Below, piece after piece: positions 1-64,000 of a DNA stretch of 64,000 nucleotides. The notes beneath the pieces are model-generated. The model did not search any database. It worked only from the letters and a program-made list of their open reading frames with translations, and had not been told where the DNA came from. The stretch's first letter is position 1. Every line of letters starts with the position of its first letter. The translations under genes and the position numbers were made by a program. The stretch is from sequence record OV876907. The stretch is one strand, 5' to 3'. Origin of the DNA: Escherichia phage UGJNEcP3.

Positions 1-249
1 TCCGGCATTCAGCGAACTTAAAAGCTCTTTAGCGCCTTGGTGTTCAACTTCTGAAAGCGTACTGTTATCTAACGCAATACTCAATGCATTCTTAGAAGGC
101 ACTGCATTATATTCATTGACATGTTTTTTAATTTCTTTGAAAAGGGTCTTTGCAGGACCCTGGTCAAAATATGAATCATTCATATAAGGCCAAACCTTAG
201 TGAAATAATCACTATTGCCTAGCAGTTGAGCCAAAATAGTTTCTACCAC
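1..249 (-). CDS. 41: DNA helicase gp41, N-terminal part only (gene runs off the window start)
   Basis: Reverse translation of 1..249 reads (M)VETILAQLLGNSDYFTKVWPYMNDSYFDQGPAKTLFKEIKKHVNEYNAVPSKNALSIALDN, colinear with the T4 gp41 N-terminus as I recall it. GTG start preceded by AGGTGG, overlapping the gene 40 stop. Confidence 0.75.
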   Translation of the reverse strand, partial: MVETILAQLLGNSDYFTKVWPYMNDSYFDQGPAKTLFKEIKKHVNEYNAVPSKNALSIALDNSTLSEVEHQGAKELLSSLNAG

Positions 250-572
250 TTCCACCACCTCTTAGATTTAATTTTATCCAGTTCTTCTTGTATTTGCATT
301 GTAACACATTTTTCTACATGAAGCGCTAGCTCTTCTTTTCGGTCTTCGGAAGGTGTTCCGAAATCAACCGACACTTTTCCATCTTTCTCAATAACAATAT
401 TCATCACATAAACGATGTGAGCAGTGCCATCGGGTAAAGTAAGCATAATTTCCTGCTTAACAGAACCCATTGACTTACGGATTATATCTAATGATTTCTC
501 ATAATAACGAGGGTCACTAGGACCCTCTTCGGTATCTTTAACAAAATTATCTAAATCAGATAAATCAGTCAT
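243..572 (-). CDS. 40: gp40-like small protein (position between uvsX and 41)
   Basis: 109 aa ORF; ATG at 570-572 overlaps the uvsX stop; synteny with T4 uvsX-40-41. Sequence not independently recognised. Confidence 0.55.
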   Translation of the reverse strand: MTDLSDLDNFVKDTEEGPSDPRYYEKSLDIIRKSMGSVKQEIMLTLPDGTAHIVYVMNIVIEKDGKVSVDFGTPSEDRKEELALHVEKCVTMQIQEELDKIKSKRWWKW

Positions 573-1737
573 CTAAATCCATCTCTTCTAAATCGTTTTC
601 GATATCAGCAGCGCTTTGGGTATTTCCACCTAATTTAACAGCAACGTTCTTAGAGACGCGAGAGTTAATAAGGTCGTTAACCGCATCGTCAACTTCTTTA
701 ATAGAATTAATTGCACCGAGCTTATACTTATTCTCGATTGCTTCACGGAACGGAGCATGTTTAAACAGCGGTCCCCAGAACTCAACGCAATCGGTAGCTT
801 TAGCACGCCATGCTTTTTCTTCTTGAACCATTTCACCTGTGGTTTCGTCAAGGAATGCACGATTATACCAGCCAGCTTTAGGTTTCACGACAAAGCCGAT
901 ATCAGTAGCCATTTCAAGCAATCCACTGAATGGGTCGATACCACCTTCGAAGTTAACGGTGATAGGGAACGTTGATTTCTCTTTAACCGTACGAGATTTC
1001 TCGGCCTTCAGTGTGAAGTCATAACCTGTGAGCTCGGTACCATCTTTAACCTGACGTTTAGAGATAAAGAATACGGTAGAAGCAGAGTACAGAATACCAG
1101 TACCACCACCCATAATCTCTTTAGGATACATTCCACCAATTTCCATAGCCGTGTGGTTAATTGCTACACAAGGAATATCCTTGATGGTCAGATAAGGCGT
1201 TACGATACGGAACAGAGATTTCAGTGACTTAGCACGAGTCATATCACCTACAACTTTCTCGTTCAAAGCATCTTCGGTTTCTTTCTTAGAAGCAGTGTTA
1301 CCAATAGAGTCGATAAAGATAATAACCTTTTCGCCACGAGTAATTTCTTCTAACTGGTTGGTCATATCAACTTTAAGCTGTTCGACTGACTGGATTGGGG
1401 TATGAACCACACGTTCCAAATCAACACCCATCGAACGGAAATAAGATTCTGAAGCACCAAACTCAGAGTCATAGAACAAACAAATTGCGTCTGGATATTT
1501 CTTCATATATGCCGCAACCATGGTAAGTCCAAACAACGTTTTAAAGTGCTTAGATGGAGCAGCAAAGATTGTCAAACCTGATTGTAAGCCTGCATTCAAC
1601 GCACCACCCAATGCAATATTCAGCATAGGGATACGAGTAGGAACTTCGTCACGACCATTAAACAATTTAGATTTGGTCAGGTCGGCAGTCATTTTAGAAG
1701 TAGAAGCTTTAATCAAACGGGATTTTAAATCAGACAT
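565..1737 (-). CDS. uvsX: UvsX RecA-like recombinase
   Basis: 390 aa; MSDLKSRLIKASTSK N-terminus and overall sequence closely match T4 UvsX as recalled; length matches. Confidence 0.95.
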   Translation of the reverse strand: MSDLKSRLIKASTSKMTADLTKSKLFNGRDEVPTRIPMLNIALGGALNAGLQSGLTIFAAPSKHFKTLFGLTMVAAYMKKYPDAICLFYDSEFGASESYFRSMGVDLERVVHTPIQSVEQLKVDMTNQLEEITRGEKVIIFIDSIGNTASKKETEDALNEKVVGDMTRAKSLKSLFRIVTPYLTIKDIPCVAINHTAMEIGGMYPKEIMGGGTGILYSASTVFFISKRQVKDGTELTGYDFTLKAEKSRTVKEKSTFPITVNFEGGIDPFSGLLEMATDIGFVVKPKAGWYNRAFLDETTGEMVQEEKAWRAKATDCVEFWGPLFKHAPFREAIENKYKLGAINSIKEVDDAVNDLINSRVSKNVAVKLGGNTQSAADIENDLEEMDLDD

Positions 1738-1784
1738 TATATTTTTCCATAGGCATCATTATATTTTACTCACGTTTTAAGATA

Positions 1785-1825
1785 GGGTAATTATATCACT
1801 TCACATTTACAGCGTTAAAGGACCA
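1785..1825 (-). promoter_or_regulatory. Sigma70-type promoter with extended -10 (TGATATAAT) upstream of uvsX
   Basis: Reverse complement of about 1790-1798 is TGATATAAT; TTAACG-like -35 at 17-bp spacing. Confidence 0.5.
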
Positions 1826-2708
1826 CGTCCTCATAACTTGGCATTTCGTGCTCAGAATGGATATGGGCACCGAAATAAATGAATTCAGCTAGACCAGGAT
1901 GGAATACTAAACCAGGATTCTCGTGATAAATGATATGAGGTCTTGATTTCAGAATCTGATAATATTCAACCTTACTAGGTTTGAATTTAATAATCTCTAC
2001 ATCAGGACGATAGTCTTCACGTTTAAATGAATCATTCGGGTCGGTGATATAAAGGCGAGAACCTTCAGCTGCAGCTTGGTCTACAACTCTTTCGAATTGA
2101 TAACATTTATCAGAGATACGGAATGGATGGAAAATACCATCAATTTTAATAGGCGCTAGACCTTCAGAGTAACGCTCAATTACTGCGGGATTAATTACCT
2201 TTTGGTCTACAAAAATCTTATCAGAGGACGCACCTCGTGACACCAGGACGTCTTTCTGGCATTGATTCAGGACTGTAGTATAAATCGAACGTTCAACTGA
2301 GGACACGTCGGTATCAATAAACTCGTCGATATAATAACGAGGAACTTCAGGGTCCATTGTAATGTTAAAGTTGAATTGTACAGTCTGAGTGCCATCATAA
2401 CCTGTGATATCGGTTACTAATCCTGAGCAGTCATAGTATTCGATTAACGAATCAACAACGAACTCGTTTTCAGACCAAAAATGTTTACGAGTTTCATAAG
2501 CATTTTCTTTATACCAAAGCGGTACAAAATTCAGTTCAGGAAATAATTCAATGCATTCTTTGATATCGCTCGAATTTCTAGGATAAGCCAGATAATCACC
2601 TGGGCAAGCACGGTTTAAATGGAGTTGAAAATTACCGTCCTTAAGGACGGCATATTCACCTGTTTCGTAACTACGCATACTGAAAATAGGAACGATAAAC
2701 AGACTCAT
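1815..2708 (-). CDS. Hypothetical protein at the beta-glucosyltransferase position; candidate DNA base-modifying transferase
   Basis: 297 aa; no resemblance to T4 beta-gt as recalled; ATG overlaps the stop of the upstream TS-family gene (ATGA); last gene of the five-gene coupled operon. Confidence 0.6.
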   Translation of the reverse strand: MSLFIVPIFSMRSYETGEYAVLKDGNFQLHLNRACPGDYLAYPRNSSDIKECIELFPELNFVPLWYKENAYETRKHFWSENEFVVDSLIEYYDCSGLVTDITGYDGTQTVQFNFNITMDPEVPRYYIDEFIDTDVSSVERSIYTTVLNQCQKDVLVSRGASSDKIFVDQKVINPAVIERYSEGLAPIKIDGIFHPFRISDKCYQFERVVDQAAAEGSRLYITDPNDSFKREDYRPDVEIIKFKPSKVEYYQILKSRPHIIYHENPGLVFHPGLAEFIYFGAHIHSEHEMPSYEDVVL

Positions 2709-3403
2709 TTCAGGAATCCTCGAACATAGTCAAAATCACGTTCAAATACATGTGCACTAACCATAGTATGGGAATACGTACCCAGACCAACACCACACTG
2801 TTCAGCAATAAAGGCCATCAGTTTACCCTGCAGATAGAAATCCAGCTGCATAACGATAGCACAGTTCTGTGAACGCATATGAGTGTGTGCATACAGACGT
2901 CCATCACGAATATAATATGTCACCGAATCGGTACAAGGATATTCTAAGGATTCGTCAGAATCAAGGAGGGCTTGGTCTTGTTCTTGGAGAATCTGGAACA
3001 CAACTCTTCTTGAGTTAGGCTTCTCTTTAAGCTCTTTAAGTAAGGCTGGGAGTTGGGCCACAATTCGAGGTCCATAGAAAGTGTTGAAGTTTGCAGGCAA
3101 TACGTCACTTTTCGGCTTATCAATGAACTTAGCAACATTAGGGTATTCCTTAAATGCTTCGGCGGCGTCAGTACCACCGGAAATCATAAACTTCCAGAAA
3201 GATTCGGCATAATCATAGTTGATACGATTAATACGAGGGTCGGTGAATTTATAGGTGCTTGCATCCAGAACTTCAACTGAAGCCGAACCAATTTCATAAC
3301 AACGACCGATACGAGAATCAACTGCAAACTGTGGAGCTTCCAGGATTTCTTCGTTCATTTGTTTAAATGCATTTTCAAAACTAACAGCGGTAATGTGTTT
3401 CAT
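2705..3403 (-). CDS. 42: Thymidylate-synthase-family pyrimidine hydroxymethylase, dCMP hydroxymethylase-like (divergent)
   Basis: 232 aa; PNSRR, YPCT (candidate catalytic Cys) and MRSQNCAIVMQLD motifs align with the TS/dCMP-hydroxymethylase pattern; Asp at the position that is Asp in T4 dCH and Asn in TS; syntenic with T4 gene 42 but far more divergent than neighbouring core genes. Confidence 0.75.
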   Translation of the reverse strand: MKHITAVSFENAFKQMNEEILEAPQFAVDSRIGRCYEIGSASVEVLDASTYKFTDPRINRINYDYAESFWKFMISGGTDAAEAFKEYPNVAKFIDKPKSDVLPANFNTFYGPRIVAQLPALLKELKEKPNSRRVVFQILQEQDQALLDSDESLEYPCTDSVTYYIRDGRLYAHTHMRSQNCAIVMQLDFYLQGKLMAFIAEQCGVGLGTYSHTMVSAHVFERDFDYVRGFLK

Positions 3404-3936
3404 TTATTCACCTCATAATTAATGTATTCATTAAGACGTTTTAATTCTACCATATCGACGTTAAGCAAGTTATTATGGCCGTCGTGATTTAAGATTTTAA
3501 ACACGTTTTCAAAACATGTTTCATATTGGCGGATAGTTAGGTTGAACTCATCTTTAGTCAGTTTAATGAGGTCATCTTCAAAGTCTTTATCCAACGGATT
3601 ACGGGTTAAAATAACCTCAATGATATTGAATTCTTTTTTGAAATCAATCCAATCTGCTAGTTCTACATAAGGGTCCATTTCACCACGAAGGAATCCCGAG
3701 TAAACAATATTACTAGGATAACCACGGTCTAGGATGTAAACGAAATTAGGGTCTAAAAACTTATACAACGTCTCGACTAAAGCCTTGTCATTATCAGTTC
3801 CTAACGAAATACATTTACCATTAATCTTTTTAGGAAAATCAATAAGACGATATTTCTTATCAGATAAAAGGGTTTCGATTAAAGTAGACTTCCCGGAATT
3901 ATCCGGGCCGTCTATAACAATGATTTTTGGATTCAT
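3400..3936 (-). CDS. P-loop kinase, polynucleotide-kinase-like
   Basis: 178 aa; Walker A IVIDGPDNSGKST at the N-terminus, similar in layout to the T4 Pnk kinase domain; ATGA-coupled to neighbours on both sides. Confidence 0.7.
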   Translation of the reverse strand: MNPKIIVIDGPDNSGKSTLIETLLSDKKYRLIDFPKKINGKCISLGTDNDKALVETLYKFLDPNFVYILDRGYPSNIVYSGFLRGEMDPYVELADWIDFKKEFNIIEVILTRNPLDKDFEDDLIKLTKDEFNLTIRQYETCFENVFKILNHDGHNNLLNVDMVELKRLNEYINYEVNK

Positions 3937-4292
3937 GGATGATAGGCCTTATAACTATCAAGAGTTCCTTCGCGAACCATTTCTTTAAAGTGGTCAGGAC
4001 GAATTGCTCGGTCATCGATGATAAAAGTATAACTCGGCTTGTGTGTAAGCAAATTGTGATATTTCAATCCAATTTTTTCAAGGTTCTTAACCAATGCAGG
4101 AACTACTTCAACCAAGATTCGGCCTGGGCCGCATGAAGTCATACCACGGGCAGTGAACAATGTAATCTCATGACCTTCATCGTACAGCTTATTAATCATG
4201 GACACCATTTCGGTGTCCGGTTTAAAGTTTTCATAATCACGGTCATCTTGCCAGTGAGTAATGGTATTATCGATGTCAAAGCACAAATGCAT
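3933..4292 (-). CDS. HAD-superfamily phosphatase (Pnk-phosphatase/GmhB-like)
   Basis: Motifs FDIDNT (DxDxT), LFTAR and IIDDR; start placed at the second ATG (4290-4292), which has a GGAAGAAA Shine-Dalgarno, rather than the ORF-track start at 4307. Confidence 0.7.
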   Translation of the reverse strand: MHLCFDIDNTITHWQDDRDYENFKPDTEMVSMINKLYDEGHEITLFTARGMTSCGPGRILVEVVPALVKNLEKIGLKYHNLLTHKPSYTFIIDDRAIRPDHFKEMVREGTLDSYKAYHP

Positions 4293-5965
4293 TAAATTTT
4301 CTTCCATTGTTTGTGGAGTTCAGTAGAACCTGTAGGTTTATATTTTACACCAGTTTCCTGGTCAAGCAAAACCCACTTATCAGGGCATCGAGTGATAATT
4401 TGGGCCGTAATAGGGTCACGAACTTCATCGACAAATTCACCTGTAATAAGCTTACGCTTACGAGGATGCCGCTTCAGCAGCACACTCAGTTGATATAGAC
4501 CGTTGTAATAAGCGCCCAGAGCTTTCAGAGGGTTATTTTTAAAGTAACCTGCCAACGCCATCCAGATAACAGCAATCCAGAGCTTGTGCTTAAATGTACA
4601 CATTGGAATATCATCTAAAGGCATAACCTTTTCAATATCAACGAATACTCGAGTTCCATTACGAGTTAAGCCACCCCATAGAGGGTCAGAGTTAAATTTG
4701 TCATAACCATCGATAGAATAAAGCACCTTAGCTTCATCATAAATCGCAGGGCCTTTAGAACTATTACCAAAATAACCGCGTGGGTCGATGATTTTAATAT
4801 CACCTTCGTCCGACAGCATAATATTACTGTAGTGCGGGTCGCCGTGAATAAGTTGGTACGGTTCTTTATGTTCAGACAGAATTTCTAGTGCATGACGAAG
4901 AAGTTTTTCTGGGTCGCCTACCTTAAAGTCATTGACATGGGTAATGCCCTGTGGAGCAAAGCCTTCAATCAATCCAGCAATAGAAGCATTACGAATAAGG
5001 ACCTTGTCCAATACTTCTTTCTTAACATCGGAATACCATTGCTCATCGGATGGATTATCGATAGTTCCACCAAATGAACGTAATGCACTAATGACCTTAT
5101 AAACCATGAGGACTTTAGTTTCTTTAGACATAAACCGATAGGCATCTGCCATGGTGCGACCAAAGATACGTTCCATTTTAATGAATTCACCTGGAGCAAA
5201 GTCTACAATGCTCGGAACAAATTCAGAATCAATAGAATTATACCAATTGATTTCTTTAGATTGGATTTCTTTACCTAATTCGTTGGTAGGTACTTTAATA
5301 GCCAGATTCTCAGTGAACTCTAATTTATTAAATTCACGGTTAATTTCAGAATCTTCATGGGCCTTAGCCAGTTTCAATTTGTCACCGACATCAACTACAA
5401 AGTCCAGCTTACGTTCGGTCAAATGGACCATCGAATCTAGGTTATCAGCAAGGTCTTCGCCATAATTAGAACGGTTGAAGCCTGTCCAATTAGCCACCTG
5501 ATACAAACCAACCACACCACCGCCAGTACCAATTTCACGCAAGTACGGTTCTTCAAATGTAAAACGACAGTCAGTCCCGTAGGTATAGCAATAGTCGTTA
5601 TCCCACTCAACTTTATGACCCTCAGGAATGATGTCACACCAGTTAAACAAGACGTTATGGCCAATGATATCTTCAGCAATGCAATCGATAGCATGAGCTG
5701 AACCATTAGCCACATCTACGTTACGAATAGTGAATTTAGGCTTATCACTATTAATCATGTTAATGGATTTAATATAGCCTTTAACGAGGTCGTTAAATTT
5801 GCTGTGAATAACCAGAATAATTTCATCTGATTGGTTACTATACAAATCATACAAATGTTTTAATACAGTATGTTGTTTGTAGTTAACCAATACCTTCGGG
5901 ATTTCGTTAGTAATTGGATACAACCGTGAGCCAAGACCCGCGCCTAAAATAACAACCTTTTTCAT
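4292..5965 (-). CDS. Bifunctional sugar-phosphate nucleotidyltransferase / APH-type kinase fusion
   Basis: N-terminus KKVVILGAGLGSRLYPIT is the RmlA/GlmU-type G-x-G-x-R-L nucleotidyltransferase signature; C-terminal half has HGDPHYSNIM and IIDPRG (aminoglycoside/choline/sugar-1-kinase fold). Start trimmed to MKKVVIL (ATG 5963-5965, SD GAGGAA) because a TATAAT -10 overlaps the ORF-track start. Confidence 0.85.
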   Translation of the reverse strand: MKKVVILGAGLGSRLYPITNEIPKVLVNYKQHTVLKHLYDLYSNQSDEIILVIHSKFNDLVKGYIKSINMINSDKPKFTIRNVDVANGSAHAIDCIAEDIIGHNVLFNWCDIIPEGHKVEWDNDYCYTYGTDCRFTFEEPYLREIGTGGGVVGLYQVANWTGFNRSNYGEDLADNLDSMVHLTERKLDFVVDVGDKLKLAKAHEDSEINREFNKLEFTENLAIKVPTNELGKEIQSKEINWYNSIDSEFVPSIVDFAPGEFIKMERIFGRTMADAYRFMSKETKVLMVYKVISALRSFGGTIDNPSDEQWYSDVKKEVLDKVLIRNASIAGLIEGFAPQGITHVNDFKVGDPEKLLRHALEILSEHKEPYQLIHGDPHYSNIMLSDEGDIKIIDPRGYFGNSSKGPAIYDEAKVLYSIDGYDKFNSDPLWGGLTRNGTRVFVDIEKVMPLDDIPMCTFKHKLWIAVIWMALAGYFKNNPLKALGAYYNGLYQLSVLLKRHPRKRKLITGEFVDEVRDPITAQIITRCPDKWVLLDQETGVKYKPTGSTELHKQWKKI

Positions 5966-5984
5966 TATCTGTTCCTCAAGTGAA

Positions 5985-6020
5985 TGTAGGTACATTATAC
6001 ACTATTTTTAATAAATTGGT
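5985..6020 (-). promoter_or_regulatory. Promoter (-10 TATAAT) heading the five-gene modification operon
   Basis: Reverse complement of 5994-5999 is TATAAT, about 30 nt upstream of the nucleotidyltransferase-kinase ATG. Confidence 0.45.
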
Positions 6021-6025
6021 ATTGC

Positions 6026-6526
6026 TTAAATCTTATCTTTACCGATTTCAATACACTGTTCTATTGCCGCCGGTACTTTGGTCTTGAGCTTATCGATTTG
6101 TTTCTTATAATCACGAGCTTTACCGAAGCTCTCGGTTTCGAGCATTTCGTAATAACGAGCCTCGTGGATGGAAATCTGTAGATTGATATGGTTTACGCAC
6201 ATCGCATACAGTTTCTGCTTTTTGTACAAATCATCTTGGCGCTTCATTTCTGCCTGGTGTTTGGCTAGTACCGCTTCACGCTTAGACTCTTGTTCACGTT
6301 GGAATTCGATTTCCCTTTGAGCATATTTTGCACAGTTATTACCACATTGATTATTAGCTCGGGTATACACAAGTCCAGAACCGGCACGGAATTTCATTTC
6401 GCCATCGAATTGTTTCTGTTCAGCTGCGATACGAGCTTTACCAACTTCATCGGCTGAAACTGCATCACCATATTGGACCGCACAACCTGATAGGAGCATA
6501 CTCATTGCGATAATTAACTTTTTCAT
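6026..6526 (-). CDS. Putative lipoprotein
   Basis: 166 aa; N-terminus MKKLIIAMSMLLSGC is a signal peptide with lipobox; SD GAGGAT upstream. Confidence 0.65.
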   Translation of the reverse strand: MKKLIIAMSMLLSGCAVQYGDAVSADEVGKARIAAEQKQFDGEMKFRAGSGLVYTRANNQCGNNCAKYAQREIEFQREQESKREAVLAKHQAEMKRQDDLYKKQKLYAMCVNHINLQISIHEARYYEMLETESFGKARDYKKQIDKLKTKVPAAIEQCIEIGKDKI

Positions 6527-6533
6527 AATATCC

Positions 6534-6671
6534 TCAATTAAAACAGTTATACTTAATTTGTGCTATAAGAATAATCCATCCTATGATTAATGTCGGAATC
6601 ATTGGCGGAATTGCCACTGCCCAATAAACGGTAAAGGCAGCCATTATAAGAAATAAAATAATTATCTTCAT
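6534..6671 (-). CDS. Small hydrophobic membrane protein (imm.1-like position)
   Basis: 45 aa ORF found by hand (MKIIILFLIMAAFTVYWAVAIPPMIPTLIIGWIILIAQIKYNCFN); ATG overlaps the imm stop (ATGA); below the ORF-track size cutoff. Confidence 0.35.
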   Translation of the reverse strand: MKIIILFLIMAAFTVYWAVAIPPMIPTLIIGWIILIAQIKYNCFN

Positions 6672-6904
6672 TGTTTAACGATAATGATTTGTGCGGTTGA
6701 TTTACGTTCAGCGACGATAGCCCAGATTAAAGCCACTACCCAACCAATCATCGTCCATCCTAACAGGAGATTAAGGAAGAAGATTCCGACATTGTTACGA
6801 GTGCCTCGCAGAAGAGCTAGAATCCATGGTAAGAAGTAAGCGATGAACATCATAACCAGAGAACCGAATCCTAAAACACCAGCACTAACGATTAAAGCTT
6901 CCAT
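6668..6904 (-). CDS. imm: Superinfection immunity protein Imm-like membrane protein
   Basis: 78 aa, two predicted TM helices with the N-x-x-x-I-F-x-x-N-x-L-L-G-W-T-x-I-G-W-x-x-A-L-I-W-A pattern typical of the Imm family; directly downstream of gene 43 as in T4. Confidence 0.7.
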   Translation of the reverse strand: MEALIVSAGVLGFGSLVMMFIAYFLPWILALLRGTRNNVGIFFLNLLLGWTMIGWVVALIWAIVAERKSTAQIIIVKQ

Positions 6905-6929
6905 TGTAATTTCCTCTTAAGTAGTTGTT

Positions 6930-6968
6930 AGGAAGGATAATACCACGTTCCATGTGGTATGTAAACAC
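6930..6968 (-). promoter_or_regulatory. Early-type promoter (GTTTAC -35, TATTAT -10) upstream of imm
   Basis: gtaaac at 6961-6966 and ataata at 6937-6942 on the plus strand, read as GTTTAC-N18-TATTAT on the minus strand. Confidence 0.5.
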
Positions 6969-9680
6969 TTAAAAGTCAAACATGTCAAATAATGTTGCTT
7001 TTTTCTCGTAGTCGATTTTAGCAGACTCGGTGAAACCGGTAAGAGGTTTGATAAAGGTCTTTTGGAACAATACGTTGTAGTCCATCCAACGGAGGACTTG
7101 GTCACGAATCTGAACTGGAAGTTCAATACCTGATGGCCATGCCATACAAGCTTCACCGAACGGGTTGCCTTCTTTAAGTGGAAGTACATATACCTTTTCA
7201 CCGTCGACGATACGTGGCATAGTCAAATCACCAGCAGAAGCACGCATGTAAGCTAAGCAACCTTTGATGTGATACGGGCATTTAGAACCAGGGAATCCAC
7301 CTTCATTATATTTCTCGATGTTGTTAGCACTGGATACTGCTGCAATGCTTACATAGTTTAGTTCGTTAAATTCCTTATTAAACTGTTTGAAATATTCTTG
7401 CAAAGAGGCCTCGCCTTCCTGAAGCATACGACGGATACATTCTTTCAGAGCTTTCTGAACTGCTTTAGGTGTACTTGATTTCTGAGTTTCGAGACCCATG
7501 ATTTTCAAGTGTGGTTCAGCATAACGAGTACCTTCCATGTCCCAAACGTTCAGTGCATAACGTTTCTTGCCTGTCCAGAATCCACCAAGACCTTTAGAAC
7601 CAAGTGGAGGTCCTGCGATAGCTTCTCGGTCCATGAACATCAAGTGCTGTTTGTTGTTCATGTATTCACACATCTCACGGAAGCCTGCATCAATAGCAGG
7701 TTCCATACGTTCACGTGCAAATTTATCTAAGAAGTCGACCCAGTGGTTAGTATCACGGAATTTTTCTTCGCCAACTTTATTGATGATGGCATCTGCCTTA
7801 ACATAAATGGAGTCAGTATCACCATAGAGCACGAACTTCTGGTTTTCAGTCTTGCACACTCTATTCAGATATTCGTTAACCTTACGTTCAATCCATTGGA
7901 GGGCCATTTGACCAAACAGTGTGATTGCAGTTGCGTTCCTGAGGTCATAATAACGGAACCATACGTTACCAAGTGCACCATAAAGGGAGTTGATAAGCAA
8001 CTTACGGTTAATCTGAGCAGTGTTACCTGCAACTTCAGTGAGCTCGGCTTTCTTCAACATTTCTCTTAAAGAAGGCCCTGACAGTGCTTTAATCTGGGCT
8101 TTGATTTCGTCAGAGAAGTCAAAACGATAATCGATATCTAGTGGACTATCAACTGAGAGATTAGGATTTTCCAATGCTTCTTTAATTAACTCACCATTAC
8201 GTTGAGCTGCAAGCATGTAACCTTTATGTTCTTTACGCTGCAAGAATACCTTGGTGATTTCTGTCGGAATCACACCTTCACGGTCTTTATAATACATCAT
8301 GCCGTTAGGAGAGCAACTGTAGGTGTCGCTAGGACGCTGAGCAGTTCCGGCAATATATTCATGTATCGGTGCGTTGGCGAATGTCCCTGCGATGGTCTCT
8401 GGGCTTATATTCACTTGCCGAATGATACTCGGGTACAGAGATGTAAGGTCAAAACTCATTACATATTTGTAAGCGTTAGGAATAGGTTCCTTAACGAAAG
8501 CACCAGGATAAGGTTGGACCACGTGTGAACGACCCTGTGGAATTACCTTGCCTTGTTCTTTAAGACTATTAAAGATAATAGCGTCCCAAGTCTTAATTGG
8601 ACTGAACACCGACTGAATCTGCATCTTGGCATAATAACCCATGTCCAAACTCAGAAGAATGAACTGACGTTTCATATCAATCTGCACTACACGATATACG
8701 TCGATAATGTTATAGGAAATATATCGTTGGTGGTTCGTCTCACGTAACTTAGAGATTGGACCATCATATTTCAACTTACCTACTTTCAATTCATATTCAG
8801 AAACATAATCCAGAGAATAAGAAGGCTGGTTGGTAAAGCTGAATTTTTTATACAGGTCGATATAATCCAGAACAGAGATACCGAACAGTGTAATAATTTC
8901 ACGAGCACCGTACATGTTCTCAATAACTTTAACACGAGTTTTACGATGCGGGCTTAATCGCTTAGCAGTGTTCTCACCGAACAGATTTTTCAGACGGTTA
9001 TAAACGTACGGCACGTCAAATGACTCAACGTTCCACCCAGTCAAAATCACAGGAGTTTTCTGTTGCCAGAAATTCAGGTACTCAAGCATCATTTCTTCTT
9101 CAGAATTAAACGAAAGATAAACGATTTTGTCAATGATTTCCTGTGGAACTTCGTCACCACCTTCGTCTTGGAGTTTCTCAGCGATTTTAATCGACCACTC
9201 TTCAACAGTACCATAAGGCGAAACTAAAAGGTCGAATACATAGAATTTATCGTCAATCGAGTCGTAGTGGGTAATGGCATCGATAGGATGTTTAGCCTGA
9301 GCTGGTTCAGGGAATCCATCAGGAGATGTTACCTCGATGTCGAAGTTAGCAATACGAATCTTAGAAGAATCATATTTGATTTCTTTACGATAGGTATCAG
9401 ACAAATAGGCTAATTTATAGTCGTCCATACCCAGGGCTTCGAGACCCATATCGTCCATACGTTTCATCCATTGGGATGCATCACGCATAGAGTCGAATTC
9501 TTTCTTAACACAACCCTTACCATAGATATCAATGTATTTTACGGCTTGCTCTGGATTGGCATGCATAAACATTGTAGGCTTGTATGGAACTTCACGACTA
9601 CGTTCGTTACCATTTTTATCGATGTAACGTTCGAGAATATTATCACCGATTTGTTCGACTGTCAAATAGAATTCTTGCAT
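6969..9680 (-). CDS. 43: DNA polymerase gp43 (family B)
   Basis: Start trimmed to MQEFYLTVEQIGD (ATG 9678-9680, SD AAGGAAA); sequence closely matches T4/RB69 gp43 as recalled (FDIEVT exonuclease motif, YGDTDS). Confidence 0.97.
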   Translation of the reverse strand: MQEFYLTVEQIGDNILERYIDKNGNERSREVPYKPTMFMHANPEQAVKYIDIYGKGCVKKEFDSMRDASQWMKRMDDMGLEALGMDDYKLAYLSDTYRKEIKYDSSKIRIANFDIEVTSPDGFPEPAQAKHPIDAITHYDSIDDKFYVFDLLVSPYGTVEEWSIKIAEKLQDEGGDEVPQEIIDKIVYLSFNSEEEMMLEYLNFWQQKTPVILTGWNVESFDVPYVYNRLKNLFGENTAKRLSPHRKTRVKVIENMYGAREIITLFGISVLDYIDLYKKFSFTNQPSYSLDYVSEYELKVGKLKYDGPISKLRETNHQRYISYNIIDVYRVVQIDMKRQFILLSLDMGYYAKMQIQSVFSPIKTWDAIIFNSLKEQGKVIPQGRSHVVQPYPGAFVKEPIPNAYKYVMSFDLTSLYPSIIRQVNISPETIAGTFANAPIHEYIAGTAQRPSDTYSCSPNGMMYYKDREGVIPTEITKVFLQRKEHKGYMLAAQRNGELIKEALENPNLSVDSPLDIDYRFDFSDEIKAQIKALSGPSLREMLKKAELTEVAGNTAQINRKLLINSLYGALGNVWFRYYDLRNATAITLFGQMALQWIERKVNEYLNRVCKTENQKFVLYGDTDSIYVKADAIINKVGEEKFRDTNHWVDFLDKFARERMEPAIDAGFREMCEYMNNKQHLMFMDREAIAGPPLGSKGLGGFWTGKKRYALNVWDMEGTRYAEPHLKIMGLETQKSSTPKAVQKALKECIRRMLQEGEASLQEYFKQFNKEFNELNYVSIAAVSSANNIEKYNEGGFPGSKCPYHIKGCLAYMRASAGDLTMPRIVDGEKVYVLPLKEGNPFGEACMAWPSGIELPVQIRDQVLRWMDYNVLFQKTFIKPLTGFTESAKIDYEKKATLFDMFDF

Positions 9681-9724
9681 TTCATTTCCTTTATAGACGA
9701 GTGATTGTCTTTTGTTTGTTGATG

Positions 9725-9765
9725 AATCATTATACTCCAAAAGGGACCGAAGTCCCTTTGCTTAA
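9725..9765 (-). promoter_or_regulatory. Stem-loop (UUCG tetraloop, U-tract) followed by GGAGTATAAT element upstream of gene 43
   Basis: Minus strand AAGGGAC-TTCG-GTCCCTTTTGGAGTATAATG; terminator-like hairpin immediately followed by a -10 hexamer. Confidence 0.45.
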
Positions 9766-9977
9766 ATTTCTATTGTTTGACGTTTAATGGTTGAATTACC
9801 ATCTTCGTCTTTAGTTTTAATCATAGCCTGGAAGACTTGCTGACCGGGGTGTAGTAACTTTTGGAGGTCCTTTTGAAATTCTATTTGGAGCTCTTCGGAA
9901 AGGTCAAAAATCGTTTGAGTTGGAGAAAGTCCGTATACCTCTTTAAGACGTTCACACGTTTCAATTTCAAGAATCAT
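9762..9977 (-). CDS. Hypothetical small protein between regA and 43
   Basis: 71 aa from an internal ATG just after the regA stop; the longer ORF-track version overlaps regA. Uncertain. Confidence 0.3.
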   Translation of the reverse strand: MILEIETCERLKEVYGLSPTQTIFDLSEELQIEFQKDLQKLLHPGQQVFQAMIKTKDEDGNSTIKRQTIEI

Positions 9978-9978
9978 A

Positions 9979-10341
9979 TTAATTACCAATGGTATACTTA
10001 GACAGTAGTTCCCAGTCATTTTTCTGCTTAAAGGAAATGACACGGAAGTTATTGGTGATTTCGAACAGCTCAGAGTCGTCTACGATATCAATCAGTCCCC
10101 ACTCCTTAAGAAGCTGAGCAATTGAATCTCGACGTTGATAGTCTTCACCATCGATATCAACCTGGCGGCCATCCATACGTAACATCTCTTTAAAGTGGAC
10201 GATATAATATAGCCCTTGCTTTTGCAAAATGTGACAAGATTGATATAGTTTCTTTTCTTTATTATTAGCGATACCCATACGAGTTAGGGTCTCTTTCACT
10301 TTCAAGAAGTCTTCAGGTTGTTTCAGAGTAATTTCAATCAT
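9979..10341 (-). CDS. regA: Translational repressor RegA
   Basis: 120 aa, MIEITLKQPEDFLKVKETLTRMGIANNK; near-identical to T4 RegA as recalled. Confidence 0.95.
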   Translation of the reverse strand: MIEITLKQPEDFLKVKETLTRMGIANNKEKKLYQSCHILQKQGLYYIVHFKEMLRMDGRQVDIDGEDYQRRDSIAQLLKEWGLIDIVDDSELFEITNNFRVISFKQKNDWELLSKYTIGN

Positions 10342-10347
10342 TTTAAT

Positions 10348-10920
10348 TTACCATTCCAATGCTTTCTTTTTCAAGTCTTTTTGTTCTTTAACATTTTTAG
10401 TTACGGATTTCAGGAATTCGTCCGTAACCAACCCTTTCATCTTCTTAAGCACCGCCGGAAGATGGCCTTTAATTTTATAAGTCTCGAGATAACGATAAGC
10501 GTCATCATTATTAATTGAATGGTATTTCATCAATAAACGAGTAATAAAAACTACACTAACTTCATCATCATGGGCCTTAGCCCATTTACCAAATCTCTTA
10601 CCCTTAGGAACCGCGTGTAAAAGATAGTTAAAATGACTTTGGTCATCAAGTTTCAAACAGTTAACCATTGCAGCTTGCATAATGCAATCCACATGTTGGC
10701 TCAAACTATTATCGAGCCAAAATTGATTGTAGTTTTCCGACTGAGCCAAGTTACGTTGGTTCTTACCATATGTGATATCGTTCATAATGGCGAACAATTC
10801 GTTTTCAGCCTTTTCTTTAAATGAATCGGCCAAGGCTTGAATAGCCGCATCGTTACGTTGTTTCCAAGCAACTTCATGTTCGTTCAGTTCAACGTCATCA
10901 TCAAAAAGACTTATAGCCAT
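10348..10920 (-). CDS. 62: Clamp-loader small subunit gp62
   Basis: 190 aa; matches T4 gp62 along its length (LNEHQVAW, AVPKGKRFGKWAK, KNVKEQKDLKKKALEW). Confidence 0.9.
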   Translation of the reverse strand: MAISLFDDDVELNEHEVAWKQRNDAAIQALADSFKEKAENELFAIMNDITYGKNQRNLAQSENYNQFWLDNSLSQHVDCIMQAAMVNCLKLDDQSHFNYLLHAVPKGKRFGKWAKAHDDEVSVVFITRLLMKYHSINNDDAYRYLETYKIKGHLPAVLKKMKGLVTDEFLKSVTKNVKEQKDLKKKALEW

Positions 10921-11870
10921 TGGAGCTCCAGAGCAAGTTGGATGAACAGATAAGTCATGTGAATTTCTGGGTTAGCAGCAATACCATGGTATTGGTTATT
11001 TTCACCGACAATTTCATACATTCTAACAATGCTTGGCCCAGGCAATTTACCATAGAGTTCGTTAGCCAATGTCATAATAAAGTTGGCATAATCATTGACA
11101 TGGCGTGGGGCTAATGCACGGAGTTCTTTAAAGTTTTTATCTTTAAGTGCAGCCACTACTTCATCGATAGGCGAATTGGTATTCATTACAATACTCAAAA
11201 TGCCTGAATCGATTTTACCACCGGACGAGTAACGGTCTAGTTGGTTAACTGTTTTACGGAAGTCAGGAAAGTTTTGTTTAACTAAAGCAGCAATAACTTT
11301 AAGGTCTTCGACTTCGATATTTTCGTTTTTACAGATTGCTACAGCACGATGAATCATTTCTTTCATCATGTTTGTTTGGTCGGCCGGAGTGGCTTCACCA
11401 AATTTAATAACACGACAACGGGACTGAAGTGGACCGATAATACCATCAATATTGTTCGCTGTAATAATTACAGAACAGTTTGAGGAATAGGCTTCTAAGA
11501 ACGAACGAAGGTGACGTTGAGCTTCAGCAACACCGGCCCGGTCGAATTCGTCGATAACAATTACCTTACGCTTACCTTCGATAGATTTAGAAGATGCAAA
11601 ACGAGTAAGTTCATTACGAACGAAATCAATACGGCAGTCAGAACCGTTAACAAAAAGCATATCTGAATTTGTATCAGCACACAATGCTTTAGCTACGGTA
11701 GTTTTGCCAGTGCCTGGTGAAGCAGAGACTAGGATAATGTTAGGGATTAGGCCCTTATTAACAATGGCTTGGAGAGTTTCTTTATCATGAGCAGGCAGAA
11801 TACATTCAGATAAAGTACCCGGACGATATTTCTGCTCGAACATGAATTCATTATTATTTACTGTAAGCAT
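10911..11870 (-). CDS. 44: Clamp-loader large subunit gp44 (AAA+)
   Basis: 319 aa; Walker A SPGTGKTT, VIVIDEFD, SRC motif; close match to T4 gp44. Confidence 0.95.
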   Translation of the reverse strand: MLTVNNNEFMFEQKYRPGTLSECILPAHDKETLQAIVNKGLIPNIILVSASPGTGKTTVAKALCADTNSDMLFVNGSDCRIDFVRNELTRFASSKSIEGKRKVIVIDEFDRAGVAEAQRHLRSFLEAYSSNCSVIITANNIDGIIGPLQSRCRVIKFGEATPADQTNMMKEMIHRAVAICKNENIEVEDLKVIAALVKQNFPDFRKTVNQLDRYSSGGKIDSGILSIVMNTNSPIDEVVAALKDKNFKELRALAPRHVNDYANFIMTLANELYGKLPGPSIVRMYEIVGENNQYHGIAANPEIHMTYLFIQLALELQWL

Positions 11871-11931
11871 ATTAATTTCCTCAGGTTTGTTTTTACATTA
11901 TACTCCAAGGGAGGATATTCCTCCCTATGCT

Positions 11932-12630
11932 TTAGAACGAGTGGCTTGAGCCTGCTTCCATAGCCAATACATAAGAAGCTTGTGAACCTTCAAACTTGGC
12001 TGCGAAACGAGCATCCTGACCTTCACCACGAGCCCATAGCAATACATGGTAATCAGCCGGCATCATTTTCATATTGGTTTTGTTAATGATGAACTTAAAG
12101 TCAGGGCCATCATGGTCTGCAACCACTAAGGAATACAATGGACGTGCCAGGTCCTTATCATCAACTTGTTTGTAGCCATTGATTACAATTTTACCATTGT
12201 CTACAGTAATAGCAAATGTATCAATACCCAGACCGGAGGACACACGCATCAACTGTTGGTAATCTTCGGCTTTAAGGTCAAAAATAACTTCAGCCACTGG
12301 GAACGGAATAGCTTTGCTTGGGAATGCTATTGTGCTTGGGTCGGCAATAGGCCACTTAATAGTTGAACGTTGGTCTTTAATAATTAAGGTGGTTTGGTCT
12401 TCACTTACCGAAACTTCAGCACTTTCAGATACTAAAGACAGAATACTTAAGAAGCCGTTCAAATCATAAATTGCAGCTTCGATATCAAAGGTATCACTTA
12501 CAGTAGCTTCACCATAACTTGCACCTGTTACTGAACGGGTTAGAATAGTGTTACCAGGTTTAAGCATGATACCTGGGTTAATACCGGAGAAGTTTTTCAG
12601 AATGTTCAGAGTTTCTTTAGAGAATTTCAT
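11932..12630 (-). CDS. 45: Sliding clamp gp45
   Basis: 232 aa; close match to T4 gp45 along its length. Confidence 0.95.
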   Translation of the reverse strand: MKFSKETLNILKNFSGINPGIMLKPGNTILTRSVTGASYGEATVSDTFDIEAAIYDLNGFLSILSLVSESAEVSVSEDQTTLIIKDQRSTIKWPIADPSTIAFPSKAIPFPVAEVIFDLKAEDYQQLMRVSSGLGIDTFAITVDNGKIVINGYKQVDDKDLARPLYSLVVADHDGPDFKFIINKTNMKMMPADYHVLLWARGEGQDARFAAKFEGSQASYVLAMEAGSSHSF

Positions 12631-12654
12631 AATGTTTCCTTATCAAGACAAAAA

Positions 12655-13083
12655 TTAAGCAATAACGATCATTTGTTTACGAATGGATTCAGGCAGAGAT
12701 TCAATATACTCTGGAATCTGGGAAGCAACAATAGCACCGGCTTCAAGCAGTTGTTCGTCAAAATCTACGCAATAATCATCTTCGAGACGTTCAGAACCAT
12801 CACGGTCGATAACCAGTTTAGCACCTGCGGCCAGCGAATCGTTATAATGACGACGCATGATTTCTACCCACTTATCGGATACGTCGTTATCAATGATACC
12901 GTAGAGCATGAACTTGGTTTCTTGTGGAAGAGACTGCAGACGACGTGCAGAGTCGGTATCAATATTCAGTACCCATGATTTACGAATACGGTTTTGATTG
13001 TGTGGGTTGGAATCGGTACGAATGGTTTTAACTTGGATATCTTTAACAGTAATAGCGTTAGCAAACATAATATTTTCTCTCAT
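12655..13083 (-). CDS. rpbA: RpbA-like RNA-polymerase-binding protein (by position)
   Basis: 142 aa ORF between 45 and 46 as in T4; sequence itself not recognised; true start may be the internal MFANAITVK. Confidence 0.45.
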   Translation of the reverse strand: MRENIMFANAITVKDIQVKTIRTDSNPHNQNRIRKSWVLNIDTDSARRLQSLPQETKFMLYGIIDNDVSDKWVEIMRRHYNDSLAAGAKLVIDRDGSERLEDDYCVDFDEQLLEAGAIVASQIPEYIESLPESIRKQMIVIA

Positions 13084-13124
13084 TTGGTTGGTAAATGTAT
13101 TATAAATCTATATTTTAAAGCAAT

Positions 13125-13316
13125 TTAATCAAAGTACTCGTAGACAAACCATGCCGGATTTCTATTTGACATGATTTTATCATATTCTGACTTAAAAGCA
13201 TTTCGGAGATATTCTTCAGTAACAAGATGCTCATCTCCAGAGAAGTTGTTAACTAAAACGTATCTCTTTATTTCTGGAAAGGCCAACAAATGCTGGCCTG
13301 TTATAAAATCACTCAT
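13125..13316 (-). CDS. Hypothetical protein (45.2-like position)
   Basis: 63 aa ORF on the transcribed strand. Confidence 0.45.
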   Translation of the reverse strand: MSDFITGQHLLAFPEIKRYVLVNNFSGDEHLVTEEYLRNAFKSEYDKIMSNRNPAWFVYEYFD

Positions 13317-13999
13317 TATGAAGCATCCTTTAATTTACAATTATCAAAGTGCCATCGTTTCATAATGTTGTTAGAGCCAATTTTATCACAATATGGGCAC
13401 TTTACAGTTGGTCTGCTTTTAGCTTTTGCAGATTGTTTGCTTTTCATAGCCTGTTTTGCTTCGTCAGACCTAGAATTAAGGGCTATAGAAATTTTATCCC
13501 TTGTTTCTTGGCTATGAGTTTTTCCGAACATAGGGTTGTTCTCAGGCAAATATGTACCATTTCTTATATTACTCTGACGAATTTTTTCTATATGTTCTTT
13601 AGATTTATTTCTTAGCTCTAGGCATTTAGATTTCTTTCTAGTTTTAAAAAGGTTTTCATAAAATGAATACGGTCTATTTTTAGCAGCTATACTCTGTTTA
13701 AGTCTGGTTTCCTCTTTTATAAAAGGTGCGGCATTACCTCCTAAAGAAATATTATATGTAAGAGGGTTCTTTATAAATTCCTCATTGACTATAATTCTTT
13801 CCATTTGGATAGCCTCTTCTCTGGTATCAAAATTATAAAGTATTTCCTTTCTATGATTTTCCAAACCATATTTTTTAATAGAAGCTTTAATATATAAACC
13901 AGAGCCCATATACGAATCTTTAATATTTTCAGTACTATGTATCCCTACATAGTACTTATTATTAACTAAATTTATTATTTTGTAAACAAGATGTCTCAT
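13316..13999 (-). CDS. GIY-YIG homing endonuclease (Seg-like)
   Basis: 227 aa; N-terminal YKIINLVNNKYYVGIHS...GSG GIY-YIG signature, basic C-terminal DNA-binding region with CPYC; AT-rich gene inserted between 45.2 and 46. Confidence 0.85.
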   Translation of the reverse strand: MRHLVYKIINLVNNKYYVGIHSTENIKDSYMGSGLYIKASIKKYGLENHRKEILYNFDTREEAIQMERIIVNEEFIKNPLTYNISLGGNAAPFIKEETRLKQSIAAKNRPYSFYENLFKTRKKSKCLELRNKSKEHIEKIRQSNIRNGTYLPENNPMFGKTHSQETRDKISIALNSRSDEAKQAMKSKQSAKAKSRPTVKCPYCDKIGSNNIMKRWHFDNCKLKDAS

Positions 14000-15681
14000 T
14001 ATTCTAATACTGTAAAGCGGCCAACCTTCTTCATTTGTAAATGTTGTCCATACGATTGTGGGTCATGGTCTTTGTGTGAAATTATAAAGACATTAGAATC
14101 TTCCAAAGAATTTATAATATTTGATACACCTTTAATACCTTCTGCATCAAAACTTCCATCAAAGACCTCATCAAGAATAAGAGTAGATATATTAATGCCT
14201 GAAACCTTTGAAGCAATATCTCGCCAGGTAAATAACAGAGCCACATCTATTCTAGACTTTTCACCTTCACTAAATGAAGCATAACTAAAGTCTTCGCGTC
14301 CACGCGACTTAATCGTCTCATTGAACTCTTCGTCAAGAGAAAAACTATAATCCGCCTCTAACATCTTCAAATAAGAATTTATTTGCTTATTAAAGATAGG
14401 AATGTATTTCTTAATAATGGAACCTTTAATACCAGTGTCCTTCAACATTTCTGTCAGAATTCCACGGTGATATTTTTCCATTACCAATGACGATTTGGTA
14501 GAGACGATTTTATCAAGCTCTGCTTGAAGCGTGGCAATCTCTTCGGCATTACTTACGAACTCTGCAGCCGCTTGGTCAATTAATACTTTAACCTTTTTAG
14601 CTTTCTCGACAGCAGTAATGGCTTGCTGCTTATGAGTAGCTATCTGAGATTTAATAGCCAGCGCTTTATTACGTTGCTCGGTTACTTGGTCTTTAATAAG
14701 TTTGAGCTCTTGGTACTGCTCATTAATCTTATCCAAAGATTTTTGAAGCTCAAAGTTCTTATCCTTAATTTTAGTAAGGATGTTCCCATGTTCTTCCAAT
14801 CCTTGCATACATGTAGGGCAGTGACCACCTGTTTCGTATAACTTAACCACCTTTGTAAAGGTTGCCATATCATTTTTGATTGCAAACCCTTTATTACTCA
14901 GGTCACTCATGGAGTCGCTAGGGTCATCATCTACGATAACATTGAGTAATTCATCAGTCAGGAATTCTATGCTCGCTTTCGCAGTCCTGGCTTCTTTAAC
15001 GAGCTCATCATACATTAATTGTAGTCGTGCCGCATTCTCGCCGGATAATTTACGCTGACGCTCTTCGTTGTCATTATAAATTTTAATTTGCTGGGTAATA
15101 GAATCCTGTTTAACGTCTATCACCTGGATTTGGCTATTAGTCTCACGAATCAAAGATTTGTTCAACTTATCCATATCCGCTAATACAGAAACCTCTAAAA
15201 GGTCTTCCACCAGCTTTCGACGCGCTGGGGTTGACAAACCCATGAAGGGGGTATACCCTGCCGTGCCAAGAACGACAATCTGTTTGAAGCTTGCATAGGA
15301 CATTCCGATAAGCTGTTCAAATTCTGCTTGGAAGTCTTTACTGCTGGCAGATTCATCAAGACGTTCACCGCCACAAGAGATTTCAAAAACGTTCGGTTTT
15401 TGTCCGCGTTTGATATAGTATTCTTTGCCATCGTATTCCATCCACAGTTCGACCAAAAGGTCTTTCTTGTTACTTGAGTTAATCAACTGCCCTTTCTTAA
15501 CATCACGAAAAGGCTTACCGAACAGAGCAAATGTTACAGCTTCAAGGAATGTTGATTTCCCTGCACCATTTTTACCAGTGACTAAGGTCTTTTGGACCTT
15601 ATCAAGTTGGATTGTAATGGGCTGCTGCCCGACCGACATAATATTTTTATACGTTACTTTCTTTAACTTAAAAGTCTTCAT
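13999..15681 (-). CDS. 46: Recombination endonuclease subunit gp46 (SbcC/Rad50-like)
   Basis: Start trimmed to MKTFKLKKVTYKNIMSVGQ; Walker A GKNGAGKST; close match to T4 gp46. Confidence 0.93.
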   Translation of the reverse strand: MKTFKLKKVTYKNIMSVGQQPITIQLDKVQKTLVTGKNGAGKSTFLEAVTFALFGKPFRDVKKGQLINSSNKKDLLVELWMEYDGKEYYIKRGQKPNVFEISCGGERLDESASSKDFQAEFEQLIGMSYASFKQIVVLGTAGYTPFMGLSTPARRKLVEDLLEVSVLADMDKLNKSLIRETNSQIQVIDVKQDSITQQIKIYNDNEERQRKLSGENAARLQLMYDELVKEARTAKASIEFLTDELLNVIVDDDPSDSMSDLSNKGFAIKNDMATFTKVVKLYETGGHCPTCMQGLEEHGNILTKIKDKNFELQKSLDKINEQYQELKLIKDQVTEQRNKALAIKSQIATHKQQAITAVEKAKKVKVLIDQAAAEFVSNAEEIATLQAELDKIVSTKSSLVMEKYHRGILTEMLKDTGIKGSIIKKYIPIFNKQINSYLKMLEADYSFSLDEEFNETIKSRGREDFSYASFSEGEKSRIDVALLFTWRDIASKVSGINISTLILDEVFDGSFDAEGIKGVSNIINSLEDSNVFIISHKDHDPQSYGQHLQMKKVGRFTVLE

Positions 15682-15931
15682 CGTTATAAGCATCCTTGAT
15701 GCATGATTCAGCCATATGAATTAATGTTTCTGGAGTATCATCTACCATTACATTAAAGCTAAATTCTACAGCCCAATCGGTAGCAACATAAACTTTAATA
15801 AGCTCGCCGGTATCACGAGTGCTCACGGCTTCAAACCAGAACTTAATTGTACTAGGTTGACCATCATCATCAATAACTATACAGTCGTGTTCCAGTTCAA
15901 GTCCCGATTTTTTGAATTCATCTAAAGTCAT
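15668..15931 (-). CDS. Hypothetical protein between 47 and 46
   Basis: 87 aa ORF overlapping both neighbours by a few bases. Confidence 0.45.
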   Translation of the reverse strand: MTLDEFKKSGLELEHDCIVIDDDGQPSTIKFWFEAVSTRDTGELIKVYVATDWAVEFSFNVMVDDTPETLIHMAESCIKDAYNDEDF

Positions 15932-16950
15932 CGTGTAACCTCATTATAAAGTTGTGCAGCCATAGTCTTAAGGGCTTTAACATCGGCTTCAGTGTGGCCA
16001 TCAGGAAGGGCATCGATATAATCATACATCATATCCAAGAGGGATTTAACTTCGTCTTCCTCTTCAGAATCATCAATATCAACACTATTATCTACCTTAG
16101 ACACAATACGTAAAGAGTGAACAACCTTTTCAAGCTCTGATTCGAACTTAGTAAGACCGTCATCGATTTTATCGACTATAACACGAACTGCGATATTTGT
16201 AAAATCTTTGTAATCGATAGTCTCGTTAGGATAATGAATCTTACGATGCCAACAGGTTTCATTAATGATGAAATCCATTTTATGAGTTTCGGTATCGAAA
16301 ATCCAGAAACCACGAGGGTCGTTCTCATCGCCTGCAGTAAGGGTCCATGGCGTACCAATGTACTTGACGTTTGCTGCATCAGAAATGGTGTGGAAGTGGC
16401 CAGACCATACTTGCTTATACTTCTTAAGGAAATCAGGTTCTAAACCATGTGATTTCATTCCTTTATAGAAATAGAAACCATTTAATTCCCAGTGGCCAAT
16501 ACAGAAATCTGCCGTGGTATTTTTGATATGGTCCATGATATCAGTGGTGTTTTCTTCACACATCCATGGAATCAAATCAATTTCGGTGCCATCAAAGTTA
16601 ACCGTAGTAGGTTTCTCAATAACCTTGATATGGTCATATTTACCCAGAACTTCAGAAGCTGCGTTCGGCGTCAGGGTATTTTTGTAGTGGGCATCATGGT
16701 TACCAACGACCGTATACATGGTAATGCCACTTTCTTTAAGCAAATCAGAGATTTCGCGAGCGAATTCCATACACTTATGGGTAATTGCTTTACGAACGTC
16801 AAAGATATCACCGTATTGAATCCACACGGTAATACCATTTGCTTTAGAATAATTGATAGCGTCTTGGATACCTTGACGTTGGATATTTTGTACCCACACA
16901 TCATCGGCCTTCACTCCAAGGTGCCAGTCACCTGTGTTTAATATTTTCAT
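15928..16950 (-). CDS. 47: Recombination endonuclease subunit gp47 (SbcD/Mre11-like)
   Basis: Start trimmed to MKILNTGDWHLG (the ORF-track start is a TTG extension); phosphoesterase motifs GDWH, GNHD. Confidence 0.93.
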   Translation of the reverse strand: MKILNTGDWHLGVKADDVWVQNIQRQGIQDAINYSKANGITVWIQYGDIFDVRKAITHKCMEFAREISDLLKESGITMYTVVGNHDAHYKNTLTPNAASEVLGKYDHIKVIEKPTTVNFDGTEIDLIPWMCEENTTDIMDHIKNTTADFCIGHWELNGFYFYKGMKSHGLEPDFLKKYKQVWSGHFHTISDAANVKYIGTPWTLTAGDENDPRGFWIFDTETHKMDFIINETCWHRKIHYPNETIDYKDFTNIAVRVIVDKIDDGLTKFESELEKVVHSLRIVSKVDNSVDIDDSEEEDEVKSLLDMMYDYIDALPDGHTEADVKALKTMAAQLYNEVTR

Positions 16951-17090
16951 AAGCCGAGCACCGTTATCGCAATGCAAAATAAAATTATTGAGATGAACCC
17001 ATCAGGAGTAGAAAAGAATCCTATCCAACAGGCTCGTGTGAATGTGTAGAATGCCATGAATAACACGACATATCCTAAAAGTAATTCCAT
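16947..17090 (-). CDS. Small hydrophobic protein upstream of 47
   Basis: 47 aa ORF found by hand (MELLLGYVVLFMAFYTFTRACWIGFFSTPDGFISIILFCIAITVLGL); SD GAGGAG; stop overlaps the gene 47 ATG (ATGA). Confidence 0.35.
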   Translation of the reverse strand: MELLLGYVVLFMAFYTFTRACWIGFFSTPDGFISIILFCIAITVLGL

Positions 17091-17133
17091 ATGTTCTCCT
17101 CAGTTGGTTCATTTTATCATCCGAATATAAAGC

Positions 17134-17155
17134 AAAAAAGGAGCCTAAGCTCCTT
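17134..17155 (-). terminator. Intrinsic terminator
   Basis: Minus strand GGAGC-TTAG-GCTCC followed by TTTTTT. Confidence 0.6.
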
Positions 17156-17318
17156 TACCAATTAATACGCCATACAGAGGTTCATGAGAAGACCTGAACT
17201 TGATAGGCTTATAGGTAATAGTACCTTCATTTTCCGCTTTAATACGAGCAGCTTCAAATTTAAGTATCATCTCATTTTTGTCAGATTTAATCTTATCAAA
17301 ATCCATCGAATTCGTCAT
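17142..17318 (-). CDS. Hypothetical small protein
   Basis: 58 aa ORF found by hand with SD AAGAGG; stop lies inside the terminator hairpin at about 17134-17155. Confidence 0.3.
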
Positions 17319-17590
17319 TCATAAAACCTCTTAAACTTTTTCGTATTCGTCATTCATAGCTTAAAAATCTGGATGTTCGTCTTTCATTAGCCACCTGTCC
17401 ATGTTATCATCGTTGCCACCACTTCTTAAGTTGATGTGAATCCACCCAAACCTTGGCTACAGGCTCAATCCGAAAAATTTCATCGGAATACTGCCCAACC
17501 ATTTTATATTCGGTTTCAGTCTGCTTAATACAAATATTACCGTATGAGCGAAGTCTGAAGGCGGCTCCAATAAGAAGCCGTTTAAAGGGT

Positions 17591-17902
17591 TTATTTACTA
17601 GCGCCATTGATAATTTCCCAAATCTGTTTACGCGTAGTTTCCCACATAACTCTAACGATTTCGTCAGTAGTTGGTTGACGGTAAATACCACGTAATTTAA
17701 TTATAGCATATTTGTAAGCTTCGAAATTGTTTTCGAGAACAGCGCCCTGAGCATGTGTATTAAGACGCTTAATTTCACGGGCATTCTTTTTAAGAATTTT
17801 GGCAGCTTGGGAAGCGGCTTCTTTAGCATTATTCTCTTCTAAACGCTTCTGGGCTTCTTCAATTTGCTCTTCGGTCAATTGAGAAATGTCGGTGCTTTGC
17901 AT
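17591..17902 (-). CDS. Hypothetical protein
   Basis: 103 aa ORF on the transcribed strand, charged and helical. Confidence 0.5.
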   Translation of the reverse strand: MQSTDISQLTEEQIEEAQKRLEENNAKEAASQAAKILKKNAREIKRLNTHAQGAVLENNFEAYKYAIIKLRGIYRQPTTDEIVRVMWETTRKQIWEIINGASK

Positions 17903-17903
17903 A

Positions 17904-18131
17904 TTAATCCTTGTAATTCAGTTTTATATAAAAATCTTCGTCGGTAACGTGATAGTTATAAGTTAATGTTCCTTTTTCAGCTTTAATTTCTACCGAATCA
18001 GGGTGTTTTGGGTCTATTACAATAGGAAGCTTGGCAATATCCTTAAGATACATTTTAAGAACATAAGGAATTGCCGAATACTCTCCATCTACTTCTTCTA
18101 AAAGGCCTACCAGGTTAATCTTGAGTTCCAT
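17904..18131 (-). CDS. Hypothetical protein
   Basis: Trimmed to first ATG ([11 protein letters not shown]); overlaps the gene 55 3' end by 17 nt. Confidence 0.4.
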
Positions 18132-18672
18132 ATAAAAAATCCAGCTCACCAACTTTAGATTCGGCGCTCTTATCAGACCCTGGCGCTTTAACTAAAGAGG
18201 TTTCATACTGAGTCATTTTGTCGTAAATATCCTGGATAAAAGTTTCATCTGCGATACCTACCATGTCGTCGTCATTGGCGTCATAAACGTTATGGACGAA
18301 GTAGCTGTATTTCTTTGCCATTTCTTTACGTTCTTTCTTGATACGCTGAACAAAGGCATTAAAACAAGCCATAGTGATATATGCATGTGGGTTGTCGTAT
18401 TTTGTTTCGTCGAAGTTATGAAGACCTTTAATAGAGGCTTCGATTCCATCAGCAATCATTTCTTGCTTCCAAGATTGGGTATATCCGGAGAAGTTGAAAC
18501 GCTTAGAAAGGCCTTCAGCAATGAGCATAATAGCCAAGCCGATAACGTCGTTCTGACGAACTATTTTATTAGGGTCGGTATTTTCTCGGAGTTCTGTTTT
18601 CCACTGGGTAATGGCTTTCAGAAGCTCCTTATTATTTACATAGTTATTTTTAGTCAGTTTAATTTCGGTCAT
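18115..18672 (-). CDS. 55: Late-transcription sigma factor gp55
   Basis: 185 aa; long identical stretches to T4 gp55 ([48 protein letters not shown]). Confidence 0.95.
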
Positions 18673-18738
18673 TGTTACCTCAGATAACTCAAATCATAGG
18701 TCTATTATATCATAGTATTTGGAGACCCGTTTAAAGCA

Positions 18739-19002
18739 TCAACGGAGTAAGCAATAAGCCTGAAATACTGTTTCAAGGATTTGTATGAACTCGGGATAAG
18801 AAATTGTATCAGTACATCCATGTTCGGACATATATCCGCAAAATTCTTTAAAAAGTTCCGGATAATCCCGATGGTTGTATTTGGAAATACGAGACTTCCA
18901 TACTAAAGAAGTCTCACCACAAACAAACTCAACATCCATACAGTTATCTATTAAGAAAAATCCGAGACCTTCATAAGCGAGGGTGGTGGATATGGGTTTC
19001 AT
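18739..19002 (-). CDS. Hypothetical protein
   Basis: 87 aa ORF. Confidence 0.45.
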   Translation of the reverse strand: MKPISTTLAYEGLGFFLIDNCMDVEFVCGETSLVWKSRISKYNHRDYPELFKEFCGYMSEHGCTDTISYPEFIQILETVFQAYCLLR

Positions 19003-19265
19003 TGTAGGAATCGAGCTCCTTCTAATGCATCATCAAGATTATCAAACTCATCGACGTAATCAATACCGCCAACTTCATCTTTAGCGTATAGCCAGTACCG
19101 TTTAAATTCATATTCGATAATAAAGTGGTCACCTTCAATCTGGAGAGCCCCATCACCATTAAATTGGACTGCATAACCTGTAAAGCGGACATCATTCAGG
19201 AGTTCTTCTTTCATAGCAATCATTTCCAAGTTTTTATCGTAATTAGAGAGTTTTATTTTAATCAT
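18999..19265 (-). CDS. Hypothetical protein
   Basis: 88 aa ORF, 4-nt overlap with neighbour. Confidence 0.45.
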   Translation of the reverse strand: MIKIKLSNYDKNLEMIAMKEELLNDVRFTGYAVQFNGDGALQIEGDHFIIEYEFKRYWLYAKDEVGGIDYVDEFDNLDDALEGARFLQ

Positions 19266-19506
19266 TTAAATAATCCTCAAATTCATTTAATGTCATGCCT
19301 TCATCCCAAGCTATTTTAGGATCCGGCATTTTCATATAAGTGGTCTTAGAGCTTATAGGAAATATCCTAAAATCGCGATGACTTCCACTTAGCATATTAG
19401 CCGCTTTTATAATGGTTTCACTATTATTCATCATAGGGGTACGTTGGAAACCGGCTAAAGCTTTAAGGACTATTATAACCGATACATCTTCAGGCAAATT
19501 ACTCAT
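19258..19506 (-). CDS. Hypothetical protein
   Basis: 82 aa ORF. Confidence 0.45.
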   Translation of the reverse strand: MSNLPEDVSVIIVLKALAGFQRTPMMNNSETIIKAANMLSGSHRDFRIFPISSKTTYMKMPDPKIAWDEGMTLNEFEDYLND

Positions 19507-19832
19507 TTAGCTGCCTTAACAATTTTCAGGTCAACGAATTTTTTCTTACGTTGATTCTTCATACGACGGATGGTTTTGTCTGTGATTTCACCTGGCTGCC
19601 AAGCTTTAGATTCGACACCAAAGGCGGCCACATCAAACTCGTCGAGAATATATTGAACCAGGATTTCACGAATACCGTTCTTACCAATTTTTTGGTCTTT
19701 AGAGTGCATGATTGGTAACAGTTCAGCAACCCATTGGTCAAGAACCTGAGGAGTTACAAAGCCAGTTTTCATCAGTTCATTAACTTTATCGAAAGCGAAA
19801 GAGTTCAGTACGTTTTTAATAGCTTGTGACAT
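19503..19832 (-). CDS. Hypothetical protein
   Basis: 109 aa ORF, basic C-terminus. Confidence 0.5.
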   Translation of the reverse strand: MSQAIKNVLNSFAFDKVNELMKTGFVTPQVLDQWVAELLPIMHSKDQKIGKNGIREILVQYILDEFDVAAFGVESKAWQPGEITDKTIRRMKNQRKKKFVDLKIVKAAK

Positions 19833-19901
19833 AATAATTTCCTCAGTTTAAAAATTTATAATCCGTAGGACCATTATACTCTGGTCCCAAGAGTTTGTAA
19901 A

Positions 19902-20102
19902 CTATTTTTGTGCTAATGCACCTTTCCAACCTTCATACATCATTGCGGCTGATATTAATATTGCTCCTGCGCATTTTGAATATTTGTTATTCCAAAACCA
20001 GTTTAGAAAAACTTCGTCATCAATACCTTGAGCTATCATATTTTCAAAGAACTGACGACGGGCTTCAGCAATTCGTTGTGATAATTTAGATTCAGGATTC
20101 AT
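19902..20102 (-). CDS. Hypothetical protein
   Basis: 66 aa ORF. Confidence 0.4.
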   Translation of the reverse strand: MNPESKLSQRIAEARRQFFENMIAQGIDDEVFLNWFWNNKYSKCAGAILISAAMMYEGWKGALAQK

Positions 20103-20234
20103 TTAAATTTTCCAGTTGCCGTTTTCATCAATAAATTTAATCCAGTCATTTACTGACCACTTAGTCGTATCGCCTTTTGGAGTAACATTTAAAGTGTATA
20201 ATCCTTGTTTAAAAAGCATACGTTTGATATTCAT
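20103..20234 (-). CDS. Hypothetical small protein
   Basis: Trimmed to the internal ATG (MNIKRMLF) with SD GAGGAAAA; this removes the overlap with 20242..20535. Confidence 0.35.
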   Translation of the reverse strand: MNIKRMLFKQGLYTLNVTPKGDTTKWSVNDWIKFIDENGNWKI

Positions 20235-20241
20235 ATTTTCC

Positions 20242-20535
20242 TCAGCTGTAACGATAGCATTCGTTTGATTTACGTTTTGCAACTCGATGAGAAGTATTGT
20301 AATCGGGTTCATCGTCGCTGTAAACATCTTTTTTCAGTTTTCTCACTTCTTTACGAAGTTGGCGGTTCATTTCATTCTTAACTTCAGAATCAACGCCGCT
20401 AAAGCGTTTCCATTTATCTGACCGGAAGATATTTTCATTCAAAGTTTCTTCCGATACGCCATCAGGTGCTTTACGTCTAGCAATGCAATTAAAATCTCTA
20501 GATGGCAATTCTTTACGACGGATAGTTTTACCCAT
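20242..20535 (-). CDS. Hypothetical basic protein
   Basis: 97 aa, Lys/Arg-rich. Confidence 0.45.
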   Translation of the reverse strand: MGKTIRRKELPSRDFNCIARRKAPDGVSEETLNENIFRSDKWKRFSGVDSEVKNEMNRQLRKEVRKLKKDVYSDDEPDYNTSHRVAKRKSNECYRYS

Positions 20536-20537
20536 AG

Positions 20538-20792
20538 TTACCTCAACAGTTTGTATCCAATAAGGTTTTTAATGTACTGGATGTCTTTGATATCCAAATC
20601 CAACTTAAGGTCTTTCAGACGGTCGGCCAGGGTCAAAAAGGTTACATGCTTCCAATTCTTAACAGGACAGCAATAAGTCTTAGGACCATTTGCAATTTCA
20701 ATATTCTTATCAGTGACGGTGAGAAAAATTAGGCGCTCATCATCCAGATTAAGGGTGATGACATTTTTCATTGAATGCAATTTCAGGCTCAT
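20538..20792 (-). CDS. Hypothetical protein
   Basis: 84 aa ORF. Confidence 0.45.
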   Translation of the reverse strand: MSLKLHSMKNVITLNLDDERLIFLTVTDKNIEIANGPKTYCCPVKNWKHVTFLTLADRLKDLKLDLDIKDIQYIKNLIGYKLLR

Positions 20793-20965
20793 AATTTAAT
20801 TTCCTTAGCTATCGAACAAAATACACCACGGTCACAAATCATTTTAATATTAAGGTCAATTATGGTATACCACACGTCTAGGCTAGATATTTCAGTTACT
20901 AGAACAGCTTTGCCGTTGATTGAATAATACTGGTTGACTTTAATTTCTTTATCTTGGATAGTCAT
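20789..20965 (-). CDS. Hypothetical small protein
   Basis: About 58 aa ORF found by hand (MTIQDKEIKVNQYYSING); SD GAGGAG; stop overlaps the next ATG. Confidence 0.35.
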   Translation of the reverse strand: MTIQDKEIKVNQYYSINGKAVLVTEISSLDVWYTIIDLNIKMICDRGVFCSIAKEIKL

Positions 20966-21024
20966 AATGTTCTCCTCATGTGTTGATAGGATAGACTATA
21001 ACACGTGAGGAGAGGAAGTAAACA

Positions 21025-21348
21025 CTAATCTTCAATTAAATCTCGGTCATAGCCAAGCTCAATCAAAAGGGATTTGAAGGCAGGAATATTTTCTATTTTC
21101 TTATTATCAACAAAGATTACAGGATAGCGTATAGCTAAGCTCTTGAAGCCGGCACGTTTGGCCAATGATACTATAAGAGGCTTGTCATATACTGCGCCTG
21201 ACGGCGTCTGGTTAATCACAGGATAGAAAGTATGTGGGATAGAAAGGGAATTTAGGAGCGATAGAACTGCAATGCACCCTGGACAGCGCATGACTGCCTC
21301 AGGGATACCGTAAATCTCAATTTTAGTTAACTTTTGGTCCACAGGAAA
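21025..21348 (-). CDS. nrdH: Glutaredoxin-like protein (NrdH-like)
   Basis: CPGC redox motif after KIEIYGIP; start placed at a GTG with AAGGAG 9 nt upstream, because the ORF-track extension overlaps the upstream gene. Confidence 0.6.
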   Translation of the reverse strand, partial: FPVDQKLTKIEIYGIPEAVMRCPGCIAVLSLLNSLSIPHTFYPVINQTPSGAVYDKPLIVSLAKRAGFKSLAIRYPVIFVDNKKIENIPAFKSLLIELGYDRDLIED

Positions 21349-21619
21349 TAACTCCTTGGTAGTCCCAAGTTTTGATAACTTCGTCTTCATTAGTTCCGTA
21401 TGGGACGTAAATCTGGATAAGGAAACCCGTGTCATCAAAAGAGAAATAAACCGTTGGTTTAATACCATGAATCTCTGACAGAGCATAGATGTCCTTAAGG
21501 TCGTCTTCCTTACCTTTAAAGAATTCAGGGTTCAGGTCACAGTCATGGAAGTACCAGTCATTACCGAACTTGTCCCATGCGGTCCAATTCAAAGCTACAT
21601 ACTCTTCAAAACGTTTCAT
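21323..21619 (-). CDS. Hypothetical protein
   Basis: 98 aa ORF. Confidence 0.5.
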   Translation of the reverse strand: MKRFEEYVALNWTAWDKFGNDWYFHDCDLNPEFFKGKEDDLKDIYALSEIHGIKPTVYFSFDDTGFLIQIYVPYGTNEDEVIKTWDYQGVISCGPKVN

Positions 21620-21843
21620 TCTTTCACCTTCATCATTTTAGAAATAACACTATGAACAGCCTGGATTCGTTTGTCGAACTCAGTCCCTTCAAGACCCTTT
21701 TCAGTACTCAATGCACCAATAATAACGAACAGCACTCCAAATGGGATAACCAGGATTAAAAGGCACACAATAAACAGGACAAATGTAATATTGGCCAGGA
21801 TATCAGAAGCAGCATTACGAAATTTATTCATACGATAGTCCAT
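21616..21843 (-). CDS. Hypothetical membrane protein
   Basis: 75 aa with one long hydrophobic segment. Confidence 0.45.
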   Translation of the reverse strand: MDYRMNKFRNAASDILANITFVLFIVCLLILVIPFGVLFVIIGALSTEKGLEGTEFDKRIQAVHSVISKMMKVKE

Positions 21844-21937
21844 GTATTAGTTACAACAAATAACCATTGAGCAGGATACTCAACACCCATGCGCCGGATA
21901 ATATCGTTCATAGATTCGGTTAAGGCATAAAAATTAA

Positions 21938-22411
21938 TCATTTAAGCGATTTCCTCAGTTGTTTTTTAAATGAATCGACCATTTGTTTCTTTGTGTCAGA
22001 TTCATTATAAGTCATTCCGTGTGAAAGCATTTCAGCAATCATTTCTTCCTTACCTAATCTACTGAACTCTTTGGTTTTATCAGGAACGAAATTAGGATGG
22101 ATATTGTTTTCAGTATAATCAGATTTCAGATAGACAAGCAAATTCTCTAACCATTCGAGGTAGTCAACGTTTTGACCTTTAAGACCAGAGCGGTTAAACT
22201 TATGCTTCATTTGTCCTTCTGCGGCATTACACAGGTTGCATAGTAACCCACGAACCTTACCAGCTTTTGGCCCGTTTAATTCGTGGTCATGGTCAAGGTG
22301 GTTGCTTTGAACATCAGGGTTTAATTCACGGGTACAGATTAAACACTTACCATCCTGTGCATCATAAAGTTTTTGTTTTTCTTCTTTGTATAATTTACCA
22401 GTCAACAACAT
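21938..22411 (-). CDS. 49: Endonuclease VII (Holliday-junction resolvase) gp49
   Basis: 157 aa; MLLTGKLYKEEKQKLYDAQDGKCLICTRELNPDVQSNHLDHDHELNGPKAGKVRGLLCNLCN is near-identical to T4 endo VII as recalled. Confidence 0.95.
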   Translation of the reverse strand: MLLTGKLYKEEKQKLYDAQDGKCLICTRELNPDVQSNHLDHDHELNGPKAGKVRGLLCNLCNAAEGQMKHKFNRSGLKGQNVDYLEWLENLLVYLKSDYTENNIHPNFVPDKTKEFSRLGKEEMIAEMLSHGMTYNESDTKKQMVDSFKKQLRKSLK

Positions 22412-22622
22412 AATAAACCCTTACCTGTATTAGATAAGGGTATTTATTAAACATTATAAAATGAGCGATGCAACCGTTTAAATTGACGAATCATCTTTTT
22501 AGTAGGACGAGTATACAATCCAATACAGGTGGCCATAAACTGGTCGGTAGGACTTCCTTTAATAAGAAGTTTCCAGACTTTGTCACCATTTAACTTTTCG
22601 GTATAGACTAATTTAGTTTTCA

Positions 22623-23051
22623 TCAGAATGCCTCATCAGAATAGCGAAGTTGAGCTTCAAGCCAATGGATATAATCAGCTGCGGCAGCAATCAGATTTGA
22701 TTCCTGGTCTGGTAATGAACCGGAATCTGCTAGTTCATAAAGTGAATTCTCAATCAAACGACCTTTATGACGTCCTGGGTGGTGACGTTCTTCAAATTCT
22801 TCAACTTCTTTAAGTTGATTCATTGTGGCATTGCAATAGAAGCACCAGAAGCAAGATTCGCGACTATTTACATGGAGATACACGCCATTCTTAATTTTAA
22901 CAGAAGTAATACCATCCGCATAATCAAGGTCACGAGCGGCAGTGGTAATAACCTTGAATACAACACCCTTCTTCAATTCAGGAAACTGCATCAGCAACTC
23001 TTCATCGTCGGCGATGATTTCAAATACTTTATTCACTAAATTCATACCCAA
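22623..23051 (-). CDS. Hypothetical protein
   Basis: 142 aa ORF. Confidence 0.5.
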   Translation of the reverse strand: MGMNLVNKVFEIIADDEELLMQFPELKKGVVFKVITTAARDLDYADGITSVKIKNGVYLHVNSRESCFWCFYCNATMNQLKEVEEFEERHHPGRHKGRLIENSLYELADSGSLPDQESNLIAAAADYIHWLEAQLRYSDEAF

Positions 23052-23161
23052 ACTCCATATCGATTAAATCATTGTTTGAAGGTTCATTATAATCTATTTC
23101 GGAACCGTTGTAAACCGGTTCCTCTGGCTCGGTAGTTTCCCACCGAGCGACATACCACGGC

Positions 23162-23470
23162 TTAACGGTCACACCACCAACTCGATACTTCAAAATCAGG
23201 CTCGCCGTTTTCCCAATACCAAGGGCCAACTGGATGCCAATCGCCATGCTCATCTTCTTCAAATTCTTCAGATTCTAGCCCAACGTATTGCCATTGGACT
23301 TCATAAGCAGTGCCACCGATTACAACAGTATTCTCGCCATATGGGTTAGCCACAACAAAATCAATACCTTCTGCTTTAGCCAACCAAACCATATATTCGT
23401 ATAGCTTATATTCCAGGTCATCTTCGGTACCATCACCTAGAAAAATAGTCTGTTCATTTAATTCAATCAT
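23162..23470 (-). CDS. Hypothetical acidic protein
   Basis: 102 aa, Trp- and acid-rich. Confidence 0.45.
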   Translation of the reverse strand: MIELNEQTIFLGDGTEDDLEYKLYEYMVWLAKAEGIDFVVANPYGENTVVIGGTAYEVQWQYVGLESEEFEEDEHGDWHPVGPWYWENGEPDFEVSSWWCDR

Positions 23471-23712
23471 AACTCCGCCATAAATTCAAATAGTTGGTCA
23501 CGTACACAGGTATCAGTCCAGCCCCATTCGGTGGCTTCTTCTTTTAACCAAACCGGGAGATTTGCCAATACGGTTTCTTTACTAGGGGCAGGAGTATCAA
23601 ACTCTCCTGCGCAGGTTTCATAAGCTGTATCAAATTCAGTCATTTGAAGTTCCAGAATGAAGCACCAACCAGAAATAAAGGCCAACAAATCATTGACGTC
23701 AACCACCAACAA
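23467..23712 (-). CDS. Hypothetical protein
   Basis: 81 aa ORF. Confidence 0.45.
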   Translation of the reverse strand: MLVVDVNDLLAFISGWCFILELQMTEFDTAYETCAGEFDTPAPSKETVLANLPVWLKEEATEWGWTDTCVRDQLFEFMAEL

Positions 23713-23797
23713 AAATCACCGGAATCATCCAATTTAGCTAGGGTCTTAGCATAACCAATGCCAATGATAAGATACAAAATAACTAATGATAATTCAA

Positions 23798-24061
23798 TCA
23801 TTTGAAATATGCTCGCAGTTGGTCAAAGCCGCCAATAGAAGTTCCGTCCGGAGCAAATACCTGAGGCATAGTCAAACCCACCTGAGATTCACGTCCAAGA
23901 GCGGCCAGGAGTTCAGCAATCTTCTCATCATCAAACACACCTTTTTCTGGCATAATGTTGATGAATTCGTAAGGTTGTTTCTTAACATCCAAAAAACGTT
24001 TAGCATTATCACAGAAAACACAACGATGAATATTTGAATCATAACCATAAATTTTAAACAT
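23798..24061 (-). CDS. nrdC: Thioredoxin/glutaredoxin NrdC
   Basis: 87 aa; KIYGYDSNIHRCVFCDNAKR...MPQVFAPDG closely matches T4 NrdC as recalled. Confidence 0.93.
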   Translation of the reverse strand: MFKIYGYDSNIHRCVFCDNAKRFLDVKKQPYEFINIMPEKGVFDDEKIAELLAALGRESQVGLTMPQVFAPDGTSIGGFDQLRAYFK

Positions 24062-24062
24062 T

Positions 24063-24299
24063 TTAAATTCCTAATACTTGTTTGAAGGTCTCAGTATAAT
24101 CCGGGTATTGACCGGTTTGTTCTTTATGTTTGTCCATAATATCATAAACTTCTGAACGCATATTATTATATGAGCGAGTTAAAGCAGATTTCAATACTGA
24201 ATAACTGTCTGGGAATTTACCATGCTCTTTATAATAAGCCAGAGTAAGTTCACGAACCGCCTTATCGGCGGCCTCTACATATTCTTTACGCTTTGCCAT
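24063..24299 (-). CDS. Hypothetical protein
   Basis: Trimmed to the internal ATG ([13 protein letters not shown]) to limit overlap with 24286..24507. Confidence 0.4.
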
Positions 24300-24507
24300 T
24301 ATCTTCTCGCTCAAATTTATGTTTGCAATGTCGGCATTTGTAACGAAGATTACTAGACTGCCAATGGACCAGTTGGACTTGTTCGGTTCCGCATTCCGGA
24401 CAGTTAGGAACATTCTTGGAAGCTTGTTCACGGCGATGAACCATAGCCATCACAGCATCCCAATCAGGAATAGTTTGGTCAATATCGTCAGCTAATTGAT
24501 ATTTCAT
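24286..24507 (-). CDS. Zinc-ribbon protein
   Basis: 73 aa with CPECG...CRHCKHKF (two CxxC pairs). Confidence 0.5.
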
Positions 24508-25514
24508 TTCAACAGCTCCAGAGCTTGTTCAAGGCGGTCTAAACGATTAGTAGACTCTTCCCAAAGTTTCTTGGCAGCAGTATATTGTCCAGTCAGTTTT
24601 TTGTTAATAGCAAGGGCGTCTTTATACGCTTTTTCCAGAGCAACGACTTCTGGTAACTTGGATTTAGTAATTGGTGTAGGGACCATGATAGGGCTGTTCA
24701 AGTCGTTAATCAAGTCTTCTAATGTAGCAGGCTCTTTATCAGTATTCACAATTTCCTCACATTTTTCTTGGTAAATTTCAGCATCGGTTTTTGGAACATG
24801 ACATTTGATTTCACGGACTGTTACTAAAACTTCATATCCTTTCCAGCCTAAGTGGTGTTTAACTTCTTGGGTCTCATATTTCTCTACGGTATCCATCAGA
24901 GCTAAAGCCTGTTCGATAGTATTCAAGGTATCGTAAGCAATATCTTGATACTTTACAACTTCTGGCTCATCTTTAGGTTTCCGGTTTGGTGACCAGATAA
25001 CGGAAATAAGCACCTTTCCTTTATAGGCGTTTGTTTTAATCATGCAATTTGCCATAGGATGAATGGTGCGGCTATCACCAGCAACTACTGTTTTAGTGGC
25101 GGCTTTGAGGATTAATGCAGAGTTAGCCTTGAATTCAGCGGCCCAACGTTGTGGAAATAAACTACTAGGGTCCATACCTTTAATTTTGACATAACCTTTT
25201 ATGGTATCGCCAAACCATTTGTAGCTAACAACATGGCTAGAACCAGGATATTTCTCTCTACCAAACTCAGAAAGGATGTCCTTATTGACCAGCCGCGAAA
25301 GCAGTCGAGAACCTTTAAATGTATCTACGATATCATTAATAAACAAGCGACCCGCGATCTTTTCGATTTCAGCTTTGAAACAGCGCGATAATGCATCATC
25401 AATTTGGTCGACCCATTTATTGATATTAGAAACTATTACCACATATGGGGTTAATGGAGGGGTATTGGCAGTGATATACGTAGTAAAGGCATTGATGTAT
25501 TCGGTACGAGTCAT
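24504..25514 (-). CDS. Hypothetical protein with C-terminal coiled coil
   Basis: 336 aa ORF; SD GAGGAG; promoter cassette upstream. Confidence 0.6.
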   Translation of the reverse strand: MTRTEYINAFTTYITANTPPLTPYVVIVSNINKWVDQIDDALSRCFKAEIEKIAGRLFINDIVDTFKGSRLLSRLVNKDILSEFGREKYPGSSHVVSYKWFGDTIKGYVKIKGMDPSSLFPQRWAAEFKANSALILKAATKTVVAGDSRTIHPMANCMIKTNAYKGKVLISVIWSPNRKPKDEPEVVKYQDIAYDTLNTIEQALALMDTVEKYETQEVKHHLGWKGYEVLVTVREIKCHVPKTDAEIYQEKCEEIVNTDKEPATLEDLINDLNSPIMVPTPITKSKLPEVVALEKAYKDALAINKKLTGQYTAAKKLWEESTNRLDRLEQALELLK

Positions 25515-25571
25515 GATATTCTCCTCAAGTTGATAGAAAGATTATACTCCATCCGTCCTTGGATGTAAACA

Positions 25572-26477
25572 TTATTTTAGAGCTAATACTGCAGCGCGAA
25601 GCTTATCACGTTGGAGTTCCATGTTCTTGATGCGAATCAATACGTCTTGAATGCTCTTTTTCTCATCTTCAATCTGACCATTTAAACGGTGGATTGATTC
25701 CTGAATGCTATCTGCATAATAGGTCTCAATAGGTTTCATCGTAGGGTTAGTAACAACCAAAGAATTATCAGGTTTAATTTTCCAATGATATGGTTCGGAA
25801 TTGAATGGACTAGGCACAGCAGTGGTTTTGAATTTGTCATAGGCTGCATACTGGGCTACACTGTCACATGATACTGTAGAGGTAGCGATAGATATACGAC
25901 GTTCCATTTGTGGGTCCTTTTGTTGGGATTGATAAGGGGCATAAGACAAAAGATATTCACGAGTTAGTTTAACATTAAAATACACCGCATCAGCCCGTCC
26001 AGAACAATCAGCATATTCATCGGTTGTAACTTTATATGATTCTACGGCCTTAATACGAGTCATTGCTTCTCTGAATAAGGTTTCGAATGCTTCACGAAGG
26101 GCCTTATTACCTTTTGAGGTAGGACGGAAACGAACTTGAATACCGTCAGCCAGAATATTAATGACTAGGTTACGAGCCGTAAAATTAATACTTTTGATAT
26201 TAACAGGAACCGTAGAAATACGTCCTGCGGTAGCCAAGAGGTCTTTGATATTAGCCCGCAATGTTGCACCAAACAGGTGGGCTGGGCAACGGCAATAATC
26301 GTTCAAAGAACCGATATAAGTTCCTTTACGTCCTACACCATAAGTATAATTACCATTACGAATATAGCCAAAGTCGGCTAGCCGATCGATAGCGATACGA
26401 CGAGTCGTGTCATGGTCGTATATAGAGTATTCTTTACGTGTTTTAATGTTCATATTAAAGTCCAAATAATTTTTCAT
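25572..26477 (-). CDS. Hypothetical protein
   Basis: 301 aa ORF. Confidence 0.6.
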   Translation of the reverse strand: MKNYLDFNMNIKTRKEYSIYDHDTTRRIAIDRLADFGYIRNGNYTYGVGRKGTYIGSLNDYCRCPAHLFGATLRANIKDLLATAGRISTVPVNIKSINFTARNLVINILADGIQVRFRPTSKGNKALREAFETLFREAMTRIKAVESYKVTTDEYADCSGRADAVYFNVKLTREYLLSYAPYQSQQKDPQMERRISIATSTVSCDSVAQYAAYDKFKTTAVPSPFNSEPYHWKIKPDNSLVVTNPTMKPIETYYADSIQESIHRLNGQIEDEKKSIQDVLIRIKNMELQRDKLRAAVLALK

Positions 26478-26655
26478 AGAATTTAGCGATTGGCCAGGTT
26501 ATAATAAAAACTATCCCAAACATAACAAGAACTGGCCAGATAAAGGTGGCAAACACTGCTTCACCACCTGAGTTAATTTCCATATGATTACGACCAATAA
26601 GGACAGTAATGAATCCTAATGCAAGGTACAGAAGAATAAAACCTGCGATTTCCAT
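26455..26655 (-). CDS. Hypothetical membrane protein
   Basis: 66 aa, two hydrophobic segments. Confidence 0.45.
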   Translation of the reverse strand: MEIAGFILLYLALGFITVLIGRNHMEINSGGEAVFATFIWPVLVMFGIVFIITWPIAKFYEKLFGL

Positions 26656-26657
26656 AA

Positions 26658-27503
26658 TTAATCCTTAAGAAGATTTAAAATATCTGTATATTTCCTACGT
26701 TCAGCCTTAGCTTTAGCGTTCAGACCAGAGAGTCGGAAAATCTCATCATCTTGTTGTTGGATTGTAACATTCAAGCAAGTAAGCAAATTGCTAAAATACT
26801 CGATTTGAGCTTGATGCTTCTCATTGCTGCGCACTGGTACAGGTTCTGGTTTAGGAGCTTGTTCTGAAGGCTCTTCAGCCAGGTCTTTAATTTTATAAAG
26901 TTTAATACGCTGACCCACTCCAGTTTCGGCATCACCGAAACTAAGAACACCATGCTGTTCTAATTCAGACAGGGCCAAGCGCAGATGGAACTTCCAGTTG
27001 TCGTATTGACACCCACTGTAATGGGAAATAGTATACTCATTTTCATTTCCTGGGTGGTTAACAATATTAAAGATAATCCAATCACCTGAGCCATTGGTCT
27101 TAAAGGTCATTTGTTTATCAAGACCTTTTGCAAGGCGAGCGCCAAGAGCCAGTAGACGTCGTTGGTTGGCATTAAGGTCTTGAACAACTTCGTCAAATGA
27201 CATCGCCGGGATTAAACGACCATAAAGGTCGTAGCCTTTGTTATAATTTTTAAGAATAATTTTGGCATTAGCACGAGACAACATACCTGTTTTACGAAGA
27301 GTTTTCATGACCCGGTCTTCTAAGGTAAAAGACCCTTTGGTCTTTTCAAAGATTTTAGTGAAGTCATCTTTAACAGTACAAACATTGAACTTGTCCCACA
27401 TCATATATAGAACCTTTTCAACTACTTCTTTAGAACTCGGAATACGACCAAATTTAATAACTTTTTTAACTTCAGAACGAATTTGATTAATTGCCTGTGA
27501 CAT
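26658..27503 (-). CDS. Hypothetical protein
   Basis: 281 aa ORF. Confidence 0.6.
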   Translation of the reverse strand: MSQAINQIRSEVKKVIKFGRIPSSKEVVEKVLYMMWDKFNVCTVKDDFTKIFEKTKGSFTLEDRVMKTLRKTGMLSRANAKIILKNYNKGYDLYGRLIPAMSFDEVVQDLNANQRRLLALGARLAKGLDKQMTFKTNGSGDWIIFNIVNHPGNENEYTISHYSGCQYDNWKFHLRLALSELEQHGVLSFGDAETGVGQRIKLYKIKDLAEEPSEQAPKPEPVPVRSNEKHQAQIEYFSNLLTCLNVTIQQQDDEIFRLSGLNAKAKAERRKYTDILNLLKD

Positions 27504-27566
27504 AATAATTTCCTCAGTAAGTAATTAAGAACCTAGAACCATTATACCATCCTTGGTATAAAGCGT

Positions 27567-28091
27567 TTATGCGAGAACCGTCTTTAAACGCTCTTCAAAT
27601 TTCTGAAGCAGAACTTGGCGTTCAGCTCGTTGTGATTTGTACTGCTCGATACGACCTGAAGTGAGGGCGTACTGTTCGTTTACTGATTCCCGCATGAATT
27701 CAGGAATCTCTTTACAAGCTTTGATTTCGTCAAACTTATCAATAACAGCTTGTTGTTCAGCAATCAGATTATCGAAATAAGCGATATCAGATTTAACGTT
27801 TGCCAGGTCAGATTCGGTAGGCATTAAACGTTTGTTACGTTCAGCTTGATAAGCTTGATTGGTTTCACGGCTCCAGTGAAGAGTACGTTTTTTGTTAGTG
27901 TTTTTATAGAGCTCTACAATACCAACTGAATCGATGACTGCAATCCAGTTCCAACGGCTTTTGTAAATCTCTCCTCCAGATACGGTAATCTCATTACCAC
28001 AAGCAACGTCGTTAAAGAACTTGCTTTGTTTTTCAGATTTGAAATTACCGTTGTTGAAATTAATCAGTGAAAAAATATCTTTAGCGTTCAT
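27567..28091 (-). CDS. Hypothetical protein
   Basis: 174 aa ORF. Confidence 0.55.
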   Translation of the reverse strand: MNAKDIFSLINFNNGNFKSEKQSKFFNDVACGNEITVSGGEIYKSRWNWIAVIDSVGIVELYKNTNKKRTLHWSRETNQAYQAERNKRLMPTESDLANVKSDIAYFDNLIAEQQAVIDKFDEIKACKEIPEFMRESVNEQYALTSGRIEQYKSQRAERQVLLQKFEERLKTVLA

Positions 28092-28097
28092 GATAAC

Positions 28098-28147
28098 CTC
28101 CAGTAGTTGATAGGTCTATAGTATCATTTCTACTGGAGATGTAAACA
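28098..28147 (-). promoter_or_regulatory. Early promoter cassette, family i (GTTTAC-N17-TACTAT then AGACCTATCAA)
   Basis: Plus strand ttgataggtctatagtatca ... gtaaac (gtaaac at 28141-28146); flanked by a 9-bp inverted repeat ctccagtag / ctactggag. Confidence 0.55.
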
Positions 28148-28148
28148 A

Positions 28149-28490
28149 CTAATAGAAACTTTTTTCACCGGATTGTCCACTAAACCATGCTGATTGGGTG
28201 TTCTCTTTCCGTTGATGTTCAATACGAATGCGATATTCATTCCTGATGGCGCAGAGTTCACCTCGGAAGTCGCCTGCCAACTTTACCTGCTTGCGGTCTA
28301 GATTTATTAAGGCCTGGGTCTTCGCTGCCAAGAGCAGTCTCTTGTAGTCTCCTTCTTCACAATCAGTTTTATAAACTCTATTAGTATATCCATCGATAAG
28401 TTCTTTATCATAGTCCTCGACAGACTGTTTCATGGCTTTGGAAAAAGTCTGACCTGCGTTATAAAGATTGTAAATAAATTGTTCGAACAT
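28149..28490 (-). CDS. Hypothetical protein
   Basis: 113 aa ORF. Confidence 0.5.
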   Translation of the reverse strand: MFEQFIYNLYNAGQTFSKAMKQSVEDYDKELIDGYTNRVYKTDCEEGDYKRLLLAAKTQALINLDRKQVKLAGDFRGELCAIRNEYRIRIEHQRKENTQSAWFSGQSGEKSFY

Positions 28491-28500
28491 AATTTCACCT

Positions 28501-29481
28501 TTATTTCAGAAGTGTAACTTCAGCGATTTCGCTCCAGTCATTTTTATCGGTGGCAATGAAATCCGCCAGATAAAGAGCTGTACGTAATGATACGTTACGA
28601 AGACGAGATACATTAGCCTTCATCCAGGACAGTGCTTGATAAGTCTCGGCATCAGTCAGACCACGGTTTTGCATCATATCAGTGGACAGGATAACGTCTT
28701 CAACACGAACCATAATCTCTTCGTTAGAGTGAACTCCGAGGTCTAAGTAAACTGAACGAGATACTAAAGCCTGGAGGTGTGGAGCAAGTTTAGTTCCACG
28801 CTCTAATTCACGGTCAATATCAACGTTGGTGATGAACACGATGGTGCCTTCGTATTCGAATTCTTTATCGATATTTTTATCATCAAGGTAAGAACTTGAA
28901 GTGCTCCAGCACACCTTACGTTTTTCACCGGTATCCAATGCTGCTTTTAACAGGTTCAGGATATCCATATCAGAGAATACATCAACATCATCAATAAGAA
29001 GAACACTATTAGGGCCGCGGTTATTCCAAAGCTGCTCGTAAAGACCGATTCCACTAATCTTTCCGTTGATTGATTTATATTCGATAGTTTCATTTTCGTG
29101 GGCATTTTGTAATGCTTTATCCAAAGAGTACGTTTTACCAATACCTGCTGCACCAGAGATGATAAGGGAACGAATTTTACCATCGATGATTCCATTAGTC
29201 ATCATATTCATTACTTTAAAACGTTTGTTGATGCGGTGTTTCATTTCATCCTGGGATTCAGTTACGACTACAGGAGATTCAGTACCTTCCATTTCGATGT
29301 CACATTTGAACACCCATACACCACGTTCAACACCATCAATCTGTACAAATACCTTGCCATCACCGAGATGAGCTTCGGATTCATGAATTTTATTAGGGAA
29401 CCAGGTTTTACCTGAACTCATGAACGTACCAGAGATTTCATTACCGCGATAGATGCCTTTGTTGATTTTGATAGTTAACAT
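28501..29481 (-). CDS. AAA+/P-loop ATPase
   Basis: Walker A GAAGIGKT and Walker B VLLIDDVD; start trimmed to MLTIKINKG (SD GGAGAA) because a promoter cassette lies inside the ORF-track N-terminal extension. Confidence 0.7.
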   Translation of the reverse strand: MLTIKINKGIYRGNEISGTFMSSGKTWFPNKIHESEAHLGDGKVFVQIDGVERGVWVFKCDIEMEGTESPVVVTESQDEMKHRINKRFKVMNMMTNGIIDGKIRSLIISGAAGIGKTYSLDKALQNAHENETIEYKSINGKISGIGLYEQLWNNRGPNSVLLIDDVDVFSDMDILNLLKAALDTGEKRKVCWSTSSSYLDDKNIDKEFEYEGTIVFITNVDIDRELERGTKLAPHLQALVSRSVYLDLGVHSNEEIMVRVEDVILSTDMMQNRGLTDAETYQALSWMKANVSRLRNVSLRTALYLADFIATDKNDWSEIAEVTLLK

Positions 29482-29561
29482 TTTATTCTCCATTTCACTC
29501 AGTAGATTTGATAGGTCCATAATAACATGCTCTACGAGGTTGTAAACACTTTTTTGCACTA

Positions 29562-29590
29562 GACCCAAAAAAGGACCCTTCTGGGTCCTA
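29562..29590 (-). terminator. Intrinsic terminator after the nucleotidyltransferase-like gene
   Basis: Minus strand AGGACCC-AGAA-GGGTCCT followed by TTTTTT. Confidence 0.65.
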
Positions 29591-29597
29591 AATTTAG

Positions 29598-30638
29598 TTA
29601 TCGATAATAGGCGTTGTGGTTGTCAAGATAAACCTCTTCAACAAATTTGTCCCAGAAGCTCATGTCTACCTTATCAGGCATACCGTTCTTGGCGGCCCAG
29701 ATAGCATTTGTTTCGACTTCATCAACGATTGATTCAAGCTCAGCTTGGACATCTTTAAAAGCGTGTAGACCCTGCTTGATTTCCAGGATAAACGGAGCAG
29801 TTCTTAAAGGGTACTTTAAGTCACCAGTCATATAAATTTCTTTCAACTGATAACCAGCACGATAAGCATGACTCAGAGCTTTCCAGTCAATACCTTCATT
29901 AGCTTCGGCCTTACGAGCACGTTCACCATATTCAGCGTCCAGTTTGTTCAGAGACTGCTTAAGCTCGATAAGAGAAAGCGTTGTCTGATATTTTCGACCC
30001 AACACAGTGTAGAATGTTTGTGGACCTGTTTTCTCGTGATTGTGGAATACCCATTCGCAGAATTCGTTCTCTGGGAGTCGATGTTTAATATCTTCTACCT
30101 TAGTACGACGTTGTTTAGTTGAACCATCTTCTTGATAATCGACCCATTGTTCAGGAATCTGGTTGACGATTGCCAGTACACCACGCAGAGCAGCCAGACG
30201 AGAACCTTTAACACCATATTTAGAAGCTTGCTTACGGACGTACCCTAAATAGGCTTTCATGTTAGTCGTATAGAACCGAGAACGGTTATCTTGGATAAAT
30301 TTCCATACATCAGGTAAATCGGATTTAACCACCATTTCAGGCGGAGTATGGAGCATATCCAGAGCAACGGTTTCGCCTTCAGCCGCTAGTTTAAAGAAAT
30401 ATTTCAGACTGTAAAGCTCATGGTCAACATCATCTTTAGTGTTTTTGGACGCAGTGTTATTCGTGTTCAGGTTGGTATGGTTCATTGCCGTACCCAACAG
30501 AATATCACGCGGATGTGGAACAAAGATTTCTTTAAAATCGACATCAGATTCCGGAGTACTTGTTCCATAAAGATGGCTACCGAAGTAGCCTTTCATAATT
30601 GTTCTCATTCTTTGTTCTCGAAGTGGATTACAGGACAC
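29598..30638 (-). CDS. Pol-beta-superfamily nucleotidyltransferase-like protein
   Basis: N-terminal GSHLYGTSTPESDVDF fits the G-S-x(n)-D-x-D minimal nucleotidyltransferase signature; followed by an intrinsic terminator. Confidence 0.6.
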   Translation of the reverse strand: MSCNPLREQRMRTIMKGYFGSHLYGTSTPESDVDFKEIFVPHPRDILLGTAMNHTNLNTNNTASKNTKDDVDHELYSLKYFFKLAAEGETVALDMLHTPPEMVVKSDLPDVWKFIQDNRSRFYTTNMKAYLGYVRKQASKYGVKGSRLAALRGVLAIVNQIPEQWVDYQEDGSTKQRRTKVEDIKHRLPENEFCEWVFHNHEKTGPQTFYTVLGRKYQTTLSLIELKQSLNKLDAEYGERARKAEANEGIDWKALSHAYRAGYQLKEIYMTGDLKYPLRTAPFILEIKQGLHAFKDVQAELESIVDEVETNAIWAAKNGMPDKVDMSFWDKFVEEVYLDNHNAYYR

Positions 30639-31057
30639 ATCTTAGATTTACGAGCTTTAATATATTGGATAACGATGTTTTCTTTAATTTCCTTTCCTGC
30701 TCGTCGGGCTTTAATACGTTCCCATTCCTTTTCTTCTCTACGCATATCATACCATGCGTGTAAATTCATCGCGCCGAATGCCAAACCAATGGATAACGCA
30801 ATAATAAGAGCTATTGCAACCAACCCTAAAACAAACCCTAGACTCAACAGAATAGGGGTACTTAATACAAAGAAATGCTCTAATACACCAGCGCCTGCAA
30901 CAGTCAATCCAAAAAGCGTACTACCCGCAACAACAGCACAAGCAAAACAGGCCCAAACCATTTTCCAGAAATAAGCACACAAAGAGTGTGGTCGAGAATG
31001 ACGGTCATAAAAACGGTCGTGTAATTTAACGTGCCAAGAGTTTGTATTGATAATCAT
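30605..31057 (-). CDS. Hypothetical polytopic membrane protein
   Basis: 150 aa with several Ala/Gly/Leu-rich TM helices. Confidence 0.5.
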   Translation of the reverse strand: MIINTNSWHVKLHDRFYDRHSRPHSLCAYFWKMVWACFACAVVAGSTLFGLTVAGAGVLEHFFVLSTPILLSLGFVLGLVAIALIIALSIGLAFGAMNLHAWYDMRREEKEWERIKARRAGKEIKENIVIQYIKARKSKMCPVIHFENKE

Positions 31058-31067
31058 AATATTTTCC

Positions 31068-31628
31068 TTAAGAGTTCATAGTTGGGATAACAGAGTTCAG
31101 ATAAGAGACTAAAGCCTTGAGCTCGTCTTTAGTAAATACCACTTCATTTTCACCATCATGTCTTTGGACCAAGGATAGCAAATCACGGCCCTGGTGTTGA
31201 TACACAGATAATTCGGTATCATAATCCAGTTCTTCTTCGTCGCCTTCAAAGGTTTCACTAGAACGAATCACAGCATCTTGGCCTGGGACTTTCCATTCAA
31301 CTTCAGGCTTACATTCTTCTTGGAAGAGTTTAAAAATGCATTTAAAGAAATTAGCAGAATCACTAATGCTTAGGCATTCTGCATCCGTTTCCAAATTAAA
31401 CCCGTTGTCATGGTTATAAATCTGGGCCCACGTATTATCGTTAATAACAAATACACCTCTAAAACTACCATTAAGATATTCGTGTTTGTCCAAAACCTTT
31501 AAATCGTAAAGTGGTTTGATATCTTGGATAGTTAGTACGATTTTATCGTCTTCTTGTGAAAGCTCAATTGCGTTATTAACTACTTCAGCAGTCAGGTCAC
31601 CAAACAAGCCAGATGTTTCGATAATCAT
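31068..31628 (-). CDS. Hypothetical protein
   Basis: 186 aa ORF. Confidence 0.55.
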   Translation of the reverse strand: MIIETSGLFGDLTAEVVNNAIELSQEDDKIVLTIQDIKPLYDLKVLDKHEYLNGSFRGVFVINDNTWAQIYNHDNGFNLETDAECLSISDSANFFKCIFKLFQEECKPEVEWKVPGQDAVIRSSETFEGDEEELDYDTELSVYQHQGRDLLSLVQRHDGENEVVFTKDELKALVSYLNSVIPTMNS

Positions 31629-31639
31629 TTTCTATTTCC

Positions 31640-31822
31640 TCATTTCACATTTTGTTTAATAAAATTTAGCAATTCTTTAAGAGCTTTATCTTCTTCTTTA
31701 GAAAGCCTAGTACAATCATCAACCGAGTAATGGTGGCAAAATGCTGTTTCGAATCTAGCAACTGTACCGGCATAGGCCTCGATAAGCTCTTCAAGCTTTA
31801 AGTGCTTTTCTTTAGTTTTCAT
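31640..31822 (-). CDS. Hypothetical protein
   Basis: 60 aa ORF. Confidence 0.4.
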   Translation of the reverse strand: MKTKEKHLKLEELIEAYAGTVARFETAFCHHYSVDDCTRLSKEEDKALKELLNFIKQNVK

Positions 31823-31825
31823 AAA

Positions 31826-32098
31826 TCACCGGTTGTGTTTTAAAATACTATAAAGCTCTTCAACTTGACTCGCGTCCAAACAAATCATATCATTTTCTTG
31901 TTGAAGCGTAATTCCACCATGGCAGTCCCACTCTGTAACGAAAACATCGTCGTCAGAGTCTTTGTTATCCGCAAAAAGGACAATAATACCATCTTCAGAA
32001 TTACCACTCGGATCATATAACATTACAGTTTCCTCGCTAACCATGAAAAGAATAAACCAATTAAAACAGGCCCTACAAGCATTGTTAACCAAGCCCAA
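31826..32098 (-). CDS. Hypothetical protein
   Basis: 90 aa ORF. Confidence 0.45.
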   Translation of the reverse strand: MGLVNNACRACFNWFILFMVSEETVMLYDPSGNSEDGIIVLFADNKDSDDDVFVTEWDCHGGITLQQENDMICLDASQVEELYSILKHNR

Positions 32099-32143
32099 GG
32101 TTCAAGATAGTAAATCATCTTCAGGCTCCTGTGCCAATAGCCG

Positions 32144-32326
32144 TTATGCTTTCAACTCATTCAGATACTCAACCAAGGCTGCTTTAGAGTTAGCCAAATC
32201 TCGTTTACACTGCTCTATTCCGGAATACGAATAGCCTTCACAATGTTCTACTGCACTATCATAAGAATCACGTTCAATATCAGTAGCAAGTTTAATAATT
32301 TTCTCAATCTGTTCGGTAGTTAACAT
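32144..32326 (-). CDS. Hypothetical protein
   Basis: 60 aa ORF. Confidence 0.4.
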   Translation of the reverse strand: MLTTEQIEKIIKLATDIERDSYDSAVEHCEGYSYSGIEQCKRDLANSKAALVEYLNELKA

Positions 32327-32391
32327 AACTTTCTCCTCATTAGTTGATAGGTGTATAGTATCACGTTCCTAGAGGATGTAAACACTAAAAC

Positions 32392-32420
32392 GAAAAAAGG
32401 TCCCACCGAAGTGAGACCTT
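32392..32420 (-). terminator. Intrinsic terminator
   Basis: Minus strand hairpin GGTCTCAC-TTCG-GTGGGACC followed by TTTTTT. Confidence 0.55.
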
Positions 32421-32423
32421 TGG

Positions 32424-32810
32424 TTATTCTAACGTTAACAAATACTTAGTCTGGTAAAAGACACCAGTGATGTCGTCCAAAGTCGATTGGATGGCCTTAG
32501 GAAGATTTTTGTAGATTTTATCAGACGCTTTAATAAGTTCATCAAGAAAATCTATAGGGTCTTTAGGCAGTTCTGAAGCAGATGGTAGTGATGCTTTATA
32601 TTCTTTGCCACTAAATCCTAAATACTGTTCACTGAACTGGTCTAGTGGTCCTTGAACTTCTGTATAATAGAAGTCATATGCTTTGTGTCTTGCATAGCTT
32701 TTGGTTTCCAAATGGGCTGACTTAAAATAGGCTAAAGAAACCAACAGCCAACCAATATAAGAATCTACTTCAGTCCCTCGACTAAGTACGAAATCATTGA
32801 ATTTCATCAT
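32424..32810 (-). CDS. Hypothetical protein
   Basis: 128 aa ORF followed by a terminator hairpin. Confidence 0.5.
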   Translation of the reverse strand: MMKFNDFVLSRGTEVDSYIGWLLVSLAYFKSAHLETKSYARHKAYDFYYTEVQGPLDQFSEQYLGFSGKEYKASLPSASELPKDPIDFLDELIKASDKIYKNLPKAIQSTLDDITGVFYQTKYLLTLE

Positions 32811-33087
32811 CTACCTTCATTAGTTTAGCGTATCGTTCTCCGATAGCCCGACCTTCAATCGAGCAAGACTCTATTGTATTGCAATTTGAAATTTTCCAAG
32901 AAGCAGTTACATAAGCCCAGTAGTCTTCGGAGGCCTTTACACTAGGTTTACTCATTTGCGCATAAACTGGCATCGCACTACTAGCAAAGGCGTCCATCAA
33001 TTTAGGGTCGGATTTGTTTGCTAGTGAAGATGTTGGGCTTAAACATCCAATCATAAGGATACAAGCCACTGTACGGAAAATACCCAT
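32794..33087 (-). CDS. Hypothetical secreted protein
   Basis: 97 aa with N-terminal signal peptide MGIFRTVACILMIGCLSPTSSLA. Confidence 0.5.
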   Translation of the reverse strand: MGIFRTVACILMIGCLSPTSSLANKSDPKLMDAFASSAMPVYAQMSKPSVKASEDYWAYVTASWKISNCNTIESCSIEGRAIGERYAKLMKVDDEIQ

Positions 33088-33180
33088 ACAAAAGTCCTTT
33101 GTTATTTTATACGAATTTGCCTTTCGGCCTTAACCGATAGCGATTACCAAAAGCTAAAGCTCTACGGTTAGTATTACTAT

Positions 33181-33459
33181 TTATAGCTTTTTAAGCTTAC
33201 GACAATAAGAATAGAACACGTCGTTAAAATTATATTCAACCCAATTCCTCTGTATAGGCGAGGTAATGGAAAGCATATAATGTGCTTTAATTAAATCCAT
33301 TCCATTTTTATTAGGGCATTCTTTATTATTAGCATTATACGTCGCTGCTACAACTTCTATCTCTCTTTTGTAAGCCGCATCATCCATGATGGGCGAAAGA
33401 ACAATATAAGAGATGGCCACAGCGAACGCTAGAATTAAAATCTTTGAATTTAGGTCCAT
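33181..33459 (-). CDS. rI: RI-like lysis-inhibition regulator (by position and topology)
   Basis: 92 aa with N-terminal signal-anchor, immediately upstream of tk as rI is in T4; sequence not recognised. Confidence 0.4.
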   Translation of the reverse strand: MDLNSKILILAFAVAISYIVLSPIMDDAAYKREIEVVAATYNANNKECPNKNGMDLIKAHYMLSITSPIQRNWVEYNFNDVFYSYCRKLKKL

Positions 33460-33466
33460 AGTACCC

Positions 33467-34039
33467 TCAACTCGTTATTTCTATCCAGTGCTTCCTGCAC
33501 AATGACACGTAAGAATCGTTGCCACCTATAGAAACTTGGGCTCCGTCCTTAATTGCGACACCATCTTGGACCCTAGCAGTCATAGTAGCTTTACGGCCGC
33601 AATGGCACACACCTTTGTACTCAACGAGTTTATCTGCCGTAGCGAGTAATTCAGCAGAACCAGGAAACAGTTTACCCTGAAAATCAGTTCTTAGCCCATA
33701 ACACATAACTGGAACATTATAATTGTCTACTATCTTTGCCAGTTGTTTTATCTGTGCAGGTTCTAAGAATTGTGCTTCATCCACAAACACACAGTGGATA
33801 TCTTTTTGAGATTCAGCCCAACGATAGAACTCGTATAGGTCCATATCTGGAGTCACCCCATTAGCCTCTTGACTAATCCCTATACGAGACGAAATGGTAT
33901 GGCTTGATTCTCTATTATCTATCGCAGGCTTTAAAAGGAGTACGCCCATACCGCGTTCTTTGTAGTTATGAGCTGCCGTTAGCAATGAAGCGGTCTTACC
34001 GGAATTCATTGCTGCATAATGAAAATAAAGTTGGGCCAT
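33467..34039 (-). CDS. tk: Thymidine kinase
   Basis: 190 aa; YAAMNSGKTASLL P-loop, DIHCVFVDEAQFL, C-terminal CHCG...LCRKHW zinc motif; close match to T4 Tk. Confidence 0.95.
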   Translation of the reverse strand: MAQLYFHYAAMNSGKTASLLTAAHNYKERGMGVLLLKPAIDNRESSHTISSRIGISQEANGVTPDMDLYEFYRWAESQKDIHCVFVDEAQFLEPAQIKQLAKIVDNYNVPVMCYGLRTDFQGKLFPGSAELLATADKLVEYKGVCHCGRKATMTARVQDGVAIKDGAQVSIGGNDSYVSLCRKHWIEITS

Positions 34040-34208
34040 ATTACCTTCTTAAAGACTATTTACATAAGCAATTAATTCATTTTCCTTTTTAGAAAACTCA
34101 TCCTCTTCGTCACCTCTCCAGTCCCAATCCAGAGAGTTATCAAATTCACATTCTGTGTTGAGTTCCATAAGCTCATGGATAAGCTCAAACAATTTATCTT
34201 TCTGCTCT

Positions 34209-34664
34209 TTACTTAGGCTCATAATCTACCACCACCAAATTAATATCAGGAGTAAACAAATTAATCAATTGATAAACCTTATCCCAATCACCACCGGCAA
34301 TACCACAACCAATACGAGGGATATAAATTCTCGGTTTAAACAAAAGACCTTTTGCTTGTTGATTTAATTCTATCATACAGTTTACTAAAGCACTGTAATC
34401 AAGATTAGGACCTGGTTCATATTGCGTATAAAGATTATAGCAAATTTGGCCGTTATTGCCTGTGGCTTTAGTAAATGTTCCAAGTTTTGCTGCATCACCT
34501 AAATAGGTGGCTTCTCTATCAATAGCAAGAATAGGTGAATACGCCTTAGCCAATTGACCTGCTACACCTGAACCCATAGTATGGAAACAGTTACACCCAT
34601 GAGCAACGTTATTACCTTGAAGAAACAGGGCGACGATATCGCCCTTAATATAATCAATAATCAT
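34209..34664 (-). CDS. Macro-domain protein (ADP-ribose binding/hydrolase-like)
   Basis: 151 aa; VAHGCNCFHTMGSGVAG and IGCGIAGG glycine-rich motifs typical of macro domains. Confidence 0.65.
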   Translation of the reverse strand: MIIDYIKGDIVALFLQGNNVAHGCNCFHTMGSGVAGQLAKAYSPILAIDREATYLGDAAKLGTFTKATGNNGQICYNLYTQYEPGPNLDYSALVNCMIELNQQAKGLLFKPRIYIPRIGCGIAGGDWDKVYQLINLFTPDINLVVVDYEPK

Positions 34665-35017
34665 TTAGAGTTTAGCCCTCGGTTGTAAGAGTCAACGAGT
34701 CTGTCTACCATAGACGCGCACATTTCTTTGTACTTTTTATCAGATGGAACACATTCAGTGACGTTTAGACGTTGCTCGTATCTTTTAGAAAGAGTTTTCT
34801 CTTTCATTCGACGATGCTCGACGTCGTTCTGCCCATCTTTAAAAGCAGCTGTTATTTTTGAACTGAATTCAATAACACATTCAGTATTACTCGGATGACA
34901 ATAATCTTTTGCTGTACGGGTGGCATACTCGACAATTGAATTATTTGTATCATCAACCTGTGATGCTAATACTCCCGGAGCAATCAACATAAGCGCTATA
35001 GTCATCTGTTTAATCAT
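34661..35017 (-). CDS. Hypothetical periplasmic protein
   Basis: 118 aa with signal peptide MIKQMTIALMLIAPGVLASQ. Confidence 0.5.
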   Translation of the reverse strand: MIKQMTIALMLIAPGVLASQVDDTNNSIVEYATRTAKDYCHPSNTECVIEFSSKITAAFKDGQNDVEHRRMKEKTLSKRYEQRLNVTECVPSDKKYKEMCASMVDRLVDSYNRGLNSK

Positions 35018-35557
35018 TTAATATACCGCCTCAAACATCTTTTTAGATTTTAGGTAATTGGCCTTTTCTAGAACTTCGGAAGCATATTTACTGCCTGCTT
35101 TGACATTCCAGCCCGCATTATAAGAAGCAATCGCTTTTCTCAGGTCACCTTTGTGAACATTAATCCAATAAGACAGTTCAATGTAGGCCCAAGAGGCACT
35201 GTTCTGTCGTTTTTGGACCATACGAATTATTTCTTTGTCAGACATCTTCCAACCTACCTGTTGAACACGACTTCTTAACGTAGGCAAGTAATTTTGGAAC
35301 ATGCCATAAGCATGGTGCTTATCTTTATTTAAACCCTGATTAATTCCGGCGGATGATTCCTGCCATAGTAATCCGGCCATAATATATCCTAATCCTTTTT
35401 GATTAGGGTTTTCTTTGAACTTTCCCGACTTTTGGTATTGTTCACCGAAAGCATACGCATAATGTAAATTATCGAGTTGTTCATTACTGAAAGTAGGCTC
35501 TACGCTATGGGCAGACATACTAACTGTCAATAGTAAAGTGGCTAATACTTTTTTCAT
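35018..35557 (-). CDS. Secreted lytic-transglycosylase-like protein
   Basis: Signal peptide MKKVLATLLLTVSMSAHS; GLLWQESS and ASYNAGWNV resemble the SLT-domain E-S and A-Y-N-A-G motifs. Confidence 0.5.
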   Translation of the reverse strand: MKKVLATLLLTVSMSAHSVEPTFSNEQLDNLHYAYAFGEQYQKSGKFKENPNQKGLGYIMAGLLWQESSAGINQGLNKDKHHAYGMFQNYLPTLRSRVQQVGWKMSDKEIIRMVQKRQNSASWAYIELSYWINVHKGDLRKAIASYNAGWNVKAGSKYASEVLEKANYLKSKKMFEAVY

Positions 35558-35569
35558 GAGACCTCATTA

Positions 35570-36028
35570 TTAAAGATAGATTACTTTCGTGCTGGTTTTA
35601 CCTTCTAAACGTTTAGAGTTAACAAATGCCATACGACATTTAAGGGAATATCCTTTATCAGGATGTTTACGATCTACGGTCATACCTAGCCATAAGGTTT
35701 TATCGGTAATTTCGAGACGCAGTGGGCGATACACCTTACCTGGGACAATTTCAGATTCTACGTCAGGAAGAGGCTCCTGGATTAAAAATTCATGGATTTC
35801 TTTAACATGGTTATGGAGCTTCTTGAACAAAGAGAAAACATATTTTTCGTCAATTTCACGTTGGATAGCACGGTCCAACAAGTGATTAGAGTACTTAATA
35901 AAGAAAGCTGGGACACCGCTCTTAATGGCGGCTTTTTTGATGGACGCGTTAAGTTCACGAAATTCGGTTTCGAACTGACGACGTAATTTGTTGCGGCGGA
36001 TGAATACTTCTGAATTAATTTCTGACAT
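35570..36028 (-). CDS. regB: Endoribonuclease RegB
   Basis: 152 aa; EVFIRRNKLRR...HLLDRAIQREIDE...RLEITD closely matches T4 RegB as recalled. Confidence 0.9.
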   Translation of the reverse strand: MSEINSEVFIRRNKLRRQFETEFRELNASIKKAAIKSGVPAFFIKYSNHLLDRAIQREIDEKYVFSLFKKLHNHVKEIHEFLIQEPLPDVESEIVPGKVYRPLRLEITDKTLWLGMTVDRKHPDKGYSLKCRMAFVNSKRLEGKTSTKVIYL

Positions 36029-36090
36029 TTTATAATCTCCTGTAGTTTATAGGTCTATAGTATCATGTCTACAGGAGATGTAAACTGCTT

Positions 36091-36369
36091 TTAGTATTTT
36101 TCTTCAGGTTGGAAAACGGAACGACAGGCCCACATGGATGCTTCTTTCAAGCGTTCGATTGCCGTACGAATCTGGGCGAGACGTTCATGAGTGAGGTCGA
36201 ATTCTTCATCACTCATTTTATCGACACCTGAGCATGTAAAGGCTTCAACGTATTCTTCTTCTAATGCTTTAAAGATTAAGCCTAATCGAACTTCAGCATC
36301 TTTAATGGCATTCACTTTACCGATTTTATCGTCGGTATGCGGCTTGTAACCTTTGATATCTTCAATCAT
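36091..36369 (-). CDS. Hypothetical protein
   Basis: 92 aa ORF. Confidence 0.45.
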   Translation of the reverse strand: MIEDIKGYKPHTDDKIGKVNAIKDAEVRLGLIFKALEEEYVEAFTCSGVDKMSDEEFDLTHERLAQIRTAIERLKEASMWACRSVFQPEEKY

Positions 36370-36584
36370 TTTACTTCCTCATCAGATGCAATATCATATT
36401 CTACAAAACGAAGGCCATCGTATCCACCACTAACAGAGATATACGTAGTCGGGTAAACAATTTCTTTACCGTTCCATTGGCCACCGTCCCAACACTCCAT
36501 AAAGCCTTGTTCACCCTGTTCGTGGAACCAGTCAACAAACATCTTCAGAGCTTCATCAGAGCCTTCAATTGTCAATTTAGACAT
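36366..36584 (-). CDS. Hypothetical protein
   Basis: 72 aa ORF. Confidence 0.45.
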   Translation of the reverse strand: MSKLTIEGSDEALKMFVDWFHEQGEQGFMECWDGGQWNGKEIVYPTTYISVSGGYDGLRFVEYDIASDEEVK

Positions 36585-36873
36585 ATTTTTTCCAGTCAGA
36601 AATCATATGAATCTCTTGGTCATACGTCAAGAGACTGCGAGTAATAATACCCTTACACGGCCCAGAGATGAACTCGAGAGTGAAGTAAGGAACCTGTTTC
36701 ATTAATCGGATGCTTGGGGCATGACATCTAAAACGAGAGCCCTTAAAGGGCCCTGACATGAATACATATTCTAATGGATAGAAATAAGCATATTCGAAAT
36801 TTGCAGTAAGGTCCTCTCTTCGAACCTTACGTGAGAAATAACAGAACTCAAAAAGCTCTTCATCAGTCATCAT
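36577..36873 (-). CDS. Hypothetical protein
   Basis: 98 aa ORF. Confidence 0.45.
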   Translation of the reverse strand: MMTDEELFEFCYFSRKVRREDLTANFEYAYFYPLEYVFMSGPFKGSRFRCHAPSIRLMKQVPYFTLEFISGPCKGIITRSLLTYDQEIHMISDWKKYV

Positions 36874-37397
36874 TGCATTCCTATCACAAAGAACAGTGGC
36901 AGAGGTTTAGAACCCTGGCACATAAATTTGTTAATCATTACCTGGTAAGCTTCATAGAACTTATCCATCGATGGAAGGCGCATTGGCTCTTCGATAATAA
37001 TCAATAATCGAGTAACTGATAGACCACGATACTTATGGAAGTTATCTTCGTCTAAAAATGAACGCACGGTATCATATACAACAAATCCAGGACCTTCTAC
37101 TTGAAGGTGTGGTTGGGCCTTAGAAACCCTTTTTATTATATTACAGATTTCTCGTGAGCGATGCGAAGAACTTGACATAACAATCACATCATTACCCTTG
37201 GAAACCCAATCAGCTGCGAACTGAGCAAGGGCACTTGTTTTACCTGTTTGACGCCCGCCGTCAAGTCGAAGAGTACCAAACTCTTGCATTCTTGAAGTGG
37301 GTTCGTACCAGGTATATTGGTCTGAGTCTAAACGTTCAATGGCGCGTTCAGCGAAGGCGTGCATTAAGGTTAGATAAATGGGAGTTAAAAATTTCAT
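36870..37397 (-). CDS. Hypothetical P-loop protein
   Basis: 175 aa with GGRQTGKTS Walker-A-like motif. Confidence 0.5.
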   Translation of the reverse strand: MKFLTPIYLTLMHAFAERAIERLDSDQYTWYEPTSRMQEFGTLRLDGGRQTGKTSALAQFAADWVSKGNDVIVMSSSSHRSREICNIIKRVSKAQPHLQVEGPGFVVYDTVRSFLDEDNFHKYRGLSVTRLLIIIEEPMRLPSMDKFYEAYQVMINKFMCQGSKPLPLFFVIGMQ

Positions 37398-37557
37398 AAT
37401 GGTCTCTTAGTTGTGGGGCCGTTCCTTGGCACATAATTCAACCATGTATCCGAATGTAAACCCCTTACCGCACTCGGGCTCGACCTTATTACAGGTAGGG
37501 AAAGGTCCATCACTCAGAGGACGCGACGTTCATGAGGAGAGGGTCGGTTTGCCTTTA

Positions 37558-37857
37558 TTAGAAAGAACCAGAACCTCTAATTGTGTTCTGGCGACCTTTA
37601 TTTTCTAATTCGGAGTGGTCGATTTCATATGCTTGTGCTACGCCAAAGGCCTTTTTAACTTTAGCTAAAGAACCTTTAGATGTAACAATATTAAAAGTAT
37701 TACCTTTGGTAAAATCAACAAAATCGACTTGTACGCCCTGTTTACCGAGGCTTGCTACAATAGCATCAACATATTCTTGGTCTAAATTGCCTTGAACTCC
37801 AATTTGAAATGCTTTAGGAGCTTTGGCTTCTGTGATAAATTCTTGATAAGTTTTCAT
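37558..37857 (-). CDS. Internal-protein-like head protein with capsid targeting sequence
   Basis: N-terminus MKTYQEFITEA matches the T4 IP capsid-targeting sequence (cleaved after Glu by the prohead protease). Confidence 0.7.
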   Translation of the reverse strand: MKTYQEFITEAKAPKAFQIGVQGNLDQEYVDAIVASLGKQGVQVDFVDFTKGNTFNIVTSKGSLAKVKKAFGVAQAYEIDHSELENKGRQNTIRGSGSF

Positions 37858-37900
37858 TGTTATTCCTTAAGTTGATAGAAGTATTCTATCACGGATTTAA

Positions 37901-38317
37901 TTAAGCGTAAATAGCCTTGCCATAATGTTTGTACCAGGTAGGACGCTGTGCAATTTTTTCATCCAAACGGGTCTGAGATATAGCAATAGAAGCTTCGTGT
38001 GGAGTATAGTCACCACGGAATTCCTGAGGAATGTCACTAATGTCCTGGACAGTAGTGTCCTTGATATTAAAACCACGTTTTAAACATTCGGCTATAAGCT
38101 CAATTTGTCGCTTACGTAAAAATTCAAGCTTATCGTAAAAGAATGTAACATGGCCTGTGCCAAGGATAAAAGTAGGACTGATTTTGAAATCACGGACACG
38201 TTTACCATTAGCAACATGCTTACGAACTGCACCGAAAACACGTGGTAATTCACGGTACTCGGCCATTAAGTGTTGGTCAGCCAATTCAGATACTAAGGTA
38301 AGGTTGATACGAGTCAT
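37901..38317 (-). CDS. denV: Endonuclease V, pyrimidine-dimer DNA glycosylase
   Basis: Start trimmed to [34 protein letters not shown]; essentially identical to T4 DenV as recalled. Confidence 0.97.
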
Positions 38318-38377
38318 TTTAGTGTTCTCCATGTTTGTATGAGAACACTATATCACAACTATCGTAAAAATAAACCG

Positions 38378-38680
38378 TTATTTACCTTTAATTGCTTTAG
38401 CTGCTTCGGTAGCCGCTTGCTGAAGGTCATCCATAGACATACCGAATTTAGAAGCAAAGTTATCAATTTTCTTTTCGACAGAATTCAAAGGCTTGGCCTG
38501 TTTACCTTCATTAGCGCCAGGGAGAGCGAGAATACGCTCTTTCTCAATATAAAGGCTTACAAGTTTCTTACGGTCTTTATCTGGCAAATCATGAAATGAA
38601 TGGGCCTTTTTATTTACGGCGGCTTCTAATTTACCTGCAGTTACGCGGGCTTCAGTGATAAATTCTTGATAGGTTTTCAT
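38378..38680 (-). CDS. Internal-protein-like head protein with capsid targeting sequence
   Basis: N-terminus MKTYQEFITEA. Confidence 0.7.
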   Translation of the reverse strand: MKTYQEFITEARVTAGKLEAAVNKKAHSFHDLPDKDRKKLVSLYIEKERILALPGANEGKQAKPLNSVEKKIDNFASKFGMSMDDLQQAATEAAKAIKGK

Positions 38681-38721
38681 ATGTTTCCTTTAAAGGTAAA
38701 TAGGTCTAAGTAATCTCTTTA

Positions 38722-39318
38722 TTAATTACCACGGGCTGCATTAGCAACGGCGTAAGCGTACTGAATATTAGCGTCTTTAAACGTACCTTTAGAGGTATCT
38801 ATTTCTGCCTTAAAGCCGCCTTTAGCCATAACATCAGCAAATTCTTTACGGAAAGTCATTGCATCAAGACCTTTCCATGTTGATTTGTGCTTGGCAAATT
38901 CAAGACCAGCGAAGTTAACTGCTTTAGCCAATTTATTATCAATAGTCCATTTACCTGCTTTAGGTACAAATACCGGACCTTTCTGTTTAGAGAACAGTTT
39001 TAAATTCCAGCGACGAAGGTCACCGTCAGCTTTAACAAAAGCTGCGTCCAAGTTACTAGCAACAACATCTTGGATATGGGCAAATTTAAGTCCATCAGCT
39101 TCAATATTTAGGTCGTTACGCCAGCGAAGTCCTTCCCAGGCGAAAGCTTTAAAGTCGGAAGCTTTTGTAGCCAAGTACCGTTCAATAGGAGCTGTTTTAG
39201 CGTCAAAACCGTTTCCTGGGTTGTCAACGCCGTTTCCTTTGTAAGTCCACTCATCTTTATTAATGCCTTGGACCTTTCCTACAGAAGCTTCGGCGATAAA
39301 TTCTTTATACGTTTTCAT
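38722..39318 (-). CDS. Internal-protein-like head protein with capsid targeting sequence
   Basis: N-terminus MKTYKEFIAEA. Confidence 0.7.
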   Translation of the reverse strand: MKTYKEFIAEASVGKVQGINKDEWTYKGNGVDNPGNGFDAKTAPIERYLATKASDFKAFAWEGLRWRNDLNIEADGLKFAHIQDVVASNLDAAFVKADGDLRRWNLKLFSKQKGPVFVPKAGKWTIDNKLAKAVNFAGLEFAKHKSTWKGLDAMTFRKEFADVMAKGGFKAEIDTSKGTFKDANIQYAYAVANAARGN

Positions 39319-39400
39319 ACGGGTTCCTTAAAGGTAAATATTTTAATTGGTCTGTTCAAGTAACTGTAGATATACTATCACAATTCTAGGAGATGTAAAC

Positions 39401-39799
39401 TTATTTGTAGGTTTTCATCCAATTCTTGAACAAAGCCGCGACGTCTTTCTCTTTAACGTTCAGTTTAACATCCAACATTTTACCACCCGCTGCTCTTGTT
39501 TGGCGAATCTTAGCAGTACCGGTTTCGCCATTCCACTCAACATAATACTGTCCAGTGTTCATTGCAATACCATCGCCGTAGTCTTCGTTTTTAGAAGTGG
39601 TGAAGGCCAGCTTCATAGTCTTAGAGACACGAGCCTGCATGCCTGTCTGAAGAGCATTACGAACGCGAATAACCTGAGGAGTGGCCTGGGTCAGGTTCTC
39701 ATTCAGTTCTTCAGTGAACTCTTCAGATTCAAACATAGCCAAAAGTTCTTTAGATGCAGGAATTACATTCTCTGCGATAAATTCATTATAAGTTTTCAT
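39401..39799 (-). CDS. Internal-protein-like head protein with capsid targeting sequence
   Basis: N-terminus [11 protein letters not shown]. Confidence 0.7.
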
Positions 39800-40280
39800 A
39801 TGCTTTCCAAGTACCTGTTTTAAATGTAGAAATCACGCGCTTAGCACGATTAGGAGTTTGTCTATACCAACGAGATTGGGCCAGGTTAACTGCCGCATCG
39901 TCCCAACGTTTCTGTTGGAGCATACGTAAAGAGTTAGTGAACCCGGCTACACCTGCTTCACCCATCTGGAAGACCATGTTAATTAAAGCACAACGACGAA
40001 CTTCGTCTAATACATCATAAACAGGTTTCAATTTAGGATTACGCAGAATAGCTCTACGAGCATTTTCAACCGATCGATTAAAGAGTTGCTCGGCTTCAGC
40101 CATAGTAATACGACCATTACAAACTCGGCCCATAAGCTTATCAAGTTCAGCACGAGCAACATCTTTAGATGGGTTCTTGGTAACTAACTGGCCAATACCA
40201 ATAGTCCAATAACCTTCGGTGTCTTTATAAAGATTTAAATCAAGACCTTCGTCTTGACGCAACATATCAAAAATATCCAT
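39786..40280 (-). CDS. e: Endolysin (T4 lysozyme)
   Basis: 164 aa; DEGL...[13 protein letters not shown]...[30 protein letters not shown] closely matches T4 lysozyme. Confidence 0.95.
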
Positions 40281-40284
40281 AATA

Positions 40285-40310
40285 CCTCCTGAGTATAGGA
40301 GGTATTTATA
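40285..40310 (-). promoter_or_regulatory. Late promoter TATAAATA plus SD-sequestering hairpin upstream of gene e
   Basis: Minus strand TATAAATA (about 40303-40310) then CCTCC-TATACTCA-GGAGG hairpin whose 3' arm is the Shine-Dalgarno of e. Confidence 0.65.
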
Positions 40311-40760
40311 TCAAAAGAGCGAATCTAAAACCTTAAACATCGACGGGCCCATGACATATTCCCATTGCGGACGTTTAATCAAGGCAAAAGCATCAAATTC
40401 AGGAATAGTACGACCATCAGGGAACGTATGGTAAGCTGTACATTTGCAATCCTTGAACTGCTCGTGTTCCACAGGCACTGTATATAAGAACAGATGTAGA
40501 TTCTTATTGCTTGAATATTTGAACTCACCTAGGTCTTTCAGGAATGCAGGATCGTATGCTGTGAATCCAATCTCTTCTTCGGTTTCGCGCATTGCCGCTT
40601 GAATAGGCTCTTCGCCTGGTTCGACATGACCCTTAGGAATGTCCCATTTATGACGCATGTTCTCTGGATTACGAGAGCCTGTTACACGGCCCATGACCAG
40701 TTCTTTATCAACGGTCATGAATAAAATACCTGCCGATAATTCCTTAGCTTTCTTACTCAT
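40311..40760 (-). CDS. nudE: Nudix hydrolase NudE
   Basis: Start trimmed to MSKKAKELS; Nudix box GHVEPGEEPIQAAMRETEEEIGF. Confidence 0.85.
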   Translation of the reverse strand: MSKKAKELSAGILFMTVDKELVMGRVTGSRNPENMRHKWDIPKGHVEPGEEPIQAAMRETEEEIGFTAYDPAFLKDLGEFKYSSNKNLHLFLYTVPVEHEQFKDCKCTAYHTFPDGRTIPEFDAFALIKRPQWEYVMGPSMFKVLDSLF

Positions 40761-40989
40761 CGTCTCGTTCCCATGATTGTTTAAAGATATCTCGTATAAT
40801 AATTTCAACACATGTTTCTGTTGACGGGCTTTCACTATCAGATATTTGGACCATATAATCAGAAATAGGTCGGAACATATCCAAGTCACTTTCTAAATCT
40901 TCTTTGATTTTCTCTTCTGATGTTCCGGTGTCATAGGAATACAGATAAGAATCACATGACTCAGATTTAATATAAATTGCAATACTCAT
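40753..40989 (-). CDS. Hypothetical acidic protein
   Basis: 78 aa ORF. Confidence 0.45.
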   Translation of the reverse strand: MSIAIYIKSESCDSYLYSYDTGTSEEKIKEDLESDLDMFRPISDYMVQISDSESPSTETCVEIIIRDIFKQSWERDDE

Positions 40990-41573
40990 TTACGGCATTC
41001 CTTAATAAAAGAGTTTAATGTATTTTTCTTAGTGATATCGTCATATACCTTTTTAACTTTAGAAATACGAAAAGGTACTTCGATAACAGAGGTCCATAAA
41101 AATGATGCGATAAGACCTAAGATAGCAGCAGACATCGCTGAAGCGAATACACAAATAGGCAGGTCATTATCTGTTGTCAGGAAAAACCCTAGGAGTGGGA
41201 AAAATAATATACCCATCCAAACATAGAATCTAGAACTCACCAATTTGTCGTATTCATCACTCCATGCACGGAAGCCGTATTTTTTGCTATAACAAATCAA
41301 TGGGTCTGGAGTCTGTTCTTTATGTGGTTCCGCTTGCCAGCCGTTTACGATATAGCCCATTTTATATTCCTCAATTAAAAGCTGTTTCATTTCGGCAGTA
41401 CAACCTGACCAATCTATTGTACTGGCTGAAATTCCTTCATCGCCGTCATCGATATTTCGCCAGGACTTTTTAATAATCATAGTCTCACCACTTGGGATAA
41501 TAATTCCAGCATTTTCCGACCGACGGATGAAGTTTGTGTCAATACCCATACAACCGGGTTCATAAAGGGCCAT
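40986..41573 (-). CDS. Hypothetical membrane protein (FIKEC C-terminal family)
   Basis: 195 aa, TM helices, C-terminus LNSFIKECRK. Confidence 0.5.
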   Translation of the reverse strand: MALYEPGCMGIDTNFIRRSENAGIIIPSGETMIIKKSWRNIDDGDEGISASTIDWSGCTAEMKQLLIEEYKMGYIVNGWQAEPHKEQTPDPLICYSKKYGFRAWSDEYDKLVSSRFYVWMGILFFPLLGFFLTTDNDLPICVFASAMSAAILGLIASFLWTSVIEVPFRISKVKKVYDDITKKNTLNSFIKECRK

Positions 41574-42262
41574 TACCAGCCCTCCATAGGGAATTCCAGA
41601 TATACTTGAGCATTAACGCGGATTTCATTTGTAATCTTTTTAACACGGTCTGTATTACGAGACACACGACCAAACCAGCGCCACCCGTTACTTACTGCAC
41701 GAGAACCTGTATGCCATGTCTGCCAATCAAACTGGAGCAACGTGCGGTCAGGAGCATCCCACTTGGTTAATTCATTGGACTCAATTTTTTCCAGAACTTC
41801 TTTATGCCACTGGCGATAGATAAGTTCGCCTTCAGGAATCTGACTAAATTGAGCAGTTCCGGTTGCAAAATGAGTAGGACACACATCAGCGTTAACAAGA
41901 CCAAGAATATGTTCAGAATGGTATCGAGGATTATCATAATCAGGTTGCCCTGCGGTAATAAAGTGTTGACCCACCGGAATATCCGGGCGTGGTACATCAT
42001 CATGGTGGAAGCCTGGAATTGCAGGGTACCAGCCAGGCATTAACATATGTACACGGGAATCAAATACAATATCAGGGCCACATTGCCAATCTTCAGGCAG
42101 GTTTTCAATAAAGCTACGAGTAATAGGACCGCCGTGTTTATGAGCAAAATAAGCATCGCAATTAAAGAACATAGGCTCATTTTTAATCATATCATTATTG
42201 ATATCTTGAGCAAAACCACCGACTGCACGAGCTTGAGAATTAAAAGTTTTCGGGCCGTTCAT
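41573..42262 (-). CDS. Hypothetical protein
   Basis: 229 aa ORF, His/Asp-rich; function not recognised. Confidence 0.55.
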   Translation of the reverse strand: MNGPKTFNSQARAVGGFAQDINNDMIKNEPMFFNCDAYFAHKHGGPITRSFIENLPEDWQCGPDIVFDSRVHMLMPGWYPAIPGFHHDDVPRPDIPVGQHFITAGQPDYDNPRYHSEHILGLVNADVCPTHFATGTAQFSQIPEGELIYRQWHKEVLEKIESNELTKWDAPDRTLLQFDWQTWHTGSRAVSNGWRWFGRVSRNTDRVKKITNEIRVNAQVYLEFPMEGW

Positions 42263-42276
42263 AATATTTTCCTCAA

Positions 42277-42567
42277 TTACTTTTTGTTGAAAAAGTACAT
42301 TTTACCTTTAGGAGATAAGGATACACGAAGTGCGTTACCAATACCAACTGAACATTTAACCAGGTCAGCAGATTTCAATTCACCAAATGCTTGACGAAGG
42401 TCACCGTCACGAGTGTTAACCATCAGACATTTAGCACCAGCTGCACGAACTTCGTTTAACATGTTGATTGCTTGGTTAGAAAGTTTCATTTTATTCTCCA
42501 TTTCACTCTGTTGTTTTGATAGGTCTATAGTATCACACCTATAGACCTTGTATACTGTTTTATGCAA
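42277..42567 (-). CDS. Hypothetical protein
   Basis: 96 aa ORF. Confidence 0.45.
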   Translation of the reverse strand: MHKTVYKVYRCDTIDLSKQQSEMENKMKLSNQAINMLNEVRAAGAKCLMVNTRDGDLRQAFGELKSADLVKCSVGIGNALRVSLSPKGKMYFFNKK

Positions 42568-43605
42568 TTATTTTTCGAAAGGACGAATTAAATGATGGTT
42601 ATCTTGGAACCGCTTGATGTAGTCATTTTCACCTAGGGTCTTATACATGTTCACTACCGAGTTATAATTCTCGTATGCGTATTCGCGGAACCAACCTGAA
42701 GTGATTGAGGTGCACACTTTCTCAAGAGCCATATAGAAACTTAATGACGGCGAAATATTAAAGTCATTAGGAACCTGTGAACGTTCTAGTGCCAGGACAC
42801 AAGTTTCTTCATACACACCGGCCAATTTAATAGCTTCAGGCAAAGCTTCAAACTTCTCACGAGAGGTCATGACTTCAGAACCATCCTTCATATAAAAGGT
42901 ATATGCAGGGCGCCCTGCCAATGCTACTGCTTCGTGGATGGAGTCATGGTCCAGCGTATAAATGGTATCATTAAAGAATGATGATTTGTTAACGTCTAAT
43001 TTAGGGTGAGAATAGCTCAACGTTTCTTTTTGACGTTGCAACATAATTTCCTGGAGTTCTTCGTTCAGGGTCACGCCTTTATTACGAAGGTATTTGATGT
43101 GGGACATAGTTTTCAAGAAGAACGGATTATTCTTAAGGAAACGATGAGAGGTTTTGATAGCCAGACAGATATCAGGGGTTGCCCAATAGAAACCTGTAAG
43201 ACGGTCCTTTTTAATATGATTTTCAGCATATTTCAGGAGACGATAGCTTGAGGTGTAGTCTTCATCTTGGAGCTCACCGGTAATTTCTCGTACATTAGTC
43301 AGGGCACGGACGATATAAGCTTCGAAATAGGTTTCTTTACCATTATGCATACATTTGAAAGCCTGAACATCAGGATTGTCAACGTGTACATGGGCGCCGA
43401 ACATCCGAGCTTTAAAGTGGTTCCATGAGCCTTGGTCGGCAATGAAATCCCAATCAGAATTTTCGATATACTTATTTTCAATCAGACCTGCGTGGTGCAG
43501 TGCACGAGAACCAATAACTAGCATCATAATATTTTCCTCAGTAAACTTAAATTTCGGCAACGTAAGTATTATGTAATTCCCACATATCATTGGAATTACT
43601 CTCAA
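42568..43605 (-). CDS. Hypothetical protein, possible nucleotidyltransferase fold
   Basis: 345 aa; GSRALHHAG...SDWDF weakly fits G-S-x(n)-D-x-D; start uncertain. Confidence 0.5.
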   Translation of the reverse strand: MRVIPMICGNYIILTLPKFKFTEENIMMLVIGSRALHHAGLIENKYIENSDWDFIADQGSWNHFKARMFGAHVHVDNPDVQAFKCMHNGKETYFEAYIVRALTNVREITGELQDEDYTSSYRLLKYAENHIKKDRLTGFYWATPDICLAIKTSHRFLKNNPFFLKTMSHIKYLRNKGVTLNEELQEIMLQRQKETLSYSHPKLDVNKSSFFNDTIYTLDHDSIHEAVALAGRPAYTFYMKDGSEVMTSREKFEALPEAIKLAGVYEETCVLALERSQVPNDFNISPSLSFYMALEKVCTSITSGWFREYAYENYNSVVNMYKTLGENDYIKRFQDNHHLIRPFEK

Positions 43606-43786
43606 CGATAGGAATTATCTCATTAGAGATTTCTTCTGCATAAGGGTCATTGATACAGTGAGCATCTTCAAAACGAACACCGTAATCAGACTTCTTATAA
43701 GAGAAGCCATAAATCTTTTTAAACTTGGCACGAGTAATGCGTACCGGTTCATTAGACTTATCGGACATCGGGGCGTAATACCACAT
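43547..43786 (-). CDS. Hypothetical protein
   Basis: 79 aa ORF. Confidence 0.4.
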   Translation of the reverse strand: MWYYAPMSDKSNEPVRITRAKFKKIYGFSYKKSDYGVRFEDAHCINDPYAEEISNEIIPIVESNSNDMWELHNTYVAEI

Positions 43787-43829
43787 ATGTACTCCTCATG
43801 TTTGTGTAAGGTAATAGTAACACGTATTT

Positions 43830-44180
43830 TTAGAGTTGTACATCACTTCTGCAATATTCTAAAAATAATTTATCGTTGTCTACTGTATCCCAACGACGCC
43901 AAGATGGATTCCAGACCAGAGCGTTGTCACCACAATCATTGAGCTTAAAATGGTCGTAGTACATAGCTATATGTCTAGTTTCGTCACCAGAGAACCCCAG
44001 TATAGGCTCACCATGGGTGTGATACATATGATGGTGCATTGAGAGGTCGCATTTGTAAAACATCTCACGTTTACCACGAACGAACAAGAAGGCCTGTCCA
44101 TTCATATAGAATTCTTTATTTGTTTTCAAAAGATATTTGAATACTGAATCTTTATGCATAAGTCCTCCTACCACATCCAT
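43830..44180 (-). CDS. Hypothetical protein
   Basis: 116 aa ORF. Confidence 0.45.
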   Translation of the reverse strand: MDVVGGLMHKDSVFKYLLKTNKEFYMNGQAFLFVRGKREMFYKCDLSMHHHMYHTHGEPILGFSGDETRHIAMYYDHFKLNDCGDNALVWNPSWRRWDTVDNDKLFLEYCRSDVQL

Positions 44181-44189
44181 GTGGTTAAA

Positions 44190-44417
44190 TTATTTTCCTA
44201 ACGAAACACGAGTAGGTTTTTTACCAAAATAGTCTTCGTAAGAACCATCTAAACGGCCTGCTTTAGACCGACAATACGAATCATACTTTTTGTAATAAGT
44301 CATCTCGGTATTATAACGTGGGTGTCTATCAGCCATAATAATACTTAGTGGCCAACCTTTGGCATAATCGCGAAGACCATTTATTTTACGAATGTATCGT
44401 TTTTTCAATTTTAGCAT
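44190..44417 (-). CDS. Hypothetical protein
   Basis: 75 aa ORF. Confidence 0.4.
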   Translation of the reverse strand: MLKLKKRYIRKINGLRDYAKGWPLSIIMADRHPRYNTEMTYYKKYDSYCRSKAGRLDGSYEDYFGKKPTRVSLGK

Positions 44418-44635
44418 GAGCTTGGGTACCAGATTTTACCATCGGCCTGAGCAACGAAGGTGCGACCAGCTTCTTCACCATAACAAGAGCTATTCAGCCA
44501 ATCTTCGAGACGAACTTCACCGTCATAATCATCGAGCTCAACACCGAAATCCTGGGCAGAAGCCATATCTTTTACTTTCTTATACAGTGCAGCCAGTTCA
44601 AGAGCAGCTTTTTCTAATTCATTAATATCAGACAT
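44411..44635 (-). CDS. Small protein, W-x-SS-x-x-C family member 1
   Basis: Trimmed to MSDINELEKAAL (SD AAGGAAA); ends KIWYPSSC. Confidence 0.5.
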   Translation of the reverse strand: MSDINELEKAALELAALYKKVKDMASAQDFGVELDDYDGEVRLEDWLNSSCYGEEAGRTFVAQADGKIWYPSSC

Positions 44636-44645
44636 TTTTATTTCC

Positions 44646-44858
44646 TTAGCAAGACATAGAAGAAGTAAACCAGAAACCATCACCATCAGGAATGCCGTAA
44701 TCATCACGGACCCATTCGTAATCATCATATTCCGGGTTCTTTGGAGAAATGTATTGTCCACGACCAGAAACATGGAACTCTTCACCTGTTTCGTCAGCCA
44801 CGGACTGGCCTTTACGTACTAATTCACGGATTTGTTTTTCAATTTCATCAATAGTCAT
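44646..44858 (-). CDS. Small protein, W-x-SS-x-x-C family member 2
   Basis: 70 aa; ends GFWFTSSMSC; SD TAAGGTAA. Confidence 0.5.
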   Translation of the reverse strand: MTIDEIEKQIRELVRKGQSVADETGEEFHVSGRGQYISPKNPEYDDYEWVRDDYGIPDGDGFWFTSSMSC

Positions 44859-44867
44859 TTTATTACC

Positions 44868-45065
44868 TTAGCATTCGTAAGAGGAGGACACCCAAGAGGT
44901 ACCACTAATAGTAATACAACCGTTATAAAGCGTGATATGTCGTTCTAGGTCACGAACACCATCGATATAGATATCAGCTTCTTCGCGTTCTTCTTTACAA
45001 ATCTGGATAACGTTTTCAATAGCTGCGGCTGCAGTACGGATTGCACAATCTAGTTCACGAGACAT
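44868..45065 (-). CDS. Small protein, W-x-SS-x-x-C family member 3
   Basis: 65 aa; ends TSWVSSSYEC; SD TAAGGAA. Confidence 0.5.
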   Translation of the reverse strand: MSRELDCAIRTAAAAIENVIQICKEEREEADIYIDGVRDLERHITLYNGCITISGTSWVSSSYEC

Positions 45066-45074
45066 AATAATTCC

Positions 45075-45356
45075 TTAACATTCAGAAGAAGAGGATACCC
45101 ATCCACCATTTTCTAGGCTGGTAGTGTAATCATGTTGGTTTACAATAGCGTACTGAGCTTCACCGTATTCTTCCCAGTGGGCAAGGTCGGCTTTCAGGGC
45201 GCCAGGAGAATAATAGTCACCGCCCATACCGCGAGCAGGGTATATATTAAAATGAGTCTCATATTTGTTAGCAATTTCCTCAGCACGACGAATAGCTTTA
45301 TGAATATCATTTACTGCTTCAGCCAGCTCTTTATTTTTACGGTAATCATTCATCAT
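45075..45356 (-). CDS. Small protein, W-x-SS-x-x-C family member 4
   Basis: 93 aa; ends GGWVSSSSEC; SD TAAGGAAA. Confidence 0.5.
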   Translation of the reverse strand: MMNDYRKNKELAEAVNDIHKAIRRAEEIANKYETHFNIYPARGMGGDYYSPGALKADLAHWEEYGEAQYAIVNQHDYTTSLENGGWVSSSSEC

Positions 45357-45365
45357 AGAATTTCC

Positions 45366-45656
45366 TTAGCACATTGCTGAAGAGGAGACCCAAGCACCAA
45401 CTGTAACGACACCGTTTTCAACTTCACCGCCATTGTTTTCAATTTCATCTTTAAACCACTGGGAGCATTCATAACCGACAGGATAATATGTACGGCCTGA
45501 ACCATAATCACCGGTACCGAATTGAATACCGTACTTATCGGCAATAGCTTCGCATTCATGTTCGATGGTATCTACTTTATTCAGAAGAGCATAGATAGCC
45601 TTTTCTGCAGACAGCGCGCTGTTGTATTCAGGGATTTCAATTTCAATTTTATTCAT
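45366..45656 (-). CDS. Small protein, W-x-SS-x-x-C family member 5
   Basis: 96 aa; ends GAWVSSSAMC; SD TAAGGAA. Confidence 0.5.
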   Translation of the reverse strand: MNKIEIEIPEYNSALSAEKAIYALLNKVDTIEHECEAIADKYGIQFGTGDYGSGRTYYPVGYECSQWFKDEIENNGGEVENGVVTVGAWVSSSAMC

Positions 45657-46042
45657 GATTTACATTCCTTAATAAAGGTTTCAAGGTCATTACGTTTAGT
45701 TTGTTTTACATACTCATTATAATTAGCCATAGCTAAAGCATATCTCTTTTTACGTGGCTTGTTTATTTTATTAGTTTGGGCAATATCAAAGACCCATGGG
45801 ATAAAAAATCCTATTAAAGCCGGAACCCAAATCCACGCGAGGCTCATATCTTCAAACGGATGGCGAGGCATACCATTAATAATCCCACCGACAAGAAATC
45901 CAATTATCCCTGCAGTCATACTAGTAGCAATGCCGAGGAATAATGAAATAGAGATATCGTAATCTGCTAATGCGTAACCAGGGTCGGTTTTACTAGGCTT
46001 ATGCATTTTGAACCTCTTTAGCGTATTCGCGACATTCAGCAA
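45653..46042 (-). CDS. Hypothetical membrane protein (FIKEC C-terminal family)
   Basis: 129 aa, two TM helices, C-terminus LETFIKECKS. Confidence 0.5.
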   Translation of the reverse strand: MLNVANTLKRFKMHKPSKTDPGYALADYDISISLFLGIATSMTAGIIGFLVGGIINGMPRHPFEDMSLAWIWVPALIGFFIPWVFDIAQTNKINKPRKKRYALAMANYNEYVKQTKRNDLETFIKECKS

Positions 46043-46535
46043 TAAAACGATTAAGCTTACGTTGTTGTTTACGACTTTCTAATGTGTACTCATTAGACAA
46101 AATAATAAGCTCATCTTTATCGTAATTTTTAATATCAGAGTAAGATGGGCGACGGTCAACCATTCCAAATACATCACCATTTTCTAAAGCTACATAGCAT
46201 ACTAAATGGTAATCATCGTCTGCCATATTAAGAAGCACACAATCAGCGCTCTCGTTTAAAGAATATACTGAATAACGTAGTCCAGCGAATTCCACTCGTT
46301 GAATAGCCAGATTTACGTCAATAATTTCCAAAGCATCTTCAAAAGAAAGGTCTTCAGCTAAAGCAAAAATAAAAGGTAATTTGGTAGTATCGCCACGGCT
46401 AGATGTTCTGCTTAAGAAATCGTTTGAATAGCCTAGGTCTTGGCGAATTCTATAAAGAACTGAATTGGTTTCATGGGAAAGACCACTATTTTTAAACCAA
46501 TCAATATTTGATATCAGGTCGTCATATAAACTCAT
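45999..46535 (-). CDS. Hypothetical protein
   Basis: 178 aa; SD GGAGGAG; C-terminal region contains KLNRFIAEC. Confidence 0.5.
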   Translation of the reverse strand: MSLYDDLISNIDWFKNSGLSHETNSVLYRIRQDLGYSNDFLSRTSSRGDTTKLPFIFALAEDLSFEDALEIIDVNLAIQRVEFAGLRYSVYSLNESADCVLLNMADDDYHLVCYVALENGDVFGMVDRRPSYSDIKNYDKDELIILSNEYTLESRKQQRKLNRFIAECREYAKEVQNA

Positions 46536-46583
46536 AATATTCTCCTCTCCTCCAAATAGGGAGACCGAAGTCTCCCGGTAACA

Positions 46584-47177
46584 TTACTTAAGTGAATTAA
46601 TGTAGTCTTCGATATCAGCAGAAGTCGTATCCATTCCAACTTGCGGGCCTTTAAACGTTTCTACGCGCATCAGGGTGTCTTCGATATCAATCTTGGTCAG
46701 TGCAGCAATTTCAACAACATCGTCGGCAGTAGCAATACCAAGGGCAGCCATATTACGAGTTTCACGAATGTACTCAAGCTTAACCGCTAGTTCCTGGCGA
46801 GAGTCATCAAGTTCCTTGACCTTAAGCTTAATTTCATTACGCATTTCAACATAATCATCGGCTTTCTTACGAAGTTGAGTAGCCGTACGACGATAAAGGA
46901 GGCCGAGTTTAGCATGTACCTGGACATCGGCACCTTCTTTAATCAGTTTACGAATTTCGCGTTCTTTGGAACTAGCCAGTTGGTCCTTTTCGTTAGCGAG
47001 TTCACGAATACGTTTTTCTTCATTCACAGACTTAACATGGGCAGTCTGGAGCTCAGTGATTTTATCAATCAAGGTAGAAGCAGCTTTAGTATACTGGTCT
47101 TCAATTGACAGGTTCTGAGCCATTGCGGTACCCAGTTTAGAACGAATGAATTCAACGAGTTTCTTTAAAGTGTTCAT
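46584..47177 (-). CDS. Hypothetical coiled-coil protein
   Basis: 197 aa, heptad-rich, followed by a UUCG-loop hairpin. Confidence 0.55.
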
Positions 47178-47255
47178 AGTATTTCCTTCAGTTGGTTAAC
47201 GTTTTGTAATCCATGAGGACATTATACCCTGTCCTCTGAGGGTTGTAAACATTTT

Positions 47256-47654
47256 TTATTTCATTTTTGCGAGGCAAATTTCATTGGCTTCCCATTGAGC
47301 TTGCTTAATAATAGCTTTGGATACAGGAGCCCTTTGGCCATAAGTTTTTGACGTTGAGAGAACAATACATTTGTTTGCTTCATTATGCCAGCCCCATGAT
47401 TTTTCGCCATGGGTGCCTTTAACTACAGCTGACACCTCAACAGAGCAACCACCATCAGAAATCTTGGTTTCGACAATCCATTCATTTCTCTCAACAGCTT
47501 CAATTTCTAATCTAGTTTTTTCTTCATACATCGCGGCCCAATCAGTTTTTGCCAAGTTGAAAGTAAGAGCTTTCTCTAATTCTTTGGCATATTTTTGTTG
47601 TTCAGGTGTTAATGAATTATACAACTCTTGCATTTCTTTATCTTCGATATTCAT
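47256..47654 (-). CDS. Hypothetical protein
   Basis: 132 aa ORF; promoter cassette upstream. Confidence 0.5.
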   Translation of the reverse strand: MNIEDKEMQELYNSLTPEQQKYAKELEKALTFNLAKTDWAAMYEEKTRLEIEAVERNEWIVETKISDGGCSVEVSAVVKGTHGEKSWGWHNEANKCIVLSTSKTYGQRAPVSKAIIKQAQWEANEICLAKMK

Positions 47655-47712
47655 TATGTTCTCCTCAAATTATGGGCTCATAATATCTTAATCATGAGCC
47701 CATGTAAACGTT

Positions 47713-47991
47713 TTATTTCATATTATTGAAATAATTTTCTGCATCAAAATCATTACCATGGTAAACTTTGGTAGACGATTTGGCGTAACCTTCAGCTGAG
47801 AACATATTAATCACAACTTTAATTGTATACCACTGTCCATCTTCATTACCCATTACTGCATAGGTTTCATACACCGGGTGTTCAGGACCGATAACTTTAA
47901 TATCGTTAACTGTAGCACCAAATTCTTCCGGAACACATTTCATAAAGAAATTAAACACTTCACCATAATTATCCATTTTACTCTCCTTCAC
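47713..47991 (-). CDS. Hypothetical protein
   Basis: 92 aa ORF. Confidence 0.45.
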   Translation of the reverse strand: MKESKMDNYGEVFNFFMKCVPEEFGATVNDIKVIGPEHPVYETYAVMGNEDGQWYTIKVVINMFSAEGYAKSSTKVYHGNDFDAENYFNNMK

Positions 47992-48065
47992 ACTGTTGTT
48001 TTGATAGGTCTATAGTATCATGTTCTACGAAAGAGTAAACATCTTTTTTAAACTTTTTAGAAACA

Positions 48066-48098
48066 AAAAAGGCCCAACCTTTCGGAAGGGCCTAGAAT
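48066..48098 (-). terminator. Intrinsic terminator (GAAA loop)
   Basis: Minus strand AGGCCC-TTCCGAAAGGTT-GGGCCT followed by TTTTTT, directly after the stop at 48098. Confidence 0.6.
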
Positions 48099-48673
48099 CA
48101 GTTCTTGTAGAACCGGAACGGGTTTACATGGAAGGCTAACATGGCCTTAGGGATTTTACGAGACAAAAGGCTCTTAAGCTTCCAACCACAGTACACGCGA
48201 AGGTAAAAGGTAATCCCACCAACCTTAAGATATGGAACTGAAGCAAATACACCCCAGGCGTCGTCATTCCACATCCATAACCACCCGTGATGAGCTTTAT
48301 CAGGAGAACCGGATTCAACGTCGGGATTACCACGATAATGGAATTCTGAGCTACAATCACGACCGAGTTTATGGTAAGCAAAGTTATAAGCTTTATTTCG
48401 CCATAGCCAAGCTACTCTCTGGAGATAAACACCACCTGGCATTTTCCTGATTTTAGCCCAACGTTTAATGTGACCTTTGTCACCGTCAATTGGATTATCG
48501 TATGTCATCATCCAATCAAAGCCATAAGGCAATTTACCGGTCTTTTTATTGTGGAAAGGAACTACAAAAGGCGCAAGGATAACAGCCAGAACCATAGAGA
48601 TAAAATCCAGTGGAACCAACAGAACCCAACTCAAATATTTTAAAAGTTTCATATATTTCTCTAATTTAACCAA
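48098..48673 (-). CDS. Hypothetical membrane protein
   Basis: 191 aa, N-terminal TM helix, Trp-rich; intrinsic terminator immediately downstream. Confidence 0.55.
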   Translation of the reverse strand: MVKLEKYMKLLKYLSWVLLVPLDFISMVLAVILAPFVVPFHNKKTGKLPYGFDWMMTYDNPIDGDKGHIKRWAKIRKMPGGVYLQRVAWLWRNKAYNFAYHKLGRDCSSEFHYRGNPDVESGSPDKAHHGWLWMWNDDAWGVFASVPYLKVGGITFYLRVYCGWKLKSLLSRKIPKAMLAFHVNPFRFYKN

Positions 48674-48696
48674 AAAAGCACCAGATGGGGCTTTCG

Positions 48697-49161
48697 TTAT
48701 TTGATTTGTTTAGCGGACCAGATACGGTCTTTGATGATTTTCTGAATATCTTCAACATACTCTAAGTCGTGAGCATGCGGATTATCTTTGAAGCTATGTG
48801 CTCGTGCCAGTTTCTGGCCTTCTGTTTTGATTACTAAAAGCTCTTTAAGAATTGCTTCATACTTAGAAATAATTCCTTTGGCGATATTTTTTTCTTGAGC
48901 GGCTTTAGGGTCCGCTTTTGTAGCAGGTGCTTTACCTGTAGCTTTCTGGAACAATTCACCTGATGCAGCTAGGCTTTTAAAAACTCGGCTAACAGTATTA
49001 GCATTAGTAAAACCTTCGGCTTTAAAATCTCTAATAAAACGGAAACGTTCTTCATCAGAGGCGTCTTTGTAAGAATATTTACCTGCTTGAATTGCTGCAA
49101 TCGCAGCGGCTTTTACATCTGAACTAGATTGTTCAGTCAAAAATTCATTGTAAGTTTTCAT
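48697..49161 (-). CDS. Internal-protein-like head protein with capsid targeting sequence
   Basis: N-terminus MKTYNEFLTEQ. Confidence 0.65.
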   Translation of the reverse strand: MKTYNEFLTEQSSSDVKAAAIAAIQAGKYSYKDASDEERFRFIRDFKAEGFTNANTVSRVFKSLAASGELFQKATGKAPATKADPKAAQEKNIAKGIISKYEAILKELLVIKTEGQKLARAHSFKDNPHAHDLEYVEDIQKIIKDRIWSAKQIK

Positions 49162-49202
49162 TATTATTTCCTAAGTTAATTAACTTATCTATTTATTATG
49201 CC

Positions 49203-49235
49203 AAAAAGCCCCAACCTTTCGGAAGGGGCTATGCC
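49203..49235 (-). terminator. Intrinsic terminator after the tRNA cluster (GAAA loop)
   Basis: Minus strand AGCCCC-TTCCGAAAGGTT-GGGGCT followed by TTTTT; core nearly identical to the terminator at 48066. Confidence 0.6.
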
Positions 49236-49282
49236 TTGCGGCAACCTTGTCGGGGTTCCACCTGCTAGGCAAGTGTTTGTAC

Positions 49283-49437
49283 GAAACGCCGGGATTCGAA
49301 CCCGGTTATTAAGTAGTTGACGCTACTCAATATTTTTAAAAGGCCATATCTCGACCATATCCGAACGTTCCGTCAAAAACGCTACTCGGCTTACGGCAAA
49401 GATATTTCCTCGAATCGATAATTCGGTGCGCCGTTTC
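49283..49437 (-). ncRNA. tRNA-like or small stable RNA element (not a canonical tRNA)
   Basis: Contains a perfect T-arm CCGGG-TTCGAAT-CCCGG at about 49291-49307 but I could not fold a standard cloverleaf of normal length around it. Confidence 0.3.
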
Positions 49438-49611
49438 TGCTGTGATGTAAGGGGGCGTTAACAGATCGTAAAGATTTGTTAATGCCAGTCCTTACTCAGG
49501 GAACATCAGTCCGACGACTTACCGGTAGCGACCCGGTTTCTTGTTTGTTGCGCCGGTGAATGCTGGTAATCAGTCTTCATACGACGGCTTGACTATATAA
49601 TAGTCTTCATT

Positions 49612-49686
49612 TGGTATCCCGCCCTGGGATCGAACCAGGACCGCAAACTTAGAAGGATCGTATGCTATCCATTACACCAGCGGGAC
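49612..49686 (-). tRNA. tRNA-Arg (anticodon UCU)
   Basis: 75 nt; manual cloverleaf with 7-bp acceptor stem, T-loop TTCGATC, anticodon loop CUUCUAA, CCA encoded. Confidence 0.8.
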
Positions 49687-49691
49687 ATAGT

Positions 49692-49769
49692 TGGTGACCC
49701 GGACCAGATTTGAACTGGTAACCTTTCCCTTATGAGGGGACTGCTGCTAACCAATTGAGCTACAGGGCC
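49692..49769 (-). tRNA. tRNA with anticodon CAU (Met, or Ile if lysidinylated)
   Basis: 78 nt; acceptor GGCCCUG pairs with CCGGGUC, T-arm CCAG-UUCAAAU-CUGG, anticodon loop CUCAUAA, CCA encoded. Confidence 0.75.
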
Positions 49770-49774
49770 TTAAT

Positions 49775-50047
49775 TTAAATTACAAATCCAGCAGGAGCAT
49801 TATCATCTTTAGCCATGTGCTGAATTGTATGATAAGTCATTTCTTCAGGAGCAACCAGATAAGCCGCAACGTTAACTAGTGGAATTATTTTTGGTTTAGC
49901 GAACGTGCTATCAGAAATTGCCATAAAGGGCTCGCCATCGGTCTCAACTTCACCAAATTGGCATTCATATGAAATAGAACAACGTTTGGTAGTTGTTGTC
50001 TTGGTTTTAGGGTCATAAAAAGCTAATTTCAATACTAACATAAACAC
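49775..50047 (-). CDS. Hypothetical protein
   Basis: 90 aa ORF. Confidence 0.4.
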   Translation of the reverse strand: MFMLVLKLAFYDPKTKTTTTKRCSISYECQFGEVETDGEPFMAISDSTFAKPKIIPLVNVAAYLVAPEEMTYHTIQHMAKDDNAPAGFVI

Positions 50048-50170
50048 CTCAAATAAAATTAAGTAAAGTAAGTTTTATTAATAGACCTTGTCTATTATGA
50101 AAGGTTCTTTGAGGGAAGAACCTTTGGTAATAGAGGGTATTAATGATAGAGTAATAATATCACATAATTC

Positions 50171-50656
50171 TTAAAGCATATTAAGTGCTTTAACACTAGG
50201 TATTTGGATTTCTTCTTCAACGATGTACAGCTTAACATAAGAAATTACACGGATGAAATCGCCATCATATTCACAAGCCATACCAAGGAGCTCAGTAAGA
50301 GCTTCATTCAAGTAGTATGCTTCTTCATCGTCATTCAACAAGGCTTCTAAGTCTTGAATACCTAGGACCTTATCTAAAAATTCCGGAGTCAACTGGCCCG
50401 ATTTTACACCAGATTCAATGTGAGCAATAACCAAATGCTTAACTACGCCCCAGTCTTCGTTACCACATTTATCCGGGCTGTTACAATGCGAACCATGGAA
50501 AAGTTCTAAGATATATTTGTACTGTTGGATTTCCTGTTCTTCTACACCAAATACAGTCTGGGTTTTATAGTTATCACCATCATTTTCCCAGGTTTCGATT
50601 TCAAGAACATAACCTTTAGGAATAACTTGTCCAAATTTAATATTCATTGCGGCCAC
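50171..50656 (-). CDS. Hypothetical protein
   Basis: 161 aa ORF. Confidence 0.5.
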   Translation of the reverse strand: MAAMNIKFGQVIPKGYVLEIETWENDGDNYKTQTVFGVEEQEIQQYKYILELFHGSHCNSPDKCGNEDWGVVKHLVIAHIESGVKSGQLTPEFLDKVLGIQDLEALLNDDEEAYYLNEALTELLGMACEYDGDFIRVISYVKLYIVEEEIQIPSVKALNML

Positions 50657-50934
50657 ATATTAATGTAATCAAGTTTAATAGAAGCAATCTTCAAAGGATT
50701 TTTAAAGATGTCGTATTCGATCAATCCATTTTCAGTTGCGGTATAAAAAGTAAAGTTAACAGAATTATAACGATGGCTGTTAACTTTGAGTTTAACATCG
50801 CTTGAACTACGGCCAATATTAACCTGTTGAACATCAAGCACAGCATCTTTGCCGTAATTTCGAATCAACAACTCGGCTGCAACCTGGTCTGAATTATAGC
50901 CGTTCTCCGGATTAGTAACCTTAACGTATAGCAT
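50644..50934 (-). CDS. Hypothetical protein
   Basis: 96 aa ORF. Confidence 0.45.
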   Translation of the reverse strand: MLYVKVTNPENGYNSDQVAAELLIRNYGKDAVLDVQQVNIGRSSSDVKLKVNSHRYNSVNFTFYTATENGLIEYDIFKNPLKIASIKLDYINMWPQ

Positions 50935-51363
50935 TTAACCCTCGTCTACAATAGTGTGGGTATTGGCATTAACAATTTGCCACCAGTCAAAACGATTGGA
51001 CCCATATTGAGGTGTATTCTCGTTTTCTTTAATGATATCACGTAGTTCATCTTCAGTAGCAGCTTTTGCGATTAAGTCGGCATAGCCGCCGCGAGGATAA
51101 TAGTTATCACCTGCGAAAAGTAAAAAGTTTGGTTTGATATTATTGAACTCTTCAAGAGTAATAACCGTTCCGTTTGGTTGAACAATATCTACATAACTAT
51201 ATCCTAATTTCTGAGCTTCGGAAACCGCTTCAAGCAGGGTATCATGGGCCCATCCAATTTGACAATCGGGTTTTTCGGATGGATTAGCTTGGTAGTCCGC
51301 ATACACTTTATACATTTTACTCACCTTTAGAGATTTTATCCATAACAAAAGAGATTGAACCAA
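50935..51363 (-). CDS. Hypothetical protein
   Basis: 142 aa ORF. Confidence 0.5.
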   Translation of the reverse strand: MVQSLLLWIKSLKVSKMYKVYADYQANPSEKPDCQIGWAHDTLLEAVSEAQKLGYSYVDIVQPNGTVITLEEFNNIKPNFLLFAGDNYYPRGGYADLIAKAATEDELRDIIKENENTPQYGSNRFDWWQIVNANTHTIVDEG

Positions 51364-51514
51364 TTAAAAATGCCACTACTAAAGAGATTATATTCTCGGA
51401 AGTTGAAAGCATATCGAGCATGAATCCTGCAAACATACTAAAGCCAAAAGCAGTAACGGCGGCCAGTGCAGTAACATTTCTAATTAATTCACAACGTTTC
51501 ATTTTATTCTCCAA
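51317..51514 (-). CDS. Hypothetical membrane protein
   Basis: 65 aa, two hydrophobic segments. Confidence 0.4.
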   Translation of the reverse strand: MENKMKRCELIRNVTALAAVTAFGFSMFAGFMLDMLSTSENIISLVVAFLIGSISFVMDKISKGE

Positions 51515-51570
51515 TCACTCATTTGTTTTGATAGGGCTATAGTATCATCACTAGAGCCCGTTGTAAACAA

Positions 51571-51843
51571 TTATTTTAGATAAATTGCATACTTTTTATA
51601 ACCAGCCGTTTCGTGACGCAGTCCTTTTTCATTAGCAAAACGTTCAATATTGTTAATTTGATTCTGGTCGAGTTCTGAAGTATCAAAAACAAAAAAGTTT
51701 CGCTTATTGCCTAAAGTTACGTGATTAGTCAAATCAATGTTATAGAGATGATTTATATTATCAATCATAGTCTTAACAGATTTGTTAATTTTTACTTCTT
51801 CATTAAGAATAGATTCAGCGATAAATTCTTGGTATGATTTCAT
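51571..51843 (-). CDS. Internal-protein-like head protein with capsid targeting sequence
   Basis: N-terminus MKSYQEFIAES. Confidence 0.65.
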   Translation of the reverse strand: MKSYQEFIAESILNEEVKINKSVKTMIDNINHLYNIDLTNHVTLGNKRNFFVFDTSELDQNQINNIERFANEKGLRHETAGYKKYAIYLK

Positions 51844-51844
51844 T

Positions 51845-52066
51845 TTATTCTACGCCCGCGGCTTTCAAAAGTTTTTTAAGATTGGCAGTGCCTTGAGCAG
51901 AAAATGTGACCTTGCCGCCTTTTTCGCTGATGCTCCCAGTCAATTTAGCAAGTTTATCACTAGAGACTTTTTTAAAATCAGCCAATGTACCGTCAAAGGT
52001 TTTTGTAACAACCGGCAGTTGGTCATGTTTTTTAGCTTCTGTAATAAATTCTTGATAAGCTTTCAT
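51845..52066 (-). CDS. Internal-protein-like head protein with capsid targeting sequence
   Basis: N-terminus MKAYQEFITEA. Confidence 0.65.
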   Translation of the reverse strand: MKAYQEFITEAKKHDQLPVVTKTFDGTLADFKKVSSDKLAKLTGSISEKGGKVTFSAQGTANLKKLLKAAGVE

Positions 52067-52144
52067 TTTGATTTCCGTTTGGTTAGTTTGTTTTGATAGG
52101 TCTATAGTATCACGCCTATAGACCTTGTAAACACCTTTTTTAAA

Positions 52145-52837
<693 letters not shown>

Positions 52838-52845
<8 letters not shown>

Positions 52846-53599
52846 TTTTATTTCCTAATAATTTATCAATAGTAGTGTATAGTTCAGAAAGAGTGCCGTT
52901 ATTTTCAACAACAACGTCACCAGGTAAAATTGGTAGACCCGCTTCAGTGATGTGCGAGTCTTGTACTTGACCGGTTTCAGCGCGAACTACATGAATAATC
53001 GTAGCACCCATCGCTCTGAGTGAATCAATTTCGTGTGTTTGACGAACATCAGGTACGACATAGTATTTCGCATCAGAGTATATTTTATCAAAATAGTCTA
53101 AAGCGAACAACTTAACCCAATACATCTTATCAAATTGGTTAACAATAATATCAGTCCCAAGGGTCTGCATGAGACGACGTACTGACCAATTGTTATTTTT
53201 ATTTATTACTTCAAATAGCTGGTCTTTTGTTTCTTCAGACAGATATTGGACCGGGGTAAGACCGTAATGATATGCGGTAAGAACATCAATTCCTGGAATA
53301 GGAAGGATATTATTCAGTTTAACAATAGCATGTTCAAAAATATCAACCACATCATACGGTTTTAAAGGAAGGGTTTCTTCACGGTCGTAACCGATACCTT
53401 CAAAACAATTAAAATCAAGTTTAGGCATATAGCTACGGTCGAATACAGGGTCATCAGATATGTATTCATAAGCTTCAGCCAGATACTTTTTAATAGGACC
53501 AGCGAGTTGGAATTTTACGGAATCCATATTCTCAATTACATAGTTAGCAACGGTATCCTTACCGCTACGTTTGATTCCTACAATTGATATTAGTTTCAT
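52838..53599 (-). CDS. 1: Deoxynucleoside monophosphate kinase gp1
   Basis: 253 aa; P-loop GIKRSGKDT and WSVRRLMQTLGTD...MYWVKLFALDY...MGATIIHVVR match T4 gp1. Confidence 0.93.
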
Positions 53600-54189
53600 T
53601 ATTTTCTCATAGATGGATGCATAGACATACGAGCCACACGTTGTTCGGCATACGAATCAATTTGTGGACGACCTGTAACTATTGTACCATCTATTTCTAC
53701 AGCAAACGATTTGAAGTTGAATGTTGCTGTAGCGATTATCGCAGGGTCAGAATCTTCTTTATAAGAGTACTGAATCTCGGAAAGGTCGGATGGCCAACCG
53801 CCGTAGTAATGAATGCTCATTACGATTTTCTGTTTGTTGTTGTCAAGAATGTGGAGGGTGATAGCCTCCGGCTGACCTTTAGGATGCCAGGCTTCAGATT
53901 CATGTGTTACATAGTTGTTTAATGATAGCATCCATTTATAAACATCCATCCATGATTTCAGCTCGCGGTCTACAAGAAAGTTTACAATCAAGGGGTCGAA
54001 TTCTACAGTAGAACCTGGCAGTTTAGCACGATGTATGCCCTGGGTCGATCCTGGGACGTCTGAGATAGGAATATGGATACCCGGTAGTGTTACATCTTGC
54101 ACGTTCAATTTGAATGACTGCGTCATTCCTGAGTCACTAACCTCTAAGATAAAGTTGGTAGTGTTAGTTTGGTTAAATAAACCGTTCAT
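53599..54189 (-). CDS. 3: Tail completion / sheath stabiliser protein gp3-like
   Basis: 196 aa ORF in the gene 3 position between 2 and 1; sequence not independently recognised. Confidence 0.7.
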   Translation of the reverse strand: MNGLFNQTNTTNFILEVSDSGMTQSFKLNVQDVTLPGIHIPISDVPGSTQGIHRAKLPGSTVEFDPLIVNFLVDRELKSWMDVYKWMLSLNNYVTHESEAWHPKGQPEAITLHILDNNKQKIVMSIHYYGGWPSDLSEIQYSYKEDSDPAIIATATFNFKSFAVEIDGTIVTGRPQIDSYAEQRVARMSMHPSMRK

Positions 54190-54271
54190 AGGATTCCTAT
54201 ATTGCTTAAGTCCTAGCCAGTGTATAATGGTCCTAGGTCTGTTCCATTCAATAACTGGCTGGGATAATAGA

Positions 54272-55108
54272 TTATGAATTCTTCCATACTTTCTGAGATG
54301 AATAACGCTTACCTTTAGACATGAACTGCTGGAGAGGCATCATTACAACATTAGCCCAATCAGAAGGTTTTATCTCTACTAAAGGTCCCTTGATATTTCC
54401 AGGGATATAAGCCTTAATCATCACGTCAGCACCAGCAAATCCTTTTACCTTACTCCAATCGATTTTTAATTTGGTTGAGTTCGTAATGGTAGGAGTACTC
54501 GCGTATTGCTTCAGCAATTCTTCTAGAAATTGTTGGCGTGCTTTAGGCGGAATATAGTGTAAGTTCAACCCGTACATCAGATTATGCTTACCAAGTCCAA
54601 GATAAATGATTAAAGGATACTTGTCCCAGTAGGGTAATGTGTCCTTGTGTTTAGCATCATAGATATAAGCATAAAGCTTACCAGGAGATGGTTTAGATAC
54701 CTGGTGTCCTCTAATTCCTTTCTTTAATGTTTCTGTAAACCATTTAGCTGATTTATTGTTTACAGCAGCACCTTCATTAGCAATCTTATCACGAATACTC
54801 TTTCTAAAACTATTCACCAAAATCAATTGACGCTCAGCTTTGGTCAATTTATTGCCAGGTTTCTTCTGGAGTTTTTCGACCTGTACAGCAGTTTTAATTC
54901 GACTCGAGTATCGAGACATCGCAGATGTAAAGCTAGAATACTTAATGCCTTTATCTTCAGCGAATTTCTTAGCCGAGACACCTTTGGCCTTAGCTTTGGC
55001 ATATTCAACACCTAAAGCTATCCATTGTTGCTCTGAACGAGTAGGCTTAGAACCTTTTGTGGTTTCAGTAGCCTCATTGATGTAGGAAAATATACTCATC
55101 CTTTCCAT
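54272..55108 (-). CDS. 2: DNA end-protector protein gp2
   Basis: 278 aa in the gene 2 position; an alternative ATG at 55097-55099 overlaps the gene 4 stop (ATGA), so the start is ambiguous by 9 nt. Confidence 0.8.
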
Positions 55109-55545
55109 CCTAATTTTTTCAGTGAGTTTTCAGTTATCAATCTAAAATTGATTCCCATTTTATCTGCTGTAGCTTTAGCAGCTTTCCATTTATCTTTATT
55201 TACACTCCATGTATAATGTTCGTTGATATATCTCTTTTTAGCGGCTGTAGTCATTTTAGCAGGAGCCGCTGGAGGATGGGTTTCTTTAAAAGGTTTGACT
55301 TCAAAAAAGAATTGTTGGCCGTTATCAAACTTAACCCAGAAGTCCATAAAATATCGACGTTTCTTTCCATCAGCATTACTAAAATACGGAATAACTACCT
55401 CTTCAGAGTTCCATTGGACTACGTTAGGATGATTGTCAAGCCAACGCATGAGCCATGCTTCCCATGAGGAACGATATTGGATTTTCTTCCAGTCACCTTT
55501 ATATTTTTGTAAGTTGGTAGGTTTAAATTTCCCTGAGTAAGCCAT
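55096..55545 (-). CDS. 4: Head completion protein gp4
   Basis: 149 aa; [18 protein letters not shown]...[11 protein letters not shown]...YTWSVN matches T4 gp4; late promoter TATAAATA about 27 nt upstream. Confidence 0.9.
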
Positions 55546-55556
55546 AGTTGCCTCCT

Positions 55557-55579
55557 TATAAATATTAATATTATTTATA
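55557..55579. promoter_or_regulatory. Divergent late promoters (TATAAATA on both strands) between genes 4 and 53
   Basis: Plus strand tataaata at 55557-55564 (for 53) and tatttata at 55572-55579 (TATAAATA on the minus strand, for 4). Confidence 0.65.
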
Positions 55580-55591
55580 CTCGGAGGCCCT

Positions 55592-56194
55592 ATGCTCTTC
55601 TCATTTTTCGATCCTATCGATTACGAATCAAAAACAGTCAAGCCAGATTCCGGCTCATTAACAAATGCCGATGTATTGAGCGTGCCAATGACTGATATAT
55701 TTAGAAATTATAAAGAATATTTTGATAGAGTGGCTAAAAATTATACACTAAAAACTTATTACATCAATGGAGCCCCGCGTCCGGAAGAATTGGCCCATAT
55801 TCTTTATGGCAATGTCCAATTATATTGGGTTTTACTGATGTGTAATAATATATACGACCCGTATTATGGATGGATTACCGGTCAAGAAGCCGCCTACCAA
55901 GCAGCCATCCAAAGATATTCTACCGCTGGTGGAAACCAGGTCCTTTACCATGTAAACGAAAAAGGTGAGAAATTCTGGAATCTTGTCAACACGCCAGAAA
56001 ATCCGTATACTTGGTATGATAAAGGCGATACAGAAAAACGTTATCCTCAATACGAAGGCCCATTGGCCGCAGTAGATATTTACGAGGATGCTATTCGCAA
56101 AAATGAATATAAGCGCGAAATAAAAATTATAGACCCTAATGATATTGAGTCTTTTATTTCTGCTCTTATTCGTGAAATGGAGAAAGCCCTCTAA
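55592..56194 (+). CDS. 53: Baseplate wedge protein gp53
   Basis: 200 aa; SD GGAGG; late promoter TATAAATA at about 55557-55564; position and size as T4 gp53. Confidence 0.9.
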   Translation: MLFSFFDPIDYESKTVKPDSGSLTNADVLSVPMTDIFRNYKEYFDRVAKNYTLKTYYINGAPRPEELAHILYGNVQLYWVLLMCNNIYDPYYGWITGQEAAYQAAIQRYSTAGGNQVLYHVNEKGEKFWNLVNTPENPYTWYDKGDTEKRYPQYEGPLAAVDIYEDAIRKNEYKREIKIIDPNDIESFISALIREMEKAL

Positions 56195-57936
56195 TGATTA
56201 ACATGTCTGATAATTTAAGTTGGTTCGTCGGTGTAGTTGAAGACCGAATGGACCCACTCAAACAGGGCCGAGTACGCGTACGCGTCTGGGGTATGCATCC
56301 ATATGAAAAAGTACAAGGTCCTGTAAAAGGCCTTCGTACAGAAGATTTACCATGGATGTCGGTATTAATGCCTACATCTTCTGCCTCGGTTTCAGGTATC
56401 CAAACCGCTATGACCGGTATGGTCCCGGGTACACAAGTTTACGGACACTTTCTTGATAAGTGGAAATTAAACGGGCTTGTCCTCGGTACATACGGTTCGG
56501 CTTCAAAACAAAAGGCAAATCCAAACGAAGGTTTTAGTGACCCAACAGGACAGTATCCGCTTTATTTAGGTAATGATGCCGCTGCACTAAACCGAGGTGG
56601 CGAAGTTGGATATGATGCCGCTTCTAACGTAATACAAGATGCAAACACTGATGTAGGTATTAATCCGGATGGATTAGATTTAAGCCAAGTTAAGCCTGAT
56701 GATAATCCTAATTTCACAATAGAAAACATGCTTCATCGTGATGAGGGTCTTCGTCTGAAGGTATATTGGGACACCGAAGGATATCCTACTATTGGTATAG
56801 GTCACCTTATTACACCACAACCTATTAGAGATATGACCCAGATAAACAAAATATTATCTAATCAAATAGGTCGTGAAGTTAAAGGTAACCCTGGTGCAAT
56901 ATCAATGGACGAGGTTTCTAAATTATTCCAAGACGACCTTAAAAAAGTCCAAAACGATATAGGAAGGCATAGTGTTGTAGGTCCTGTTTACAATAAAGAA
57001 AACCGTTCAAGACAAATGGCTCTTGAAAACATGGCTTTCCAAATGGGATTAGGTGGATTGGCTAAATTCCGTGGAATGCTTAGTGCAATGCTAATAGGCG
57101 ATTATAAAAAGGCATTTGAGGAAGCTCGTAATTCAGTATGGTTTAACCAAACTAAAGGTCGCGCATCAAGGGTATCAATGATTATCCTTACAGGTAACAT
57201 GGAATCATATGGTATTATGGCCCCTAAAGAAAGGTCATTTAATGGTCGTTCGTATAGAATGATTCAAACCTTTGCGGCCCCTACAAATTCGGACCCTGCA
57301 GACCCGTGGACTCCAGAAGACACAAGGATTCTTTTTAAAGAACCTGATTCTAGTTATAAAGGCGAATATCCATATGTCCAAACCATGCAAACTGAAGGTG
57401 GGCATATCCAAGAATTCGATAATACCCCAGGGCAAGAACGTTATCGATTAATCCATCCTACCGGTAGTTATGAAGAAGTTGCTCCTGATGGTCGTAAAAC
57501 TTCTAAGACGGTAGCCGATGGTTATTATATGACCCAAGGCGATTCAAATACTTATGTTGGTGGTAATAACAAAGTCAACATAGGCGGTGATGAAACATAT
57601 TATAATATGGCAAACGTGCGCCGTCAAACTGACGGGTCTGAAAGCATTCATATTCGTGGTAATGAAACCAAAACAGTAGAAGGTGATGGAACCCTTATTG
57701 TTAAAGGAAATGTCACAGTTCTTGTTGAGGGTAATGCCGATATAACTGTTAAAGGCGATGCTAAAACATTAGTTGAAGGCAACCACGACTATACAGTAAA
57801 CGGAAACGTTAAATGGTCTGTAAATGGAAACGTTGATATGACTGTTGCAGGTAATTGGTCCGAAACTATGTCGACTATGAGTTCTATTGCATCAGGTCAA
57901 TACACTATTGATGGTTCGAGGATTGACATTGGCTAA
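56194..57936 (+). CDS. 5: Baseplate hub and tail lysozyme gp5
   Basis: 580 aa; N-terminal LSWFVGVVEDRMDPLKQGRVRVRV OB region, central lysozyme domain (DEGLRLKVYWDTEGYPTIGIGHLI), C-terminal VEGN repeat beta-helix. Confidence 0.95.
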   Translation: MINMSDNLSWFVGVVEDRMDPLKQGRVRVRVWGMHPYEKVQGPVKGLRTEDLPWMSVLMPTSSASVSGIQTAMTGMVPGTQVYGHFLDKWKLNGLVLGTYGSASKQKANPNEGFSDPTGQYPLYLGNDAAALNRGGEVGYDAASNVIQDANTDVGINPDGLDLSQVKPDDNPNFTIENMLHRDEGLRLKVYWDTEGYPTIGIGHLITPQPIRDMTQINKILSNQIGREVKGNPGAISMDEVSKLFQDDLKKVQNDIGRHSVVGPVYNKENRSRQMALENMAFQMGLGGLAKFRGMLSAMLIGDYKKAFEEARNSVWFNQTKGRASRVSMIILTGNMESYGIMAPKERSFNGRSYRMIQTFAAPTNSDPADPWTPEDTRILFKEPDSSYKGEYPYVQTMQTEGGHIQEFDNTPGQERYRLIHPTGSYEEVAPDGRKTSKTVADGYYMTQGDSNTYVGGNNKVNIGGDETYYNMANVRRQTDGSESIHIRGNETKTVEGDGTLIVKGNVTVLVEGNADITVKGDAKTLVEGNHDYTVNGNVKWSVNGNVDMTVAGNWSETMSTMSSIASGQYTIDGSRIDIG

Positions 57937-57970
57937 TATCCTACCAATGAGCACTGATTTAGGAGACTCC

Positions 57971-58468
57971 ATGGAAGGGGCCTCAATCGATGTTACGTTT
58001 ACCGCTCAATTAGAAACAAACGAAACATTAGTTGAAATAAATATAACAGAATATGAGCCTACAGAAGGCATTATTGTCGATGGAGCTCATTTATATGGAA
58101 CCTACGAATCGGTATTTGGGTTCTCTGAAGATGCCTTGAAATATCGATTAAACGATGAATTTAAAACGGCCGGTTCATGGAAAGACCTACCGGCCGACAG
58201 TAACACTCAATTATACCTCTGGAAAGCCCCTAGTAATCTCCAGAAGACGTTTTCTTACACAGTCACATTAATCTATGACTTTCAAGAAGAGTCGTCAGGA
58301 GGTGATACAGGGAACTCAGGCGGTAGTAATTCTAGGGCCGGTAGCGAAACAGACCCTCCTCCGGCTCCTGTAAGAAAAACCCTTACTAAGGTTTATACCA
58401 AGGTTATTGTCGGTAATTGGTCCAAATGGGCAAATCAATTAAGAGAATACGTATATGCGAGGCCATAA
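57971..58468 (+). CDS. gp5.1-like hypothetical protein
   Basis: Trimmed to ATG 57971 preceded by AGGAGA; the ORF-track version overlaps the gene 5 3' end. Confidence 0.55.
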   Translation: MEGASIDVTFTAQLETNETLVEINITEYEPTEGIIVDGAHLYGTYESVFGFSEDALKYRLNDEFKTAGSWKDLPADSNTQLYLWKAPSNLQKTFSYTVTLIYDFQEESSGGDTGNSGGSNSRAGSETDPPPAPVRKTLTKVYTKVIVGNWSKWANQLREYVYARP

Positions 58469-58762
58469 ATGTCAGGCTTAAGTTATAACCAATGCGTAAC
58501 GGCAGGTCATGAAGCGTGGCCTCCTACAGTAATAAATGCCACTCAAGGTAAAGTATTTACAGGTGGTATTCCTGTGTTAGTTGACGGGGACCCTATTACA
58601 GAACACACAGAAATTAAAAAACCATATGAAACCCATGGTGGGGTAACCCAACCTAGAACATCAAAGGTATATGTTACAGGCAAAAAGGCTGTCCAAATGG
58701 CAGACCCTATTTCGTGCGGAGATACAGTCGCACAAGCCTCATCTAAAGTATTCATAAAATAG
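58469..58762 (+). CDS. 5.4: PAAR-repeat baseplate spike tip protein gp5.4
   Basis: 97 aa, same size as T4 gp5.4, glycine-rich PAAR-like beta repeats, located between 5 and 6. Confidence 0.8.
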
Positions 58763-58770
58763 GAATTAAA

Positions 58771-60729
58771 ATGGCTACTCCTACGAATTACCAATTAACA
58801 AGAACCGTTAACGCTATCCCAAAAGTATTTGTGGGAGCTACGTTTGAAGAGATTAAAAAGAATATTATCGATTGGCTTTCTAGCCAGGACGAATTTAAGG
58901 ATTACGATTTCGTTGGTTCGCGAATGAATATCCTGATTGACATGTTAGCTTACAACACCCTGTATATGCAGCAGTTTGCTAGTACCGCGGTATATGAATC
59001 TTTCATCGGTACTGCTAACTTGCGTTCCTCCGTCGTCCAGGCTGCACAGGATAACGGCTATTTGCCAAGTTCTAAATCAGCAGCCAAAACAAGTATCATG
59101 TTGACCTGTACCCAAGCCCTGAATGAAAAGAATATTCGTATCCCACGTGGTACTAAATTCTTGGCCTATGCCCGTGATACTTCAGCGGACCCATATGCTT
59201 TTGTTACCACGGAAAACGTTATTGCCGTACGTGATGTTAATAACCAATATCTTCCTATCGTATCTTTAGCACAAGGCCGTATTATTCGTACCGAACTTAA
59301 GTACGACCCTAAAACCCCTATTCTTATTCGTGACCCAGATATCGATAGACAAGAAGTTAAACTTTATGTCGATGGCGCAGAATGGACTAACTGGACTAAT
59401 AAATCCATGGTTCATGCTGGTAGTACATCAACAATTTACTATATGCGTGAAACCGTAGATGGTAATACTGAATTCTTCTTTGGTGAAGGTGTTGCTGAAA
59501 AATCAGTTGCAGGTGGGGTATTAGAAGCTAATTATATTGGCGGTTTAAAACCTGTTAAAGATGCCACCATTGTTATAGAATACCTTCGTACAGACGGCGA
59601 AGTTGCTAATGGGGCAGTGGACTTTAGTTATGCGGATTCTTTGGCGTATATTACAGTTGAAAAAATTACAGAAAACTACGATGAAAACCCGGATTATGTA
59701 GGTGCTGACGGTGGTGGTGACCCTGAAGATATTGAACGTATTCGTGAACTTGCTGTAGTTAAACGTGAAGCCCAGATGCGTGCTGTAACTGGTACAGATT
59801 ATGATACATTCGTTTCAGAGCGATTTGGTTCTATTGTACAAGCAGTACAAACCTTTACAGACCCAAATAAACCAGGTTACGCCTTTGTTACCATTAAACC
59901 TAAATCAGGATTGTATTTGACGGCAGTACAACGTGAAGATATCCAAAATTATCTTTCAGAATTTAACTTGGCACCTATTACCCCTTCGGTTATTTCTCCT
60001 GACTACTTGTTCTTGAAGCATAAAATTAAGGTTTCATATGCACTGAACAAATTACAGGAATCCGAACAATGGTTAACGGCTCAAATCCTTTCCCAAATAG
60101 ACCGTTATTATATTAACGAAGTTGAAATATTCAACCATGGATTTGCCAAGTCTAAAATGTTGACTTATATTGATAATGCAGACCACAGTATCCTTGGCTC
60201 TTCGGCTACGGTAACAATGGTTCGCGAGGTATTAAACTTCTTCAAAACACCTGAAGCAGGTATTAAATACTATAATCAATACACCAACCGTTCTGTAACT
60301 TCTAGTGAATTTGAGTTCGTCCCAACAAACGTATCGGATGTTGTTAAATCTTACAACGTACGTATTGTTGCCACAGATAAAGACGAACGAGGCGATGGTA
60401 AAATGGTTATAGGTCCTTTCCGACCTGGCGATGTAATTGAAAACCAATACATTCAACCTTATACCGGAGATGACTTTGATAAAATGGCAGCGCCTGCAGA
60501 CCAATCAGTCTACTATGTTATTGGCGAAATTGATTATTACTCAGACTTTATTTTCTGGGATATCGCCGCAATAGGCCTTACTTCCGACCGTTTTGAAGTC
60601 CAGTCTATTGAACTTTATGCAGGGCCAGACCAAGACAACATCTTTACCAAAGACGGTTCTTTAATCGTATTTGAAGATGACCTTCGTCCTCAGTACACAA
60701 CTATAGAGTTGGAACCAATTACAATATAA
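58771..60729 (+). CDS. 6: Baseplate wedge protein gp6
   Basis: 652 aa in the gene 6 position; size as T4 gp6. Confidence 0.93.
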   Translation: MATPTNYQLTRTVNAIPKVFVGATFEEIKKNIIDWLSSQDEFKDYDFVGSRMNILIDMLAYNTLYMQQFASTAVYESFIGTANLRSSVVQAAQDNGYLPSSKSAAKTSIMLTCTQALNEKNIRIPRGTKFLAYARDTSADPYAFVTTENVIAVRDVNNQYLPIVSLAQGRIIRTELKYDPKTPILIRDPDIDRQEVKLYVDGAEWTNWTNKSMVHAGSTSTIYYMRETVDGNTEFFFGEGVAEKSVAGGVLEANYIGGLKPVKDATIVIEYLRTDGEVANGAVDFSYADSLAYITVEKITENYDENPDYVGADGGGDPEDIERIRELAVVKREAQMRAVTGTDYDTFVSERFGSIVQAVQTFTDPNKPGYAFVTIKPKSGLYLTAVQREDIQNYLSEFNLAPITPSVISPDYLFLKHKIKVSYALNKLQESEQWLTAQILSQIDRYYINEVEIFNHGFAKSKMLTYIDNADHSILGSSATVTMVREVLNFFKTPEAGIKYYNQYTNRSVTSSEFEFVPTNVSDVVKSYNVRIVATDKDERGDGKMVIGPFRPGDVIENQYIQPYTGDDFDKMAAPADQSVYYVIGEIDYYSDFIFWDIAAIGLTSDRFEVQSIELYAGPDQDNIFTKDGSLIVFEDDLRPQYTTIELEPITI

Positions 60730-60756
60730 GCCTCTTCGGAGGTTTAAGGAGATTTA

Positions 60757-63700
60757 ATGTCTGTACAAGCGCCTTATGTTACTAGTCTGAGAATTGATAA
60801 ACTCTCGGCTAACCATGTGAGCATTCTTTGGGATGACGTAGGCGCCAACTTCTATTATTTCGTAGAACTGGCCCAAACGAAGGATGCGGGTGTAGAAATT
60901 CCCGACGATAGATTATTTTGGAGAAATTTAGGTTACACCCCTAATAACGAATGGTTTGAAGAGGCATTCATTTCTCCTAATTCATTTTATAAAATGCGAG
61001 TTGCGGTGGCCGCCCAGGGGTTTGAGCAGTCTGAATGGGTTTACACTGAAGAATTTGAAACTTTCTCTACCAACGCATATACATTTGAGCATATGCGCGA
61101 ATTCACTTTGTCTAATAAATTTATTGAAGAAAAATTCACAAAAAATAATCAGAATTATGTGAATTTTAATACTGATGCCATTATGGCTTCCTTAATGACG
61201 GAAGATTTTAACTTTACGCCGGCGTATTCGCATTTGTCATCTATATCAAATTATGTTTTAAAAGCTGACCGTTTCCATGAAATCCAAGGAAGCATTCAAG
61301 CAGTTTGTAAAGACCCTAAACGTTCTATTTTAATGGAACTTGGTGGCGTACTTTACCTTTTAGAAAGATTCCAAAGCACAGCTAAGGTTTCTAATGATAA
61401 AGGGCAGAACTGGCATTATATCCGTTTGTTTAATGACCGGGTAGGTAACCCTGTTTCACGTACGGTACATTACCAAACCGACACAACTACTTATGTTCTA
61501 GGTTATGACCAAATATTTTACGGACGTAAATCAAGTGATATTCGTTGGTCTGCTGACGATGTCCGTTTTAGCTCCCAAGATATAACATTTGCTAAAATAG
61601 GTAGTGATATCGACCTTCCATTTGAAATCGAGATATTCGGGTCATATGCAAAACTTCCTTTGCCTATTTCCACTATTGCTGAAGCTATATGCGCTTCTGA
61701 CGATTTCATTTATGTTGCAGGTAGAGATAGAGTTTATAAAGCAAAAACATCTGAGGCTCCTATAGACACCGACCCCAGTTCTCCGACTTATGGAGAGAAG
61801 ATATTTGAAAGCGGATATTCAACTATCACAGGGAACCCTAAAGCAGTTTGTTATAAATTAGATTCTATCCAAGGCCATACATTTGCTTTAATTACAGGTG
61901 AAGTTAAAGAAGAAAAAATGGACCCTACGGTCGAATCTAATGTGGTTGATTCTGAATCCAAAGGTGTTTATTGGTTAGACACTTCAACTGATACATGGAC
62001 TCGTGTATTTGGAAACACCGAAGAAGAACGTCGTCGTATAGAGCATGGGTATACCAGCATGTCTACTGATGGAGAGGAATTATTTTTCAGTTCAAGCAAC
62101 TTTAGATATGAAGTAGAGGTTGATTCTGAGCTTCCTTTGGAATACCCTGGAATTGTCACCTCCGCCGTTAAATATGTTAAAGATGAACAATGGATTCACG
62201 ATAAACATTATTTGATGATGAGTTTTAGGTCTAACTCTAAATCCGATTTCAAAGAATTTAAACCCGGGCGTATGGCTTATTATGCCGAACCATTCTTTAG
62301 TTGGTCTCGTCGTGATGGAACCCGTTCATGGATTACTACTGGTGACCATGCGATGGTTGTTTATAACGATGCTTTATACCAGAAAATTATCGACCTGAAC
62401 AGTGGTTCTTCACCTGAACGTATTGTTCATGAGATTTGGAATAAAGGTTTTTGTAAAGTCACATCTCCTAATATAGAGTTCAACGGCTTTAAGAAATATT
62501 CTTCCGGAATGATGATTCACAAATCTACAGGTGAATTGGTTGGATATTTTGAATTCGACTATCGTGTACGCGATGAAGTCCGTGTTATTTGGAAGCCTAA
62601 AGAAATTATGTTTACGGCTGAATTGCAAAACCAAGAACATGAAATCCCGTGGAAACCTAAAGAGGAAGTTGGTGAGCAAGACCCAGACCTCCAGCCTTTA
62701 CTGGTTAAAATGATTCCAGATAGTTATTTGCTTCAAGATAGCAACTTTGAAAAATTCTGTGAATACTATCTCCAATTTATTAGTGATGGCTCGGGTACAC
62801 ACTATAATAATTTGTTGAATCTTATTCGTAACCAATACCCACGTGAAGAAGATTCATGGGAATATTTGTGGTCGGAAATCTATAAGCGTAATATCTATTT
62901 GTCGAAAGAAAAACGCGACGAAGTAGTTCGTTTTTTCCAGGCGCGCCAAACTGATTTTTGGTCTACAAAAGGTACCGAAGCTTCATATAAATTCCTGTTT
63001 AAATTGCTTTACAACGAAGATGTCGAAATTGATATCGAATCCAAGAACTCTATCGAATATGATATCATCGTAGAATCCGACAATATCAGTGAAGATATCG
63101 TAGGCCAAACGATTTATACTCCTACAGGAAGAAGTAATGTTACTTATATAGAACGAAATTACAAAGATGGCAAACTGCAATGGCGTTTAACCATTCATAA
63201 TCTTTTAGGTCGTTTTATAGTCGGACAGGAAATTAAATCTGAACGTACTTCGTTCAAGGGTATGATTGTTCAGGGCGTACGTGGTAAAGAGCTTTTGAGT
63301 AACAATATCGACTATATCAACCGTAACCGTTCTTATTATGTGATGACTATTAAGTCTAATCTCCCTACCTCTCGTTATCGCAACGATGTTTTGAGATTTG
63401 TTCATCCAGTAGGTTTCGGCTTTGTAGGTATAACTTTGCTTTCTATGTTCGTTAACGTAGGTTTAACGCTAAAACATACAGAAACTATTATTAATATCCT
63501 TAAGAACTATAAATGGGACTCAGGTTTGCCATCTGAATGGTATGATAGAGTTGCTGTAATAGGTTTTGATGGTAATATAGAACGAGACCCTAGAACAGGA
63601 CTTCCGGTTTATAACGTTGGACCTAAAGCAGGAGAACCGTTTGATATTCCTGCTGATTATGATGCAGAAAATGATTCCTCTGTATTCCAAGGTCAATTAC

Positions 63701-63852
63701 CACACGAACGTATTAAAAAGCATAGTCCATTGTTTGACCAAAGTGCTGTGACCTTTGCCAATTGGCGTGCACTGGTTGATAAGCGTCTTAAAGACGATAT
63801 TGGAAATCCTAGAGACCCTAAAGTTCCAACTCAGGTAAAAATTAATGATTAA
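60757..63852 (+). CDS. 7: Baseplate wedge protein gp7
   Basis: 1031 aa in the gene 7 position; size as T4 gp7. Confidence 0.93.
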   Translation: MSVQAPYVTSLRIDKLSANHVSILWDDVGANFYYFVELAQTKDAGVEIPDDRLFWRNLGYTPNNEWFEEAFISPNSFYKMRVAVAAQGFEQSEWVYTEEFETFSTNAYTFEHMREFTLSNKFIEEKFTKNNQNYVNFNTDAIMASLMTEDFNFTPAYSHLSSISNYVLKADRFHEIQGSIQAVCKDPKRSILMELGGVLYLLERFQSTAKVSNDKGQNWHYIRLFNDRVGNPVSRTVHYQTDTTTYVLGYDQIFYGRKSSDIRWSADDVRFSSQDITFAKIGSDIDLPFEIEIFGSYAKLPLPISTIAEAICASDDFIYVAGRDRVYKAKTSEAPIDTDPSSPTYGEKIFESGYSTITGNPKAVCYKLDSIQGHTFALITGEVKEEKMDPTVESNVVDSESKGVYWLDTSTDTWTRVFGNTEEERRRIEHGYTSMSTDGEELFFSSSNFRYEVEVDSELPLEYPGIVTSAVKYVKDEQWIHDKHYLMMSFRSNSKSDFKEFKPGRMAYYAEPFFSWSRRDGTRSWITTGDHAMVVYNDALYQKIIDLNSGSSPERIVHEIWNKGFCKVTSPNIEFNGFKKYSSGMMIHKSTGELVGYFEFDYRVRDEVRVIWKPKEIMFTAELQNQEHEIPWKPKEEVGEQDPDLQPLLVKMIPDSYLLQDSNFEKFCEYYLQFISDGSGTHYNNLLNLIRNQYPREEDSWEYLWSEIYKRNIYLSKEKRDEVVRFFQARQTDFWSTKGTEASYKFLFKLLYNEDVEIDIESKNSIEYDIIVESDNISEDIVGQTIYTPTGRSNVTYIERNYKDGKLQWRLTIHNLLGRFIVGQEIKSERTSFKGMIVQGVRGKELLSNNIDYINRNRSYYVMTIKSNLPTSRYRNDVLRFVHPVGFGFVGITLLSMFVNVGLTLKHTETIINILKNYKWDSGLPSEWYDRVAVIGFDGNIERDPRTGLPVYNVGPKAGEPFDIPADYDAENDSSVFQGQLPHERIKKHSPLFDQSAVTFANWRALVDKRLKDDIGNPRDPKVPTQVKIND

Positions 63853-64000
63853 TTCTACAGTAGTTTATCGTTCTATTGTTACTTCAAAATTTAGAACGGA
63901 AAAAATGTACAACTTTTACAGAACAATAGGTGATGGCGAAGACCAGAACACTATGTATGTATCTTTCGGAAGGGCCCGACCATGGGCCGATAACGAAAAC
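63845..64000 (+). CDS. 8: Baseplate wedge protein gp8, 5' part only (runs off the window end)
   Basis: Translation MINSTVVYRSIVTSKFRTEKMYNFYRTIGDGEDQNTMYVSFGRARPW matches the T4 gp8 N-terminus as recalled; ATG overlaps the gene 7 stop. Confidence 0.85.
   Translation, partial: MINSTVVYRSIVTSKFRTEKMYNFYRTIGDGEDQNTMYVSFGRARPWADNEN

Follow-up and report, generated by a model that had tools for sequence, protein, structure and literature searches.

Seven genes in the 64,000-nucleotide stretch of Escherichia phage DNA that we analysed (the window) are, as judged from their sequences, the internal-protein system of a T-even phage, and two of them belong to that system without carrying its label. 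The full account that we favour, with a probability of roughly 85%, is that this is a JS98-like Dhakavirus and that the genes encode seven internal proteins (Ips) of the T4 type, which would be packaged into the head, cleaved by gp21, injected, active against host defences, and swapped between phages as cassettes. The seven-gene observation is ordinary, already known biology, and the gain is a small improvement in annotation. Five of the genes are already annotated as internal head or virion proteins in the deposited record and fall in 'internal head/virion protein' PHROGs; the other two, ipD (39401-39799) and ipE (48697-49161), are 'hypothetical' in every record that we examined, and the leader is retained across both of their families. 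Escherichia phage UGJNEcP4 (Dhakavirus, JS98 group) carries the sequence of the window without a single difference. Each gene is listed with its leader-coding DNA site, located with a degenerate pattern.

37558..37857, minus strand: ipA, Ip7 family internal protein, 99 aa, leader MKTYQEFITE (leader DNA 37828-37857)
38378..38680, minus strand: ipB, T4 IPII (Ip2) orthologue, 100 aa, 94% identity, E 3e-60 (leader DNA 38651-38680)
38722..39318, minus strand: ipC, T4 IPIII (Ip3) orthologue, 198 aa, 87% identity over the full length, E 5e-127 (leader DNA 39289-39318)
39401..39799, minus strand: ipD, leader-bearing protein of an unlabelled internal-protein family, 132 aa (leader DNA 39770-39799)
48697..49161, minus strand: ipE, leader-bearing protein, 154 aa, on the e.8 side of the tRNA genes, leader MKTYNEFLTE (leader DNA 49132-49161)
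51571..51843, minus strand: ipF, Ip9 family internal protein at the T4 ipI locus, 90 aa, leader MKSYQEFIAE (leader DNA 51814-51843)
51845..52066, minus strand: ipG, internal protein at the T4 ipI locus, adjoining 57B, 73 aa, leader MKAYQEFITE (leader DNA 52037-52066)

A shared leader conserved as protein

The motif MK(T/S/A)Y(Q/N/K)EF(I/L)(T/A)E opens all seven ORFs, every one of which lies on the minus strand of the 64-kb window. The degenerate pattern for the leader-coding DNA matched the window exactly seven times, each time at a gene start, and had no match in 100 dinucleotide-preserving shuffles of the window. The seven leader-bearing ORFs picked out in the sequence-only reading are all present where it placed them. 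Scoring the start of each ORF of 40 aa or longer in the window gave seven ORFs at 10/10; the runner-up reached 8/10 and lacks Glu10. No further perfect leader was found elsewhere in the 170.6-kb genome, where two 8/10 near-matches both have Val instead of Phe7.

Tyr4, Glu6, Phe7, Ile/Leu8, and Glu10 are invariant in the seven leaders, and positions 3, 5, and 9 vary. This pattern agrees with the mutational map of T4, in which residues 4 and 7 (aromatic/hydrophobic) serve targeting, residues 8 and 10 serve processing, and the cleavage motif is L/I-X-E (PMC9026906). The invariant residues are kept through synonymous codons (TAT/TAC and GAA/GAG), with position 8 encoded as ATC, ATT, or TTG. Because Tyr4 and Glu10 survive synonymous changes, and Ile/Leu8 survives the change among its three codons, we conclude that the leader is conserved as protein.

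The earlier reading likened the leader to those of T4 IPI, IPII, and IPIII together. The likeness holds for the IPII/IPIII type (MKTYQEFIAE), to which all seven belong, but not for IPI, whose own leader is more divergent and forms part of a 19-residue propeptide (MKTFKEFTST..., MKTFKEFTSTTTPVSTITE).

Unrelated bodies

With the leaders removed, the best pairwise BLASTP E-value among the seven bodies was 0.1, and hhalign profile-profile probabilities were at most 2.8% in all 28 comparisons, which included T4 IPI*; the bodies are mutually unrelated, as had been proposed. None of the seven was related to T4 IPI* by BLASTP, and the hhalign probabilities against it were at most 1.4%. Homology to the GmrSD inhibitors Ip2 and Ip3 is confined to ipB (94%) and ipC (87%). 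For the five non-T4 bodies (ipA, ipD, ipE, ipF, and ipG) there was no BLASTP match to Ip1, Ip2, or Ip3 (hhalign at most 2.8%), and no detectable domain, fold match, or homologue of known function. In a scan of viral contigs, we found the same leader ahead of 38 or more unrelated families of bodies, and no known domain occurs in any of them.

Removal of residues 1-10 gives predicted mature products of 6.6-20.7 kDa that are all basic (pI 7.98-9.85). That of ipA has 89 aa (9.5 kDa, pI 9.0); the gene matches PHROG 2667 'internal head protein' (E 7e-43), is annotated 'internal head protein' in OV877765.1, and belongs to a cluster in which phage VR7 proteins bear the name 'Ip7 putative internal head protein'. 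The products of ipB (PHROG 7857) and ipC (PHROG 5341) would be 9.8 kDa, pI 9.7, and 20.7 kDa, pI 9.5. The ipF gene (PHROG 7673 'internal head protein', E 6.5e-56) is called Ip9 in IME08, WG01, and MX01, and its protein carries a second site, L13-N14-E15, after the leader. For ipG, annotated 'internal virion protein' and matching PHROG 8765 of that name (E 1.8e-24), the predicted product is 6.6 kDa with a pI of 9.9.

The two unlabelled families are restricted to T4-like phages. The 17 homologues of ipD come from Escherichia and Klebsiella phages; M1, K2, T3, Y4, E6, F7, I8, and E10 are invariant down to 56% identity while the body diverges, and a second invariant site, L32-N33-E34, follows beyond a linker that is variable or deleted. 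There was no match for ipD in Pfam or NCBIfam. Its AF2 model is of low confidence (pLDDT 56.5, residues 1-35 disordered), and a search with that model found no PDB fold match. The ipE family occurs in Escherichia, Salmonella, and Shigella phages; its AF2 model is all-helical (pLDDT 73.7) and likewise found no PDB fold match. Foldseek gave no match to T4 IPI* from either model. In T4 IPII and IPIII, Ala or Ser follows Glu10, whereas ipD has Asn there and ipE has Gln.

Gene order and cassette polymorphism

Six of the seven genes lie within or beside known ip loci (the denV-e and trna.4-57B regions). The order denV-ipII-ipIII-e is common to T4 and the present phage, and ipB and ipC share with T4 IPII and IPIII the 10-residue leader and the upstream promoter-like sequence as well. 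The ipA gene sits between a vs.8-like gene and denV, where the T4 slot is empty, and the start codon of ipD falls within the final codons of the lysozyme gene e. At the locus homologous to T4 ipI, between trna.4 and 57B, ipF starts 1 nt past the stop codon of ipG. The site of ipE is separate from the known loci, approximately 2.4 kb away on the far side of the tRNA genes.

Relatives carry five to eight leader genes in varying combinations at four slots, and presence/absence differences occur between phages that are approximately 95% identical elsewhere. The ipB cassette (approximately 38321-38716) is missing in WG01 and is replaced in JS98 by an ipD homologue, gp114, in the ipII slot; ipII is thus dispensable within the genus. 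JS98 and AnYang have a different leader-bearing gene of 202-205 aa in the ipE slot, and MX01 has none there. WG01 and AnYang carry ipG; MX01 and JS98 do not. Homology between genomes stops with the final leader nucleotide of ipA (37828) and, in ipB, 32 nt from the gene start (38649); that of the ipD cassette starts 2 nt ahead of its ATG. Because homology breaks exactly where the 30-nt leader ends on its 3' side, the ip genes are best described as shuffled cassettes, in which the conserved leader-coding DNA would supply 5' homology for swapping bodies between phages.

Promoter-like sites

Directly upstream of the ip genes we found only early-type promoter-like boxes, which are no commoner in the sequence than in shuffles.

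37883..37911, minus strand: T4-early-type promoter-like site upstream of ipA, TTTACG-17-TG-TAGAAT, consensus match only
39372..39399, minus strand: T4-early-type promoter-like site upstream of ipC, TTTACA-16-TG-TAGTAT
52104..52131, minus strand: T4-early-type promoter-like site upstream of ipG/ipF, TTTACA-16-TG-TACTAT
40303..40310, minus strand: late-promoter box TATAAATA upstream of e, the only exact one near the cluster

The ipC site is almost identical to the sequence upstream of ipIII in T4 and JS98, and the ipG/ipF site resembles that upstream of T4 ipI; the architecture GTTTAC...TGnTAnnnT also precedes T4 ipI, ipII, and ipIII. Late transcription from the box upstream of e might extend through ipD, ipC, and ipB.

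Packaging and processing

Packaging, cleavage, injection, and anti-defence targets of the seven are what we infer from these comparisons. The first ten residues would act as the capsid-targeting sequence (CTS) of each precursor, binding it to the gp22/gp67/gp68 scaffolding core during prohead assembly. The gp21 prohead protease would then cut after Glu10 at the (I/L)-x-E site, with a possible second cut at the nearby L-N-E site in ipD and ipF. The small basic mature proteins would stay alongside the DNA in the head, pass into the host with it when the phage infects, and act ahead of any phage gene expression. The same genome encodes the protease (Peptidase_S77, E 8.6e-103) and scaffold core proteins gp22 (T4_CASP, E 6e-90) and gp67 (GP67, E 1.5e-17).

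Record positions 104609-106772, outside the window: gp21, gp22, and gp67 genes, assigned by domain matches

In T4, the ten leader residues by themselves package foreign proteins (PMC3012670, PMC9026906), and diverse injected anti-defence cargo is the published T-even model (Rao & Black 2010; PMC3012670, PMC9026906, PMC12373910), for which PMC3012670 and PMC12373910 also cite Repoila 1994. The proposal of prohead targeting, removal of the leader by the protease, and a diverse injected cargo is supported to the extent that the sequence agrees with this model: key residues are invariant, gp21, gp22, and gp67 are encoded, and orthologues of IPII and IPIII are present. Against our best explanation we counted the Asn (ipD) and Gln (ipE) after Glu10, the early-type-only boxes, the failure to match the five non-T4 bodies to any domain, fold, or homologue of known function, and the ten negative ip genes described below; literature searches, too, turned up neither virion proteomics nor N-terminal data for any of the seven proteins.

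Function of the bodies

Each of T4 Ip1, Ip2, and Ip3 blocks its own GmrSD type IV restriction enzyme (Silas 2025, PMC12373910): Ip2 acts on the ECOR21 GmrSD (BrxU type) and Ip3 on the ECOR17 GmrS1/GmrSD2 pair, and ten other ip genes assayed against five further GmrSD systems yielded no new inhibitory pair (PMC12373910). IPIII functions in the cytoplasm without its CTS (PMC9391042). The suggestion that some of the seven may be anti-defence factors is strengthened by the orthology of ipB and ipC to IPII and IPIII, experimentally shown GmrSD inhibitors (PMC12373910). By analogy, the five non-T4 bodies most likely have an anti-defence role too, and would neutralise other early host defences.

Also in the window are clustered genes for a thymidylate-synthase homologue, a kinase, a sugar isomerase, and a hypothetical protein of 557 aa. 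Clusters of that type are linked to arabinosyl-5-hydroxycytosine in Dhakaviruses (PMC13326640), and the DNA of this phage probably carries arabinosylated 5-hydroxycytosine, not glucosyl-hmC. We counted this difference in predicted modification against our best explanation as well.

One possible variant, which we hold less probable than not, is that the five orphan Ips do enter with the DNA and counter host defences, but through targets other than GmrSD: other type IV enzymes, DNA glycosylases acting on glycosylated bases, BREX-like systems, or possibly systems specific for arabinosylated DNA. The modification-gene cluster points that way, as do the attack on hypermodified DNA by defence glycosylases and type IV enzymes (PMC13326640) and the failure of ten further ip genes to give a new Ip-GmrSD pair. 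However, GmrSD is the target of all three Ips whose targets are known, and the retention of near-identical Ip2 and Ip3 argues that GmrSD-type enzymes are still relevant to this phage.

It is unlikely that some or all of the five, though packaged, serve the virion itself by neutralising DNA charge, aiding packaging or ejection, or shaping the head. The mature products are basic throughout (pI 8.0-9.9), T4 IPs bind DNA when salt is low and internal-protein lysines touch DNA phosphates, IPIII mutants have head-assembly defects (both PMC3012670, PMC9026906), and ten other Ips lacked GmrSD inhibition (PMC12373910). A generic structural function, however, would not predict unrelated bodies or presence/absence differences at approximately 95% identity, and all three T4 Ips, including the basic IPII and IPIII, proved to be specific GmrSD inhibitors.

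Very improbable is a shared 5' end retained chiefly for its DNA or RNA, as a handle for recombination or a translation-initiation region, with some ORFs, especially ipD and ipE, giving unpackaged cytoplasmic early proteins: the breakpoints at the leader end, the early-type boxes, the fusion of the ipD start into the 3' end of e, and the unusual residues after Glu10 in ipD and ipE would fit it, but conservation is at the protein level, through synonymous changes, the variable positions are exactly those dispensable in T4 mutagenesis (PMC9026906), ten T4 residues are enough to package foreign proteins, and T4 ipI, ipII, and ipIII share the promoter-like architecture yet are packaged.

Comparison with known systems and significance

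Under the preferred reading of packaged, injected anti-defence proteins, the seven share their packaging and processing logic with T4 IPI/IPI* (Ip1), the inhibitor of GmrSD (CT596). GmrSD inhibition is known for the T4 alleles of Ip2 and Ip3, whereas ipB and ipC belong to a Dhakavirus with predicted arabinosylated 5-hydroxycytosine instead of glucosyl-hmC. In the polymorphic T-even Ip4-Ip12 series, unrelated bodies behind a conserved CTS are swapped at the ipI locus (Repoila 1994, as cited in PMC3012670 and PMC12373910). As in that series, ipA and ipF are named Ip7 and Ip9 in related genomes; unlike its members, the ipD and ipE families have no Ip name in any record examined, and leader-bearing genes here occupy four slots, not the two classical ip loci alone. 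T4 Alt, a packaged ADP-ribosyltransferase, is likewise a head-packaged, gp21-processed, injected effector, but it is an enzyme of approximately 700 aa whose sequence does not open with the MKTYQEF leader; outside the window, the phage encodes three Alt paralogues. The Dar proteins of phage P1 (DarA, DarB, Hdf, and others) are also reported to be head-internal anti-restriction proteins co-injected with the DNA (PMC12810830, PMC9024508); they appear to differ in phage lineage, in the proteins themselves, in their incorporation hierarchy, and in their target, type I restriction.

The analysis adds no new principle. It corrects the annotation of two gene families, ipD and ipE, that are 'hypothetical' in public records, and what it offers in practice is a small set of anti-defence candidates (the Ip7-like and Ip9-like proteins, ipG, ipD, and ipE) from a phage with predicted arabinosyl-type DNA. 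A tentative extension, which we think rather doubtful, is that the five non-T4 bodies, among them the never-annotated ipD and ipE (the latter at a third ip site), serve as a toolkit that counters defences directed at DNA with arabinosylated 5-hydroxycytosine, such as new GmrSD classes, further type IV enzymes, or defence glycosylases, and that the 30-nt leader is an integron-like recombination handle through which T4-like phages could add any small protein to their injected set; if so, the five would be inhibitors without a characterised counterpart. Injected Ips would precede phage gene expression and so help to decide whether a T4-like phage survives first-line host nucleases, a role that bears on host range and on the choice of therapeutic phages.

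Seven genes carry the T4 capsid-targeting leader

Inspection of the open reading frames bore out the sequence-only reading, which had reported seven ORFs each beginning with MK(T/S/A)Y(Q/N/K)EF(I/L)(T/A)E, the capsid-targeting sequence (CTS) of T4 internal proteins (Ips). We refer to these genes as ipA to ipG.

Leader-bearing genes in the window
ipA, 37558-37857, minus strand: Ip7 family; 'internal head protein' in PHROG
ipB, 38378-38680, minus strand: orthologue of T4 IPII, 94% identity
ipC, 38722-39318, minus strand: orthologue of T4 IPIII, 87% identity
ipD, 39401-39799, minus strand: called 'hypothetical' in all records listed
ipE, 48697-49161, minus strand: called 'hypothetical' in all records listed
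ipF, 51571-51843, minus strand: Ip9 family
ipG, 51845-52066, minus strand: 'internal virion protein' in PHROG and the deposited record

The degenerate DNA pattern encoding this decapeptide occurs at exactly 7 sites in the window, against 0 in 100 dinucleotide-preserving shuffles. When all ORF starts of at least 40 aa in the window were scored against the motif, seven reached 10/10, and the runner-up reached 8/10 without Glu10. The window matches Escherichia phage UGJNEcP4 (OV877765.1), which belongs to the JS98 group of the genus Dhakavirus, at 100% identity, and subtracting 23228 from a coordinate of that record gives the window coordinate. The other 106 kb of the UGJNEcP4 genome contain no additional perfect leader, only two 8/10 near-matches with Val replacing Phe7. 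We discarded three 8/10 near-matches as leader genes because Phe7 or Glu10 is absent: MKRFEEYVAL at window 21619, MKSFKEVMNE at record 19453, and MKTFKEVIQE at record 115378, the last annotated as a DNA-helicase fragment.

The bodies, that is, the proteins without their leaders, had been described as mutually unrelated, and this also held: the best E-value in leaderless pairwise BLASTP was 0.1, and hhalign probabilities were at most 2.8% in all 28 pairs formed by the seven body families and mature T4 IPI (IPI*). None of the seven proteins had an above-threshold match in Pfam or NCBIfam. Weak matches of ipB and ipG to DUF7412 were rejected as body domains; they stem from the leader, because the Pfam model itself starts with it. 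For ipB, no solved structure turned up when its sequence was searched against the PDB.

Five of the seven genes are already annotated as internal head or virion proteins in the deposited record. Gene order is T4-like (denV-ipII-ipIII-e-nudE, then tRNA genes, then ipI-57B-57A-1), with ipF and ipG occupying the position of T4 ipI, adjoining 57B.

Predicted targeting, cleavage and expression

Ten N-terminal residues of IPIII suffice in T4 to send foreign proteins into the prohead core; targeting depends on residues 4 and 7, processing on residues 8 and 10, and the gp21 protease cleaves after the Glu of an L/I-X-E motif (PMC9026906; PMC3012670). Tyr4, Phe7, Ile/Leu8 and Glu10 are retained in all seven proteins, and the leader positions that vary here (3, 5 and 9) are those found tolerant in the T4 work. 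Synonymous codons are used at Tyr4 (TAT/TAC) and Glu10 (GAA/GAG), and Ile/Leu8 is encoded by ATC, ATT or TTG; since the residues are kept through these codon changes, selection has acted on the peptide and not on the DNA alone. The machinery is encoded outside the window: gp21 (Peptidase_S77, E 8.6e-103), the gp22 scaffold (T4_CASP, E 6e-90) and, likewise, gp67. The leader would most likely target each protein to the prohead core, after which gp21 would cut following Glu10. The predicted products, 6.6-20.7 kDa with pI 8.0-9.9, are basic, as T4 IPs are.

Some of these proteins have a second potential cleavage site. The site in ipD, L32-N33-E34, is invariant and follows a linker that is variable or deletable and is disordered in the AF2 model; ipF has L13-N14-E15, and VLNE or VLTE stands at the corresponding site in some ipE homologues and in alternative proteins of the ipE slot. 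T4 IPI has a propeptide of 19 residues (PMC9026906), and on this analogy the proteins with a second site may be trimmed twice.

Sequences resembling T4 early promoters (GTTTACA...TGnTAnnnT, by consensus match) lie upstream of ipA, ipC and ipG, and sequences of this kind also precede T4 ipI, ipII and ipIII. The exact late box TATAAATA is found directly upstream of none of the seven genes, its sole nearby copy being upstream of e. A generic promoter scan was no richer than shuffles, so the promoter calls rest on likeness to the T4 upstream regions.

The ipD and ipE families

Database searches yielded 17 homologues of ipD and 9 of ipE; none is named for a function, and none has a Pfam domain. All of those with a named source come from Escherichia, Klebsiella or Salmonella T4-like phages or from enterobacterial assemblies; these searches, in which leaderless relatives might have turned up, gave T4-like phage proteins or contig proteins only. 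Every ipD relative retains the leader, while the ipE list includes truncated forms and one chimera, all of which lack it. We call ipD an internal-protein cassette mainly because M1, K2, T3, Y4, E6, F7, I8 and E10 are invariant despite divergence of the body to 56% identity, and because its JS98 homologue, gp114, occupies the ipII slot, with denV on one side and ipIII on the other. Foldseek searches of the PDB with the AF2 models (pLDDT 56.5 for ipD and 73.7 for ipE) found nothing significant (best E-values 0.015 and 0.4, respectively), and IPI* was not matched. Both families should be annotated as internal proteins, and the location of ipE is an ip site additional to the two classical loci.

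The start codon of ipD is embedded in the final codons of the lysozyme gene e (window 39786-39799, minus strand; ...GCA T ATG AAA ACT TAT AA...). The e protein here ends A-Y-E-N-L-stop, similar to the tail of T4 e protein, AYKNL; that of JS98 differs, ending A-A-Y-R-stop, and next after its gene come a promoter and ipIII, in that order. This junction suggests that the ipD cassette was inserted at microhomology with the leader, at the 3' end of e. The ipD family ends ...W-M-K-T-Y/H-K-stop, encoded by ATGAAAACCTACAAATAA (window 39401-39418, minus strand) just before the ipIII promoter, and this looks like a leader remnant joined to the cassette at its 3' end.

Between ipE and a tRNA-Arg gene lie 450 nt without an annotated gene (window 49162-49611), at the position of the T4 small stable RNAs rnaC and rnaD; an Rfam search of this ORF-free gap found two tRNAs and nothing else. 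Immediately upstream of ipE there is a GC-rich hairpin with a T-run after it.

Cassette exchange among relatives

We compared gene sets across four slots in five closely related phages (UGJNEcP4, JS98, WG01, AnYang and MX01) and T4. The region holds 7 leader genes in UGJNEcP4, 5 in JS98, 8 in WG01, 8 in AnYang and 6 in MX01, and 3 in T4.

Contents of the four slots
vs.8 / denV: ipA; AnYang and WG01 add a 119-aa or 85-aa gene
denV / e: ipII, ipIII and ipD, in an order that varies between phages
e.8 side of the tRNA genes: ipE in UGJNEcP4 and WG01; another protein of 202-205 aa in JS98 and AnYang; empty in MX01
trna.4 / 57B: Ip9, ipG, an Ip7-like 102-aa protein, and 69-aa and 97-aa proteins

In the unannotated 650-nt trna.4-57B gap of JS98, a 97-aa ORF beginning MKTYQEFIKE (NC_010105.1, approximately 15764-16054, minus strand) is probably a missed ip gene.

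Homology with WG01 ends at window 37828, the final nucleotide of the ipA leader; homology with JS98, which has ipD there, ends at 38649, 32 nt into ipB; and homology of the ipD cassette begins 2 nt 5' of the ATG. The swaps thus have the leader-coding DNA as their 5' junction, and the breakpoints document an exchange of cassettes in Dhakavirus that is mediated by the leader.

Searching IMG/VR for the leader pattern identified 129 ORFs that bear it; they make up at least 38 unrelated body families and include relatives of each of the seven window proteins. Several of these families, from small metagenome contigs, reach up to approximately 300 aa and are very basic (pI 10-11.6). In a Pfam scan of eight larger leader proteins from viral contigs, DUF7412 was the only match to a known domain, and one of the eight had it.

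Other features of the genome

A cluster at window ~1815-6526 (minus strand), flanked by a uvsX-like gene and DNA polymerase, encodes a hypothetical protein, a thymidylate-synthase homologue, a thymidylate kinase, a phosphoheptose-isomerase-like protein, and hypotheticals of 557 and 166 aa. Such clusters are associated with arabinosylated 5-hydroxycytosine DNA in Dhakaviruses (PMC13326640), which makes the unusual DNA modification invoked in the sequence-only reading plausible.

Five consecutive small ORFs at window 44411-45656 (minus strand; 74, 70, 65, 93 and 96 aa) have a common C-terminal W-x-x-S-S-(x-x)-C (IWYPSSC, FWFTSSMSC, SWVSSSYEC, GWVSSSSEC and AWVSSSAMC) and resemble a family of tandem paralogues; each is annotated as hypothetical, and none of the five has a Pfam match. 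Outside the window, OV877765.1 (record 124074-130337) contains three tandem Alt-like ADP-ribosyltransferase paralogues of 707, 681 and 695 aa, as against a single alt gene in T4. They are probably a second set of packaged, injected effectors.

Proposed function after injection

Each of T4 Ip1, Ip2 and Ip3 (IPI, IPII and IPIII) inhibits a different GmrSD type IV restriction enzyme, and they do not cross-protect (PMC12373910); leaderless IPIII is active in the cytoplasm (PMC9391042), so ipB and ipC, judged by their orthology, can be expected to be GmrSD inhibitors like Ip2 and Ip3. ipA, ipD, ipE, ipF and ipG have neither a Pfam or NCBIfam domain nor a characterised relative, and the ipD and ipE models resemble no PDB fold; an anti-defence role for these five bodies is suggested by analogy, not by homology. 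Ten further ip genes assayed against five more GmrSD systems gave no new inhibitory pair (PMC12373910). Literature searches for proteomic data on virions, covering Ip7, Ip9 and Dhakavirus, gave nothing relevant.

The observation of seven leader genes is confirmed, and its interpretation as a diverse set of injected effectors is supported; the system was recognised correctly, and its biology was already known. The idea of diverse injected defence proteins that have only a conserved CTS in common appears almost verbatim in the portion of Rao and Black 2010 (PMC3012670) that cites Repoila et al. 1994; Silas et al. 2025 (PMC12373910) restate it, put the number of Ips at 'at least 10', and propose GmrSD variants as the targets of all accessory proteins encoded at the ip loci. 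What is added here is small: the annotation of ipD and ipE, the ipE site beyond the classical loci, and the cassette breakpoints in Dhakavirus.

What the first reader, a model, noticed from the sequence alone, without database searches (positions are those of the whole stretch)
44411..45656. Tandem array of five small paralogs ending W-x-S-S-x-x-C, each stop codon forming the next gene's ribosome-binding site
Five consecutive 65-96 aa ORFs end KIWYPSSC, FWFTSSMSC, SWVSSSYEC, GWVSSSSEC and AWVSSSAMC. Each is preceded by the conserved (C/T)TAAGGAA sequence, so the TGC-TAA at the end of one gene supplies the SD of the next. N-terminal regions are divergent. This looks like a diversifying family with a conserved C-terminal anchor or recognition tag.
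Basis: seen in the sequence. Interest (0 to 1): 0.6.

Follow-up and report, generated by a model that had tools for sequence, protein, structure and literature searches.

The report
Small-protein array partnered with phage nucleotidyltransferase
Five real, adjacent small genes in a T4-like phage belong to a large phage-only family of acidic proteins that all end in the same Trp-x-x-Ser-Ser-x-x-Cys tail. In dozens of unrelated phages these genes sit next to one particular uncharacterised nucleotidyltransferase-like gene, so the tail is most likely the handle that this enzyme recognises.

Summary
On the minus strand of this Dhakavirus window (100% identical to Escherichia phage UGJNEcP4), five tandem genes of 96, 93, 65, 70 and 74 aa end in W-x-x-S-S-x-x-C (the last in WYPSSC). 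Four junctions read TG(C/T)-TAA-GG(A/T)A, so the stop codon lies inside the next Shine-Dalgarno site.

They are real genes, with dN/dS of 0-0.33. They belong to a phage-restricted family of small acidic proteins. An HMM search found 428 clusters at 50% identity. Of the 146 small representatives among the 150 best hits, 131 end exactly in W-x-x-S-S-x-x-C-COOH. The family has no Pfam model, no PDB fold relative and no annotation.

The five are old, distinct paralogues, not a recently diversifying set. Orthologues of each exist in other T4-like genera, and some in rV5-like phages.

Best reading: the small proteins are partners of this enzyme and the tail is its recognition or acceptor site. The function remains untested.

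The parts
45366..45656 (-). p5: 96-aa family member ending AWVSSSAMC, with a degenerate central motif GDYGSGRTYYP
   Evidence: ORF. Annotated CDS. phrog_899 E 5.6e-23. Family HMM E 1e-18. AF2 pLDDT 91.4. dN/dS 0.13-0.25.
45075..45356 (-). p4: 93-aa family member ending GWVSSSSEC, closest to the family consensus (ARGMGGDYYSP)
   Evidence: phrog_899 E 2.6e-20. Family HMM E 9e-21. dN/dS 0.10-0.33.
44868..45065 (-). p3: 65-aa divergent member ending SWVSSSYEC. It lacks the central Gly/Tyr motif. It is absent from Bp7, WG01 and QL01-type relatives.
   Evidence: phrog_4882 E 2.4e-36. hhalign to the family covers only the last 11 columns, probability 72%. Absent in Bp7. 100% aa identity to Gaprivervirus RZ, with 8 synonymous differences.
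44646..44858 (-). p2: 70-aa member ending FWFTSSMSC
   Evidence: phrog_899 E 1.1e-13. Family HMM E 1.4e-14. dN/dS 0.04 against Bp7. No clear orthologue in phage RZ.
44411..44635 (-). p1: 74-aa member ending KIWYPSSC, with a second internal copy of the motif (DWLNSSCYGEE)
   Evidence: phrog_899 E 4.3e-10. hhalign to the family covers the tail region only, probability 88%. A p1-type orthologue with both motif copies is present in rV5-like phage ESCO13. dN/dS 0.04-0.17.
45360..45368 (-). Junction p5/p4: TAA stop of p5 embedded in SD TAAGGAAAT, with the ATG 6 nt later
45070..45077 (-). Junction p4/p3: TGT-TAA-GGAAT
44865..44870 (-). Junction p3/p2: TGC-TAA-GGT (SD is TAAGGT, not TAAGGAA)
44643..44648 (-). 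Junction p2/p1: TGC-TAA-GGA
45653..46006 (-). Upstream T4 e.3-like membrane protein gene (117 aa). Its codons ATT-AAG-GAA supply the SD of p5, and its TGA overlaps p5's ATG.
   Evidence: The orthologue is annotated 'e.3' in phage RZ. phrog_2330.
43547..44417 (-). Three small ORFs of unknown function (75, 109 and 79 aa) between the array and the nucleotidyltransferase gene
   Evidence: The 79-aa family recurs at this position in 11 T4-like loci.
42568..43527 (-). 319-aa DUF7277-DUF7275 protein: the nucleotidyltransferase-fold partner gene of the cassette

Best explanation
The five ORFs are translated genes for old, non-redundant paralogues of a phage-specific family of small (about 65-100 aa), acidic (pI about 4.2-5.1) proteins.

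A canonical member has four parts: a long N-terminal helix ending in ...AE.IADEhGl.F.F; a Gly/Tyr-rich hairpin (AYGMGGTYYP); a variable acidic linker; and a final strand plus tail, G-x-W-x-S-S-S-x-x-C, that ends the protein.

The family forms a conserved cassette with one enzyme gene, DUF7277-DUF7275. Here that gene is at 42568-43527, about 0.9 kb downstream on the same strand. The enzyme is a MenT/AbiEii/ANT(2'')-type minimal nucleotidyltransferase with intact GS...DxD...E catalytic residues.

I propose that the small proteins are the dedicated protein partners of this enzyme. The invariant C-terminal tail would be the element the enzyme recognises, docking in or near its active site. Most likely a tail Ser hydroxyl (or the terminal Cys) is the acceptor of a nucleotidyl group. 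The paralogues would then be alternative substrates or carriers, sharing one modification handle while their variable bodies provide different downstream activities.

The TAA-in-SD junctions simply couple translation along the array. They also provide 46-nt repeats at which members are gained, lost and reordered.

How likely each step is:
- Real genes and a real family: shown, about 0.97.
- Cassette partnership with the enzyme: strongly inferred from linkage, about 0.8.
- Tail as the enzyme's handle: inferred, about 0.5.
- Covalent nucleotidylylation: hypothesis, about 0.3.
For: Coding and family:
- dN/dS is 0-0.33 for all five against relatives.
- PHROG hits.
- 428 representative clusters with E <= 1e-3 in 1.84 billion proteins.
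- 131 of the 146 small (<200 aa) proteins among the 150 best-scoring representatives end exactly in W..SS..C-COOH. 84 of the 146 have this as their only Cys. Median pI is 4.5.
- The invariant Ser positions use all six Ser codons.
- The p5 model is confident (pLDDT 91.4), with the last residues less well placed (74).

Phage-only distribution:
- One 1.2-kb MAG contig among 185,579 species genomes.
- Homologues lie on contigs up to 570 kb, and none is named.

Linkage:
- 41 of 43 IMG/VR-plus-window loci selected through the small protein carry the DUF7277-DUF7275 gene within 5 kb on the same strand. The two exceptions are cut at contig ends.
- The enzyme gene is directly downstream, with a median gap of about 79 nt.
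- 4 of 4 further metagenome contigs show the same arrangement.
- Loci selected through the enzyme also hold small genes: ESCO13 (rV5-like), phiPsa397 (Otagovirus) and Acinetobacter Lazarus upstream; Xanthomonas X1 and Stenotrophomonas Moby downstream. Linkage therefore survives rearrangement.
- The 52 loci holding both genes span 30 enzyme clusters at 70% identity and 12 at 50%.
- The syntenic e-to-tRNA region of T4 has neither gene.

Enzyme:
- Invariant G6 S7 D25 D27 E69 in 45 diverse homologues.
- Strand/helix order matches a Pol-beta-type core.

Tail as the shared element:
- p1 and p3 align to the family only over the tail, yet they are retained in the array across genera.

Precedents (from established knowledge): Pol-beta-fold enzymes nucleotidylylate dedicated small proteins. 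Examples are GlnD-PII, MntA-HepT, and CitX/MdcG, which modify a Ser of small acidic acyl carrier proteins.
Against: - There is no direct evidence of interaction or modification. Multimer modelling was not available.
- The closest structural relatives (MenT1/3/4) act on tRNA, not on proteins. Their small upstream partners are inhibitors (PMC10435456).
- The Trp of the motif lies in a predicted beta-strand, so part of the motif may be structural.
- Three unrelated ORFs separate the array from the enzyme gene in this window.
- Vibrio ValKK3 and Streptomyces Annadreamy carry distant relatives of the enzyme without detectable small genes.
- The canonical members also have a conserved Tyr/Gly loop that could be the functional site instead of the tail.
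- Co-location in a plastic accessory region could partly reflect co-transfer.
Confidence: 0.45

Rival explanations
1. Non-covalent regulators. The small proteins would be antitoxin-like inhibitors or specificity subunits of a MenT-like, tRNA-directed nucleotidyltransferase. They would hold it in check or steer it, as MenA1 blocks MenT1. The acidic bodies or tails would occupy the nucleic-acid or NTP site.
For: - MenA1 is a 68-aa protein encoded upstream of MenT1 that blocks its active site (PMC10435456).
- Small genes lie upstream of the enzyme gene in 40 of 44 loci.
- The small proteins are strongly acidic.
- tRNA genes or tRNA-related genes lie near the cassette in several unrelated phages.
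Against: - There are 1-6 distinct paralogues per enzyme, conserved as separate lineages. One inhibitor would suffice.
- Other genes intervene here, and the small genes are downstream in X1 and Moby. Both are atypical of toxin-antitoxin pairs.
- The module is essentially absent from bacterial genomes and from PADLOC.
- The enzyme does not match Pfam DUF1814.
- An invariant terminal Cys and Ser-Ser is more than steric inhibition would need.
Confidence: 0.3
2. Independent host-directed small proteins, for example anti-defence or take-over factors. The C-terminal motif would be only a structural element of their fold. Proximity to the enzyme gene would reflect co-transfer within a plastic accessory region.
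For: - The region between e.3 and e.2 is a variable accessory region.
- Trp89 is in a predicted strand of a compact fold.
- Small acidic early proteins are typical phage inhibitors (general knowledge).
Against: - Linkage holds in 45 of 47 small-selected loci, across 12 enzyme clusters at 50% identity and across T4-like, rV5-like, Otagovirus, Menderavirus and jumbo-phage backgrounds with otherwise unrelated neighbours.
- No other neighbour is conserved across these lineages.
- The tail is kept where the rest of the fold is not.
Confidence: 0.12
3. The tail is a tag read by a conserved host machine, such as a protease, adaptor or C-terminus-binding domain.
For: The motif sits at the extreme C-terminus in about 90% of members, as do C-terminal degrons and PDZ ligands (general knowledge).
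Against: - The hosts are diverse (enterobacteria, Aeromonas, Acinetobacter, Pseudomonas, Xanthomonas, Stenotrophomonas and unknown hosts of jumbo phages), whereas the one constant partner gene is phage-encoded.
- The motif resembles no known bacterial degron (from memory, not tested).
Confidence: 0.05
4. RiPP-like precursors. A Ser at -3 and a C-terminal Cys (S-x-x-C-COOH) would form an AviCys/lanthionine-type ring, with several precursor genes preceding the tailoring enzyme.
For: The S(-3)...C(0)-COOH spacing and multiple tandem 'precursor' genes resemble the layout of lanthipeptide clusters (recalled from memory).
Against: - No dehydratase, cyclase, LanD-type flavoprotein, YcaO or radical-SAM gene is among the eight neighbours here or among conserved neighbours elsewhere.
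- The proteins are predicted to be folded domains with pLDDT 91.
- The conserved part is C-terminal and the variable part N-terminal, the reverse of leader/core logic.
Confidence: 0.03

Closest known systems
MenA1-MenT1 (and AbiEi-AbiEii, MenAT3/4) nucleotidyltransferase toxin-antitoxin modules
   Same: - The catalytic G-S...D-x-D...E residues are present.
- A small helical protein is usually encoded just upstream of the enzyme gene (MenA1 is 68 aa, PMC10435456).
   Different: - No Pfam DUF1814 match; the enzyme carries DUF7277 plus a large, highly conserved DUF7275 domain.
- The module is found in phages, not in bacterial genomes.
- There are 1-6 distinct small paralogues per enzyme, all with an invariant C-terminal W..SS..C tail that MenA antitoxins are not reported to have.
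- Other genes can intervene, and the gene order can be reversed.
Protein-nucleotidylylating Pol-beta-fold enzymes with dedicated small protein substrates (GlnD-PII, MntA-HepT, CitX/MdcG-acyl carrier proteins)
   Same: - A nucleotidyltransferase-fold enzyme is genetically tied to small proteins that carry an invariant hydroxyl-bearing motif.
- The CitD and MdcC substrates are likewise small acidic proteins modified on a Ser (from established knowledge).
   Different: - There is no sequence relationship to these enzymes or substrates.
- The acceptor and the chemistry are unknown here.
- The multi-paralogue substrate set and the strictly C-terminal motif have no counterpart in those systems.
PHROG families 899 and 4882 (unknown function)
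   Same: p1, p2, p4 and p5 match phrog_899, and p3 matches phrog_4882. The sequences are therefore already catalogued.
   Different: PHROGs gives no function, splits the family in two, and records neither the tail motif nor the linkage to the enzyme.
Translationally coupled gene strings of T-even phages (stop codon inside the next Shine-Dalgarno site, or ATGA overlaps)
   Same: Four TAA-in-TAAGG(A/T) junctions, plus an ATGA overlap at the 5' end of the array.
   Different: Nothing unusual, except that the junction is part of the duplicated repeat unit. Four of the window's five such junctions are therefore concentrated here.

Membership tests
W-x-x-S-S-x-x-C-COOH small phage protein family (PHROG 899/4882; no Pfam model) | Significant profile match to the family | tested here: met
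   phrog_899: p5 5.6e-23, p4 2.6e-20, p2 1.1e-13, p1 4.3e-10. phrog_4882: p3 2.4e-36. My own family HMM finds p2, p4 and p5 at E <= 1e-14 but not p1 or p3.
W-x-x-S-S-x-x-C-COOH small phage protein family (PHROG 899/4882; no Pfam model) | Motif W-x-x-S-S-x-x-C with Cys as the last residue | tested here: met
   4 of 5 match exactly. p1 has the shortened form W-Y-P-S-S-C. 131 of 146 family representatives end this way.
W-x-x-S-S-x-x-C-COOH small phage protein family (PHROG 899/4882; no Pfam model) | Central A-Y-G-M-G-G-T-Y-Y-P hairpin after the ADEhG-x-F strand | tested here: inconclusive
   Recognisable in p4 (ARGMGGDYYSP) and p5 (DYGSGRTYYP), weak in p2 (SGRGQYISP), and absent in p1 and p3.
W-x-x-S-S-x-x-C-COOH small phage protein family (PHROG 899/4882; no Pfam model) | Located next to a DUF7277-DUF7275 gene on the same strand | tested here: met
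   The enzyme gene is at 42568-43527, 884 nt downstream of p1. 45 of 47 small-selected loci show the same linkage.
MenAT / AbiE nucleotidyltransferase toxin-antitoxin systems | Toxin belongs to Pfam DUF1814 (AbiEii/MenT) | tested here: not met
   The Pfam scan gives only DUF7277 and DUF7275. There are no PADLOC or NCBIfam hits.
MenAT / AbiE nucleotidyltransferase toxin-antitoxin systems | Minimal nucleotidyltransferase fold with G-[GS]...D-x-D catalytic residues | tested here: met
   [not shown]
MenAT / AbiE nucleotidyltransferase toxin-antitoxin systems | One cognate antitoxin gene tightly coupled to the toxin gene, in bacterial genomes | tested here: not met
   1-6 small genes per locus. Three ORFs intervene here. 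The small genes are downstream in X1 and Moby. Only one tiny contig was found in 185,579 genomes.
MenAT / AbiE nucleotidyltransferase toxin-antitoxin systems | Toxicity of the enzyme and its neutralisation by the small protein | not testable with these tools
   Needs expression assays.
Protein-nucleotidylylation pairs (GlnD-PII, MntA-HepT, CitX-CitD type) | Pol-beta-type catalytic core in the enzyme | tested here: met
Protein-nucleotidylylation pairs (GlnD-PII, MntA-HepT, CitX-CitD type) | A dedicated small protein carrying an invariant Ser/Tyr acceptor | tested here: inconclusive
   The Ser-Ser is invariant and the Tyr loop is nearly invariant. No evidence shows that either is an acceptor.
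Protein-nucleotidylylation pairs (GlnD-PII, MntA-HepT, CitX-CitD type) | Covalent nucleotide adduct on the small protein | not testable with these tools
   Needs mass spectrometry.
RiPP precursors (lanthipeptide / AviCys type) | Tailoring enzymes (dehydratase, cyclase, LanD, YcaO, radical SAM) in the cluster | tested here: not met
   None among the 8 neighbours. The only conserved neighbour across lineages is the nucleotidyltransferase.
RiPP precursors (lanthipeptide / AviCys type) | Conserved leader with a variable, unstructured core | tested here: not met
   The conserved part is the C-terminus. AF2 predicts a compact fold with pLDDT 91.

The most novel reading that the evidence does not exclude
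The DUF7277-DUF7275 enzyme would covalently load nucleotides, or a short template-independent oligonucleotide in the way MenT extends tRNA, onto the Ser-Ser-x-x-Cys tail of each small protein. This would create a previously unknown class of phage protein-nucleotide conjugates. The paralogue set would be an arsenal of differently targeted carriers used against the host, for example as decoys or inhibitors of nucleotide- or tRNA-based defences. The His/Asp-rich DUF7275 domain could then act as the removing or editing activity, giving a GlnD-like add-and-remove switch.
Probability: 0.2. Interest if true: 0.85.

Novelty: new variant of a known kind. Interest (0 to 1): 0.62.

Why it matters
Both components are widespread. 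The small family has 428 clusters at 50% identity. The enzyme family has about 2,000 clusters at 90% identity and occurs in 734 GenBank phage records. They are found in T4-like, rV5-like, Otagovirus, Menderavirus and jumbo phages, yet neither has a name, a function or a paper in the library searched.

The linkage found here turns two 'hypothetical protein' families into one testable two-component module. It has an obvious biochemical readout: a nucleotide adduct on, or binding through, an 8-residue tail. It also gives a first functional lead for Pfam DUF7277 and DUF7275 and for PHROG 899 and 4882.

If the tail is a modification site, this would be a new kind of protein modification in phage-host conflict. 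If the small proteins are inhibitors, it would be the first MenT-like toxin module domesticated by lytic phages.

Tried and rejected
- Pfam, NCBIfam and PADLOC scans of the five proteins and of 59 diverse family members gave nothing.
- A PDB sequence-profile search with the family gave only designed helical proteins.
- The AFDB Foldseek library was unavailable.
- A profile search of the enzyme family against PDB sequences found nothing. The idea that DUF7275 is an HD-type phosphohydrolase, prompted by its invariant His/Asp residues, therefore has no support beyond the residue pattern.
- The RiPP/AviCys reading was rejected because there are no tailoring enzymes and the proteins are predicted to be folded domains.
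- Recent segmental amplification was rejected. The paralogues share only a 46-nt junction at 67-72% DNA identity and have orthologues in other genera.
- An RNA element in the region was rejected. Rfam finds only the two tRNAs about 4 kb upstream.
- No promoter-like or terminator-like site above chance lies inside the array.
- Literature searches found no description of either family. The terms tried were DUF7275/DUF7277, RB69 ORF names, AbiEii with T4-like, and C-terminal cysteine with nucleotidyltransferase.
- tblastn with single small proteins is too insensitive for a census across lineages.
- The first alignment was too diverse for pattern-based locus retrieval.
Full report
**Identity of the window**

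The region is 100% identical to Escherichia phage UGJNEcP4, a Dhakavirus (Tevenvirinae, T4-like), and 91-98% identical to JS98/Bp7/WG01-type phages. The genes lie on the minus strand, between homologues of T4 e.6 and e.3 upstream and e.2/nudE/e downstream. Two tRNA genes lie about 4 kb upstream.

**Check of the observation**

All five are annotated CDSs in the GenBank record.

| Gene | Coordinates (minus strand) | Length |
|---|---|---|
| p5 | 45366-45656 | 96 aa |
| p4 | 45075-45356 | 93 aa |
| p3 | 44868-45065 | 65 aa |
| p2 | 44646-44858 | 70 aa |
| p1 | 44411-44635 | 74 aa |

- In six-frame translation of the whole 64-kb window, these are the only five frames that end in W-x(1-2)-S-S-x(0-3)-C.
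- The four internal junctions are TG(C/T)-TAA-GG(A/T)A, followed 6-7 nt later by ATG.
- Only five such stop-inside-SD junctions exist in the window, and four are here.
- One SD is TAAGGT, not TAAGGAA, and one Cys codon is TGT.
- The TTAAGGAA before p5 is the in-frame ATT-AAG-GAA of the e.3-like gene, which ends in an ATGA overlap with p5.
- At the DNA level the paralogues share only a 46-nt junction repeat at 67-72% identity.

**Are they genes?**

Yes. Against orthologues in Bp7, Gaprivervirus RZ, a Mosigvirus-like contig and a Klebsiella-phage-like contig, all five show dN/dS of 0.0-0.33, with dS up to about 1.6. No Rfam family, promoter-like site or terminator-like site stands out inside the array. 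A strong promoter-like site (11 of 12 matches) lies upstream of the e.6 homologue. This fits a polycistronic early or middle transcript, but promoter-like sites in the region are no more frequent than chance.

**The family**

- PHROGs places p1, p2, p4 and p5 in phrog_899 and p3 in phrog_4882. Both are of unknown function.
- Pfam, NCBIfam and PADLOC have nothing.
- A profile search of 1.84 billion cluster representatives found 428 clusters at E <= 1e-3.
- Of the 146 small proteins among the 150 best hits, 131 end exactly in W-x-x-S-S-x-x-C-COOH and 12 more in a near variant.
- 84 of the 146 contain no other Cys. Median pI is 4.5 and median length is 86 aa.
- The two invariant Ser positions are encoded by all six Ser codons and the Cys by both of its codons, so selection acts on the protein.
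- The family alignment shows more than a tail. It contains a roughly 30-residue amphipathic helix ending in AE.IADEhGl.F.F, a nearly invariant A-Y-G-M-G-G-T-Y-Y-P hairpin, an acidic linker with a semi-conserved Trp, and then G-G-W-x-S-S-S-x-x-C.
- p2, p4 and p5 are full-length members. p1 and p3 align to the family profile only over the tail, with hhalign probabilities of 88% and 72%.
- p1 carries a second, internal copy of the motif (DWLNSSCYGEE). This copy is shared by its orthologues, including one in the rV5-like phage ESCO13, and by several metagenomic members.
- AF2 gives a confident compact model for p5 (pLDDT 91.4). It has a long helix packed on a small sheet. Trp89 lies in the last strand, and the final SSAMC forms a less confident terminal turn.

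**Distribution**

- tblastn with p5 finds 389 phage records: Dhaka-, Gapriver-, Mosig-, Karam- and other T4-like genera, plus Aeromonas phages.
- HMM scans also find members in rV5-like Phapecoctavirus, Otagovirus, Lazarusvirus, Menderavirus, Xanthomonas phage X1 and IMG/VR contigs of 76-389 kb.
- Homologues from the protein collection lie on contigs up to 570 kb, and none has a name.
- Among 185,579 bacterial and archaeal species genomes, the diagnostic YGMGGTY(Y/F) pattern retrieved a single 1.2-kb MAG contig. The family is essentially phage-only.

**Tandem arrays are the rule, but the paralogues are old**

- Loci hold 1-6 members: 7 loci with one, 14 with two, 12 with three, 2 with four, 8 with five and 1 with six.
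- The complete p5/p4/p1/p2/p3 set recurs at 35-70% identity in other T4-like genera in the order p5-p4-p1-p2-p3. Mosigvirus-like contigs have p5-p4-p3, a Yersinia-phage-like contig has p1-p5-p4-p3, and rV5-like phages have p4-, p1- and p5-types.
- Among close relatives, Bp7 lacks p3 and RZ lacks p2.
- The window's p3 is 100% identical in protein to RZ's, although the neighbouring paralogues are 85-97% identical.
- The array is therefore a reshuffled set of long-lived, non-redundant paralogues. Members are gained and lost at the conserved junction repeat. It is not a recently diversifying expansion.
- The stop-in-SD arrangement occurs at 22 of 107 non-redundant family gene ends elsewhere. It is ordinary compact phage gene packing and not a family feature.

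**The key finding: a conserved partner gene**

I clustered all same-strand neighbours within 5 kb of the small genes in 43 loci. One family was present in 41 of them. The two exceptions are cut by contig ends. In the window it is the 319-aa ORF at 42568-43527, which matches Pfam DUF7277 (N-terminal, E 5e-27) and DUF7275 (C-terminal, E 3.5e-77) and phrog_2141.

- The next most widespread neighbour occurs in only 11 loci, all T4-like.
- The enzyme gene usually follows the last small gene directly, with a median gap of about 79 nt.
- Four further metagenome contigs chosen through small-family proteins all carry PF23942+PF23940 0-630 nt downstream.
- Starting from the enzyme instead (734 phage records), small genes lie just upstream in ESCO13, phiPsa397 and Acinetobacter Lazarus, and just downstream in Xanthomonas X1 and Stenotrophomonas Moby.
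- Distant relatives of the enzyme in Vibrio ValKK3 (26% identity) and Streptomyces Annadreamy (C-terminal domain only) have no detectable small genes.
- The syntenic e-to-tRNA region of T4 has neither gene. The whole T4 genome was not scanned.
- The 52 loci holding both genes comprise 30 enzyme clusters at 70% identity and 12 at 50%. The linkage is therefore not an artefact of redundant contigs.

**What the partner is**

- In 45 diverse homologues G6, S7, D25, D27 and E69 are invariant. So is a dense set of C-terminal residues: K125, H128, H174, H194, D195, H198, and the blocks PAY..Y, GVYEE.CVLALER and KVCTSITSGWFRE.
- AF2 gives pLDDT 91.6 and pTM 0.85. The N-terminal strand/helix order is that of a Pol-beta-type core, followed by an all-helical domain.
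- There is no sequence-level match to any PDB chain, to DUF1814 or to PADLOC models.
- One GenBank record already calls the Acinetobacter homologue 'putative nucleotidyltransferase'.
- No paper in the library mentions DUF7275 or DUF7277.

**Mechanism**

Shown:
- a real, selected gene family;
- an invariant extreme C-terminal tail;
- near-obligate genetic linkage to a catalytically intact nucleotidyltransferase-fold protein across deeply divergent phages, independent of gene order.

Inferred: the two act together. I favour the tail as the element the enzyme recognises, for three reasons.
- It is the only feature shared by all paralogues, including p1 and p3.
- Its position at the very end with an invariant Cys suggests insertion into a pocket or a chemical role.
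- Several distinct paralogues sharing one handle and one enzyme is the logic of multiple substrates, not of one inhibitor.

Pol-beta-fold enzymes that nucleotidylylate dedicated small proteins are well known (from established knowledge). Examples are GlnD-PII, MntA-HepT, and CitX/MdcG acting on a Ser of small acidic carrier proteins. I therefore commit to the tail being a recognition and probable acceptor site, with about 0.5 for the handle and about 0.3 for covalent modification.

The main rival (0.3) is that the small proteins are non-covalent inhibitors or specificity subunits of a MenT-like, tRNA-directed enzyme.
- For it: MenA1 is a 68-aa upstream-encoded protein that blocks MenT1's active site (PMC10435456). 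The small proteins are acidic. tRNA genes or tRNA-related genes lie near the cassette in several unrelated phages.
- Against it: the multiple conserved paralogues, the intervening genes, the reversed order in X1 and Moby, and the absence from bacterial genomes.

Weaker rivals are independent effectors with a purely structural motif, a host-read tag, and RiPP precursors. They are weakened respectively by the linkage statistics, by the diversity of hosts, and by the lack of tailoring enzymes together with the predicted folded state.

**Novelty and verdict**

The sequences are catalogued (PHROGs, two Pfam DUFs) but unnamed and unstudied. The tail motif and the cassette are, as far as the searchable literature shows, undescribed.

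I class this as a new variant of a known kind: a nucleotidyltransferase plus small-protein two-component module. It differs from all characterised examples in four respects: phage restriction, a multi-paralogue partner set, the invariant C-terminal W..SS..C-COOH tail, and the DUF7275 domain.

The 'recognition tag' idea is plausible, but the likely reader is a phage enzyme and not a host protein. 'Diversifying' and the special weight given to the stop/SD overlap are not supported.

Noticed in passing
window 42568-43527 (-): A 319-aa DUF7277-DUF7275 protein with invariant GS...DxD...E and a MenT/ANT(2'')-like fold. Its C-terminal domain is even more conserved than the catalytic core and holds an invariant His/Asp cluster (H128, H174, H194, D195, H198) of unknown role.
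   Followed up: yes
window 44868-45065 (-) vs L003 (phage vB_EcoM_RZ): p3 is 100% identical in protein (8 synonymous differences) to the copy in a Gaprivervirus, while the flanking paralogues are 85-97% identical. Bp7-type Dhakaviruses lack p3 and RZ lacks p2. This suggests recent exchange or replacement of single array members at the conserved 46-nt junction repeats.
   Followed up: partly
window 44486-44518 (-), inside p1: p1 holds an internal second copy of the tail motif (DWLNSSCYGEE). The same W-x-x-S-S-C-Y-G-E element is found internally in the ESCO13 orthologue and in several metagenomic members (for example P0086, P0095, P0113, P0118). Some members repeat W-E-S-S-S-E-G two or three times (P0066).
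   Followed up: partly
window 44411-44785 (-): The p1 frame stays open upstream to a GTG at 44785, giving a 124-aa ORF that overlaps p2 out of frame. It adds a hydrophobic, membrane-helix-like segment (ITAFLMVMVSGLLLLCLA). Gene callers used this long form in some metagenomes (P0022). One contig encodes a p1-type protein fused to a different hydrophobic N-terminus (P0024). The SD placement favours the 74-aa form.
   Followed up: no
window 43547-43786 (-): A 79-aa ORF (phrog_3723) sits between the array and the nucleotidyltransferase gene. It recurs at that position in 11 T4-like loci, so it may be a lineage-specific third component.
   Followed up: no
window 47221-47249 (-): The best sigma-70-like site in the region (TTTACA-17-TATAAT, 11 of 12) lies just upstream of the e.6 homologue. 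Nothing comparable, and no terminator-like hairpin, lies within the array. This fits one transcript running through e.6, the 178-aa gene, e.3-like, p5-p1 and onward.
   Followed up: partly
L009, L011, L017, L027, L033 (jumbo-phage contigs), just after the second small gene: A GC-rich hairpin (GGGGAA...TTCCCC) directly follows the stop of the last small gene and precedes a 660-690-nt gap before the enzyme gene. It could be a terminator or attenuator separating the two parts of the cassette in that lineage.
   Followed up: no
window 49612-49769 (-); L053, L054, L047, L055, L050, L007-L039: tRNA genes or tRNA-related genes lie within a few kb of the cassette in several unrelated phages. Examples: tRNA-Arg and tRNA-Met here; tRNAs in X1 and Moby; His-tRNA-synthetase-like fragments in ESCO13 and L055; an RNA ligase in Annadreamy; polynucleotide-kinase-like and RNA-ligase-like neighbours (my reading of their sequences) in jumbo contigs. 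This may be chance clustering of accessory genes, or a hint of a tRNA-directed activity.
   Followed up: partly
GenBank relatives listed: Several records annotate these small ORFs or the enzyme gene as 'tail completion protein', 'prohead assembly scaffold protein' or 'major capsid protein'. Nothing found here supports those labels, and they look like annotation transfer errors.
   Followed up: no
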